A stretch of 64,000 nucleotides of DNA from Amphiscolops sp. MND2022 (lineage: Eukaryota). The stretch is from NCBI GenBank assembly GCA_964187785.1, contig OZ076411.1:75950001-76014000 (forward strand), in the 5' to 3' direction. Positions 1 through 64,000 of the stretch are shown piece after piece (the first letter of the stretch is position 1; every line of letters begins with the position of its first letter). The notes under the pieces are model-generated. The model was not told where the DNA came from. It was given only the letters and a program-made list of their open reading frames with translations, and did not search any database. The position numbers and the translations under genes are program-made.

Positions 1-581
1 CTATGAAAGTGCGGAAATTGTCACTGTAGATGGCAATTGGTAGTCCGCGGCGAGCAAAAAAAAAAGCTGTAGGCTAGAAATACAGGCTCCTTTGGTGAGT
101 GAGTTGACGGGTTCTAGATGAACTGCTTTCGTTGAAAAACAGATGGAACTTGCGACGTAGACTTTTACTGTTTCCGTTGCGATTGGGCTGCAATGGTCCA
201 GTCCAGTGTAGCTGAAATGTGTTGAAGGGGAAATACGTTCTGGCGGTGAGTCCCCATCTGAGGTTGACGTTGACGGTTGTTGAAGCGTGTGCATTGGGGA
301 CATTTTCGAATGATGGATTGGATAGGACGAGTCACATTCGGTATCCAAACTGTTTGTCGTAGAGTTGACAATGTTAATTGCAAACCTTCATGAAGGCAAT
401 GAAGGTGCGTTTCGCGGATTAAGGCTGCGTTGATAATCGACCGACAGGGTACAATGATCGAGAATTTGAAATCCACATGGTATCGGCTGCTGTTGGCGAG
501 ACGTCCACCAACTCGAAGGATATGTTTTTTTTCGTCGAAAATGGGAGCAAGGGCCCTAAGTGTGCTCTTGCGGGGTAACAT
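1..581 (-). pseudogene. pol: BEL/Pao integrase N-terminal zinc-binding region and start of catalytic core, frameshifted
   Basis: LRVGGRL...ETHLHCLH...RKCPQC in ORF 165-581; LDHCSP...ICFSTKAVHLEPV in ORF 1-348. Confidence 0.9.
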
Positions 582-1007
582 TTTGTTTTGTTTAGGGATT
601 TCAAATTCTGTGAGGTGTTGTTTTGGATCGTTGTGAAAATTAGTAGTCTTGCTGCTTCAATTTCGTTGGCGGAAGGGGTGGTTGTCCTTCGTGAATTGTG
701 TGTTGGGTGTCGTGTTTTTCTTTCATCTGCCTGCTTCTTGTTTTGTTTCACATGTGAAAAAAACCTAAGTACGAAGACGAAAACCTTGATCGTCTTCTTG
801 TAATGCTATTACTGCTTCTTCTTCTTCATGATTGTCTACTTGTTTTTCTCCTTCTGCTGCGTTTGCTGTTGCTGCTCTTTCTTCTTCGCTGTGGTTTACG
901 GTTGCTTGTTTACGGGCTGGCAGGTAAACAAGGCTTAGGTGTTTGTTAGTTGCGTTGTCGTGATTGGTAATATGGTCTAGCTGAACAGAGTTGTTCAACC
1001 TATTGAC

Positions 1008-2085
1008 TTACCTCAGGCTTTCTTCTGGCAAAGCAATGTCGATTTGAGGCCACGCTGAAGCTGGCACGCGTAGCCACTCAGGTCCATGCCACCACAGGCG
1101 ACTTTGAAGATTTTGAGGGGACTTTCCTCTGCTGGCGCAGTCGGCTGGATTGGATTCAGTGGGACATGTTTCCAGTTTTCTGCCTAGGCCAATTTTAGAA
1201 TCTTCGCCACGCGATTGGCAACGAAGGTTTTCCAACGACTCGGATGATCCTTTATCCAAGCCAGTGTGGTTGTAGAATCGGTCCAAGCAACAACTTCTAT
1301 GTCGAGAAATCGTTCATTAACCAGGGCAATTCTGATTGATTGGACAAGTTGTGCTCCCAATAGAGCCGCGCAGAGCTCTAATCGAGGAACACAAAGTGTT
1401 TTGGTTTGTGCCACTCGTGTTTTAGCCACGAGAAGCTGGCTTTGAAAGCGTCGTTGGCTGATGTGTTGACGGATGCAGACAGCGACGGCGGCAGCGCTTG
1501 TAGAGGCGTCACAAAAGCAGTGGAGTTGAAGCGGGTTTTTGGAGGGCTCATTCTTATCAAGAAAGAATCTCGGGGTGTCGATATTTTCGATTGCTTTGAG
1601 ATCGTCACTGAGATCGTTATATTGTTGTTTGAGGTTGTGATTCAATGGTTTATCCCAAGAAAAATTAATCAACCAAAGTGTTTGACAGAATGACATTATT
1701 TGGATGACAATTGATGAGAGAACACCCATGTGGTCAAAGATGCGGGTGACTTCATAGAGTATTTGTCGTTTCGTTTGTGGGTCGTTATCGGCCGGTTTCA
1801 CATTCAAGGTGAAGAAGTCCTGTTTTGGTTTCCAGACGACACAAAGTGTTTTTGTGGAGTATTCTTCGGACTCGATGTGTTTGGTGTCAGCTGATTCTCG
1901 ATAGATATCGGGAAGGCGTTGGAGGCGGCGGCAGCGCTTGTAGAGGCGTCACAAAAGCAGTGGAGTTGAAGCGGGTTTTTGGAGGGCTCCTTCTTATCAA
2001 GAATGAATCTCGGGGTGTCGATATTTTCGATTGCTTTGAGATCGCCACTGAGATCGTTATATTGTTGTTTGAGGCTGTGATTCAA
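1008..2085 (-). pseudogene. pol: BEL/Pao RNase H (peptidase A17-type annotation region), fragmented and partly duplicated
   Basis: LHCFCDAS, LLVAKTRVA, VPRLELCAALLG, WTDSTTTLAWI, SNPADCASRG, WWHGPEWL. Confidence 0.92.
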
Positions 2086-2360
2086 TGGTTTATCTCAAGA
2101 CAAATTAATCAACCAAAGTGTTTGAATGAATGAAATTACTTGGATGACAATTGATGAGAGAACACCCATCTGGTCAAAGATGCGGGTGACTTCATAGAGT
2201 ATTTGTCGTTTCGTTTGTGGGTCGTTATCGGCCGGTTTCACATTCAAGGTGAAGATGTCTTGTTTTGGTTTCGAGACGACACCAAGTGTTTTTGTGGAGT
2301 TTTCTTCGGACTCGATGTGTTTGGTGTCAGCTGATTCTCGATAGATATCGGGAAGGCGTT
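1487..2360. repeat. About 440-bp direct tandem duplication inside the BEL RNase H region
   Basis: GGCGGCAGCGCTTGTAGAGG at about 1487 and 1927; GATATCGGGAAGGCGTT ends at 1920 and 2360. Confidence 0.85.
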
Positions 2361-2517
2361 CAACGAGTGAAAAATCACTCGATGACTACTTACGTAGGTG
2401 AAAACCAGCTTTTTCTTTGGAGGAGATTCCTGTTAGTAAATCGTAAATGTACAGGTCGAAAGTGAGCGCTAGGACGGCGGTGGGATGCTGTATTGTCTCG
2501 GCTAACTTGAACAGAGG

Positions 2518-2847
2518 TCATGTGACATGGAAACTAGCTGATGTCACACCGTAAGTGTTTCGGGTCATACGGTAGTATTCTAGAGTTGATGACGGTGTTT
2601 CTTCCCAGGGTAGTCTGTGAAAATCTTTGTCTTCTTTGTCGAGAAGTACCTGACGGTACACTTTGGCAATGTCGGCCGACAAACCCACCTTGTGAAATCT
2701 GAACCTGATCAAGATCTCGAAGAGGTCCTTTTGGATCTTCGGACCAAGCATGAGGTTGTCGCAGAGTAACACTCTGGAGGTTGTTTTCGCCGAGGCGTCA
2801 AAAACCACACGAAGCTTTGTAGTCGTCACTGGATTCCTTAAGGACAC
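2518..2847 (-). pseudogene. pol: BEL/Pao reverse transcriptase fragment lacking YxDD
   Basis: TTKLRVVFDASAKT...LGPKIQ...SADIAKVYRQV...TYGVTSASF, truncated. Confidence 0.9.
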
Positions 2848-3359
2848 ATTGGCGTGGCAGGTAGAAAGACTTGCTTGATGCGATTAGGATTTCGGACTCC
2901 GGGATTTTCTCCATGTGTTCAAGATCCAAAAATTCTTTGATGAAGGCTGCGTATCTAGTATAGAGGCTCTCGTTTTTGGAGAATTGATAAAGAAGTGTTT
3001 CGAGTCGACGTTTTGCTTGCTGAAAAGAGTCACCAAGGGGTATGGCGTCTTCTATAAAAGGGAGTTTGACAATGAATAGTCCATCTTCATTTCGTGTTGT
3101 GGTTTGTTGGAAGTGTTGTTCGCAAGCTTGTTCTTCTTTGGTGACGTGATGCCTTTGAGGAAGGTCTTCAATCTCCCAAAATTTTTTGAGGGTTTCTTCT
3201 TCGGGATTGGACTCAATGAGCTGAGGCAGGTTGTAAAAATTTGAATTGACACTGAAGGTGAACCTCCAATGACAACCTAACCAAACACCGAATCACGGTA
3301 TGTTACAATGTTGTTTTCCTTGATCGGTGCATCCTACATGATGGTTTCATTAAGTTCAG

Positions 3360-3713
3360 CTACGATGAGCATGTCGATTCCAGAAGATGTGTTGAATGTC
3401 GGATGGGCGAGCTTGAGTTTTGGAAGATGCTTGAAAGACGATGTCGAATTGTATGCAAGATGTTGGTGAGCTTTGACATTACAAAAGCTCTCACTGGAAT
3501 AGCTGCTGCTCTTTCTGGGGTGATAAAAAAGTCTGTGGTTCCTCGATGTTGTAGCTCATCCCTGGCGCCCAGACCAAAGATGCGCACTTGTTGGTTTTTC
3601 ACTGGAAGACCCAGTCGTGTGACTCGATTCTCAGTGATGAGCTTTATTTGGGAACCTGAGTCGAGAAGTGCTCGGCAAAGGGTCGTTTCACCATTCACTA
3701 AGATTGGTATCAT
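3360..3713 (-). pseudogene. BEL/Pao aspartic protease fragment (duplicated copy)
   Basis: CRALLDSGSQ motif. Confidence 0.85.
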
Positions 3714-4226
3714 GGCTGTTTGCAGGAGGACTGTTTGATGAGAGCGAGGTAGCGGTGAACTGTTCTGGTGGTGGTGATGCTGTATTAGTAGTGTTTTTAT
3801 TAACTAAGACAAATTAATCAACCAAAGTGTTTGAATGAATGACATTATTTGGATGACAATTGATGAGAGAACACCCATCTGATCAAAGATGCGGGTGACT
3901 TCATAGAGTATTTGTCGTTTCGTTTGTGGGTCGTTATCGGCCGGTTTCACATTCAAGGTGAAGATGTCTTGTTTTGGTTTCCAGACGACACCAAGTGTTT
4001 TTGTGGAGTATTCTTCGGACTCGATGTGTTTGGTGTCAGCTGATTCTCGATAGATATCGGGAAGGCGTTCAACGAGTGAAAAATCACTCGATGACTACTT
4101 ACGTAGGTGAAAACCAGCCTTTTCTTTGGAGGAGATTCCTGTTAGTAAATCGTAAACGTACATGTCGAAATTGAGCGCTAGGGCGGCAGTGGGATGCTGT
4201 ATTGTCTCGGCTAACTTGAACAGAGG

Positions 4227-4556
4227 TCATGTGACATGGAAACTAGCTGATGTCACACCGTAAGTGTTTCGGGTCATACGGTAGTATTCTAGAGTTGATG
4301 ACGGTGTTTCTTCCCAGGGTAGTCTGTGAAAATCTTTGTCTTCTTTGTCGAGAAGTACCTGACGGTACACTTTGGCAATGTCGGCTGACAAACCCACCTT
4401 GTGAAATCTGAACCTGATCAAGATCTCGAAGAGGTCCTTTTGGATCTTCGGACCAAGCATGAGGTTGTCGCAGAGTAACACTCTGGAGGTTGTTTTCGCC
4501 GAGGCGTCAAAAACCACACGAAGCTTTGTAGTCGTCGCTGGATTCCTTAAGGACAC
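4227..4556 (-). pseudogene. pol: BEL/Pao reverse transcriptase fragment (second copy)
   Basis: Nearly identical to 2518-2847. Confidence 0.9.
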
Positions 4557-5264
4557 ATTGGCGTGGCAGGTAGAAAGACTTGCTTGATGCGATTAGGATT
4601 TCGGACTCCGGGATTTTCTCCATGTGTTCAAGATCCAAAAATTCTTTGATGAAGGCTGCGTATCTAGTATAGAGGCTCTCGTTTTTGGAGAGTTGATAAA
4701 GAAGTGTTTCGAGGCGACGTTTTGCTTGCTGAAAAGAGTCACCAAGGGGTATGGCGTCTTCTATAAAAGGGAGTTTGACAATGAATAGTCCATCTTCATT
4801 TCGTGTTGTGGTTTGTTGGAAGTGTTGTTCGCAAGCTTGTTCTTCTTTGGTGACGTGATGCCTTTGAGGAAGGTCTTCAATCTCCCAAAATTTTTTGAGG
4901 GTTTCTTCTTCGGTATTGGACTCAATGAGCTGAGGCAGGTTGTAAAAATTTGAATTGACACTGAAGGTGAACCTCCAATGACAACCTACCCAAACACCGA
5001 ATCACGGTATGTTACAATGTTGTTTTCCTTGATCGGTGCATCCTACATGATGGTTTCATTAAGTTCAGCTACGATGAGCATGTCGATTCCAGAAGGTGTG
5101 TTGAATGTCGGATGGGCGAGCTTGAGTTTTGGAAGATGCTTGAAAGACGATGTCGAATTGTATGCAAGATGTTGGTGAGCTTTGACATTACAAAAGCTCT
5201 CACTGGAATAGCTGCTGCTCTTTCTGGGGTGATAAAAAAGTCCGTGGTTCCTCGATGTTGTAGC

Positions 5265-6797
5265 TCATCCTTGGCGCCCAGACCAAAGATGCGCACTTGT
5301 TGTTTTTTCACTGGGAGACCCAGTCGTGTGACTCGATTCTTGAGTGATGAGCTTTGTTTGGGAACCTGAGTCGAGAAGTGCTCGGCAAAGGGTCGTTTCA
5401 CCATTCACTAAGATTGGTATCATGGCTGTTTGCAGGAGGACTGTTTGATGAGAGCGAGGTAGCGGAGAACTGTTCTGGTGGTGGTGATGCTGTATTAGTA
5501 GTGTTTTCTGATTCACTGTGTATCGAATGTTATCTGCGACTGTACTGTTGAAAGAACGTGTTTGTCGTAGTGATTGCAGATGGAGTAGAGTATAATGCTT
5601 CAGTTTGCAAGTTTGACAGGTTGTTCCCTTGCATTCTTGTTGTCGGTGACCTGCTCGTAAGCAATTGAAGCAAAGTTGTTTGAGCTTGACGAAATCAGCT
5701 CGATTCGGTACTGAAAGTTGCTTGAACTTTGGGCAGAGATGTAATTTGTGAGTGCCATTGCAACACACGCAGTTGGTTTCGTTCGCTGTCGTGTTGGTGT
5801 TGTAGCTCCGTTGTGAAGAGTGTGATTGGTGGTTGTTGCTGTGACGAGTTGTAAAGCGATGCTTTGTTGAAATAGTTGGCGCTGAGAGTGTCGATGCTTC
5901 TAGAGCCAAGCATCGAGCTACCTTGATTTTTTTCAAGTCGTTGTTGGTGTGAGGATCCGTTCCAGGCGTTGAGAGTTCCCAAAACTTCCTAGTGTCGGCA
6001 GGGAGTTTTTCTGTGACGAGGTATACTGGAAAAATATCTTGTTGGTGGACTGGTTGGCCCATGTTCTCCAGGGCCAATCGTTGTTCTTCCACGGTTTCTT
6101 CAAGTTGACGAAGATCTTTAGCTGTTTCGTTGGTGAGATGTTTCTGTGTAGAAATGGCATGTACTTGAGTGCGTAAAATCATGCGGTTGTTTTGGTAGCG
6201 ACCTCTGAACATCTTCACGGCGACAGTGTAGTTAGCATCAGTGATTGTTACTGATGCTAGAAGCTTCGCTGCATCGCCCTTCAAAGATGCTTTGAGATAC
6301 TGTAGTTTCTGACTGTTCTGCAGGGTCCCGTTGTTGTGAACTGCTCCAGTGAACAAGTCGAAGAATGAGGTCCATGAGAGATAGTCTCCTGAAAACGTTG
6401 ACAGATCCAGTTCAGGTAACTTTACTGTGGTTAAAGGTGGCGTGTTTTTCGTGGTTGTTGCAGATGTAGTTCCACGTACAGTTGGAATGTTGCTTTTGAT
6501 AAATCGGTGTATCGGGTCTAATTGTTGAACTAGTTTATCGTCAAATTCTTGGAAAAGCAGAATGTCGGTTTCCTGGAATTCTTCGTTGTCGAACTTTGCT
6601 ATAAAGTGTTGTTTGAGGTTGTTTAGGGAGTTTTGTTTTCTGGAGAGGTTTTTGTGTAGTTGTTCCAATCGGATAACGACATCGGTGATGGTTACAGAGC
6701 GCGTTGGCAGAATAAGGGATTCTGCTTCTGTCCAGCAATTAGTAGCAACTGGCTTGTGGGAAGCACGTCTTTTCTTTTGCATTTCAATCTCTGTCAT
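5265..6797 (-). CDS. gag: BEL/Pao Gag (DUF1759-like with Cys/His knuckles) running into protease; frameshift after DSGS
   Basis: 510-aa ORF with QKLQYLKASLKGDA, CVCCNGTHKLHLC, CFNCLRAGHRQQEC, CQTCKLKHYTLLH, ALLDSGSQ. Confidence 0.92.
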   Translation of the reverse strand: MTEIEMQKKRRASHKPVATNCWTEAESLILPTRSVTITDVVIRLEQLHKNLSRKQNSLNNLKQHFIAKFDNEEFQETDILLFQEFDDKLVQQLDPIHRFIKSNIPTVRGTTSATTTKNTPPLTTVKLPELDLSTFSGDYLSWTSFFDLFTGAVHNNGTLQNSQKLQYLKASLKGDAAKLLASVTITDANYTVAVKMFRGRYQNNRMILRTQVHAISTQKHLTNETAKDLRQLEETVEEQRLALENMGQPVHQQDIFPVYLVTEKLPADTRKFWELSTPGTDPHTNNDLKKIKVARCLALEASTLSAPTISTKHRFTTRHSNNHQSHSSQRSYNTNTTANETNCVCCNGTHKLHLCPKFKQLSVPNRADFVKLKQLCFNCLRAGHRQQECKGTTCQTCKLKHYTLLHLQSLRQTRSFNSTVADNIRYTVNQKTLLIQHHHHQNSSPLPRSHQTVLLQTAMIPILVNGETTLCRALLDSGSQTKLITQESSHTTGSPSEKTTSAHLWSGRQG

Positions 6798-7118
6798 TCT
6801 GGCCGTCTAACTGACGAGGATTGCTTTGAATAACTTTGAATTTGACTTTACAAACTTTGGATGCGTCGATTTTTCAAACTTTGGATACTTTTGAATTTTT
6901 GAATCTTGAAGTTAATCGTATGTAGTGGAAAGGATCCTGTATAGATTGACGTTACAGGCTTGAAACTTTGAATGTGGAGACAAGACAATTTCCCGAAAGC
7001 TTGTTTTTTGTTTTTATTGGAAGGTTGCGGGGTTTAAATAACTTGTTTTGAAGGTAATTCGCAAGCTTATTTTGTCAGTAAAGCATCGATTTTCTGTTCA
7101 ATGAAAGTTGTTTTCAAA

Positions 7119-7126
7119 TGCCACCA
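7119..7126 (-). promoter_or_regulatory. Putative primer-binding site of BEL copy 1 (TGGTGGCA...)
   Basis: Minus strand reads ...AAACCA TTTTT TGGTGGCA directly after the LTR end; cognate tRNA not determined. Confidence 0.55.
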
Positions 7127-7131
7127 AAAAA

Positions 7132-7261
7132 TGGTTTGAATAAACCGACTTGAATGAAGAGTGGTATTGAAAAGAGTGAACAAACTAGAAACGTGGTGGA
7201 AAAAGAAGTCAATAGAAGTTTGAGTTCAGAGTTTTGAGTTTTGGAGTTTTTACTAACAACA
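7132..7261 (-). repeat. 5' LTR of BEL copy 1 (about 130 bp, TG...CA)
   Basis: Minus strand begins TGTTGTTAG exactly where YR-E coding stops, and ends AAACCA before the PBS. The partner LTR is not in the window. Confidence 0.65.
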
Positions 7262-9194
7262 GGGGTCTTCAGCACCGCAAAAGTTCTGAAGCCGTTTTAT
7301 CATCTCAGCCCAACGTTCATATTCGCTGCGGTTTCTCGACTTCTCGGGGCACCAAGGCTGCCTAGTGACACTGTAGTCCCCATCGAGGAAGCAATGGACT
7401 CAGTATCTGACATAGGGTCCTCTCTTTCAGCCGATGTTGTACGAGTGCCCAACGTCACTGAATCAGCAGTGGTTTCATCATATGCTGTTTCTTCTTCTTG
7501 TTCTGATTGGGAAGCTTCATCGACTTCGTTTGTGCTACTGGAAGTTGTTTTTGGGGCGCTCGTATTGGGCTCATCCGTGCATCTGCATGGGTCGACTTCT
7601 GCTCAACGGGATCTCCTGAAAATGAAGTGTACATGGCGTCTCTGATGATCTCCCGTTGTCTCTTCAAAATATTGCTTCATTGCTGAATCCTCCAATGGAA
7701 CAACGTGATGATGGTCCGCAGTTGCTACACTGTGACCCGTGTCGGACCTAAAGGCCCGCTGCAACTCTTGGAATCTTGCTGGCATTGTCCCGGATGTGAG
7801 TGTCCCAAACTTGTCGAGTTATCTTTGGTCCAACTTTGAAATTCTGTGTTTTAATGTGCTTGCTGAGTGCGGAATTGAAATTGAACTGAGGATCGTCTTT
7901 TCCCGTCCCTGTTTATTGGGGAACAGAAGCTTGGGTTTCCTCAACCCAGTTTGCTTTGTAAACAATTCGTGGCATTTAGAGATTAATGCATTGGTCTCCT
8001 CTGTTTTCTCAAAGAAACTCTCGTAGAAGTGCCCTTTTTTGTGCTCATGTTACCGTATGATTGTCCCAACCTCCACTTTGTCATTGTGCTCGGTTGTTGT
8101 CTTCAAGACGGTGCCCAATCTGCAATTGTTGTCAAATAGTACCGGGAAAATTGACAGAGACGCGAGGTGCAGGTATGTGAAAATATCGGAGACGCCATGT
8201 ACAAGTCTTTTTCTGATCGTTTCTGCTAGTTTCGCAAGTTACTCTATGCTGGGCTGTCCTTCGAACCTGCTCTTCTGACGGGCTTTCGACTCTTTCCGGC
8301 CGGCAACCTTGTTACGCTCCTCATATGCTAAAATTTCTTCAAACATTGTGCTGTAGCTAACCTTGTGTGACCAGGTTGTTTGTCAACGCATCCACTTTAC
8401 GAACATTTCCAGTGTAGGCAGCAGCTTCTGCATCGAACTATGGGTATAATTGTTTGACTCTCTGTAAGTACGAAAGATTCCGCCTAGGTCCTTGAGGTTT
8501 TTTAAGTTGGTTGGTATCTTGGAATCCTTTTCTTACGAACCGTCTTCGAAAATGCCTGATTTCTGTTGCCAGAGTACTTACATAATACTCATTAAATTCT
8601 TCCAGCATTTGGGAACTTTTGACCCCGAGGGAGGTAGTTTGTGACAGCATGGTCAATTCTGGTGAGAATTCCGTAGGCGATTGCTTGTGTTGGACCGTTA
8701 GAATGATGTGTTCAAGAAATTCTTGCAGGTGCCTCCTTTTGTTAGTAAGTCGGAGAGGACAATTACCACAATGAAACACCGTGATTCGAGCGTTCTGGGT
8801 TCAGTAAAAGGACATGAGGAATTTTCTGTGGACATCTTCTAACTCGGGATGCATTTTATCTAGGTGCTGACTGTTTTTTACCTTTGTTTGGCAAATCGTG
8901 CAAAGTCGGAAATCGAATTTGCTGCCCTGGGTAACCTTCTTCTCAGGTTTTCTCCCCTTTTTCGGAGTCGTTCAAGGTTCATTGCTTGGTCCTGGGGTTG
9001 GCTCAGTTTTCCATTGGAGACTCATTTGACAGGAGAGACAGGTCCAAATTCACTTCTGGCGGGAAACTTGTTTCATTTTGTTGCATATTTTGGGTTTCTT
9101 GGTCTAACATTTGTTGTGTCTGTTCCCCAAGTTGATCCATTGCATCGATTGTTGAAGTGTCCAAACCTGTTGGTATTCGTTTGGAGGAACTCAT
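7262..9194 (-). pseudogene. Zinc-finger/tyrosine-recombinase pseudogene, subfamily E
   Basis: Manual translation: CTICQTKVKNSQHLDKMH...KFLMSFY*TQ...FHCGNC...RRHL; DNNCRLGTVL; HEHK; DTGHSVATADHHHV; ERWAEMIKRLQNFCGAEDP. All collinear with subfamilies A, B and C. Confidence 0.8.
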
Positions 9195-9695
9195 TTTGAC
9201 TTTTGGAGTCCTTTGTTTCGCTTTAGTAGTGGTTAATTCGAATTTTGATTGAGGATGACTAACAACCGACTGATTCGTACACAGCGACTCTGAAAATGTT
9301 ATTGACCAATGATTTAATAAGGTTAATCAATGTTTCTTTAATGAAAGGACTCAGAAATATGAATGGACAACTAATAAGAGTCAAAGACGCATTTAAAGTG
9401 TGAAAATTCGCACTCAGCTGATTACCAAAGTAGTGAAAACCTCTCCGTATCTGTGTACATAGCGTCTCCAATGTTTCAAAAATTGCGGAGTGTTTGAATT
9501 GGGGCCGAAAATTTCTGAACAAAATTTATGCTCAAATGGGCGGCAACTAAAGGCTAAAAAAGTGTCAAGTTCAAAAGTTTACTCTGTGAGCTTAAATATC
9601 AGAAAGACTATGGGTACTCCGTTGTTTTTGACACAGAGAGACGCTTTGTACGATTTTGGAAAAATGCTGGAGTACACAGGGTCTTTATTCGTCTT
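7262..9695 (-). mobile_element. YR element unit E1 (Crypton-like), 3' end interrupted by the BEL LTR
   Basis: YR pseudogene plus an arm with CGTATCT (9446) and CGTCTCC (9463), ending in CGTCTT against a GAT tract. Confidence 0.7.
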
Positions 9696-9729
9696 GATGA
9701 TGATGTTGCTGATGCTCATTATGATGATG
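9696..9729 (+). repeat. Degenerate (GAT)n junction tract E1/A1
   Basis: GATGATGATGTTGCTGATGCTCATTATGATGATG. Confidence 0.8.
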
Positions 9730-10189
9730 TTTATCGGAGACGCTCGGTCAAAAATTCAGACAATATTAGGCACTCTGACCCCTTTTTGTGATTATACAGA
9801 TACGCTTTGAAAGTTTTATTTTGTCAAAATGAGAATATAGATGCTTTTTTGATACTAACATGAGTGACAATTACGGGTATAGAGGCGTTTAATTAGAATT
9901 CAACTTTTGACTTCTTTCTTTTTTACCTTCCTATGATTATTTTCTTCCAGTCCCACCGTATTTCTAACTAATAAAGAGTTTCCAACGATTACTTTAAAGG
10001 TCCATTGATGTGCATATAGAGACGTTTCATACTTCCAAGGAAGACTATCAGATAACCTTCAACCCACTTTGGTAAACAGAGACGTTCTGGTTATAACTCA
10101 AGTTACATATCAAGGTAACATATCATGAACTCAAATCATTCAAACAACAAGTAGTAGGGGCAAATACAATGTCACAAACTCAAATCAAA

Positions 10190-12121
10190 TCAGTTTTTCG
10201 TGTTTTTCATTACATTTGAAAGCTTTTTAGTAACCTTATCAAGTACCTTCTCACGATCAGCATTACTGGGCTTCATCAGCTTGCATAGGTCTCTGAGTTG
10301 GCCCCGGCCTGTGTAGAACGGAGCTGCAACATACTTTGGTAAACAGTTCCTCGAGAAATGGTTGCAAAGGATCTGCAGGTCCTTTGAATTTCATCAATTT
10401 TCCACCTATACCGTTTCAATTTGTCGCATCGTTTCCTCTAGTTTTCAATGGTCTTTCTGTTTCCCATTTGACCTTTACCCCTGGATCGGACTTATAATCT
10501 TCATCTTCTTGGTCACTAGGGACTGGGCTTGGAACATCATCTTCACAAATGTCATCATCGTCAACCAATAAGGAGTTGTTGTTGGCGTCTTCATTGTCAG
10601 GTGTCGGAGCGCCTCCGACGACGTTTTCTTCCTGTGTATCACCAACGTTTCCCGTGTCCATAGTTTCTTCTTCACTTTCGTGTTGCTCAGGACTGTCCTG
10701 TTGCTCAACTGGTGGTGGAGGCGGGGGATCGTCTCCGGCCACGGAGCAGCTTTCGGGGTCATCAATTGCTCTTCTAAGAAGCTTTCAATTTCATTATCGG
10801 TCGCCGGTTCCTTCTTGTTGGTGTTGGACGGAAAAGCGAGCTTAGTCGTCAGACCATTGTTTTCCTCCTGGAAGTATTGATGAAGGTCATCTACCCATTT
10901 TCTATTTTCTTTTGTTATCCGTATGGAATTGGGAAACTTCACCCCAGTTTTGTGCTCGAATGAAGTCATAACCTTCTTCTCTTGCATGACTTTATAGTCC
11001 TCAAAGGTCAAGTTCAGCAATGCACATATTCTGCAGTTCTATTCTGAATGGATTAAAAACACCAAAAGGCATAAATATTCGAGGTAACTGAACGAGCTGT
11101 AGACGTTCTGACCCAGGATTTCTTTAACCATTTGACGAAGATGGCTAACTTGGTACAAATTTGGCACCGAATCGAACCTGGCTTGCATACGTCGATTAAC
11201 CTCTTTTGAAGCCTCCTTTGCAGTCTTTTTCAGCACGTTTCTGACCTCTCCTTTGAACAAAGCCATGTTGAATCTCAATCTTTTTTGTTTATAGGAGTTG
11301 AAAACTCGAGAAAACGATTGAATTCAAACATTAATTTCCGCATTGTTTGGAACGTGTAGTTTTTTTCCGACTTGATTCGATAAAATGTTGACTTGACTGC
11401 CTCGGGTTTCCTCAAAAAGGACGTTCCACTTAGAATTTGAGCCAAAAATTTCTTCTGGATGCGGGTCATGTTTTGATCACCGGCCTCGTTCCGGTTCCCA
11501 TTATACTCTTCGAGCAGTTTATGGAGGTTGAGAGATTTTCCTCGCCGTATACCAGGAATGTCAAAGCGGAAGTGTGAGGGGAATTCGTCCATGGATTTGG
11601 GGTTTACTTTGATAAATTCATGCTTTCTGCAACTCTTTTTGTGTTTCTTCTTACCAGTGAATCTTATGAAGCAGGCGATGCATTGGTAAAGTGTGATGTA
11701 AACACACAAATCCTTGTAGCATAAACAGAAAGCAAGAATTTTCGTTGTTGGGTTGTGAGATTATGGCTCTTGGAGAAATGCAGTCTCAGATTCGCCACGT
11801 TTGTAAGGCAAAGTACACACTGTTTTACCCGTGGTTGTTTGGGCCATTTGTCTTGCAATTGGTTTCGCTGCCTCGGCGCGTCGTTGTTTGTGGCTCATTT
11901 GAATCACTTGGTTTCCTTGGTTCAGAAACTATCTCATTGGGCAACTGAGCTTGCGTAGGCATATCAGAATCATCCAAAATTCGGCTTGAACATGCGTTGA
12001 CGGACTCCATGATATCCATACAAGTTTTGTTCACAAGAGCGTTTGTACTCGGAGAATACGCCAACCCGGCAATTTCTGTGAGGTTGGAAATACAATCGAA
12101 AGACGTATCAGCTTGTGACAT
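10190..12121 (-). pseudogene. Zinc-finger/YR pseudogene A1
   Basis: SNLTEIAGLAYSP; CVLCLTNVANLRLHFSKSH; HSE*NCRI; FEHKTG; 198-nt in-frame deletion relative to A3. Confidence 0.85.
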
Positions 12122-12310
12122 GGTGTCTGAAAATACAAGGTTTTGAAATTTCACATGAACTTAGATAAAAGGTGCAAATAGTTGACAGCGCGTCTCTGGC
12201 GTGTTTACTTTCAAATCACACTCACTTTGACAAATATTATATGACCGCTTATTGTGCGAGAGTGCGTACAAATTACCTGCAGCGATGAGAAAACGAAGCT
12301 TGAGCGATTC

Positions 12311-12410
12311 TGATTGGTTCTTACGATAATAAAGAGAATTCAGGTCACGTGATATTACGTCAGCAAGCATACTATTATCTTCCCTACTGTTGAAACGTCT
12401 CTATATTCAC
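12311..12410 (-). promoter_or_regulatory. Putative promoter block of subfamily A (CCAAT box, CACGTG E-box, CRE-like site)
   Basis: TGATTGG 12311, CACGTG 12346, TTACGTCA 12355; a similar block lies upstream of gene C. Confidence 0.35.
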
Positions 12411-12631
12411 TCAAAGCAGTTGAAGCGAGTCTATATTCTGAAAACGATTTTTTGAAGCGTGAATGAATCGAACTAAAAACTAGGCCGAAAAGTTTTAGAT
12501 TGCTTCGCGATTCAATAACGAATATCGAAAAAGTTGTACCATTTGAAAAAAAGAAAAAAATTCTGAAATACTTTCCATCCGACGACTAAAATTGCCAGAG
12601 AGACTTTCTGACCCCCCTTTGGAGTTTCCTG

Positions 12632-12864
12632 NNNNNNNNNNNNNNNNNNNNNNNNNNNNNNNNNNNNNNNNNNNNNNNNNNNNNNNNNNNNNNNNNNNNN
12701 NNNNNNNNNNNNNNNNNNNNNNNNNNNNNNNNNNNNNNNNNNNNNNNNNNNNNNNNNNNNNNNNNNNNNNNNNNNNNNNNNNNNNNNNNNNNNNNNNNNN
12801 NNNNNNNNNNNNNNNNNNNNNNNNNNNNNNNNNNNNNNNNNNNNNNNNNNNNNNNNNNNNNNNN
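12632..12864. other. Assembly gap (N run)
   Basis: 233 Ns. Confidence 1.
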
Positions 12865-13053
12865 TTTGACTCTTTTTAGTGTCAATACTATACGTTGTGA
12901 CCCCTCAGTCGGATTATATCAGAGACGCTCCAGCAAAATCAGGGAAGAAATTACAGAGAATGAATCTCGTTTGTTTTCAATGTTTCTACGGACGTGCTTC
13001 GCTGAACTTTCTTCGGATTATAGTAGACCCTTTCACGCTATGGGACAATAGAG
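12865..13053 (+). mobile_element. Truncated YR-element arm resembling the unit C left end, fused to BEL sequence
   Basis: Similar to 28851-29091 and nearly identical to 21310-21498; ends at CAATAGAG. Confidence 0.75.
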
Positions 13054-15620
13054 TTGATAAAGAAGTGTTTCGAGGCGACGTTTTGCTTGCTGAAAAGAGT
13101 CACCAAGGGGTATGGCGTCTTCTATAAAAGGGAGTTTGACAATGAATAGTCCATCTTCATTTCGTGTTGTGGTTTGTTGGAAGTGTTGTTCGCAAGCTTG
13201 TTCTTCTTTGGTGACGTGATGCCTTTGAGGAAGGTCTTCAATCTCCCAAAATTTTTTGAGGGTTTCTTCTTCGGGATTGGACTCAATGAGCTGAGGCAGG
13301 TTGTAAAAATTTGAATTGACACTGAAGGTGAACCTCCAATGACAACCTAACCAAACACCGAATCACGGTATGTTACAATGTTGTTTTCTTTGATCGGTGC
13401 ATCCTACATGATGGTTTCATTAAGTTCAGCTACGATGAGCATGTCGATTCCAGAAGGTGTGTTGAATGTCGGATGGGCGAGCTTGAGTTTTGGAAGATGC
13501 TTGAAAGACGATGTCGAATTGTATGCAAGATGTTGGTGAGCTTTGACATTACAAAAGCTCTCACTGGAATAGCTGCTGCTCTTTCTGGGGTGATTAAAAA
13601 GTCTGTGGTTCCTCGATGTTGTAGCTCATCCTTGGCGCCCAGACCAAAGATGCGCACTTGTTGTTTTTTTCACTGGGAGACCCAGTCGTGTGACTCGATT
13701 CTCAGTGATGAGCTTTATTTGGGAACCTGAGTCGAGAAGTGCTCGGCAAAGGGTCGTTTCACCATTCACTAAGATTGGTATCATGGCTGTTTGCAGGAGG
13801 ACTGTTTGATGAGAGCGAGGTAGCGGAGAACTGTTCTGGTGGTGGTCATGCTGTATTAGTAGTGTTTTCCGATTCACTGTGTATCGAATGTTATCTGCGA
13901 CTGTACTGTTGAAAGAACGTGTTTGTCGTAGTGATTGCAGATGGAGTAGAGTATAATGCTTCAGTTTGCAAGTTTGACAGGTTGTTCCCTTGCATTCTTG
14001 TTGTCGGTGACCTGCTCGTAAGCAATTGAAGCAAAGTTGTTTGAGTTTGACGAAATCAGCTCGATTCGGTACTGAAAGTTGCTTGAACTTTGGGCAGAGA
14101 TGTATTTTGTGAGTGCCATTGCAACACACGCAGTTGGTTTCGTTCGCTGTCGTGTTAGTGTTGTAGCTCCGTTGTGAAGAGTGTGATTGGTGGTTGTTGC
14201 TGTGACGAGTTGTAAAGCGATGCTATGTTGAAATAGTTGGCGCTGAGAGTGTCGATGCTTCTAGAGCCAAGCATCGAGCTTCCTCGAATTTTTTCAAGTC
14301 GTTGTTGGTGTGAGGATCCGTTCCAGGCGTTGAGAGTTCCCAAAACTTCCTAGTGTCGGCAGGGAGTTTTTCTGTGACGAGGTATACTGGAAAAATATCT
14401 TGTTGGTGGACTGGTTGGCCCATGTTCTCCAGGGCCAATCGTTGTTCTTCCACGGTTTCTACAAGTTGACGAAGATCTTTAGCTGTTTCGTTGGTGAGAT
14501 GTTTCTGTGTAGAAATGGCATGTACTTGAGTGCGTAAAATCATGCGGTTGTTTTGGTAGCGACCTCTGAACATCTTCACGCCGACAGTGTAGTTAGCATC
14601 AGTGATTGTTACTGATGCTAGAAGCTTCGCTGCATCGCCCTTCAAAGATGCTTTGAGATACTGTAGTTTCTGACTGTTCTGCTGGGTCCCGTTGTTGTGA
14701 ACTGCTCCAGTGAACAAGTCGAAGAATGAGGTCCATGAGAGATAGTCTCCTGAAAACGTTGACAGATCCAGTTCAGGTAACTTTACTGTGGTTAAAGGTG
14801 GCGTGTTTCTCGTGGTTGTTGCAGATGTAGTTCCACGTACAGTTGGAATGTTGCTTTTGATAAATCGGTGTATCGGGTCTAATTGTTGAACTAGTTTATC
14901 GTCAAATTCTTGGAAAAGCAGAATGTCGGTTTCCTGGAATTCTTCGTTGTCGAACTTTGCTATAAAGTGTTGATTGAGGTTGTTTAGGGAGTTTTGTTTT
15001 CTGGAGAGGTTTTTGTGTAGTTGTTCCAATCGGATAACGACATCGGTGATGGTTACAGAGCGCGTTGGCAGATTAAGGGATTCTGCTTCTGTCCAGTAAT
15101 TAGTAGCAACTGGTTTGTGGGAAGCACGGCTTTTCTTTTGCATTTCAATCTCTGTCATTCTGGCCGTCTAACTGACGAGGATTGCTTTGAATATCTTTGA
15201 ATTTGTCTTTACAAACTTTGGATGCAGCGATTTTTCAAACTTTGGATACTTTTGAATTTTTAAATCTTGAAGTTATTCGTATGTAGTGGAAAGGATCCTG
15301 TATAGATTGACGTTACAGGCTTGAAACTTTGAATGTGGAGACAAGACAATTTCCCGAAAGCTTGTTTTTTGTTTTTATTGGAAGGTTGCGGGGTTTAAAT
15401 AACTTGTTTTGAAGGTAATTCGCAAGCTTATTTTGTCAGTAAAGCATCGATTTTCTGTTCAATGAAAGTTGTTTTCAAATGCCACCAAAAATGGTTTGAA
15501 TAAAGCGACTTGAATGAAGAGTGGTATTGAAAAGAGTGAACAAACTAGAAACGTGGTGGAAAAAGAAGCAATAGAAGTTTGAGTTCAGAGTTTTGAGTTT
15601 TGGAGTTTTTACTAACAACA
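13050..15620 (-). mobile_element. Duplicated BEL/Pao segment (protease, gag, 5' LTR at 15492-15620)
   Basis: Copy of 4689-7261. Confidence 0.9.
13626..15158 (-). pseudogene. gag: BEL gag-protease, second copy, frameshifted
   Basis: ORFs 14223-15158 and 13626-14129 match the 510-aa ORF. Confidence 0.9.
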
Positions 15621-18025
15621 GGGGTCTTCAGTACCGCAAAAGTTCTGAAGCCGTTTTATCATCTCAGCCCAACGTTCATATTCGCTGCGGTTTCTCGACT
15701 TCTCGGGGCACCAAGTCTGGCTAGTGACACTGTAGTCCCCATCGAGGAAGCAATGGACTCAGTATCTGACATAGGGTCCTCTCTTTCAGCCGATGTTGTA
15801 CGAGTGCCCAACGTCACTGAATCAGCAGTGGTTTCATCATATGCTGTTTCTTCTTCTTGTTCTGATTGGGAAGCTTCATCGACTTGGTTTGTGCTACTGG
15901 AAGTTGTTTTTGGGGCGCTCGTATTGGGCTCATCCGTGCATCTGCATGGGTCGACTTCTGCTCAACGGAATCTCCTGAAAATGAAGTGTACATGGCGTTT
16001 CTTCAAAATATTGCTTCATTGCTGAATCTTCCAATGGAACAACGTGATGACGGTCCGCAGTTGCTACACTGTGACCCGTGTCGGACCTAAAGGCCCGCTG
16101 CAACTCTTGGAATCTTGCTGGCATTGTCTCGGATGTGAGTGTCCCAAACTTGTCGAGTTATCTTTGGTCCAACTTTGAAATTCTGTGTTTTAATGTGCTT
16201 GCTGAGTGCGGAATTGAAATTGAACTGGGGATCGTCTTTTCCCGTCCCTGTTTATTGGGGAACAGAAGCTTGGGTTTCCTCAACCCAGTTTGCTTTGTAA
16301 ACAATTCGTGGCATTTAGAGATTAATACATTGGTCTCCTCTGTTTTCTCAAAAAAACTCTCGTAGAAGTGCCCTGTTTTGTGCTCATGGGACCGTATGGT
16401 TGCCCCAACCTCCACTTTGTCATTGTGCTCGGTTGTTGTCTTCAAGACGGTGCCCAATCTGCAATTGTTGTCAAATAGTACCAGGAAAATTGACAGAGAC
16501 GCGAGGTGCAGGTATGTGAAATTATCGGAGACGCCATGTACAAGTCTTTTTCTGATCGTTTCTGCTAGTTTCGCAAGTTACTCTATGCTGGGCTGTCCTT
16601 CGAACCTGCTCTTCTGACGGGCTTTCGACTCTTTCCGGCCGGCAACCTTGTTACGCTCCTCGTATGCTAAAATTTCTTCAAACATTGTGCTGTAGCTAAC
16701 CTTGTGTGACCAGGTTGTTTGTCGACGCATCCACTTTACGAACATTTCCAGTGTAGGCAGCAGCTTCTGCATCGAACTATGGGTATAATTGTTTGACTCT
16801 CTGTAAGTACGAAAGATTCCGCCTAGGTCCTTGAGGTTTTTTAAGTTGGTTGGTATCTTGGAATCCTTTTCTTACGAACCGTCTTCGAAAATGCCTGATT
16901 TCTGTTGCCAGAGTACTTACATAATACTCATTAAATTCTTCCAGCATTTGGGAACTTTTGACCCCGAGGGAGGTAGTTTGTGACAGCATGGTCAATTCTG
17001 GTGAGAATTCCGCAGGCGATTGCTTGTGTTGGACCGTTAGAATGATGTGTTCAAGAAATTCTTGCAGGTGCCTCCTTTTGTTAGTAAGTCGGAGAGGACA
17101 ATTACCACAATGAAACACCGTGATTCGAGCTTTCTGGGTTCAGTAAAAGGACATGAGGAATTTTCTGTGGACATCCTCTAACTCGGGATGCATTTTATCT
17201 AGGTGCTGACTGTTTTTTACCTTTGTTTGGCAAATCGTGCAAACTCGGAAATCGAATTTGCTGCCCTGGGTAACCTTCTTCTCAGGTTTTCTCCCCTTTT
17301 TCGGAGTCGTTCAAGGTTCATTGCTTGGTCCTGGGGTTGGCTCAGTTTTCCATTGGAGACTCATTTGACAGGAGAGACAGGTCCAAATTCAGTTCTGGCG
17401 GGAAACTTGTTTCATTTTGTTGCATGTTTTGGGTTTCTTGGTCTAACATTTGTTGTGTCTGTTCCCCAAGTTGATCCATTGCATCGATTGTTGAAGTGTC
17501 CAAACCTGTTGGTATTCGTTCGGAGGAACTCATTTTGACTTTTGGAGTCCTTTGTTTCGCTTTAGTAGTGGTTAATTCGAATTTTCAATGAGAATGACTA
17601 ACAACCGACTGATTCGTACACAGCGACTCTGGAAATGTTATTGACCAATGATTTAATAAGGTTAATCAATGTTTCTTTAATGAAAGGACTCAGAAATGTG
17701 AATGGACAACTAATAAGAGTCGAAGACGCATTTAAAGTGTGAAAATTCGCACTCAGCTGATTACCAAATTAGTGAAAACCTCTCCGTATCTGTGTACATA
17801 GCGTCTCCAATGTTTCAAAAATTGCGGAGTGTTTGAATTGGGGCCGAAAATTTCTGAACAAAATTTATGCTCAAATGGGCGGCAACTAAAGGCTAAAAAA
17901 GTGTCGAGTTCAAAAGTTTACTCTGTGAGCTTAAATATCAGAAAGACTAGGGGTACTCCGTTGTTTTTGACACAGAGAGACGCTTTGTACGATTTTGGAA
18001 AAATGCTAGGGTCTTTAATCGTCTT
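15621..18025 (-). mobile_element. YR element unit E2 (duplicate of E1)
   Basis: HEHKTG in ORF 16158-16457; GHSVATADRHHV in ORF 15930-16124. Confidence 0.75.
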
Positions 18026-18059
18026 GATGATGATGTTGCTGATGATCATTATGATGATG
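18026..18059 (+). repeat. Degenerate (GAT)n junction tract E2/A2
   Basis: GATGATGATGTTGCTGATGATCATTATGATGATG. Confidence 0.8.
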
Positions 18060-21000
18060 TTTATCGGAGACGCTCTGTCAAAAATTCAGACAATATTAGG
18101 CACTCTGACCCCTTTTTGTGATTATACAGATACGCTTTGGAATTATTGCCCTTCTGGAGTCTCCCAAAAGATAGAAAGGGGAATGTTGAGCACGCCTGAG
18201 TTTGGGGGAAATGTCAAGAATCCTTTGCCGGTGGGCTGGAGTCCTGATATTGCAGGAATTAAAAAATCTAGAAGTTTTATTTTGTCAAAATGAGAATATA
18301 GATGCTTTTTGATACTAACATGAGTGACAATTACGGGTATAGAGGCGTTTAATTAGAATTCAACTTTTGACCTCTTTCTTTTTTACCTTCCTATGATTAT
18401 TTTCTTCCAGTCCCACCGTATTTCTAACTAATAAAGAGTTTCCAACGATTACTTTAAAGGTCCATTGATGTGCATATAGAGACGTTTCATACTTCCAAGG
18501 AAGACTATCAGATAACCTTCAACCCACTTTGGTAAACAGAGACGTTCTGGTTATAACTCAAGTTACATATCAAGGTAACATATCATGAACTCAAATCATT
18601 CAAACAACAAGTAGTAGGGGCAAATACAATGTCACAAACTCAAATCAAATCAGTTTTTCGTGTTTTTCATTACATTTGAAAGCTTTTTAGTAGCCTTATC
18701 AAGTACCTTCTCACGATCAGCATTACTGGGCTTCATCAGCTTGCACAGGTCTCTGAGTTGGCCCCGGCCTGTGTAGAACGGAGCTGCAACATACTTTGGT
18801 AAACAGTTCCTCGAGAAATGGTTGCAAAGGATCTGCAGGTCCTTTGAATTTCATCAATTTTCCACCTATACCGTTTCAATTTGTCGCATCGTTTCCTCTA
18901 GTTTTCAATGGTCTTTCTGTTTCCCATTTGACCCTTACCCCTGGATCGGGCTTATAATCTTCATCTTCTTGGTCACTAGGGACTGGGTTTGGAACATCAT
19001 CTTCACAAATGTCATCATCGTCAACCAACAAGGAGTTGTTGTTGGCGTCTTCATTGTCAGGTGTCGGAGCGCCTCCGACGACGTTTTCTTCCTGTGTATC
19101 ACCAACGTTTCCCGTGTCCATAGTTTCTTCTTCACTTTCGTGCTGCTCAGGACTGTCCTGTTGCTCAACTGGTGGTGGAGGCGGGGGATCGTCTTCGGCC
19201 ACGGAGCTGCTTTCGGGGTCATCAATTGCTCTTCTAAGAAGCTTTCAATTTCATTATCGGTCGCCGGTTCCTTCTTGTTGGTGTTGGACGGAAAAGCGAG
19301 CTTAGTCGTCAGACCATTGTTTTCCTCCTGGAAGTATTGATGAAGGTCATCTACCCATTTTCTATTTTCTTTTGTTATCCGTATGGAATTGGGAAACTTC
19401 ACCCCAGTTTTGTGCTCGAATGAAGTCATAACCTTCTTCTCTTGCATGACTTTATAGTCCTCAAAGGTCAAGTTCAGCAATGCACCGATTCTGCAGTTCT
19501 ATTCTGAATGGATTAAAAACACCAAAAGGCATAAATATTCGAGGTAACTGAACGAGCTGTAGACGTTCTGACCCAGGATTTCTTTAACCATTTGACGAAG
19601 ATGGCTAACTTGGTACAAATTTGGCACCGAATCGAACCTAGCTTGCATACGTCGATTAACCTCTTTTGAAGCCTCCTTTGCAGTCTTTTTCAGCAGGTTT
19701 CTGACCTCTCCTTTGAACAAAGCCATGTTGAATCTCAATCTTTTTTGTTTATAGGAGTTGAAAACTCGAGAAAACGATTGAATTCAAACATTAATTTCCG
19801 CATTGTTTGGAACGTGTAGTTTTTTTCCGACTTGATTCGATAAAATGTTGACTTGACTGCCTCGGGTTTCCTCAAAAAGGACGGTCCACTTAGAATTTGA
19901 GCCAAAAATTTCTTCTGGATGCGGGTCATGTTTTGATCACCGGCCTCGTTCAGGTTCCCATTATACTCTTCGAGCAGTTTATGGAGGTTGAGAGATTTTC
20001 CTCGCCGTATACCAGGAATGTCAAAGCGGAAGTGTGAGGGGAATTCGTCCATGGATTTGGGGTTTACTTTGATAAATTCATGCTTTCTGCAACTCTTTTT
20101 GTGTTTCTTCTTACCAGTGAATCTTATGAAGCAGGCGATGCATTGGTAAACTGTGATCTAAACACACAAATCCTTGTAGCATAAAAAGAAAGCAAGAATT
20201 TTTGTTGTTGGGTTGTGAGATTATGGCTCTTGGAGAAATGCTGTCTCAGATTCGCCACGTTTGTAAGGCAAAGTACACACTGTTTTACCCGTGGTTGTTT
20301 GGGCCGTTTGTCTTGCAATTGGTTTCGCTGCCTCGGCTCGTCGTTGTTTGTGGCTCATTTGAATCACTTGGTTTCCTTGGTTCAGAAACTATCTCATTGG
20401 GCAACTGAGCTTGCGTAGGCATATCAGAATCATCCAAAATTCGGCTTGAACATGCGTTGACGGACTCCATGATATCCATACAAGTTTTGTTCACAAGAGC
20501 GTTTGTACTCGGAGAATACGCCAACCCGGCAATTTCTGTGAGGTTGGAAATACAATCGAAGGACGTATCAGCTTGTGACATGGTGTCTGAAAATACAAGG
20601 TTTTGAAATTTCACATGAACTTAGATAAAAGGTGCAAATAGTTGACAGCGCGTCTCTGCCGTGTTTACTTTCAAATCACACTCACTTTGACAATTACTAT
20701 ATGACCGCTTATTGTGCGAGAGTACGTACAAATTACCTGCAGCGATGAGAAAACGAAGCTTGAGCGTTTCTGATTGGTTCTTACGATAATAAAGAGAATT
20801 CAGTTCACGTGATATTACGTCAGCAAGCATACTATTATCTTCCCTACTGTTGAAACGTCTCTATATTCACTCAAAGCAGTTGAAGCGAGTCTATATTCTA
20901 AAAACGATTTTTTGAAGCGTGAATGAATCGAACTAAAAACTAGGCCGAAAAGTTTAAGATTGCTTCGCGATTCAATAACGAATATCGAAAAAGTTGTACC

Positions 21001-21094
21001 ATTTGAAAAAAAGAAAAAAATTCTGAAATACTTTCCATCCGACGACTAAAATTGCCAGAGAGACTTTCTGACCCCCCTTTGGAGTTTCCTGGGT
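18060..21094 (-). mobile_element. YR element unit A2 (gene 18650-20581; same catalytic deletion as A1)
   Basis: Copy of A1, but retains about 130 bp (about 18140-18270) that is absent from A1 and present in A3. Confidence 0.85.
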
Positions 21095-21309
21095 NNNNNN
21101 NNNNNNNNNNNNNNNNNNNNNNNNNNNNNNNNNNNNNNNNNNNNNNNNNNNNNNNNNNNNNNNNNNNNNNNNNNNNNNNNNNNNNNNNNNNNNNNNNNNN
21201 NNNNNNNNNNNNNNNNNNNNNNNNNNNNNNNNNNNNNNNNNNNNNNNNNNNNNNNNNNNNNNNNNNNNNNNNNNNNNNNNNNNNNNNNNNNNNNNNNNNN
21301 NNNNNNNNN
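21095..21309. other. Assembly gap (N run)
   Basis: 215 Ns. Confidence 1.
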
Positions 21310-22282
21310 TTTGACTCTTTTTAGTGTCAATACTATACGTTTTGACCCCTCAGTCGGATTATATCAGAGACGCTCCAGCAAAATCACGGAAGAAATTACA
21401 GAGAATGAATCTCGTTTGTTTTCAATGTTTCTACGGACGTGCTTCGCTGAACTTTTTTCGGATTATAGTAGACCCTTTCACGCTATGGGACAATAGAGAC
21501 GATTTGAATTGAAAACTTGTTTTTCGTCTCGAGGGGCTCGAGAACTCAACATTTTTTGTTCCATCCCTCGATTTTGCCAGTTGAAAACTTCCTTGCAAAT
21601 GACCGACCGTTATTCAAACCAGTGTGAACCCTCCAATTAGCTCTTATTAATTTTCAACGGAAACTTCGACTGCTGTTTGTACTTTGAGTAATTGCTGTGA
21701 GCGCAAGTAAGCATCTATAGGAATATAAAGAGATTCTAATGCAGATCTCCTGACTGTAGCAAGAAAGTTGAAATTAGATGTGTTTTTGAGAAAACAGATA
21801 TGTTTTTGGGTAGGATTAGATCTTTTTCGTGTTATACACACTTAAAGTTGCTAGTTTTAAGAGACAATCATTTTGACAAAGTGAGCATTTCTAGGGTTGT
21901 TTACAAAGTTTATGGTCTTTATGTTTTTTTATTTTGGCTTCCACAGAGTACTGGATAGTCTGATGTGCGTTTTGAGGCTTCAATCAGCTGCTAATTTGCC
22001 ATTTCATTTTCCTCAGTGCTCTTTTGTTGTTCTTCAATTGTCAATTGTCACTTGAAAAAGAAGTTCAGAAAAGGTCGCAGAAACTTTGTCAATATCGGAG
22101 TTACTGTTGACAGTTTCTTTCTGGAGGCTTTGCTGGGCGTTGACGCTCCTTTTGGATGCATCTATAACAAAACGTACCTTGAAAAACTTGAAAATTTGAC
22201 CTAGACGTTTTGACTCACTATCACAAACCACTTTTTAATTCTTCCAAAACACCTGTACAATATTTACAAATTTTTACTCTTG

Positions 22283-24426
22283 ATGGCTGACGACTCTCTC
22301 GATACCGTTGGGAACCTTACTCATCTCGCTGGTTTGTCGTATTCACCGCATACGGAACGTGTCATCAACAATTGTGTGGAGTCCATGCTGCAAGATGCCC
22401 CTCTTGAGTGTGATGCAAATGCGGAAGTTCTCAGTGGTGCGGAAACTGAAACCCTGTTGGAAAATGTTGATATGACAATTTCGACCGCTGTGCCTGTCGA
22501 AACGAAAAAAAAAGAAAAAGAAGCCGTCGAAAGCGACAGAAATTGCTGCTAAAAGGCAAAAGGCCCAAGCAACCTACAAAAGTAGCATGTGCGTTATGCA
22601 ACGGGCTGTACGCAAACATGAGACAACACCTCTCGAAAACGCATCAAAATTTGACAGAATGCCAACAGAAGTTCTTCATAAGCTTCTACAGGACTTCAAT
22701 TTGCAGTTCGACGGTGTACCAGTGCAATACGTGTCTCATCAGGTTCACAGGCAAAAGCAAACACTTGAAACTTTGCAAAAACCAGCAATTGTGAGAGTCA
22801 AAGCAACGTGCACTAACGATTTCCCAGAAAGCCTGAAAAATGCTTCAATCTGGAATGCAAATTCTGGTACTGGTAAAGCGACTTCTTTACTGGAAGAGTA
22901 CAACATCAATCGAGAGGAAGGTGGGGACCCTGAGTTAACGCTGTTCCAAAGGAATTTTTTTGAATGCAGTTCTTAAAGGAACACAATTTTTGCGCGTTCC
23001 AATGAAGATAAAAGGTGCTTTGAGTCAGATTCAAAAGCAGAAGAAGTACACCTACCAAACCATGAGGAAACTATAGTTTGAACTGCTCAGAATGGTGGAG
23101 TTCCTGAAGGCATACAAGGCGAAAGAACTCAGAATCAATGGACTATTGGTCGAGGGAACCATCCGAACACTGCTGAGAAAGACAGCAAAAAAAGCAGCAC
23201 AAGAAGTTAATGAAAGGCGTGTCAAGAAGTTCAGCAATGTCCCGAGTCTGTACCAGGTGGCTTATTTGCGAAAAAATGTCCTGGAGATGCTGGACAAGTT
23301 CAGTCACATTGGTTTCGAATATAACGAGTACCTATGCCTGGTGCTCTTTGTCATTCATTCCGAATCAAACTGTCGGATTGGGGCTCTTTTGGATTTAGAG
23401 TACTCATCCCATGCGGAGATGGAACAGGACCAAATCCGAACTACATTTGATCACAAAACCGGGTCCGAATTTCCAAATTTCTTGAGATTTCGAAGCCAAA
23501 CCAAGCGATTAGTGGACCAATCGCATGAAAAGTTCCGTGAAGAGTTCAACAAGGAGCCGCTTCGAACATTCCCCTCATCTACAAACAAGAGGTTTTCATG
23601 CCAATCACTATGCCTCAAGGCGGCGCTCGCAAAATTCCTTTCCATAGCTGACAAGTCCTACAATCCGGACAATGTGCAAAAAGCGTGGGATTCCTACAAG
23701 GTGAAAGCAAACTTCCTTCCAGAGGAGAACTTGGCAAGGCTCTATCAAAAGAATACCGGCCACTGCGAGGCCACGCGTGACAAGTATTATGTACAACCGG
23801 CCACAGACGGCGAAATTGCAAAACTTTTGGACAACCAACTCGACTCGATAAATGACCCCGAGTCCTGCTATGTCACAGAAGACGATCCACCTAAAGCAGT
23901 TCCAGAGACAACCAAAGAGCCAAACATTTTCGAAGAAGACGCGGAAGAGGGAGACCACGACCACAATCCTTCATGCGAAGGATTAGAACATCAAAAAACC
24001 GCTCTGACAGCCGATTTTGATGAAACAGATGAAAATGGCAACATTTGTACTACTTCATGTGAACCTGGGCCCTCCAATGGCTGTATGCAACCAAGCTCTT
24101 CTGGAATGGAGACAGTGCAGATGGAAAATCCCCAGAAGAAAGGCCCCGTAAGGAGACTTGAAAAGCAAACTACGGACGAAGGCGATGCCAGATGGTATGC
24201 CATACGTGAGAATTTGATGAAATTCAGAGGTGCAGACCCTCTACAACCACATTTAGTGAAACTATTTGACATCGTTTGCCAAAAAAAGAAGTACCCCTCG
24301 CGGAGGGAGTTGAGACTGGAGTGCAAACATTTCCCAGGACTTAAAGATTCTGACAAAGAATTACTCTGTGATAAAACCGTGAAAAAACTGTCGAACGTGA
24401 TGAAGAATGCAAAGTGGTCGAATTAA
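22283..24426 (+). pseudogene. Zinc-finger/YR gene B0 (frameshifts in the 5' third; intact 444-aa 3' ORF 23092-24426)
   Basis: NLTHLAGLSYSP; CALC...HLSKTH; CNTC...HLKLC; HSESNCRIG; DHKTG; NVQK; TGHCEATRDKYY. Confidence 0.88.
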
Positions 24427-27400
24427 TTGATTGGCGCTTGTTTTTTTTGTTTTTAGTAGTTTGATGTTTGAGAGGAGTATATGAATCCTCAGTTTTGAGT
24501 TTGTATTATTTGCTGATTTGTTGAGATTTCGCCTATTATATCTAGAAATCCAGTTTTTTCGACAGAACGTCTGTATTATCTCATTTCGTCTTACTGACAA
24601 GTCCTACAATCCGGACAATGTGCTAAAAGCGTGGGATTCCTACAAGGTGAAAGCAAACTTCCTTCCAGAGGAGAACTTGGCAAGGCTCTATCAAATGAAT
24701 ACCGGCCACGGCGAGGCCACGCGTGACAAGTATTATGTACAACCGGCCACAGACGGCGAAATTGCAAAACTTTTGGACAACCAACTCGGCTCGATAAAGG
24801 ACCCCGAGTCCTGCTATGTCACAGAAGACGATCCACCTAAAGCAGTTCCAGAGACAACCAATGAGCCAAACATTTTCGAAGAAGACGCGGAAGAGGGAGA
24901 CCACGACCACAATCCTTCATGCGAAGGATTAGAACATCAAAAAACCGCTCTGACAGCCGATTTTGATGAAACAGATGAAAATGGCAACATTTGTACTACT
25001 TCATGTGAACCTGGGCCCTCCAATGGCTGTATGCAACCAAGCTCTTCTAGAATGGAGACAGTGCAGATGGAAAATCCCCAGAAGAAAGGCCCCGTTAAGA
25101 GACTTGAAAAGCAAACTACGGACGAAGACGATGCCAGATGGTATGCCATACGTGAGAATTTGATGAAATTCAGAGGTGCAGACCCTCTACAACCACATTT
25201 AGTGAAACTATTTGACATCTTTTGCCAAAAAATGAAGTACCTCTCGCGGAGGGAGTTGAGACTGGAGTGCAAACATTTCCCAGGACTTTAAGATTCTGAC
25301 AAAGAATCACTCTGTGATAAGGCCGTGAAAAAACTGTCGAACGTGATGAAGAATGCAAAGTGGTAGAATTAATTGATTGGCGCTTGTTTTTTTGTTTTTA
25401 GTAGTTTGATGTTTGAGAGGTGTATATGAATCCTCAGTTTTGAGTTTGTATTATTTGCTGATTTGTTGAGATTTCGCCTATTATATCTAGAAATCCAGGT
25501 TTTTCGACAGAACGTCTGTATTATCTCATTTCGTCTTACTGACAAGTCCTACAATCCGGACAATGTGCTAAAAGCGTGGGATTCCTACAAGGTGAAAGCA
25601 AACTTCCTTCCAGAGGAGAACTTGGCAAGGCTCTATCAAAGGAATACCGGCCACTGCGAGGCCACGCGTGACAAGTATTATGTACAACCGGCCACAGACG
25701 GCGAAATTGCAAAACTTTTGGACAACCAACTCGACTCGATAAATGACCCCGAGTCCTGCTATGTCACAGAAGACGATCCACCCAAAGCAGTTCCAGAGAC
25801 AACCAATGAGCCAAACATTTTCGAAGAAGACGCGGAAGAGGGAGACCACTACCACAATCCTTCATGCGAAGGACTAGAACATCAAAAAACCGCTCTGACA
25901 GCCGATTTTGAGGAAACAGATGAAAATGGCATTATTTGTACTACTTCATGTGAACCTGGGCCCTCCGATGGCTGTATGCAACCAAGCTCTTCTAGAATGG
26001 AGACAGTGCAGATGGAAAATCCCCAGAAGAAAGGCCCCGTTAAGAGACTTGAAAAGCAAACTACGGACAAAGACGATGCCAGATGGTATGCCATACGTGA
26101 GAATTTGATGAAATTCAGAGGTGCAGACCCTCTACAACCACATTTAGTGAAACTATTTGACATCGTTTGCCAAAAAAGAAGTACCCCTCGCGGAGGGAGT
26201 TGAGACTGGAGTGCAAACATTTCCCAGGACTTAAAGATTCTGACAAAGAATTACTCTGTGATAAGGCCGTGAAAAAACTGTCGAACGTGATGAAGAATGC
26301 AAAGTGGTCGAATTGATTGATTGGCGCTTGTTTTTTTTGTTTTTAGTAGTTTGATGTTTGAGAGGAGTATATGAATCCTCAGTTTTGAGTTTGTATTATT
26401 TGCTGATTTGTTGAGATTTCGCCTATTATGTCTAGAAATCCAGTTTTTTCGACAGAACGTCTGTATTATCTCATTTCGTCTTACTGACAAGTCCTACAAT
26501 CCGGACAATGTGCTAAAAGCGTGGGATTCCTACAAGGTGAAAGCAAACTTCCTTCCAGAGGAGAACTTGGCAAGGCTCTATCAAATGAATACCGGCCACG
26601 GCGAGGCCACGCGTGACAAGTATTATGTACAACCGGCCACAGACGGCGAAATTGCAAAACTTTTGGACAACCAACTCGACTCGATAAATGACCCCGAGTC
26701 CTGCTATGTCACAGAAGACGATCCACCTAAAGCAGTTCCAGAGACAACCAATGAGCCAAACATTTTCGAAGAAGACGCGGAAGAGGGAGACCACGACCAC
26801 AATCCTTCATGCGAAGGATTAGAACATCAAAAAACCGCTCTGACAGCCGATTTTGATGAAACAGATGAAAATGGCAACATTTGTACTACTTCATGTGAAC
26901 CTGGGCCCTCCAATGGCTGTATGCAACCAAGCTCTTCTAGAATGGAGACAGTGCAGATGGAAAATCCCCAGAAGAAAGGCCCCGTTAAGAGACTTGAAAA
27001 GCAAACTACGGACGAAGACGATGCCAGATGGTATGCCATACGTGAGAATTTGATGAAATTCAGAGGTGCAGACCCTCTACAACCACATTCAGTGAAACTA
27101 TTTGACATCGTTTGCCAAAAAAAGAAGTACCCCTCGCGGAGGGAGTTGAGACTGGAGTGCAAACATTTCCCAGGACTTAAAGATTCTGACAAAGAATTAC
27201 TCTGTGATAAGGCCGTGAAAAACTATCGAACGTGATGAAGAATGCAAAGTGGTAGAATTGATTGATCGGCGCATGTTTTTTTTTGTTTTTAGTAGTTTGA
27301 TGTTTGAGAGGAGTATATGAATCCTCAGTTTGAGTTTGTATTATCTCATTTCGTCTTACTGACAAGTCCTACAATCCGGACAATGTGCTAAAAGCGTGGG

Positions 27401-28305
27401 ATTCCTGCAAGGTGAAAGCAAACTTCCTTCCAGAGGAGAACTTGGCAAGGCTCTATCAAATGAATACCGGCCACTTCAATGCCACGCGTGACAAGTATAA
27501 TGTACAACCGGCCACAGACGGTGAAATTGCAAACCTTTTGGACAGCCAACTCGACTTGATAAATGACCCCGAGTCCTGCTATGTCACAGAAAACGATCCA
27601 CCTAAAGCAGTCCCAGAGACAACCAATGAGCCAAACCTTTTCGAAGAAGACGCGGAAGAGGGAGACCACGACCACAATCCTTCATGCGAAGGATTAGAAC
27701 ATCAAAAAACCGTTCTGACAACCAATTTTGATGAAACAGATGCAAATGGCAACATTTGTACTACTTCATGTGAACCTGGGCCCTCCAATGGCGGTATGCA
27801 ACCAAGCTCTTTTGAAATGGAGACAGTGCAGATGGAAAATCTGCAGAAGAAAGGCCCCGTTAAGAGACTTGACAAGCAAACTACGGACGAAAACGTTGCC
27901 AGATGGTAAGCCATACGTGAGAATTTGATGAAATTCAGAGGTGCAGACCCTCTACAACCACATTTAGTGAAATTATTTGACATCGTTTGCCAAAAAAAGA
28001 AGTACCTCTCGCGGAGGGAGTTGAGACTGGAGTGCAAACACTTCCAAGGACTTAAATGTTCTGACAAAGAATTACTCTGTGATAAGGCCGTGAAAAAACT
28101 ATCGAACGTGATGAAGAGTGCAAAGTGGTAGAATTGATTGATTGGCGCTTGTTTTTTTTTTGTTTTTAGTAGTTTGATATTTGAGAGAAGTATATGAATC
28201 CTCAGTTTTGAGCTTGTATTATTTGCTGATTTGTTGAGATTTCGCCTATTAAATCTAGAAATCCAGTTTTTTCGACAGAACGTCTATATTATCTCATTTC
28301 GTCTT
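23648..28305 (+). repeat. Five tandem copies of an about 945-bp unit (YR C-terminus plus 3' flank)
   Basis: CTGACAAGTCCTACAATCC starts at 23648, 24594, 25539, 26484 and 27359. Confidence 0.95.
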
Positions 28306-28773
28306 TGAGTATAGTATAAGGACTTGCTGTGGAAATCAGCGTCTCTATTTTCACCCAAACAATGGTTATTTCAAGGTCCTTCCTAAAACCGTATGTGTAT
28401 CATACAGCTGATACCAACTCCTTTTGATGTCATTTATGCAATTGGAACTTAAACGGAGTCAAAAATCAACTTTTAAATATCGGTCATTGGGACTCGTATC
28501 CGGACTTGCTGTTTTCTCAACGTCTCTATAATCTCTATTTAGCCTACTTTTTAGGGAATTTCACACAGTTTTTTTCTGGGGTCCTAACAACTACGAATTT
28601 TTTTTGGGCGTCACTAACATTGCTCTCATAGCTGAAACAAGCTGAAACTTGATGAGGGATGGTACAGGAGAGTTTCAGGGGCCAAAGCATCGAAATTCGT
28701 CAGCGCGCTTCCACTATTTTTTTGAACTGTCTCCTATAATCTCGACTAAGTAGTCAAAGCGTATCTATCATCC

Positions 28774-28822
<49 letters not shown>

Positions 28823-28830
28823 GATGATGA
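28774..28830 (+). repeat. (GAT)n junction tract B0/C
   Basis: About 19 units with one GGT variant. Confidence 0.95.
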
Positions 28831-29473
28831 CGTTTATCGGATACGCTCTAACTCTTTTCAGTGTCATTACTCTACGCCTTGACCCCTCTTTCGGATTATA
28901 TTAGAAACGATCCAGCAAAATCACTGTAGAATTCGCAGAGAAAGAAACTCGTTTGTTTTTAATGTTTCTACGGACGTGCCTGGTTAATTCATTTTTGAAA
29001 TCTGTTCCGCTCGAAATGATTCAGTTAAGTTACAGAGAATTGCTAACTTGTGACCTTAATTGCATACTTGTGAAACGGGACAATAGAGACGCTCAGTCTA
29101 TTTTCCAGGTTCCTATAGGATGCCCTATTGATGAATTTCAAACAATCTGTTTTTCGTTGTTTTCTCACCGGGAATGATTTAGTTTATCAAGAAACGATGT
29201 TTGAAACTTTTTATGATTTCTTTTTTAACTGGTTTCCTATTTTTAACCACCTTTGTCGGTGACTATAGATACGTTATGCAGGTTTCGATATGCTGATACT
29301 AGACGCTTAAACTTTTTAGGACAAAAAAAAACGTTTGAACGAAAAACTAAAATTTTTCATTCAAAGGCTGAAAAGACCAAAAACACAAAATAACAAGTCA
29401 AAGTGAGGTACGTTTACCTAAGAACAACTCAACAAAGTAATGTAAGAACAATTAAAAGCAATTGTTGCCAGTT

Positions 29474-31553
29474 TTAGTATCCCAAACTCTCCATTACGTT
29501 ACAGACTTTTTTGACGGCTTTCTCAGCCAAAATGCTGGCTTCTCTCTCACTGGCACCCTGGGCTTGGGCCAATTGTTTGAGCTCCCCACGAAGAATGTAC
29601 CGCATGCGGTCGCAAACTTGATGAAACAGGGCAATTAGCTGTTTCCGCAGTGGATCGTCAGGGTCTTTGAACTTCAAAAGTTTGACACGAATCTCGGACC
29701 ATCTTTTGGCTTTCTCGGGAAGTGCGTCAACGGGTTCATCTTTTGGTGGATTCTTCTTCTTGGCTTTCTTCGGTGGCTCGTAATCGTCAACATCCGGAAA
29801 CGAGTCGTCCTTCGCGAGGGATAGGGTGTCGGATGCGCTATTTTCTTTGTCCGAATCCTCTGTTCTGTTCTCCTCAGCTGCATCTGGGGTCGCAGCGTCT
29901 CGTGAATGTCTTCGTCGCATCGTTCCTCATTTTCATCTTCTCGACCATCTAGTTGTTCCTCCACCTCCTCCTGAGAATCCTCAACCTCTGGCATGGGCTT
30001 TGGCGGGTCATCGTCCGCAACATAACAGCTTTCGTGGTCCTCAATCAAGTTCAATTTTTTGTCGAGAAACTTTGTGATCTCTTCAACTGTGGCCGGTTTC
30101 AGGAAGTACTTGTTTCGTGTGACTTCAGAATGACCGGTATTCAGTTGGTAACGGATCGCATCAGTGCCATCCACAAAGTTTGTTTTGTTCCGGTAACTGT
30201 CCCAGGCTTTACGAACGTTGTCCGGGTTGTAAAGCCTGTCATCAATGGCAAAAAACCGTTTTATGATCTCCTTTAGGTACTTTGCTTGACAAGTGAATTT
30301 TTTGTTACTTGGAGATGGAAACGCAAACTTTGAAGCCTCCCCATCTTTTTCTTCAACAAATTTTCCGTGAAGATCTTCGATCCATTTGCGGTTTTGATCA
30401 GTTATTCGAATGAAATTGGGGAAGTGGGACCCAGTTTTGTGCTCGAATGTAGTGAGCACTTTCTTATTCTTCATGTCCTCAATATCTTCTTTGAAAGTTG
30501 CAACAAGGTCCTATGCGGCAATTCGACTCCGAGTGCACCAGATAGACCAGCAGGCTCAGGTATTCCACGTAAGTGAAAGCTTCCTGTGGGTGATTTTGCA
30601 GCAGTTCCTTGACCATTTGCCTGAGATGGGCAACTTGATACAGGTTGGGTACTTTGTCAAACCGCTGTATCATCCTGCTGTTGACTTTTTTGCAGACTTT
30701 TCAGCTGTGTTTGGTAGTAGGGATCTCAGCTCTCCAGTGATCAAGCCGGGGTTGAAACGATACTCTTTCTGCTTGTAACACTTGCAATACTGAATCAGTC
30801 TAGACAACTCAAAGAGGAACTTGCGCATGGTTCGGAAGGTGTAATTTTTCTCTAATTTAACCTGATTGAACACAATTTTGAGGTGCATCGGCTTCCTGAA
30901 GTGTTTTGTCACATCCACAACTCTGATTAGGAAGTTTTGTTGGAAGCGTGTCAAGAGTTGATCTCCTGAATCAATTCGATGTTCATCATACTCTGTGAGT
31001 AAACGATGCACTTGGGAGATGTTTCAAGATGGTGTGAGTGCACATAGTCCTTGATGTCAATTTTGGAAATTCATCCTTGGAATCCACTAGCACACGAATA
31101 AATTGAGGATTTTTGTAGGAATTTTTGTGCTTCTTTTTCCCCGTAAAACGTACACAAAAAGTGTTTCACTGGTACACCGTAGACGTGCAGATCTGCGTTC
31201 TGCGAAACGATAACAAAAAATTGTGATGCTTTTTCGAAAGCTGTTGTGTTTTCGTCAGATGCTGTCTCATATTGGCATAATTCCTGGAGCAAACCAGACA
31301 ACTCTTGAGACGATCCTGCAGCTTCACTTTGTTTTTTGGGCGCAACTGGTGTTGATAAGGATTGTTTACTCTCAATTGATGGCTCGTTATCATTGTTTGG
31401 GGCATGTTCGCCGACAATTTCCGCATTTTCGTTGTCTGCTTCTTCTAGCATCTGACTTGTAACTCGACGAAGCGCATCGTTTGCAATTGGGGAATAACAA
31501 AGCCCAGCAACTTCTGTGAGGTTCGACAACTCATCGAAGCTTCGTTCTGACAT
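29474..31553 (-). pseudogene. Zinc-finger/YR gene C, frameshifted but retaining R, K, R, H and Y motif residues
   Basis: SNLTEVAGLCYSP; CLVC...HLTKTQ; HSESNCRIG; FEHKTG; YNPDNVRKAW; TGHSEVTRNKYF. Confidence 0.88.
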
Positions 31554-31748
31554 AAATGTAAGGAAGGGTTAATTCAGAAAAGAAAAAATTTTCAGCAATG
31601 AATGATTGAATTTGTAAAAGATGACAGAGCGTCTCTTGTATGTATAGTTTCTTTACAGGTTGATGAAACAGCGACTATACGCAGTGAAAATAATGTGCAA
31701 ACAAGCTTGTGTGGTAATATTGCTATGACAACTCTGAATGGAGAGCTC

Positions 31749-31850
31749 TGATTGGGTCAAAAATGAATAAAATGTGAGGTTGAAATCAGCACATGAATGA
31801 CGTCATGGATGCTAGTATTATAATTCCCTACTGTCGGAAAGTCTCTATTA
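31749..31850 (-). promoter_or_regulatory. Putative promoter block of unit C (CCAAT box, TGACGTCA)
   Basis: TGATTGG 31749, TGACGTCA 31798, TATTAT..TTCCCTACTGT..GAAA.GTCTCTAT shared with subfamily A. Confidence 0.35.
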
Positions 31851-32100
31851 TCTCATAATGACATCATTGCGTCTCTATAGCCACTTGACTAAAAACGTAC
31901 CACGAATTGCATATGAAAACTGAACGTTCTTTTCAAATGTAGTTTGTAATTGTAAATGAAATTGTTAAATTGAAAAAAATCGAATCTTTCAAAAAACATT
32001 GGCTTTTTGACTAGACTATCCAACCCCCAGAAAACGGCCCCAGAGAGATGCTTTGACCCACTTTTTCGAATTTTTGAGTGTCGGATCGTCTAGGATAAAA

Positions 32101-32106
32101 ATGATG

Positions 32107-32140
<34 letters not shown>
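32101..32140 (+). repeat. (GAT)n junction tract C/B1
   Basis: ATGATGAGGATGATG... Confidence 0.95.
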
Positions 32141-35100
32141 GAGACTCTTTGGTGACTATACTAAAAAATAAGGTCGTCAGAGCGTTTCTGAGGCCTTTAG
32201 TCTGTAGCACTGGATCGTCTCTGGGAATAAGTTAGTATTTTTCTAAAGATTCACGTTCCAGCTATATTATGGGTTATTTCAGTTGGGATTGGGCTATACA
32301 AAAGTGCAATTGTCAGAAATTAATTTTCAATGGTACATGATTACGAGAGGTGGCAATAGAAGCGCTTTGACTATTTTGGATGAATATAGAGACGCGCTGT
32401 GAGCGCAAGTGGTTATAAGACGCCCTCTAGCGGCTTTTTGTTGTTAAGTTATAGTTAACGTATTTGCTTAGTTATCCAATAGCAGGCCTTGATATTAGTA
32501 TTCTAAAGTTCGCACCACTAATGTGGTTTGTTGTTTATATAATTTTCGTAAACCATAACCAATTATTTGCTTGTTCTACTTCAAATTGAAACATTTCAGA
32601 GACGTTTTGACTCACTATCACAAACCAATTTTTAATTTTTCCAAAACACCTGTACAACATTTACAAATTTTTACTCTTGATGGCTGACGACACTCTCGAT
32701 ACCGTCAGCAACCTTACTGATCTCGCTGGTTTGTCCTATTCACCGCATACGGAACGTGTCATCAACAATTGTGTGGAGTCCATGCTGCAAGATGCCCCTC
32801 TTGAGTGTGATGCAAATGAGGACGTTCTCAGTGGTGCGGAAACTGAAACCCTGTTGGAAAATGTTGAAATGTCAACTTCAACCCCTGTGCCTGCCGAAAC
32901 GAAAAAGAAAAGAAAAAGAAGCCGTCGAAACCGACAAAAATTGCTGCTAAAAGGCAAAAGGCCCAAGCAACCTACAAAGGTAGCATGTGCGTTATGCAAC
33001 GTTGCGTACGCAATAATGAGACAACACCTCTCACAAACGCATCAAAATTTGATGGAATGCAAACGTAAGTTTCTCATAAGCTTCTACAGGACTTCAATTT
33101 GCAGTTCAACGGTGTACCAGTGCAATACGTGTCTCATCAGGTTCACAGGCAAAGGCAAACACTTGAAACTTTGCAAAAAACTAGCAATTGTGAGAGTCAA
33201 AGCAACTTGCACTAACGATTTCCCAGAAAGCCTGAAAAATGCCTCTATCTGGAATCCAAATTCTGGTACTGGCAAAGCGACTTCTTTGCTGGAAGAGTAC
33301 AACATCAATCGAGAGGAAGGTGGGGACCCTGAGTTAGCGCGGTTCCAAAGGACTTTTTTGACTACAGTTCTTAAAGAAACACAATTTTTGCGCGTCCCAA
33401 TGAAGATAAAAGGTGCTTTGGGTCAGATTCAAAAGCAGCGGAGGTATATCTACCAAACCATGAGAAAACTAATAATTGAACTGCTCAGAATGGTGGAGTT
33501 CCTGAAGGCATACAAGGCGAAAGAACTCAGAATCAATGGACCATTGGTCGAGGGAACCATCAGAACTCTGCTGAGAAAGACAGCAAAAAAGCAGCACAAG
33601 AAGTTAATGAAAGGAGTGTCAAGAAGTTCAACAATGTCCCGAGTCTGTACCAGGTGGCCTATTTGCGAAAAGATGTCCTGGAGATGCTGGACAAGTTCAG
33701 TCACATTGGTTTCGAATATAACGAGTACCTATGCTTGGTGCTCTTTGTCATTCATTCATAATCAAACAGTCGAATTGGGGCTCTTTTGGATTTAGAGTAC
33801 TCATCCTATGCGGAGATGGAACAGGACCAAATCCCAACTACATTTGACGAGAAAACCGGGTCCAAACTTCCAAATTTCTTGAGATTTCGTGCCCAAACCA
33901 AGCGATTAGTCGACCAATTTCATGAGAAGTTCCGTGAAGAGTTCAACAAAGAGCCGCTTTGAACATTCCCCTCATCTACAAACAAGAGGTTTTCATGCCA
34001 AGCAACGTACCTCAAAACGGCGCTCGCGAAATTCTTTTCCATAACTGACAAGCCCTACAATCCGGACAATGTGTGAAAGGCGTGGGATTCGTACAAGGTG
34101 AAAGCAAACTTCCTTCCAGAGGAGAACTTGGCAAGGCTCTATCAAATGAATACCGGCCACTGCGAGGCCACGCGTCACAAGTATTATGTACAACCGGCCA
34201 CTGACGGCGAAATTGCAAAACTTTTGGATAATCAACTCGACTTGATAAATGACCCTCAATCCTGCTATGTCACAGAAAACGATCCACCTAAAGCAGTTCC
34301 AGAGACAGCCAATGAGCCAAAAGTTTTCGAAGAAGACGCGGAAGAGGGAGACCACGACCACAATCCTTCATGCGAAGGATTAGAACATCAAAAAACCGCT
34401 CTGACAGACGATTTTGATGAAACAGATGAAAATGGCAACATTTGTACTACTTCATGTGAACCTGGCTCTCCAATGGCGGTATGCAACCAAGCTCTTCTGA
34501 AATGGAGGCAGTGCAGATGGAAAATCCGCAGACGAAAGGCCCCGGTAAGAGACATGAAAAGCAAACTACGGGCAAAGACGATGCCAGATGGTATGCCATA
34601 CAAGAGAGTTTGATGAAATTCAGAGGTGCAGACCCTCTACAACCACATTTAGTGAAACTATTTGACATCGTTTGCCAAAAGAAGAAGTACCTCTCGCGGA
34701 GGGAGCTGAGACTGGAGTGCAAACACTTCCCAGGACTTAAAGATTCTGACAAAGAACTGCTCTGTGATAAGGCCGTGAAAAAACTGTCGAACGTGATGAA
34801 GAATGCAAAGTGGTAGAATTGATTGATTGGCGCTTGTTTGTTTGTTTTTAGTTTGATATTTGAGAGGAGTATATGAGTCTTCAGTTTTGAGTTTGTATTA
34901 TTTGCTGATTTGTTGAGATTTTGCCTATTATATGTAGAAATCCACTTTTTTCGACAGAACGTCTATATTATCTCATTTCGTCTTAGAGTATAGTATAAGG
35001 ACTTGCTGTGGAACTCAGCGTCTCTATTGTCACCCAAACAATGGATATTTCAAGGTCCTTCCTAAAGCCGTATGTGTCTCATACAGCTGATACCAACTCC

Positions 35101-35453
35101 TTTTGATGTCAATTTTGCAATTAGACCTTAAACGGAGTCAAAAATCAACTTTTAAAAATCGGTCATTGGGACTCGTATCCGGACTTGCTGATTTCCTCAA
35201 CGTCTCTATAATCTCTATTTAGCCTACTTTTTAGGGAATTTCACACAGTTTTTTTCTGGGGTCCTATTTACTACGAATTTTTTTTGGGAGTCACTAACAT
35301 TGCTCCCATAGCTGAAACTAGCTGAAACTTGATGAGTTATGGTACAGGAGAGTTTCAGAGACCAAAGCATCGAAATTCGTCAGCGCGCTTCCACTATTTA
35401 TCTATAACGTCTCCTATAATCTCGACTAGGTAGTCAAAGCGTATCTATCATCC
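32141..35453 (+). mobile_element. YR element unit B1, complete, about 3.31 kb
   Basis: GAT-flanked; left GAGACTCTTTGG, right CAAAGCGTATCTATCATCC. Confidence 0.88.
32680..34816 (+). pseudogene. Zinc-finger/YR pseudogene B1
   Basis: ORFs 32677-33795, 34098-34613, 34481-34816; the R-II codon is TGA. Confidence 0.88.

Positions 35454-35500
<47 letters not shown>
35454..35500 (+). repeat. (GAT)n junction tract B1/B2
   Basis: Perfect repeat of about 15 units. Confidence 0.97.
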
Positions 35501-35501
<1 letters not shown>

Positions 35502-38500
35502 GAGACGCTTTGGTGACTAGACTAAAAAATAAGGTCGTCAGAGCGTTTCTGAGGCCTTTAGTCTGTAGCACTGGATCGTCTCTGGGAAAAAGTTAGTATT
35601 TTTCAAAAGATTCACGTTCCAGCTTTATTATGGGTTATTTCAGTTGGGATTGGGCTATACAAAAGTGCAAATGTCAAGAATTATTTTTCAATGGTACATG
35701 ATTACGAGAGGTGGCAATAGAAGCGTTTTGACCATTTTGGATGAATATAGAGACGGGCTGTGAGCTCAAGTGGTTATAAGACGCCCTCTAGCGGCTTTTT
35801 GTTGTCAAGTTATAGTTAACGTAATTGCTTAGTTATCCAATAGCAGGCCTTGATATTAGGATTCTAAAGTTCGCACCACTAATTTGGGGTTTGTTGTTTA
35901 TATAATTTTCGCAAACCATAACCAGTTAATTGCTTGTTCTACTGCAAATTGAAACATTTCAGAGACGTTTTGACTCACTATCACAAACCAATTTTTAATT
36001 CTTCCAAAACACCTGTACAACATTTACAAATTTTTACTCTTGATGGCTGACGACACTCTCGATACCGTCAGCAACCTTACTGATCTCGCTGGTTTGTCCT
36101 ATTCACCGCATACGGAACGTGTCATCAACAATTGTGTGGAGTCCATGCTGCAAGATGCCCCTCTTGATTGTGATGCAAATGCGGACGTTCTCAGTGGTGC
36201 GGAAATTGAAACCCTGTTGGAAAATGTTGAAATGTCAACTTCGACCCCTGTGCCTGCCGAAACGAAAAAGAAAAGAAAAAGAAGCCGTCGAAACCGACAA
36301 AAATTGCTGCTAAAAGGCAAAAGGCCCAAGCAACCTACAAAGGTAGCATGTGCGTTATGCAACGGTGCGTACGCAAACATGAGACAACACCTCTCACAAA
36401 CGCATCAAAATTTGATGGAATGCAAACGTAAGTTTCTCATAAGCTTCTACAGGACTTCAATTTGCAGCTCAACGGTGTACCAGTGCAATACGTGTCTCAT
36501 CAGGTTTACAGGCAAAGGCAAACATTTGAAACTTTGCAAAAAACCAGCAATTGTGAGAGTCAAAGCAACTTGCACTAACGATTTACCAGAAAGCCTGAAA
36601 AATGCCTCTATCTGGAATCCAAATTCTGGTACTGGTAAAGCGACTTCTTTACTGGAAGAGTAGAACATCAATCGAGAGGAAGGTGGGAACCCTGAGTTAA
36701 CGCGGTTCCAAAGGACTTTTTTGACCGCAGTTCTTAAAGGAACACAATTTTTGCGCGTCTCACTGAAGATAAAAGGTGCTTTGGGTCAGATTCAAAAGCA
36801 GAAGAAGTATACCTACCAAACCATGAGAAAACTAATGTTTGAACTGCTCAGAATGGTGGAGTTCCTGAAGGCATACAAGGCGAAAGAACTCAGAATCAAT
36901 AGACCATTAGTCGAGGGAACCATCAGAACTCTGCTGAGAAAGACAGCAAAAAAAGCAGCACAAGAAGTTAATGAAAGGCGTGTCAAGACGTTCAGCAATG
37001 TCCCGAGTCTGTACCAGGTGGCCTATTTGCGAAAATATGTCCTGGAGATGCTGGCCAAGTTCAGTCACATTGGTTTCGAAGATAACGAGTACCTACGCTT
37101 GGTGCTCTTTGTCATTAATTGCGAATCAAACTGTCGAATTGGGGCTCTTTTGGATTTAGAGTACTCATCCTATGCGGAAATGGAACAGGACCAAATCCCA
37201 ACTACATTTGACGAGAAAACCGGGTCCAAACTTCCAAATTTCTTGAGATTTCGTGCCCAAACCAAGCGATTAGTCGACCAATTTCATGAGAAGTTCCGTG
37301 AAGAGTTCAACAAGGAGCCGCTTTGAACATTCCCCTCATCTACAAACAAGAGGTTTTCATGCCAAGCAACGTACCTCAAAACGGCGCTCGCGAAATTCTT
37401 TTCCATAACTGACAAGCCCTACAATCCGGACAATGTGTGAAAGGCGTGGGATTCGTACAAGGTGAAAGCAAACTTCCTTCCAGAGGAGAACTTGGCAAGG
37501 CTCTATCAAATGAATACCGGCCACTGCGAGGCCACGCGTCACAAGTATTATGTACAACCGGCCACTGACGGCGAAATTGCAAAACTTTTGGATAATCAAC
37601 TCGACTTGATAAATGACCCTCAATCCTGCTATGTCACAGAAAACGATCCACCTAAAGCAGTTCCAGAGACAGCCAATGAGCCAAAAGTTTTCGAAGAAGA
37701 CGCGGAAGAGGGAGACCACGACCACAATCCTTCATGCGAAGGATTAGAACATCAAAAAACCGCTCTGACAGACGATTTTGATGAAACAGATGAAAATGGC
37801 AACATTTGTACTACTTCATGTGAACCTGGCTCTCCAATGGCGGTATGCAACCAAGCTCTTCTGAAATGGAGGCAGTGCAGATGGAAAATCCGCAGACGAA
37901 AGGCCCCGGTAAGAGACATGAAAAGCAAACTACGGGCAAAGACGATGCCAGATGGTATGCCATACAAGAGAGTTTGATGAAATTCAGAGGTGCAGACCCT
38001 CTACAACCACATTTAGTGAAACTATTTGACATCGTTTGCCAGAAAAAGAAGTACCCCTCGCGGAGGGAGCTGAGACTGGAGTGCAAACACTTCCCAGGAC
38101 TTAAAGAATCTGACAAAGAACTGCTCTGTGATAAGGCCGTGAAAAAACTGTCGAACGTGATGAAGAATGCAAAGTGGTAGAATTGATTGATTGGCGCTTG
38201 TTTGTTTGTTTTTAATTAATATTTGAGAGGAGTATATGAATCCTCAGTATTGAGTTTGTATTATTTGCTGATTTGTTGAGATTTCGCCTATTATATGTAG
38301 AAATCCAGTTTTTTCGACAGAACGTCTATATTATCTCATTTCGTCTTAGAATATGGTATAAGGACTTGCTGTGGAACTCAGCGTCTCTATTGTCACCCAA
38401 ACAATGGTTATTTCAAGGTCCTTCCTAAAGCCGTTTGTGTCTCATACAGCTGATACCAACTCCTTTTGATGTCAATTTTGCAATTAGAACTTGAACGGAG

Positions 38501-38814
38501 TCAAAATTCAACTTTTAAAAATCGGTCATTGGGACTCGTATCCGGACTTGCTGATTTGCTCAACGTCTCTATAATCTCTATTTAGCCTGCTTTTTAGGGA
38601 ATTTCACACAGTTTTTTTGGGGTCCTAATAACTACAAATTTTTTTTGGGAGTCATTAACATTGCTCCCATAGCTGAAACTAGCTGAAACTTGATGAGTTA
38701 TATTTCAGGAGAGTTTCAGAGACCAAAGCATCGAAATTCGTCAGCGCGCTTCCACTATTTATCTATAACGTCTCCTATAATCTCGACTAGGTAGTCAAAG
38801 CGTATCTATCATCC
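35501..38814 (+). mobile_element. YR element unit B2, complete, about 3.31 kb
   Basis: Direct copy of B1 at offset about 3363. Confidence 0.88.
36043..38180 (+). pseudogene. Zinc-finger/YR pseudogene B2
   Basis: ORFs 36040-36663, 36721-37326, 37462-37977, 37845-38180. Confidence 0.88.

Positions 38815-38879
<65 letters not shown>
38815..38879 (+). repeat. (GAT)n junction tract B2/A3
   Basis: Perfect repeat of about 21 units. Confidence 0.97.
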
Positions 38880-41800
38880 TTTATCGGAGACGCTCCGTCA
38901 AAATTTCAGACAATATTAGGCACTCTGACCACTTTTTGTGATTATACAGATACGCTTTGAAGTTATTGCCCTTCTGGAGTCTCCCAAAAGATAGAAAGTG
39001 GACTGTTGAGCACGCCTGAGTTTAGAAGAAACGTCACGAATCTTATGCCGGTGGACTCGAGTCCTATTATTGCAGGAATTAGATAATCTAGAAATTTTAT
39101 TACGTCTATGTCAAAAGAAGAATATAGATGCTTTTTGATACTAACATGAGTGACAATTACGGGTTCAGAGGCGTTTAATTAGAATTCAACTTTTGATCTC
39201 TTTCAAGTTTTTTTTAACCTTTTTACGATTATTTTCTTCCAGTTTCACCGTATTTCCAACTGATAAAAAGCGTTTAACGACTATTTTAAATGCCCATTGA
39301 TGTGCATAGAGAGACGTTTCAAACTTTCAGGGAAGACTATCAGATATCATTTAACCAACTTCGGTAATTAGAGACGTTCTGGTTAAAAATCAAGTTACAT
39401 ATCAAGGTAACATATCATGAACTCAAAGCATTCAAACAACAAGTACTGGCTAAGTAGCCAAAAGAAATATAATAGTAGGGGTAAATACAAAGAATCAAAC
39501 GGAAATCAAATCAGTACTTCATGTTTTTTATCGCATTTGAAAGCTTTTTAGTAGCCTTGTCAAGTACTTTCTCACGATCAGCATTACTCAGCTTCATCAG
39601 CTTGCACAGGTCTCTGAGTAGGCCCCGGCCTGTGTAGAACTGAGCAGCAACAACTTTGGTAAACAGTTCCTCGAGAAATAGTTGCAAGGGATTTGCAGGT
39701 CCTTTGAATTTTATCAGTTTTTCATTTGTGGCATCCCATTTCGTCGCATCGTTCTCTCTAGTTTTCAGTTGTCTTCTGACTCCCATTTGGCTTTTACCTC
39801 TGAAACGGGCTTATAATCTTCATCTTCTTGGTCACTAGGGACTGGACTTGGAACATCATATTCACAAATGTCATCATCATCAACCACCAAGGATTTGTTG
39901 TTGGCGTCTTCATTATCAGGTGTCAGAGCAACTCCGTCGACGTTTTCTTCCTGTGTATCTCCAACGTTTCCCGTGTCCATAATGTATTCTTCATTTTCTT
40001 CCGGCTCAAGATTGTCCTCTTGCTCAACTGGTAGTGGGGGCGGGGGATCTTCTTCGGTCTCGTAGCAGCTTTCGTGGTCATCAACTATCTTCAATTGCTC
40101 ATCTAAGAAGCATTCATTTTCTTCATCGGTCGCCGGTTTCAGGTAGTATTTTTGACGGGTGGCCTCACAAGTGCCAGTGTTCATTTGGTATAGCAGGGCA
40201 TTTTGACCTGTGACAGACTGAGACTTCTCGAAGAAGGTACCCCATGCTTTTCTTACTTTGTCGGGGTTATACAGCTTGTCGTCAATTCGAAAGTATTTGT
40301 AATTGACCTCATAGAAGTATTTGGCCTGGAAGGTGAACTTCTTGTTGGTGTTTGACGGAAACGCTAGCTTAGGTGACAGACCATTGTTTTCTTCCTTGAA
40401 GTATTGATGAAGGTCATCTACCCACTTTCTATTCTCGTTCGTTATTCGTATGAAATTGGGAAACTTCGCGCCCGTTTTGTGCTCGAAAGAAGTCATGACC
40501 TTCTTCCTGCATGGTTTTGTAGTCCTCAAAGGACAAGTTCAACAATGACCCGATTATGTAGTTCAATTCTGAATGGATTACAAACACCAGAATGCATAAA
40601 TAATCGTGGTAGCTGAACAAGCTGTAGACGTTCTGACCCAGCATTTCCCTAACCATCTGACGAAGATGGCTAACTTGGTACAAATTTGGCACTGAATCGA
40701 ACCTGGCTTGCATACGTCGATTAACCTCTTTTGAAGCCTCCATCGCAGTCTTTTTCAGCAGGTTTCTGACCTCTTCTTTGAACAAAGCCATGTTGAATCT
40801 CAATTCGTTTTGTTCATAGGAGTTGCAGAACTCGAGAAAACGATTGAATTCAAACATTAATTTCCGCATTGTTTGGAACTTGTAATTTTTTTTCGACTTG
40901 ATTCGATTCAATGTTGACTTGACAGCCTCGGGTTTCCTCAAAAAGGACGTTCCACTACGAATTTGAGCCAAAAATGTCTTCTGGAAGCGGGTCATGTTTT
41001 GATCACCGGCCTCGTTCCGGTTCTCATCATACTCTTCGAGCACTTTAGGGTGATTGAGAGATTTTTCTCGTCGTATACCAGGAATTTCAAAGCGGAAGTG
41101 TGAGGGGAATTCGTCCATCCATTTTTTTGTTAATTCAAAAATCCTAGTAGCATAAAAATAGCAAGAATTTTCGTTGTTGGGTTGTGGGATTATGGTTTTT
41201 AGACAAATGCTGTCTCAGATTTGCCACTCTTGTCAGGCAAAGTACACACTGTTTTACCCGTGGTTGTTTAGGCCGTTTGCCTTGCAACTGGTTTCGCTGC
41301 AATTGTCTGCCTCGGCGCGTTGATGTTTGTGGATAATTTGAATCACTTGGTTTCTTTGGTTCAGAAACTATCTCATTGGGTGACTGAGCGTGAGTTGGCA
41401 TATCAGAATCATTCAAAATTTGGCTTGAACATGCGTTGACGGACTCCATAAAATCCATACAAGTTTTGTTCACAAGAGCGTTTGTACTCGGAGAATACGC
41501 CAACCCGACAATTTCTGTGAGGTTGGAAATACAATCGAAGGACGTATCAGCTTGTGACATGGTATTCGAAAATACAAGATTTGGAAATTTCACATGAACT
41601 TAGATAAAAGGTGCAAATAATGGACAGCGCGTCTCTGCCGTGTTTACTTTCAAATCACATTCAGTTTGACAACGATTATTTGACCGCCTATTGTGCGAGA
41701 GTGCGTACAAATTACCTGCAGAGATGAGAAAAGGAACCTTAAGCGGTTTTGATAGGTTCTTACGCTAATAAAATAAGAGAATTTAGATCACGTGATATTA

Positions 41801-42097
41801 CGTCAGCAAGCATATGATTATCTTCCCTACTGTTGAAACGTCTCTATATTCACCCAAAACAGTTGAAGCGAGTCTAAATTCTGAAAAAGAATTTTTAAGC
41901 GTGAATGAATCGAACTGAAAACTACGCCGAAAAGTTTTAGATGGCTTAGCAATTCAATAACGAATATCGAAAAAACTGTACCTTTTGAAAAAAAGAAAAA
42001 AATTCTAAAATACATTCCAACCCCGACTAAAATTCCCAGAGAGACTGTCTGACCCCCCCCCCTTCGGAGTTTCCTTGGTGCTGGAACGTATCTGATC
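38880..42097 (-). mobile_element. YR element unit A3, complete, about 3.22 kb
   Basis: Left TTTATCGGAGACGCTCC; right GGAACGTATCTGATC followed by a degenerate GAT tract. Confidence 0.85.
39511..41560 (-). pseudogene. Zinc-finger/YR pseudogene A3
   Basis: FEHKTG; YNPDKVRKAW; TGTCEATRQKYY; R-I changed to I (NYIIG); frameshifts. Confidence 0.87.
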
Positions 42098-42125
42098 ATC
42101 ATGATGGTGATGATGATGAATATGA
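42098..42125 (+). repeat. Degenerate (GAT)n tract closing the array
   Basis: ATCATGATGGTGATGATGATGAATATGA. Confidence 0.75.
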
Positions 42126-42221
42126 CGACAAACACGCTCATCCATCTGTCGACGTGACAGTTGTTAATGTTCGGTTGCCTAAAAAGGGAACCAACTGTCC
42201 AAAAATTCGCATTGTGGATGT

Positions 42222-42398
42222 TATTCGCCAATCGGCTGGCTGCCTTTTTTGATGCTGATGCCATTTGTTCCAAACGAATGTGCATAATAAAACAATTCTG
42301 TGTGATTTACTTAATCACACAGAATTGTTTTATTATGCACATTCGTTTAGAACAAATGGCATCAGCATCAAAACAGGCAGCCAGCCGATTGGCGAATA
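42222..42398. repeat. Foldback palindrome (86-bp arms, 5-nt loop), MITE-like
   Basis: TATTCGCCAATCGGCTGGCTGCC... mirrored by ...GGCAGCCAGCCGATTGGCGAATA with few mismatches. Confidence 0.85.
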
Positions 42399-44431
42399 GT
42401 CTAGTAGACACTTTTGCTGTTGAGGATTGGTGCATTTTGGCAAACTCTGCCCGACTATTGCAGTGACTGTTTTTTTTTGTCGTCAGGCACCATAAAGTTC
42501 TTACCGCCGAGAGTGTTTAAGAAGCGCGTATTTGAAGCAGAAGCCTGTGGGTTTGAATCCGTACAGGGCTTAAAACTTTCCAATGTTTGTAGACTTTCTC
42601 GGGTCAAAGAAACTTCCTTCTGTTTTTTTTCAGCACCCTTAAGTTTTAGCCAGAAAGTGTATTCATCAAAAAGTCCTTCTTCCAGTTTTACTTTACCTCC
42701 TCGTTTTTGGCCGGCCCTGTGCGACTTACAATGTGTCGTTTTGTTTTTTTTGCACTCGCATGTTCAAAAGCATCTACCGTCTACCGGTACCCAAATTGCA
42801 AGTTTAGGAGACTTTAAGCTTGTTGAGATTTAAGAGGTGCTTCGTTTCTGGCTTCAGTGATTAGAATTTTTGTTTGCTGCGTTATTTTATCCTCAGATCG
42901 GAAAATCATTGCGAAATATCAGTTTTCCGATTAACGTTTCCTAAGGCTAGATAGGCATTGCGGCTGGTTATGCAAATTGTCCTCCATTGTTAGCAAAAGA
43001 AGACTGGAACCGATTGGACTCTCTTAATGAACAGCTGGACTTTACCACGGAACATTTTGAAGATGAGATGAGCGTTTACAGATAAGTTCTGTCTCGGTGC
43101 CTAAAATCTATGCTCCACGACTAATGGCGCCTGAGAAGCACCAGCCATTTTTTAAAGCTAGCAGATCATTCAGAACCGCCTGAAAACCAAATTATTACTT
43201 CACGGATCAATATGAATTTAGTTTTGAAGCTTTCAATGTTCCATTTTTCAGATTCTTTATTCAAATATTTTTCAGGGAACACCGCTATCGTTTTATATCT
43301 ATCTACCTTTGATCACTTTATCAGCTTTAATGCAAACTTCAAACAGCTTTCGGAACTTGCAGCTATATATGTTGTTTCAGTCATAGCTGAAGCTACATAC
43401 AGTGCATAAACATAAGTTCCGTAAATGTTATATTTCTACGGTGTATGCTTGTATAATTTTGGATGGAACAGTTTTGTGCTTTGAAAAACTTTGAATTTGA
43501 CTTCAAATATTGAATTTTGAGTGAAATTAGAACCAATGGTAACGCTGTTAATTGGGTACCTTCTTGGTAGCTGTAAAATCTCTGCTGATTCAGGCTGTTA
43601 ATTATCTGTTTTGAGGAAATAGTTGATTTAACACTCGAGCCCTTAATAGCAATCTTCGGTTGCAATCAAAATTTGAGATAAGGTAACAATTTCTCTCTTT
43701 CAGATTGTACTGCTCTATAATATACCCTAGTTGAAATAATTACAAGATTTACATGAATTCAAACACTGCAAAAGCGTCATATTTTCCTATGCGAATAGCT
43801 TTTTGTACAGTTTTTCAAATTACATGTAAAACTTTGCGGGGTATTCTGATGCCATGATATATGTCCTCAGGTATTTTTATAATCTTGAAATATATCTTAC
43901 CTCTTGACCTGAAAACTTGATAGATGTCACTCATTTAGAAATTAATACTTCATTATTAGATTGCTGACATTTGGTGACTCTTCCATTATAGACTTAATCT
44001 TATTGATGCCATCTTAGACTGATTAGAAATAAATTTAATCTTGATAATCGATGACGTAAATATTGTAGTTAACCCATCAGAAGAATAACTTGAATCTTAG
44101 AGTCTAGAAATTTTCTCATTTAAGAAGAGATAGATAGAAAATCTGAGATCTCAGTCAGACTCTATACTTGTGAAAGAAAGACTAGCTAGCTAAGAAACGG
44201 TGCTGCTTAGAATAGAGAAACTTCTTATGTTTAACTTAAAAGATCTAAAAAAAACATAACACACATTCTATGCAGCGCAATTGGTGCGACCACGAAAATT
44301 CTTCTCTTTCATCCTTTTGTTCAACAAATTCAATCCTCTTGTACATCCTTCCTCAACTTTTTCATCAGCTATTTCTTTGTTCGACACCCAGTCTCTCCTC
44401 AACTTGGCATCACCTACAGTTATAAACTCAA

Positions 44432-44728
44432 CGTTCCAACCAATTTGTTCGAAATTGATTCGTGTTGGTATAGTTCTGACTGCTACGTAACATACGTAAT
44501 TCCTGTCAGTCACTTTCTTCAACGTTCCAACCCTTTTTTAAAGGTGATATGTGTTGGTCATTCCTTTCCGTTCCAATCACAATTATTGTGATACGTGTTG
44601 GTCAAATAACTTTCGTTCCAACCACTACAATAGTGAAACGTGTTTTCTCCGTTCCAAGCAGAGAAAAGGTGACTCGTGTTGGATTTCTTTTAAACGTTCC
44701 AACCGCAGACGTGCGATACGTGTTGGTT
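44432..44728. repeat. Array of six hairpin units with frame CGTTCCAA...CGTGTTGG and variable inner stems
   Basis: Motif pairs at 44432/44461, 44523/44551, 44569/44594, 44614/44639, 44650/44675 and 44695/44719. Confidence 0.7.
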
Positions 44729-45464
44729 TCTGCAAAAGTGCTACCCAGCAATTCCTTCTAATTTAAGTTTGGTTCTAGCCGTTTGTATCACCTCATTTTG
44801 AGTTGGCACATCTTTTCTACAATCTTAAACTACTGTCACGCATAAAGACACAAAATTATATTACAAACATATAGACAAAAAATTATATTACAAAAATAGT
44901 ATACAAAATTTTATTACAGATACCTTGTACTATATAGTATAGAACATTTTACTATAGAACATTCAAAATTATACAACATATAATAAATATTATTCAACAA
45001 ATACTTTATAGTACAGTATAGGACCATTTTAACAACTGCGTTCAGCCGATGATCTTGTAAAATTCATTATATTTGGATGGTTTTTCCCTGCCTTTATTGC
45101 AGGTCTTGCTCTAGTATTTGATCGATTTTTAGTTTCTTTGATACCCAAACTCTAGAACAATTTTACATTACCTGAATGCCCAAATTACAGAACAATTTTA
45201 CATTGATATATCCTATGATACCTAATATAATATTTCCTCTTTGTGGTCTTTTTGGAATATACTATACCTTCCGTTCTTTTATACCATATGTAACAAATAA
45301 AATATTACTTTTCATTTGTACTTCCCTTACCATTCTTGTACAAAAGTTTTTTCCAGAACAATTTTTCCCTTACAATACATACTTTAGTACAGAACATAAA
45401 CTCGTCCACTACCTTTTTTTCCTTTATTTAAAGATTATATTACAAGTATTTCGTATAAGGACAT

Positions 45465-45973
45465 TGTTTTGTGGGTAGCTCTCAAGCTAATACGGAGAAA
45501 CTCAAAGATAGAGTTCAAGCTAAAGATTGAGGTCTTGTTCTCAAACAAGAAGACTAAGATTGATAACGTTTATTGACGATTTCTTATCACGGTAACGGTA
45601 TGAATATAAATGAGTGAGTTTAGAGACAATAGTGGAGAACTGGTTGTTAGCAGGTTGTTAACCAGCAAATTAGGCATTTAAAGCCAAAGGGGCAACAAAA
45701 AGGTCTCAACTGGTTGTTTACATGTATGTAAGAACAACGTTTACAATAGTGAGCAATGGGTGGTAAATATTGTACATGAAATGAGCAATGTAATTGCTGT
45801 CAAGCAAAGTGATTGATCAAAATTAAAGGCGAGAGAATAAATAGACAAAGAAACTAAAAAGAGAACTGTCGCAGATTCGAGCTCGCGCAGACCGGTTCGA
45901 AGACAAAGACTGATCCACTGTGCTAAGTGGACTAATAATTACTGCGCGATCATTGTGATGTCATGCGCCAACA
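45465..45973 (-). repeat. 3' LTR of BEL copy 2
   Basis: TG...CA termini; the purine-rich GGCCGGCGGGA precedes it on the minus strand. Confidence 0.95.
45866..45933 (-). promoter_or_regulatory. tRNA-like Pol III A/B-box module in the LTR (also present in the 5' LTR)
   Basis: TAGCACAGTGG...GCTCGAATC on the minus strand. Confidence 0.45.
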
Positions 45974-46130
45974 TCCCGCCGGCCATGAAGTATCAGCTTC
46001 ATTGAGTATATGGTTAGCACTCGTGCTAATACAGTTTGAAGGAATATGAATAGCTACCACTTGATAATAGTACGAATAGTAATGTCATGAATTTGAGTTT
46101 AAAGAAGACAAAATTAAAGTTTTCTGTTTT

Positions 46131-46194
46131 GGGGATTCGAACTCCAGACCTTCTGATGAGGGAATATGGGAATATTGAAATCACCACTGCACCA
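46131..46194 (-). promoter_or_regulatory. tRNA-like Pol III A/B-box module in the 3' UTR
   Basis: TGGTGCAGTGG...GGAGTTCGAATCCC. Confidence 0.6.
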
Positions 46195-46580
46195 TCATCG
46201 TCCATAAAGGGATTGGGTATACTTCGAGTACTTGAGTTGGGTGTGTGCAGCTGCAGAAAAATATAAAATATTGGCTGGCTTCTTTATTCTTCTCTTTACA
46301 CACTAAACCTCCTCCAACCACTGCACCATCATCGTCCATAAAGGGATTGGGTATACTTCGAGTAGTTGAGTTGGGTGTGTGCAGCTGCAGAAAAATTTAA
46401 AATATTGGCTGGCTTCTTTATTCTTCTCTATACACACTAAACCTCCTCCAACCACTGCACCATCATCGTCCATAAAGGGATTGGGTATACTTCGAGTAGT
46501 TGAGTTGGGTGTGTGCAGCTGCAGAAAAATTTAAAACATTGGCTTGCTTCTTTATTCTTCTCTTTACACACCAAACCTCC
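46184..46580. repeat. Three tandem 134-bp repeats in the BEL 3' UTR
   Basis: CCACTGCACCATCATCG at 46184, 46318 and 46452. Confidence 0.95.
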
Positions 46581-46694
46581 CCCTCGCCTCCCTTTTCATC
46601 CCCCCGTGAGGAAGGAATCCAGATCTGAACAAACTTCCCTTAGGACATTGGGAACCTACTCACCAGAGGTGAGGTAGGAGTGTGGGTGTGAGCA

Positions 46695-46768
46695 GGGCTC
46701 GAATCTTGGACCCTAAGGTTATCTAGAGGACTAACTAATGCATCGCCTGTTTGCCACTGAGCCACGAC
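46695..46768 (-). promoter_or_regulatory. tRNA-like Pol III A/B-box module just downstream of pol
   Basis: TGGCTCAGTGG...GATTCGAGCCC. Confidence 0.5.
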
Positions 46769-46798
46769 ACGCATTTTCGTTGTCAATCATGCTGCTAC

Positions 46799-49700
46799 TC
46801 ATTGTGTGCATTCATCATTTGCATTGTGGAGGTCAATGTTCTTAATTGGTAGGCGTCTCAGCTTGCTGACAGGTCTTGTGAATTCACCGCGTGATGTTCG
46901 CACTAATGCCACGCGAGCTAAGCTATCGTGACCAAACTTCAATTGCGTCACTCGACCGATGCTCCACTGCAGTGGTGGAATGCCATCGTCTGTGATCAGC
47001 ACCACGTCATCAATTGAAAGGTTTGCACGCTCTTGTCGCCATTTGCCTCGCGGCTGAAGTGATGCTACATACTCAGAAGCCCATCGCTTCCAGAATTGGG
47101 AGAGTAGCTGTTGAAGAGCGCGAAATCGTTTTGCTGGATGCCCGCGGGCATCCATCGTCTGCAAACAGGGCTGTGGGATAGCATCCGATCGGCTGCCATT
47201 GACTAGCATTGACGGGGTCAGTGCAAAGATGTCATCCGGGTTGTTTGTGAGAGCCATCAAGGGACGATTGTTCAAGACTTGTTCTATTTGGCATAGAATG
47301 GTTGTTATCTCCTCGTAAGTGAGAATGGAGTTGCCCATGACTCTACGCAAGTGGTGCTTCATCAACTTCACCGCTGCTTCCCATAGTCCGCCGAAGTTGG
47401 GTGAGCGAGGAGGAATGTAGAGCCATTCAATGCTGCTGTATGATTGTGCCCCAGCCTTGGCCATCTTCTCCAATTCGTTGAGGTCACGCCTTGCACCCAC
47501 GAAGTTTGTTGCGTTGTCGGACACAATTTGACTGGGGATGCCTCGTCTTGCAATGAATCGTCTCAGAGCTGCCACCATCGCATCGCATCTGACGTCAGTG
47601 ATGATACTGCTTCTAAGTGACCAGCCTTTGATGCACAACATACAAAAACTGCTATATAACCTTTGACGCTGTCATTTCCACTCTTCAATGTTAGAGGTCC
47701 TGCGAAATCTAGGCCTACACAGGGGAAGGTACGTTCGGGAGCCTCAATGCGACTTGAGGGCAAGTCACCCATGAGCTGCTGCGTTGGCCCTGAGTTGAAG
47801 CGGAAGCACGTAACGCACTTCTTGATGCACGCTGACGCCTTCTTCATTGCCTGAGTCACCCAGATTTGCCGTCTCATTTCTGCCACTGTTGCTGTGGGAC
47901 CACCATGAAGGGTTCCTTTGTGGGCATCGTTGATTGCAAGTGTGGCCAGTATGCTTCGGTGAGACACCAGTAAAGGGAACCGATGATCGTCAGTCATTGA
48001 GTACCCGTGGGCCAATCTGCCGCCGACCCTGATGACGCCGTTGTCCATGAATGGATAGAGGGGTGCTATTGAGCTCTTGGGGTTGATCGAGTCACCATTT
48101 GAGAGGGCTTTGAACTCGGCTTCGAAGTGTACCATCTGATCTGCTTTGACCACCGCATACAAGGCGAGCGCCATTTCCTCCCGGCCAAAGATCGTCTTGA
48201 GATCTTTCTTGAATGCTACTTTGCAAATGCACAGTGTTCTTAACAACTTCACTAGTGAGTTGAAATTGTCCAAGTCTACTAACGATTTACTGGGCGAAGT
48301 TAGCACCGTGCTAACTTCGCCCAGTAAATCGTTAGTAGACTTGGACAATAGTCCACGTGGACAATTCTTGGAAGCCCGCCAAGAAGTCAAAACATTGACA
48401 GTGACTGTCAATGTTTTGACTTCTTGGCGGGCTTCCTCCTTTGTGAGGAGAGTCTGAGGTTGGTCAGGAAATGATGATCCCAACCACGATGGCCCTTGAA
48501 ACCAGAACGTCTGCTGAGCCACCAATTGCGTTGCTAGCAGTCCCCGTGAGCACAGATCTGATGGGTTTTCCTCTGAGGGTACGTGAATGAATTCAGTTGT
48601 TGGGAGCATTGACTGAATTTGGGACACGCGGTTTGACACAAATGTATGCCATCGAGCAGGGTCTGCCTTGATCCATGCGAGGGCGATTGTTGAGTCTGAG
48701 TACAGCACAGAGATGTTCAATGCGTGCTTCGATTTGGATAGTGCCCCCTTGACTGCTGTTGCAAGTTTGGCACCAGTGTGAATTGCCAAGAGCTCGAGTC
48801 GAGGGAGAGTTGAGGGTTTGATCGGAGCCACCTTGCATTTGGAGGAGATGAGGGTTGAGGAGACGATGTCATCTTTGACTGACACAAAATAGACACAGGC
48901 ACCTTATGCCTTTTCCGAGGCATCACAAAAGACTTGCAAGGATGCTTCGTCGTACAAGTGGATTGGTAGCACCTTCCGGGGTATCTTGAATTGTGATAGC
49001 GAGCCCATGCCATCTTTCCAGTTTGTGTATGCTCGTGACACATCGTCTGGGACTGTATCGTTCCACTCAAGATCCAGCTTCCAACACGACTGAATGATGA
49101 TCTTGGCTACTACGAGAACTGGAACTATGAAGCCAATTGGATCAAAATGTTTTGAAACATCACTGAGTAAAGTTCGTTTGGTAATGATTGAAACATACTC
49201 ACTACTACATGCGTACACAAAGTGATCCTCTAGAGGGTGCCACGTCAGTCCAAGTGTTTTGATTTGATGGAATTTGTCGTTGATTTCATAGGCTTTACCT
49301 TACCAGCTTCCTGAAGATCTTTCCGAAGACGAGTGACCAGTTGGGGTTCATTGCTGCTCCACTTGCGTAGTGGGAGACAGTTCTTGTTGAGGGTTTCAAT
49401 CAGATTGTCTTGAAGCACGCATGCTTCTTCCAGTGTATCAGCACCACTAAGTAGATCGTCAACCCAGAAGTCATTGAGAATCACATTCACTGTGTTGGGG
49501 TTGGGCCCGTTTGTTTTACCACTCTCTTGAAGTGCTCGGGTTGAATGGTAGGAGGAGCTGGCAACACCGTACGTCACACGGATCATACGCAATTCTCGGA
49601 CCTCATCTGTCACGTAGTCACGCCACAGAATTCGATGAAAATTACAATCTGATTCGTCTAGAGCCACTTGTCGGTACATTTTTGCCACATCTGCTGACAA

Positions 49701-49823
49701 GGCATATTGGTGTAGGCGAAAGCGAATGAGAATATCAAACACATCGTCCTGCAAGCGGGGTCCAAGCAATAGGCAATCGTTCAGCGAGTTGCCATTTGGG
49801 GATTTGCTGCTGGCATCGAACAC
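46799..49823 (-). pseudogene. pol: BEL/Pao pol (RT, RNase H, integrase), frameshifted
   Basis: FDASSK...ADVAKMYRQV...WVDD; FCDASEKA; LPRLEL; YSDS; GLDFAGP; IVSDNATNF; GGLWEAAVK; WKRWASEY. Confidence 0.95.
48265..48436. repeat. Adjacent perfect palindromes inside pol (42-bp and 33-bp arms, with a 12-bp palindrome between them)
   Basis: 48265-48349 centred on 48307; 48370-48436 centred on 48403; GTCCACGTGGAC at 48351. Confidence 0.92.
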
Positions 49824-49960
49824 GACACGGAGCTTGGTCGTTGTGCTATCCTTGAAAACACAGTGATGGGGTAACTAGTAACACAAGCCTGAAGTCTGAG
49901 GAGCTTCTTCCAAGTGACCCATGTCTACAAACTCCTTGATGAAGTCACGGTACTGCTGCT

Positions 49961-51970
49961 TCACATCACCGTGATCCTTGAGTTTTCGCTCCAAAGCGAA
50001 CAATCTCTGCTTTGCTGTGTGAAAATTATTGAGGGACGTGCCTCAGACTTGAAAGGGAGACGAACTGTGATGCGCCCGTCATCTGCCACATAGGTCGTGG
50101 TATCGTAATGTTCCTCACATTGACGATTTTCTTTAGACATCGGCTTCACTCGAGGAATCTCTTCAACTTCCCAAAAGCGAGTGAGGTCCAGTTCCACTGC
50201 AACTTGAAAGGTTTGACATTGGTAGGCATGCACTTGGGACAACACTCCAATGACCACCCAGCCAAAGATAGACTTGCGATAGTGAAGCCCATGATCCTTC
50301 TTCCTCTCGTCCAGAAAGAGATCCTCGTACACATCCGCGCCCAACAGCAATTGAACGGGGCCAGGTTGATAGAACTTTTTGTCTGCTAGTGCTACACTTT
50401 TCAATGACTTTAAATGTTTTAAATTTATTGATTGAGAAGGTATATTACCTGCAATTGAGTTCAGCACTAGTGCGGTAACAGGCAACTTTTGTGGACCCAC
50501 CAGGAGACTGACAGACTCCTTGGCTGCTTGTTGCCGTCCACCAATCCCAGAGATCTTCACGTCTACTGTTGAACGTGCAAGATTGAGTTTTGATGCAGCG
50601 TCTGCGGTGATGAAGGATGTTTGAGACCCAGAGTCCAGCAGGGCTCGGAACATCAATGTCTTTCCAGCTGTGTCGTTTATGCCAACCGTTGCTGTTGACA
50701 GAAGCACAGATGGACCACTGAATGCTGCACCACTCGTCACACCACCTTGCTGCTCGACTGGACGATCAAAGTGCAGTGATGTATGATGCCTCCCGTTGCA
50801 GGTGCGGCAGCTAAACTTGGATGGACAGTCAGCCACGAAATGCCGCCCCAGACAGTTCATGCACAGTTCGAGCTTCCTCACCACTGTCTTTCTCTCACGT
50901 GTGCCCAACTGCTTATTGCGATCACACTGAGAAATTGAGTGAGACCCATTGCATTCTTTCATCTGACAGCTTGCTGAGTGTTCAACAGTTGAGGGGTATG
51001 CTTCTTGAAGCACCTTCTTGGGCGTCGTCTTGGGGACGGAAGCCTCATGCTGGTTGCCGCTTGATTCAAATGCACGGCTTCGTCTATCCATGAATGTAGT
51101 TAACTCCTTGAATGTTAACACATCTGTGCCATGATGAGCCAATTCAAATTGCTTCCTCGCCTCAGCATCAAGTTTCTCCAGCAGCCAGTACACAAGTATT
51201 GCATCCCATTGATTGACAGGAAGCCCTAAGGCTTCTAGTGCTTGCAAATGTTCATTAGTCGACTCCAGTAACTTGCGCAGTTCGACACTTGACTCCTTCT
51301 TGATGGCTGGTAGGGCATGAATTGCCGCCAAGTGCGCCTTCACGATTGATCGCTTGTTGTTGTAGCGCTCCTCTAACTTACGCTTGGCGATGTCGTAATT
51401 GGTATCAGTGACCAACAAAGATGAAACTATCTGAGCTGCATCACCCTTCAGTGACGACTTGAGGTAGGATAGATTCTCAACGTTGGTCATGTCACGTTTG
51501 CTGTCAACCAGAGTTGTGAATTGGTCCCAGAAAGAGACCCACTAAGTGTATTCACCGCTGAATGAAGGAAGGGTCAGCTTGGGGAGCTTGGTCGTCAGAC
51601 TGCCACTTGATGGAGCCGTCGCGCCGCTTATGCTTGGAGGCTGCATCTCCTTTATCTTGCCCTGACACCACTTCACAGCCCTTTCGGCTGCCATGAACAC
51701 GTCAGCCGCTTCCTCCACATCGGCTACTAGTTCATCGTCGTCATCAATGAGTTGTTGGATCTGCGGATCCAACTCTGTCAGCATCTTGCGACGATCAATC
51801 AGGAACTCCAATGTGGCTTGAACATCCTCGAGCGATCCACCAGCTTGCCGGATTGCTGCTGCCCGTCTTGTGAAGACGCCGCGATGAGCCCCTCTTGACC
51901 GTTTGAGCTGAGGCACCTTCATCTCACCACCAGAGCCGTCTGAACCTCCTGATCCATCTGCTGTTGACAT
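49961..51970 (-). pseudogene. gag: BEL/Pao gag-protease with one in-frame TAG (51542-51544)
   Basis: LPKLTLPSFSGEY*; LSYLKSSLKGDA; CMNCLGRHFVADC; CRTCNGRHHTSLH; ALLDSGSQ. Confidence 0.93.
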
Positions 51971-51986
51971 CACGTCGAGGTCACCA
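51969..51986 (-). promoter_or_regulatory. Primer-binding site, tRNA-Trp type
   Basis: TGGTGACCTCGACGTGAT, 17/18 to the classic tRNA-Trp PBS TGGTGACCCCGACGTGAT. Confidence 0.8.
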
Positions 51987-51987
51987 A

Positions 51988-52496
51988 TGTTTTGGGGGTA
52001 GCTCTCAAGCTAATACGGAGAAACTCAAAGATAGAGTTCAAGCTAAAGATTGAGGTCTTGTTCTCAAACAAGAAGACTAAGATTGATAACGTTTATTGAC
52101 AATTTCTTATCACGGTAACGGTATGAATATATATGAGTGAGTTTAGAGACAATAGTGGGGAACTGGTTGTTAGCAGGTTGTTAACCAGCAAATTAGGCAT
52201 TTAAAGCCAAAGGGGCAACAAAAAGGTCTCAACTGGTTGTTTACATGTATGTAAGAACAACGTTTACAATAGTGAGCAATGGGTGGTAAACATTGTACAT
52301 GAAATGAGCAATGTAATTGCTGTCAAGCAAAGTGATTGATCAAAATTAAAGGTGAGAGAATAAATAGACAAAGAAACTAAATAGAGAACTGTCGCAGATT
52401 CGAGCTCGCGCAGACCGGTTCGAAGACAAAGACTGATCCACTGAGCTAAGTGGACTAATAATTACTGCGCGATCATTGTGATGTCATGCGCCAACA
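51988..52496 (-). repeat. 5' LTR of BEL copy 2
   Basis: Matches 45465-45973. Confidence 0.95.
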
Positions 52497-53684
52497 AACA
52501 TATCCTTATCCTGTACACAATGCTTGCAACTCCATCTCAACTAACTATACCTAAACATAGAAACATACATTCTATTACTTAAGATGTCAAACCATATCTA
52601 AATAGCATTATTTTTCAGTACGCAAATCCTAGTCCATTTGAAAGAGAAGAACATTCTATACATACAATTTTGTTGATATGAGAAAATCTTGACTCATACG
52701 TATAATACATTCGATATAAAACATTGGATATTGATACCCCGCAAAACCCATTTCAAATCTTATAACCCTGTTCAAAACCTTAATACTGGAACATATTATA
52801 GAACCATCCATCCGCAAAGTTTTCCAAATACAATTCAAGATGTTTTTGTTACATTTTTGAATAAATTAATAGAACACAATGAAAATCTAGAACATTCTCT
52901 ATACAGACCTTCCTTTTTAGAAAGTTTACGAGAAAAAAGCCATTATTTTGAAGTATAGCACATAGAAACAAAAATAAAACGCCCAAGCAATCCTCACTAT
53001 TGGTTACAATAAGATATATTACAAATAACTCAATTCCAATACAGATTTTGTCAGAATATGACATTCATTGAAGATACTATACCTCAAATAAAAGTTTATT
53101 CTCATTTTCTTCCCTAGTTCTTTAAATTTAATTACCGACTTTTATGGGAAGAACAAAATCAAGCTGCTCTTAGAAATTTCCCACAAACTTTAACAGAACT
53201 ACTAACTTTTATCATTCATGCAGAAAACAAACACCCTTCTACATAGATCCTACTCAACTACATAAACCTTGTTTTGGGAATGTCTCGTTTTATCCTAATT
53301 TTTCCTTGAACATTCTTAAATGTCCGATAGTAGGCTTCATATATCTTCGGATACAGGTATTGAAAAACCGTATTACGATTATAAAATCACTACACCAGAA
53401 GCCGAACAATTTGAAGCTCTTCATGACTCACAACACATCTTCCATGATACACATCAGAGAGTCAATGAACTCCTAGAACCTATTCAACAAGATCCAAATA
53501 CACTCACTCTTGATAATACCACTCTTCCGGATGAAAATTATACCCATGAAACAATACTGATACTCCTAGCTTTACAGTTACTACAGACTCCAATATTCCC
53601 AAAATTCCTACAACACAACTTGAAGAGAAAACCAACGATAAGGAAACTACTTCAATACAAAATGATTCCGCATTTATAAGTACA

Positions 53685-54305
53685 AACAAGACGGGAACGT
53701 CTAAAGTCGGCGCTATATCTAAGGCTCGAGAAGCGCAAAGTTTTCTAAATGTGCTCAGGACGTATTCATGAAAAGCTTTGAAAACACTTTCGAGACACCC
53801 AAAGTGTGCCTTTCATGCTCGATATGACTGAAAATCACTGTTTCCCGACATGGAACAAACTAAAGTTTGAAAATTTTTTTGAAAAATTATTTTTGAAAAA
53901 AACTTCGAAAAGGTCACATAGTGCCAAAAAAGGAAAAGGGGGACCCTTTGGGATTCGTTAACATACATTCTGTTGCAAAATATCAAAAAAATTGAAGGGG
54001 TACTCTTTTGAGACCTTGGAAAAGTTTCGAAAGAAAATTCGCACAGTGCCGAAAAAAAATTGAAAGGAGGGACCATTCAGTCTCTTCCGGTTTTATAGGT
54101 TACGTAAAAAAGGTCAAAAATGAAAGGGGGACCCTTTGCACTAAGTTTCCATTGGTCTGACTTGGCCTGAGTAGTCTCATCAGTTTCTGTAAAAAGTGGT
54201 ACATACGCGATGAGCTCTGTGGTCTGACGAAAAAAAAAAGAAAAAGAAACTAGCCACAGTAATGATCGGGCTTTTTGCCTTAAAGGAAAAAGCGTCGACT
54301 AAAAA
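53685..54305. mobile_element. Short non-autonomous interspersed element with subterminal inverted repeats
   Basis: AGTCGGCGCT (53705) versus AGCGTCGACT (54291); internal GAAAGG(G)GGACC repeats; higher GC than the flanks. Confidence 0.45.
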
Positions 54306-54724
54306 TACTACTACCAATCAACCACAAACACTTCCACAACAAGTCACACGTTCTTTTGATCCAACTTCAACACCTCCTCAATTTTCTTCACATACTACTT
54401 CTCATAATTCTTCACAACAAGGCTCTTCAAACATGCATATTGTACAACTTGTTCCTCAAAATCAATCTCAACAATTCACCCTTCGTACACCACCATATAC
54501 TCCAGCTCAAACTTCTAATGTACAATCGTAAACGTTTATAATAAATACAATCCATACTAAGTCACGAGACCATCCAACTACTTCTAGAACACTTTCTAGA
54601 CTTCAATTACCTGTTATTCCAAACAATCCACTCTCGTACAATTTAGCAAGCACGCACTAACGCAAATAATGTTCAACAACCCACTCAATCCTCAGCATCT
54701 CTGTCACAACCTACTTCTCTTCAA

Positions 54725-56331
54725 ATGAATTCACTATCTACTTCTCAAGTAGCACAATTTCCTTCAACTACTATACAAACTAACCCACACAATTACACAA
54801 CTAAAACCATTTCAAACATTGGTACACAAACTATACAACATATACCTCCCACTTCCAATGTTAATTATCCTACAACATCTTCTTCTACACTACCTCTCGC
54901 TACAATATCAAATCCAACTTATATAGATTCTTCAGCTTCTATATCTGAACCTGTAAAACCCTTTGATGGCCTCAATCATAAATACACACCTGAAGACTAT
55001 TTACAACACATTGAAGCACGTGTTACATTTTGGCAGGAATTACAACCTTCAACTGAACATGAATAAAAATTCTGGCACGCTCGACACGTGGCTTTTCTAC
55101 AATGCTCTTTGACTGGTACAGCCCTTTGCTGGTATATCCGCCTAAATGACACTTGTAATCAAGACTGGTCCGCAATTGTACAAGCATTTAAAAACAATTC
55201 TTCTCTCAAAAGAATGCAAACTACGCTCAAGTTGAAGCTCTTACACTAACCAAAAAGGACGATGAGACAGTACGTCATTTTGCACTGAAAGTTCAACAAC
55301 TAGTGCAATGAAAGTGTCTGCAAATGAAAGTGATGCAATGAAAGTGTCTCTACAATAAATCTTAAACGTAACGATTTTTTCAACCAAGGATTACAGACAA
55401 AATCTCGGAGACTTTGTCCATAAAATAGAAATCAAACACATTTCTACTATATTAGAACCTTCAATACCCTTTCACACATTTGTTGAACTTGTTGACGCTG
55501 ACGATATAGCAAATGACAAAATTCGTACCCATGATCTCACCTTAGAACTGAACAATAATACAAATCAGTTACAACCGTAAACTATAGAACAACAACCAGA
55601 ACAACGTATGTTTACTCAACCCAAAGATCCCAATAATAAAATAAAACCTGCTTACAAAAAACATTGCTCCTGTTGTCATAGAACAAATCACTCTATTCCA
55701 TCATGTTTCAAAAAACATCGAGTTGATGGTGATTGAAGAGAAGCCTATGCAATATCGAAATCTCCACAAAACTCTTTTGTACAATACTTTCGTTGAAACT
55801 TTAATGATAGAACAAAACGAAAGGATGACTGATGAAATGAATATTACAACCGACAACATAGTCGAAGTACATAACGAAACAACTATTATACAAAAAAACT
55901 TTTCAGAGAACAGATTTCGTTCTACATCACGAGATCAAAATCATTATGACAGAAGGATTACTCCTCAAAATTATACACGTTCTCGATATGATAACTATAG
56001 ACAAGATTCTAGATCTTATCGTTCTCCTTATAGAACACACAGATCACCTTATAGACGCGTTTCTCGTCCTAGATATAGATCACGTTCTTATTCCAGAGAC
56101 AACAATTTTACAAAATTTTCTTCTTCTTATAGACCTCCTTCAAGACTAAGAGATTCTAGATATTGTATATCCAGCGCTCACTCTAATACAAGAAACAACC
56201 TTAATAGAGTACAAACCCAATCGATAAGGGACCCTCTTGAATTTGAAGTACACATGTACCACCCTACAGAAATGGCTAATGCCTTGATACCTACCAGTTG
56301 GTTCTACTCACTATATTTACATACTTCTTAA
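54725..56331 (+). pseudogene. gag: Gypsy gag fragments (capsid-like start, CCHC knuckle, Arg/Ser-rich tract)
   Basis: KPFDG...PEDYLQHIEAR; CSCCHRTNHSIPSC at about 55665; RSPYRRVSRPRYRSRS. Confidence 0.75.
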
Positions 56332-56343
56332 AGACACAAATAA

Positions 56344-56727
56344 TCTGATTACCCATCACGACTAGAAATATCTTTCTTTTTAGAAAATGGTGCTTCTATT
56401 TCAGTACTCAATTATCCAACTTATGTTACAATAACAAAACTTCTGAATATAGCTAGCAGTAACACCACATTTAACTCTTCCAAAACACTAACAGTTGCTA
56501 ATCAAACAGACGTTCCTATGTTACATTATATAACTCTTACACTGACTACAAACATTGATGACATATCTCGCCAATTCAGATTTCCATTTGCAGTAGCTGA
56601 TATAAAATACAATATACTTGGCACTCCATTGTTCGAAGAATACATACGAAATATCAATATACACAACTTTACATTACAATTTAAACACCACCCAAGTGTT
56701 TTTCCAAATTCCACAAAATTCACATAA
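56344..56727 (+). pseudogene. Gypsy aspartic protease, degenerate
   Basis: ISFFLENGASISVL (a D[S/T]GA remnant) and YNILG. Confidence 0.7.
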
Positions 56728-57485
56728 CTCTTATCAAAAGACTATCCATACTTCTCGTACATTTATAGAATCATTTCTGAAACGCAAATTCGTCTGAAAC
56801 CAAATTCATCCGAAATGGCTCATTTTCCTATCAAGAATCACTACAACGTTCATCATTTCTCAACAACACTAAACAATCCATTTTTTCCTACTGTACTTCA
56901 TTCCTATTTTTCCACCAAAATTCGTACTAAATTTAACTTCCTTAAAACTTTCACAAATGACAAACCAGATGCATGCGCCACTATTATACAAAACTCTACA
57001 AATCACGTTGCTACTCTTCCTACTGGAAACATTGGTTACATTGAAGTTCCTATTAGAAATGAAAAACCTAAATTTTATCAAGTTCATGACATAAACTCGT
57101 TAGTAAACAGGGTTGCTCATACATACCATTCTGAAATTCCAAAACCTATTGTACCTACGAAATATTATGAAGATACATTATATTACCCACTGTTTTCACT
57201 AAACCTGATTTATATGACAGACTCATCTATAACACCAAATATACCTAATTCTCTTTGTAACAACCAACCTTTCTCTGATACTACAAAACTACGTATCTTT
57301 CTTTTTCTTCCCTACACAAAAGAAAATCTCAAATTTATAAAAAAAATTCAACTTCCAATTTTCTGAATTAACGGACGTTGAATATATAACGCTTTGTAAC
57401 TTATTAATAAAACACAAATGTTGTTAAGCGACACATACAAATGACGTAGAAAAAATTCTACTCCATTCCGTATACGACAAAAACC

Positions 57486-58800
57486 TTATGACCAACTTAT
57501 GACAAAACGTCCACCTAAAGTTCTAATACAGTATAGAGACAAATTGAACGCTCTTCCTAAAGAACTTGAATAACATAACATTCTTAAACAAATTGGTTCC
57601 TCCCCGGATGAGAAAACCAATAATGGTACTACTTGTTTGAATCCACTCATTATAATACCCAAAGGCGACTCTATCAAATGTGTATTAGAAGCTCGACACC
57701 TCAATTCTAACACAGATCAATCTGACGAATCTTGGGCTATTGAACCCATTGCTCCCAAACTTGCACGCGCAATCAGAAAGTACAAATGTGCAATAGACCT
57801 TATGTACGCATATGGTCCATACTCCCCTTGATGAAGAAACAATCAAACAATCAAACTTCTTCGGGAGACAAACTTTTTGCTTTTATACGAGGCTTTCATG
57901 GTCTCAAAGGTCTTCCTATCATCTTTACAAAACAAATGTCATCAGTCTTCGAATCACTTATTGAACAAGGTTTTGCATATGTCTACATTGACGATATCTT
58001 ACTCCTTTCTAACTCTGAAGAACACATGTTAAAACTTATTGAACAACTTTACATACCTAGCACAAAACACAACCTCAAATTGGCTCCAGAAAGTCATTTT
58101 TTATGCTACTCAAAGTCAAATTTCCTGGACTTGAAATTGGTTATAACACAATAAAACCCATTCATTCAAAAATTGCTGCTATTCACAAACTTCCATCTCC
58201 TACTGGTAAAATTGTCCTTATGAGTTTCATAGGTGCACCAAATCTTTATACAGAATTTATTGAAAAATTACAAATTGTTCTGAAACCTTTTTACGATCTT
58301 TTACACGAAAACACTCCAAGGAACTGGACACCTGAACATGAATTTTTACTTAACAAACTAAAGTCTTCTCTCATATCTGACACCGAACTTGCAATACCCA
58401 ATACAAATTATCAATTTTTTTAATACTGTTGATGCTTCCTTAATCGGACTAACTGCAGTCCTCTTCCAACGTAATTAAGAAAACAAAATGAAAGTAGTTT
58501 CATACAACTCTCGATTTCTTAATCCCCAGGAACAAAAACTATCCACACTAGATCGTGATCCCCTTGGTATTGTACACCCACTACACTTTTATGAATTTCC
58601 TATTATTGGATCTCCACATCCAGTACATCTTTTCAGAGATCACAAACATCTCTTACCTTGTTTCACAAAGAAAGGTACTCTCAGCCCCGATTTCATCCTG
58701 CTCAAATGCAATTAACAAAATTCTCCAAACTTGAAATTATTCACACACCAGGTAAAATTCTTTCTGTTGCTGACATGATCAGTCGCTCTCTCACAAAAAC
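57486..58800 (+). pseudogene. pol: Gypsy reverse transcriptase and RNase H
   Basis: NPLIIIPKGDSIKCVLEARHLN; YIDDILL; TVDAS; VSYNSR; DHK. Confidence 0.9.
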
Positions 58801-59379
58801 TGAACTTCAAATTAACCATTTCAAACAGAAACAAATACCTCCACAAATTGATTTTGCTATTTTACAAAATAACACTCTTCAACACGTACAGTACCTGATC
58901 AAACATTCTCATCCTATCCTCGCTGATTGTGGCACAGACCAATTTTCAATACGTATGGATGATAAAGGCAACGATGTCATTATTGAACCTTTAGACTCCT
59001 TTTTGTATCAGTTACACCTTTCCAATCCAAATTGAAAACACCCATCAAGAAACACAAAAAATCTCTTCACCAACAGGAACACCTCTCAAAACTTCGCTTT
59101 TACCTAATGATACTGACGTCATCAGTGATGATGAAGATCACATATACGCAAGAATCCCAAAAGATTCAACACCTTTTATGCCTGACTTTACCCTTACTTC
59201 TGAAAACTTTTCTACAATCACAAAACTAAGTCCCTGATACTCCCTCTACAAATGCAATTGAAACAGAATATCAACTTTTCAACACATTGTTCACAAACCA
59301 TTCCATTGAATGACCCATCATTTTTTAAATACAAAAATTATTTTCAAGCTTTTTTGTACCAGACGACTACTCGTTAGAT

Positions 59380-60058
59380 ATACTAACCCTTAAACAACAA
59401 CAGACACAAGATCCATTACTCAAATCAGTGTTTTCTTGGATAACACAGAAAACTAAACCAGACTCTTAAACACTCCAAAGTACTGGTACTCTATTTTTAC
59501 ATCCTTATTATAGAATTTTCTCACTATTATAGAATTATTGGGCTTACCAAGTCCACACGTACGCTTATGACCACAATTCAAAACCTCTTTCTTCCTTAAA
59601 TGTTTCTCCTCATGAAATTGACTTTCACACACGTTCTGGAATTCCACTCACATTTGACTTAAACCTTAATCGAGACGCCAACAAAACATGTACTTCATAA
59701 AATTGTTGTGAATTACCTGAACACTTTCACTATGATAAAACTGATCTCAATCCAATTTTATAGAACACTTTCTAAACCTCTTTCTCAATGGTTCCTCGCT
59801 GTAGAAACAGCTATGTTACAAATTTTTTCTACAGTATATGAATATGCAGTACGTGAAATTAACTCTCAAGCCTACATTACGAAAACCTACCATGAAGGAA
59901 AACCTCTTACTCTCGGAAATTTTGTACTCAAACGTGATTTTTCACCAGTTCATTTCATAAACAATTTTAAACCGCTTCCGATTGGTCCAAATAAAACACT
60001 TGATAGACTTTCAGATGTAACCAATGAACTTCTTTCTCGAGATGGTTCCCCGTTTTGA
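59380..60058 (+). pseudogene. pol: Gypsy integrase remnant; catalytic core appears largely deleted
   Basis: QDPLL..V..W start joined to HNSKPLSSLNVSPHEI, then a GPY/F-like tail KPLPIGPNK. Confidence 0.6.
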
Positions 60059-61901
60059 CATATAGAAACCACTTAATACCCTAATATCCAAAAGAACCAC
60101 TTCCATACCCTCATCTTCGAAAGTTCAAGCGTTTTTTGGACTCCAATCGATGTGATATTCCAAAACCTAATTAATATGCAAATTATGACTAATCTCCGCA
60201 AAACTCAGATGACACACTTTTCGATGATACATCTTCACAAGAAGATCTCTCTTTATCATTACCTGAAGAACCATCAAATTCTATCTTTCAAGATAATTCA
60301 TCCTCTAATGACTCAGGATTTCAATCAATTACAAAAACTCATCAACCTAAACCTTCTTCTAGAACACGTCTTCATTCTCAAAACTACATTCCAATGCACC
60401 ACAAACCTACCGCCCGACAAACCAAAACCCATTATATTTTGAGACATCAACCACGAAAGGATTATCGACTTTTCATACCAAAATCCAAACTTTTCGACTC
60501 CAGATCAGTTGCTTAAAACTTGTTGAAATTTTCAAATTTTAACTTCTGGACAAAAACTATTATCCTGGATTCTTCATCTAAATCTCTTCCTTCTGCTCCA
60601 AGTCTATCATCTTCTATTTCTGAATCACAAACAGCTCTCACATCCCAACCTCGCAATGTAAACACCCAAAGTCCGTGTAAAAGACTCAAATCACATATAC
60701 TAGACACATCTTCTACAACATCTTCTGGAACTCTTTTTCCTCAAACAAATTCTAGTACTAACCCACCACCAATATCTGAAATACCTATTACATCTAGATC
60801 TCAACCACTACCACTACTTGCATCTGTATTTGAAATACCAGAACCAAAAACAGTAGCAAGACTTGTTAACTACAGACAACCGACTGCTATTAAAACTATA
60901 AGACAACAACCACAACTCGATATTGTACACATACCTAATTTTGTATATCTTAGTCTACCTTCATTACAACTAACGTCTGAAACTGAATCTTCTATACGAT
61001 CTAAACTTCATCCTCTTCTAAAACCCTTTCGTAAACCATCTACTTCTTTTTCGAATCTTCTTGAAACCACTTCACAAGAAACTGAGTATATACCAGAATC
61101 ACAGAGTTTTTTCTAGTCCCTTAACATAGAAACAATCTTAGACCTCGTCCTTCACGCAGACTTAGTACTGATAGCTCTACCTCACATCTTTCATCACTAT
61201 CAAATAACTCTGCTGTTCGACTCATCTCATTCGACAACACGCACAACCCCTTTCAACAGGTTCAAATACCACTCACTCCTCAGACTTCGGTCAACCATAT
61301 TGTTCATCTGGTATAGACACTGCAACCTATCTTTTTTTCTGACGTTCAAACAGCATACTTTTCTGGTAATTTCTTTTCTGAAATACTCATTCCTACTCCT
61401 CTACCACCTCACGTACGACTTCTAGAATAATTACACCCGAACATTCCAGACCTCCTACTCCAAACTTTGCTGACTATCCAAAACGTGTTGACCGCACAAC
61501 TAAATACGAACCTCAAGCTTAACCTCGATTTACTATTCTCACAGAACGCTTCAATAATAACAACGATACTCTTTCAACTAAACGAAAAAGAGCAGAACTC
61601 AAAAGACTTAAAAGCTCTAACTTAGAACTCAAATTCGAAGTCATAGTGAAATATAATGGTATAAAACCACATCCTATATTTCAAGTTACAAAACTTGAAC
61701 ACAAAACTACTCCGGCTCCATTCACGAGTACTTTTATTGAGTTTCATCGAGATCCAGTTCTTTCTGATCTGTCATATGGCAAATTAGTTTTCTATAACCC
61801 ATATTCTGGACTTAAATATACTACATCTTTTTAACACAATACTACTTCTCTCTATCATACATATTCTACCTTATTCTTTTAACATATAAAGTACATATGC
61901 C

Positions 61902-63784
61902 ATTCCTATTGAACTAACTGATACTGATAATTATCTCCCACCTGATGATCCAAATATTACAAATCTTATAGTTGCTCATTATGACTGTGAAAAACAACAT
62001 AGTTTTCGCCAGATTAACTTGTTGATTGTAAAACAAGGCACTGAAGCCCCATCCAAAATACAACATGCTATTGTCAAAGCAAGAGTATCCGTTCGTGCAA
62101 AAACTAAACGAGTCAAAGCATTCAAATGTGAAGCTTATGCAAAAAAAGGTATATTTCAAGGTTCAGTTAAACATGGACGTGTTGACAGACCTGTATGGAA
62201 TCAAAATACAATGCCACTCCCTGTTACACTTGACCCTCTAGAATGTAAAATCTTCATTAGACATCTTAATGGTACTAATAATAAAATATTCAACAGCTTT
62301 AATTATAACGAAACCCGTACTCTCCTAGAAGATCTTGAGTTTTCTGACATAGATCTTACATATGATGATACTAAAATTGTTATGATCTTTGTTGGTCATA
62401 AGTTACCATATTACTTTGCCGATGGTTTCTATAAACCAACCACGAAAACTCTGGATACATTAGTTTGGTTTAGTGATGACTTTTATGTCATCTTTACAAA
62501 ACAGGACTTTGTCGGGCGAATGACAAAAATTGAAGACAGATATTGGATCGAAATTGATTTTTTTGTACATTCTTCTATACCTAATAAATCTGAAACTATA
62601 TACGGTATCAAAGGAACTAGTTACCCATATATACATGCTCCACATACACAAAACTCACACAATCCTAGTCTTTTACGCTTTTACGTTTTGAAGTATTTCC
62701 ACATGCCCAAACCTTCTGTAGTAAACCAGAACCTCTATATGCAACACAATATTCCGACCTCTTTGTTACAAATACTAATAGTTTTACCATGCATACAGGA
62801 GAACCAAATCCCTATTCAGTCATAATTGAATATATCTCAGCGAAATTTTGGACCCTCATAACAAAAAAATATGTTTTTCCAGCACTCAATGTTTCGAACA
62901 ATTTTGCTACGATAGACTATGATGCTCATATTTATACCAAAACTGAATATGCAATTGATCATGTTTTTCACTCAATGACATTACAAGAATTGAAAACCAT
63001 TCATACAGTAAGCGAATTAAAACGAAATCAACTCGTCACAATATTCGCAATGTCAGTACAAAATCCACAACTTGCCGGAATCCTTTTAACAAGAAATCAA
63101 AGTAATTAGTTGTACGTTGAAGGTTCCACTGCCTGGTTTTATGATTGTCAACATTTTCTCTTTCCCATGTATAAAGCTGATCGTTTTTTCGACCGTATAC
63201 CTATTCACTTTAAAAATATCCTTATGTACGTTGATCCTATTACACGACAAACATATGACTATGCTGCTCCTATAACATGTAATGATAATCCACAAAACAT
63301 TATTGAACTCGATCTTGATTCGGATGATCAAGAGTTTTACATTTTTAGACCCGAACCATTAAAACAAAAACCACCACTTATGTTCACCCCTTCTCAATCT
63401 AAAATTACAAAACGACCCAATACATTTACTGCCCAAGATGCTGGTGTATTTTCAAATGCAGAACTTGAACAATTTTGGAACAGAATCTTTTTCTCCAAAC
63501 ATTCTGATAAAACACTTCAATCACTTGGAAATGCCCTCAGTTATTCATATATTTCTGTCAAAACTCCAGACTATTCAGATTCCCACACCTCTCAGACTAA
63601 TCCTTTCATCTCACTAATTGGATATCCATGTTACATCCTCACTCAATGTGGAGTTTATGTTCGACATTTCTTTTCATACAAACTATTATTATACTTCTCA
63701 TTAAACTCTATAAAACACTTTCAAACAAATTTAATCTCAAACAAAGTATCACTCTTCTTAGTTCAAAAGCCCATGGTTGTTTAA
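61902..63784 (+). pseudogene. env: Envelope-like glycoprotein resembling class III (chuvirus G / gB-like) fusogens
   Basis: IVAHYDC...RQINLL; EGSTAWFYDC...DRIPI...YVDPITRQ...ITC; hydrophobic C-terminal segment; located after integrase. Confidence 0.65.
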
Positions 63785-64000
63785 ATATTATTACAGCTGA
63801 AATGGTAAACGACCTAAAAGGTTCTCATGCTAGAAGGCCATTACCACCCATTAAAAGTTCACATCAACTATCAACTACAATAGAAAACCTTTTAGATGAA
63901 AATTCTGACAACTCAGATCATCCAACAAACACTCGGAACAAACATTCAGGTATTAGGTCACCACTATCCTTCCATACAAATCGTTCAAAACGAGTTCCAA

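What the first reader, a model, noticed from the sequence alone, without database searches (positions are those of the whole stretch)
7262..42125. Microsatellite-jointed array of divergent tyrosine-recombinase elements
Seen: at least seven independent-looking units plus two duplicates (E, A, [E, A], B0, C, B1, B2, A3). Complete units are 3.2-3.3 kb and are abutted end to end, with a (GAT)n tract at every resolved junction (9696, 18026, 28774, 32101, 35454, 38815, 42098). They fall into four clearly diverged subfamilies of one YR gene. Known: Crypton DNA transposons encode a lone YR; from memory, microsatellite-targeting Crypton families (CryptonV-type) exist, and I have not verified the relationship. 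Inference: a family that repeatedly integrates into (GAT)n and regenerates its own target on both sides, building a cassette-like landing pad shared by several subfamilies. This is the best candidate for an undescribed system in the window.
Basis: partly seen in the sequence, partly recalled or inferred. Interest (0 to 1): 0.9.

Follow-up and report, generated by a model that had tools for sequence, protein, structure and literature searches.

The report
Microsatellite-targeting recombinase transposon array
This stretch is a graveyard of small jumping genes that each encode one DNA-recombining enzyme and always sit between (GAT/TCA)n simple repeats; a kind of element (Crypton-type, microsatellite-specific) that has been catalogued before but hardly studied.

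Summary
Window 7262-42119 is an end-to-end array of about 3.3-kb units with a (TGA)n tract at every resolved junction.

- **Subfamilies:** four are present here (A, B, C, and E, which is an F-clade member). All window copies are dead.
  - E is truncated.
  - B0 is 5'-truncated and holds a 945-bp internal tandem repeat.
  - A C-like terminal fragment follows each N gap.
  - The second E+A pair belongs to an 8361-bp segmental duplication that also copies BEL/Pao DNA.
  - Both gaps fall where a junction microsatellite is expected. They interrupt no ORF and were not filled.
- **Other loci:** eight loci from other assemblies show the same rule for seven subfamilies (27-51% aa identity).
  - Units run from (TCA)n to (TCA)n.
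  - Arrays end in (TCA)n followed by unique DNA.
  - Polarity is fixed, with family B always reversed.
  - Intact A copies are 98.6-99.5% identical at four loci.
  - One deletion derivative has six copies at three loci.
- **Prior knowledge:** microsatellite-specific "CryptonV" elements are already listed (Repbase Reports 2012, cited in PMC8869645). I could not test membership.
- **Earlier scan finding:** this scan reached the same reading on other DNA of this genome (s1-188577).

Verdict: a new member of a known kind, of moderate interest.

The parts
7262..9694 (-). Unit E: decayed, 3'-truncated member of the F clade of the recombinase family
   Evidence: tblastn with F aa 44-511 hits 9070-7639 at 36-43% identity, E 4e-86. 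A and C give 22-31%. There is no (GAT)n on the left, and a BEL/Pao gag lies at 5265-6797.
9695..9729 (.). Degenerate (TGA)n junction between E and A1
   Evidence: TRF period 3, 75% matches; sequence.
9730..12631 (-). Unit A1: dead copy with a 200-bp deletion that removes residues ~438-521, including the catalytic His and Tyr
   Evidence: It is 89-94% identical to the intact A element of L001.
12632..12864 (.). Assembly gap at the expected A1/next-unit microsatellite junction
   Evidence: Not filled.
12865..13046 (-). C-like 3'-terminal fragment (X), then the breakpoint of the 8361-bp duplication
15621..18024 (-). Unit E', the duplicate of E inside the 8361-bp segmental duplication
   Evidence: 4689-9812 against 13050-18142, 97.9%.
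18025..18064 (.). Degenerate (TGA)n junction between E' and A2
18065..21094 (-). Unit A2, the duplicate of A1 (98.8%) with the same 200-bp deletion
21095..21309 (.). Assembly gap at the expected junction
21310..21497 (-). C-like 3'-terminal fragment (X')
   Evidence: 86% identity to 28851-28979.
22185..28773 (+). Unit B0: 5'-truncated, with a 444-aa ORF (23092-24426) holding the catalytic domain and a 945-bp internal tandem repeat of about five copies (23648-28305)
28774..28830 (.). (TGA)19 junction
28831..32100 (-). Unit C: full length, with its ORF broken into pieces of 160, 113, 266 and 148 aa
   Evidence: 55-73% identity to P0003 over most HSPs, range 36-81%.
32101..32140 (.). (ATG)13 junction
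32141..35453 (+). Unit B1: full length, ORF broken
35454..35501 (.). (TGA)16 junction
35502..38814 (+). Unit B2: 97% identical to B1, ORF broken
38815..38879 (.). (TGA)21 junction
38880..42092 (-). Unit A3: full length, without the 200-bp deletion, ORF broken into pieces
   Evidence: 82-89% identity to P0004.
42093..42119 (.). Degenerate (TGA)9 at the right edge of the array, followed by DNA that is unique within the window

Best explanation
The region is a decayed composite array of small DNA transposons of Crypton type.

**What each unit is.** A unit is about 3.3 kb and encodes only one protein of about 710 aa. The protein has two N-terminal zinc-finger-like motifs, a core-binding domain plus a tyrosine-recombinase catalytic domain, an acidic linker and a helical C-terminal domain.

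**Unit ends.** Units end in short imperfect inverted arms built around GAKACGCT. They are bounded on both sides by the same-strand microsatellite, (TCA)n.

**Inferred mechanism.** This follows the published Crypton model.
1. The recombinase excises a unit as a circle by crossing over between the flanking TCA repeats.
2. It re-integrates the circle by a crossover inside another (TCA)n tract.
3. Each insertion leaves a tract on both sides.
4. An occupied microsatellite therefore keeps attracting further insertions of any subfamily, and arrays grow.
5. The asymmetric repeat fixes the orientation of insertion.

**This window.** The elements are old and dead. The array was later reshaped by a BEL/Pao insertion, an 8.4-kb segmental duplication, a deletion that fused a C-like remnant to B0, and an internal tandem repeat in B0.

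**Shown versus inferred.** Shown here: the fold and catalytic residues, the unit boundaries, the microsatellite rule, the fixed polarity, multi-locus young copies, and an amplified non-autonomous derivative. Inferred: the circle intermediate, crossover within the repeat, and choice of pre-existing tracts as targets.
For: **Fold**
- The AF2 model of P0004:195-545 has pLDDT 92.5 and pTM 0.85.
- The leading Foldseek hits in both PDB and Swiss-Prot are tyrosine recombinases, and the match spans both domains. The only other PDB rows are low-probability 14-3-3 matches (probability 0.11-0.23).

**Catalytic residues**
- R365, K392, R467, H494 and Y503 are kept in 38-41 of 43 homologues.
- PF00589 is hit by 2 distant members and SAM-like domains by 7.

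**Unit content**
- Each unit holds one ORF and no RT.

**Microsatellite rule**
- In the window the tracts lie at the junctions and nowhere else.
- L001-L007 and L009 show the same rule for subfamilies A, B, C, D, F and G.
- Arrays end in (TCA)n followed by unique DNA.

**Polarity**
- 26 non-B units have the gene forward on the TCA strand.
- All 5 B units are reversed, in two independent loci.

**Mobility**
- A copies are 98.6-99.5% identical at four loci, and homology ends inside the tracts.
- A 2388-bp deletion derivative of F with one identical breakpoint has six copies at three loci.
- The order of subfamilies differs between loci.

**Terminal motif**
- GAKACGCT occurs 23 times against 1.44 expected. 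All copies lie inside the array, several next to termini.

**Literature**
- The Crypton excision/integration model and observed Crypton excisions are in PMC3212892 and PMC9977147.
- Microsatellite-specific CryptonV is cited in PMC8869645.
Against: - No empty site, excised circle or polymorphic insertion was observed.
- The long spacers between inverted arms (45-885 bp) do not form a canonical lox-like core, so the real crossover site is unknown.
- The first His of the HxxR box is S, A or N.
- Pfam does not recognise the window proteins as recombinases, and profile search against PDB sequences finds nothing.
- Part of the array is duplication, not insertion.
- No solitary element in an otherwise plain microsatellite was seen, apart from contig L002, which is only one unit long.
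Confidence: 0.85

Rival explanations
1. The element does not seek microsatellites. Like ordinary Cryptons, it recombines at a short core such as TCATCA that matches its terminus. The long (TCA)n tracts are carried by the element, or grow afterwards by slippage and by summing donor and target repeats.
For: Ordinary Cryptons use 4-6-bp terminal direct repeats and targets. Array edges can be very short or degenerate: (CAT)5 at the L005 right edge and (TGA)9 at window 42093. Internal tracts reach 100-295 repeats, which suggests expansion.
Against: Other outer edges carry 22-33 repeats next to unique DNA. Seven subfamilies with only 27-51% identity keep the same repeat. The literature describes CryptonV as microsatellite-specific.
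Confidence: 0.2
2. The array grew mainly by unequal crossing-over or segmental duplication between the microsatellites, not by repeated integration.
For: The 8361-bp duplication includes BEL/Pao DNA. B1 and B2 are adjacent and 97% identical. L003 and L009 are arrays of a single unit type.
Against: Interleaved subfamilies with 27-51% aa identity, in different orders at different loci, cannot arise by duplication. Near-identical A and F-deletion copies have different neighbours.
Confidence: 0.1
3. Assembly artefact: the array, or its E+A duplicate, is a mis-join or retained haplotig around unsized gaps.
For: Both duplicate copies end in an N gap at the same relative position. They differ by about 1-2%, which is similar to heterozygosity in many invertebrates.
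Against: The duplication junction at 13046-13050 lies inside contiguous sequence and is a novel join. From 22185 to 42119 there are no gaps. Independent assemblies show the same architecture.
Confidence: 0.05
4. A host gene cluster of domesticated recombinase genes.
For: The protein architecture is conserved across subfamilies.
Against: Every window copy is broken. The copies are multi-locus, young and bounded by repeats. Non-autonomous derivatives have amplified.
Confidence: 0.02

Closest known systems
CryptonV (Kapitonov & Jurka 2012, Repbase Reports 12:2034; cited in PMC8869645)
   Same: It is a DNA transposon encoding a tyrosine recombinase, and it is reported to insert specifically into microsatellites.
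   Different: It is described from cnidarians, and the host of this window is unknown to me. The original report and its sequences are not in the tools, so sequence relationship, target repeat and array formation could not be compared.
Cryptons in general (Goodwin 2003; Kojima & Jurka 2011, PMC3212892; active CryptonF-1_cRei, PMC9977147)
   Same: They have a lone YR ORF, no long terminal repeats, direct repeats at both termini as the presumed crossover substrate, and site-specific targets.
   Different: Here the direct repeat is a whole microsatellite rather than 4-6 bp. The ends also carry ~13-bp imperfect inverted arms. The protein gives no hit to DUF3435 (annotated on mostly Ascomycota clusters and, from my recollection, the CryptonF recombinase domain) or to DUF3504 (called Crypton-derived in earlier finding s1-193550). 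It has zinc-finger-like N-terminal motifs instead of GCR1_C.
Cre/loxP, XerCD/dif, lambda Int, Tn1549 Int
   Same: They share the two-domain fold and the catalytic R-K-R-H-Y set. The inverted binding arms flank an asymmetric crossover region that fixes orientation.
   Different: This is a eukaryotic element. The spacer between arms at unit junctions is a variable repeat tract tens to hundreds of bp long. The first His of HxxR is replaced.
Endogenous nimaviruses of crustaceans that insert into telomere-type repeats or (AT)n (PMC10871703)
   Same: A mobile element uses its own integrase to occupy a simple-repeat niche.
   Different: Those are viral genomes of hundreds of kb, with a different YR family or a DDE transposase. 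They use a different repeat.
Integron cassette arrays
   Same: Units are placed serially by a tyrosine recombinase at a shared landing site.
   Different: Each unit here carries its own recombinase. There is no separate platform integrase, attI or promoter, and there are no attC hairpins.

Membership tests
Tyrosine recombinase superfamily | Two-domain fold (core-binding plus catalytic) | tested here: met
Tyrosine recombinase superfamily | Catalytic R, K, HxxR, H/W and Y | tested here: met
   R365, K392, R467, H494 and Y503 are kept in 38-41 of 43 homologues. The His of HxxR is S, A or N.
Tyrosine recombinase superfamily | Recombinase activity | not testable with these tools
   This needs an enzyme assay.
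Crypton DNA transposons | Lone YR gene, with no RT, RNase H or LTRs | tested here: met
   A 3.3-kb unit holds a single ~2.1-kb ORF. Pfam finds no RT.
Crypton DNA transposons | [quoted passage not shown] | tested here: met
   Same-strand (TCA)n lies at both ends of every unit. It is a long tract rather than 4-6 bp.
Crypton DNA transposons | Sequence kinship with known Crypton recombinases | tested here: inconclusive
   There is no hit to DUF3435 or DUF3504. The atlas feature search places DUF3435 clusters at 0.89-0.90.
CryptonV | Specific insertion into microsatellites | tested here: met
   Every complete unit at nine loci (the window plus eight others) is flanked by (TCA)n. Empty sites were not seen.
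CryptonV | Sequence similarity to CryptonV consensus proteins; cnidarian host | not testable with these tools
   The Repbase report is not held. All homologues are unnamed ENA, Logan or JGI proteins.
DIRS-like YR retrotransposons | RT and RNase H next to the YR | tested here: not met
   There is no second ORF or RT domain in the units.
Integron | A platform integrase with attI and promoter, and cassettes lacking their own integrase | tested here: not met
   Every unit encodes its own recombinase.

The most novel reading that the evidence does not exclude
The seven or more subfamilies (27-51% aa identity) and their non-autonomous derivatives share one recombination grammar: GAKACGCT-type inverted arms plus a TCA crossover repeat. 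Occupied microsatellites would then act as communal, self-renewing landing pads where units of different lineages are inserted, excised and perhaps swapped like cassettes. The young intact copies seen in a related assembly would be active eukaryotic integrases with a defined trinucleotide-repeat target. Neither the mixed arrays nor the reversed-polarity B lineage appears in any paper I could search.
Probability: 0.3. Interest if true: 0.7.

Novelty: new member of a known kind. Interest (0 to 1): 0.45.

Why it matters
Target-specific DNA transposons are rare in eukaryotes. Cryptons are the least understood DNA-transposon class, and their activity was first seen only in 2023 (PMC9977147).

This family offers:
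- clear unit boundaries;
- a strict trinucleotide-repeat niche;
- fixed polarity;
- an amplified non-autonomous derivative;
- intact copies about 99% identical in a sister assembly.

That would make the Crypton mechanism testable. It could also supply a eukaryotic recombinase that integrates about 3 kb into a defined simple repeat. The elements may also explain why long (TCA)n tracts break short-read assemblies at these places, since both gaps here fall at such junctions.

For this window itself the elements are dead, so the local biological effect is probably nil.

Tried and rejected
- **Pfam on window ORFs and on intact relatives:** no recombinase domain was found.
- **Profile search against PDB sequences:** only a chance MIF hit.
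- **First AF2 run with a 6-sequence alignment:** failed in the catalytic half (pLDDT below 50). Solved with a 111-sequence alignment built from the exhaustive search.
- **Rfam:** nothing in the window.
- **Alternative haplotype of L005 through a flanking ORF:** only the same contig came back.
- **Cluster look-up for names or taxa:** none, so the host organism stays unknown.
- **Literature:** Kojima & Jurka 2011 does not mention microsatellites, and the GGS 2020 review is not held.
- **L001's 218-aa ORF unit:** I considered that it equals E at DNA level. It does not. It is a deletion derivative of F, and E is a separate F-clade member.
- **Right flank 42120-45461:** I considered it as a further diverged unit, but found no protein or DNA similarity.
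- **Rejected readings:** DIRS-like retroelement (no RT), integron-like platform, and host gene cluster.
Full report
**1. The observation**

TRF finds period-3 TGA/ATG tracts at 9695, 18025, 28774, 32101, 35454, 38815 and 42093, and nowhere else in the 64-kb window.

Self-BLAST resolves three groups of repeated units between these tracts.
- A copies: 9822-12631, 18272-21094 and 39109-42079.
- B copies: 22185-28848, 32101-35501 and 35462-38862.
- One C unit: about 28831-32100.

tblastn with intact relatives shows that every unit, including the ORF-poor stretch 7660-8998 (E), encodes the same protein. A, C and E are on the minus strand and B is on the plus strand. The description is therefore correct, and the association of tracts with junctions is not chance.

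**2. Corrections to the anatomy**

- *E is truncated.* Protein homology ends near 7640 of an expected further ~1.2 kb. No (GAT)n lies on its left. The neighbouring DNA is a BEL/Pao gag (DUF1759, 5265-6797).
- *The second E+A pair is not independent.* 4689-13049 and 13050-21497 form one 8361-bp tandem duplication (97.9-98.8% identity) that also copies the BEL/Pao piece.
- *B0 is damaged.* It lacks its first ~440 bp and is joined to unassigned DNA (21498-22184). It holds a 945-bp tandem repeat of about five copies covering the C-terminal half of the ORF.
- *No unit is intact.* ORFs are split into pieces of 100-440 aa. A1 and A2 have lost residues ~438-521, which include the catalytic His and Tyr.

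**3. The assembly gaps**

By comparison with A3, sequence stops 13-17 nt before the A 5' terminus. By comparison with C, it resumes about 16 nt inside the C-like terminus. Both gaps therefore replace a unit junction where a microsatellite is expected, and they interrupt no reading frame. Long pure (TCA)n tracts are a plausible reason for the gaps. I did not fill them. I also did not fetch this locus from another assembly of the genome.

**4. What the protein is**

- *Sequence searches.* Pfam and a profile search against PDB sequences do not recognise it.
- *Family size.* An exhaustive profile search finds a small family: 144 representatives at E<=1e-3 among 1.84 billion proteins. All are unnamed ENA, Logan or JGI proteins.
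- *Structure.* With 111 of them as alignment, AlphaFold2 models residues 195-545 of the intact relative P0004 at pLDDT 92.5 and pTM 0.85.
- *Catalytic residues.* In a 43-sequence alignment, R365, K392, R467, H494 and Y503 are kept in 38-41 sequences. The His of the HxxR box is S, A or N.
- *Distant members.* A few reach PF00589 and SAM-like domains weakly.
- *Other regions.* Upstream lie two zinc-finger-like motifs, C-x2-C...H-x4-H and C-x2-C...H...C, seen in the alignment. Downstream lie an acidic linker and a helical C-terminal domain that is confidently modelled.

**5. Behaviour elsewhere**

Eight loci from other assemblies were read.
- L001, L004, L005, L006 and L007 (one long-read assembly) hold arrays made of A, B, F and a deletion derivative of F.
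- L002 is a 3.5-kb contig holding one intact C unit. It begins and ends in (TCA)25.
- L003 and L009 are arrays of subfamilies D and G, separated by (TCA) tracts of 67-295 repeats.

In every case a unit runs from (TCA)n to (TCA)n. Where an array ends inside the locus, the outer tract abuts unique DNA.

Read on the TCA strand, 26 units of A, C, D, E, F and G have the gene forward. All five B units are reversed, three in the window and two in L007. B termini nevertheless keep the same left/right polarity as the others. Polarity is thus a family property set by the ends and the repeat, not by the gene.

**6. Evidence of mobility**

- A copies at four loci are 98.6-99.5% identical over 3.4 kb, with intact 713-aa ORFs. 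Their homology stops inside the flanking tracts, while their neighbours differ.
- A 2388-bp derivative of F has lost about 0.9 kb of internal sequence, including much of the recombinase-coding region. It occurs with one identical breakpoint as six full copies at three loci, each from tract to tract. That implies mobilisation in trans through the termini.
- Subfamilies with only 27-51% aa identity are interleaved in different orders at different loci. Duplication cannot produce this.

**7. The ends**

On the TCA strand:
- Units begin, 8-9 nt after the tract, with GAKACGCT-like sequence (GATACGCT, GAGACGGT, GAGACGAT).
- Units end with its complement (AGCGTCTC and variants) 0-9 nt before the next tract.
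- The result is imperfect inverted arms of about 13 bp, of the type TATCGGAGACGCT.
- Further copies lie subterminally.

GAKACGCT occurs 23 times in the window against 1.44 expected, and all copies are inside the array.

**8. Mechanism**

The best-supported reading is the published Crypton model.
1. A unit is excised as a circle by crossover between the terminal direct repeats.
2. It is re-integrated by crossover with a matching target.

Here the repeat and the target are (TCA)n. Every insertion leaves a tract on each side, so occupied tracts stay targets and arrays form. The asymmetric repeat fixes orientation. These steps are inferred. I saw no circle or empty site. A rival in which the true target is only a short TCATCA core remains open, at about 0.2.

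**9. Relation to what is known**

Kojima (PMC8869645) states that some CryptonV families insert specifically into microsatellites. The citation is a 2012 Repbase Report on cnidarians, and that report is not held. The principle is therefore known, though barely described in searchable literature.

I could not test whether this family is CryptonV. It gives no match to DUF3435 or DUF3504. From my recollection and earlier finding s1-193550, these are the Pfam families tied to fungal Cryptons and to Crypton-derived host genes.

Another follow-up in this scan (s1-188577) reached the same reading on other DNA of the same genome. A first-reader note (s1-175727) had flagged the RGAKACG motif, and I confirmed its enrichment.

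**10. Verdict**

It is right about the nature and target of the elements, and too strong in calling the system undescribed. Not every unit here is an independent insertion. Novelty: a new member of a known kind. Interest is moderate (0.45). It rests mainly on the clean multi-subfamily evidence, the reversed B lineage, and the apparently active copies elsewhere that would make Crypton biochemistry testable.

Noticed in passing
window 23648-28305: A 945-bp tandem repeat of about five copies (94-99% identity) lies inside unit B0. It reiterates the C-terminal half of the recombinase ORF plus part of its 3' region. Its origin is unknown.
   Followed up: partly
window 1-7260 and 13050-15620: BEL/Pao retrotransposon remnant with gag (DUF1759, 5265-6797, minus strand). 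It has an internal 1709-bp tandem duplication (2097-3797 against 3806-5507) and a 440-bp repeat of two copies at 1486-2360.
   Followed up: no
window 45462-52496: An apparently complete BEL/Pao element on the minus strand with 512-bp LTRs (45462-45973 and 51985-52496, 98% identity). It has gag-protease, Peptidase_A17 and integrase ORFs, and a 134-bp repeat of three copies at 46183-46580.
   Followed up: no
window 52500-64000: AT-rich stretch (GC 34-36%) with very strong negative GC skew (-0.25 to -0.46). It contains decayed retroelement-like ORFs, including an RT-like YIDDILL motif at 57786-58154. The strand-biased composition is unexplained.
   Followed up: no
P0052 (895 aa, JGI), relative found: A distant member of this recombinase family carries an N-terminal SET domain (PF00856, E 1.2e-5). 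This echoes earlier finding s1-172834 of a histone-methyltransferase-recombinase fusion in this genome.
   Followed up: partly
L010-L015 (P0157 family, other samples): A distant relative (747 aa, about 26% identity) sits on contigs that begin in (TAA)n and end in a ~25-bp tandem repeat. This lineage may use a different microsatellite.
   Followed up: partly
L003 and L009 (ENA ERZ25067548, contig names ending _c): Arrays of a single unit type, with (TCA) tracts of up to 295 repeats, are reported by the assembler as circular contigs at very low coverage. They may be an assembly effect of tandem arrays, or possibly real extrachromosomal multimers.
   Followed up: no
window 21498-22184: A 687-bp stretch between the C-like terminal fragment and truncated B0 has no similarity to any unit or to the rest of the window. 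It is probably a deletion or rearrangement scar.
   Followed up: partly
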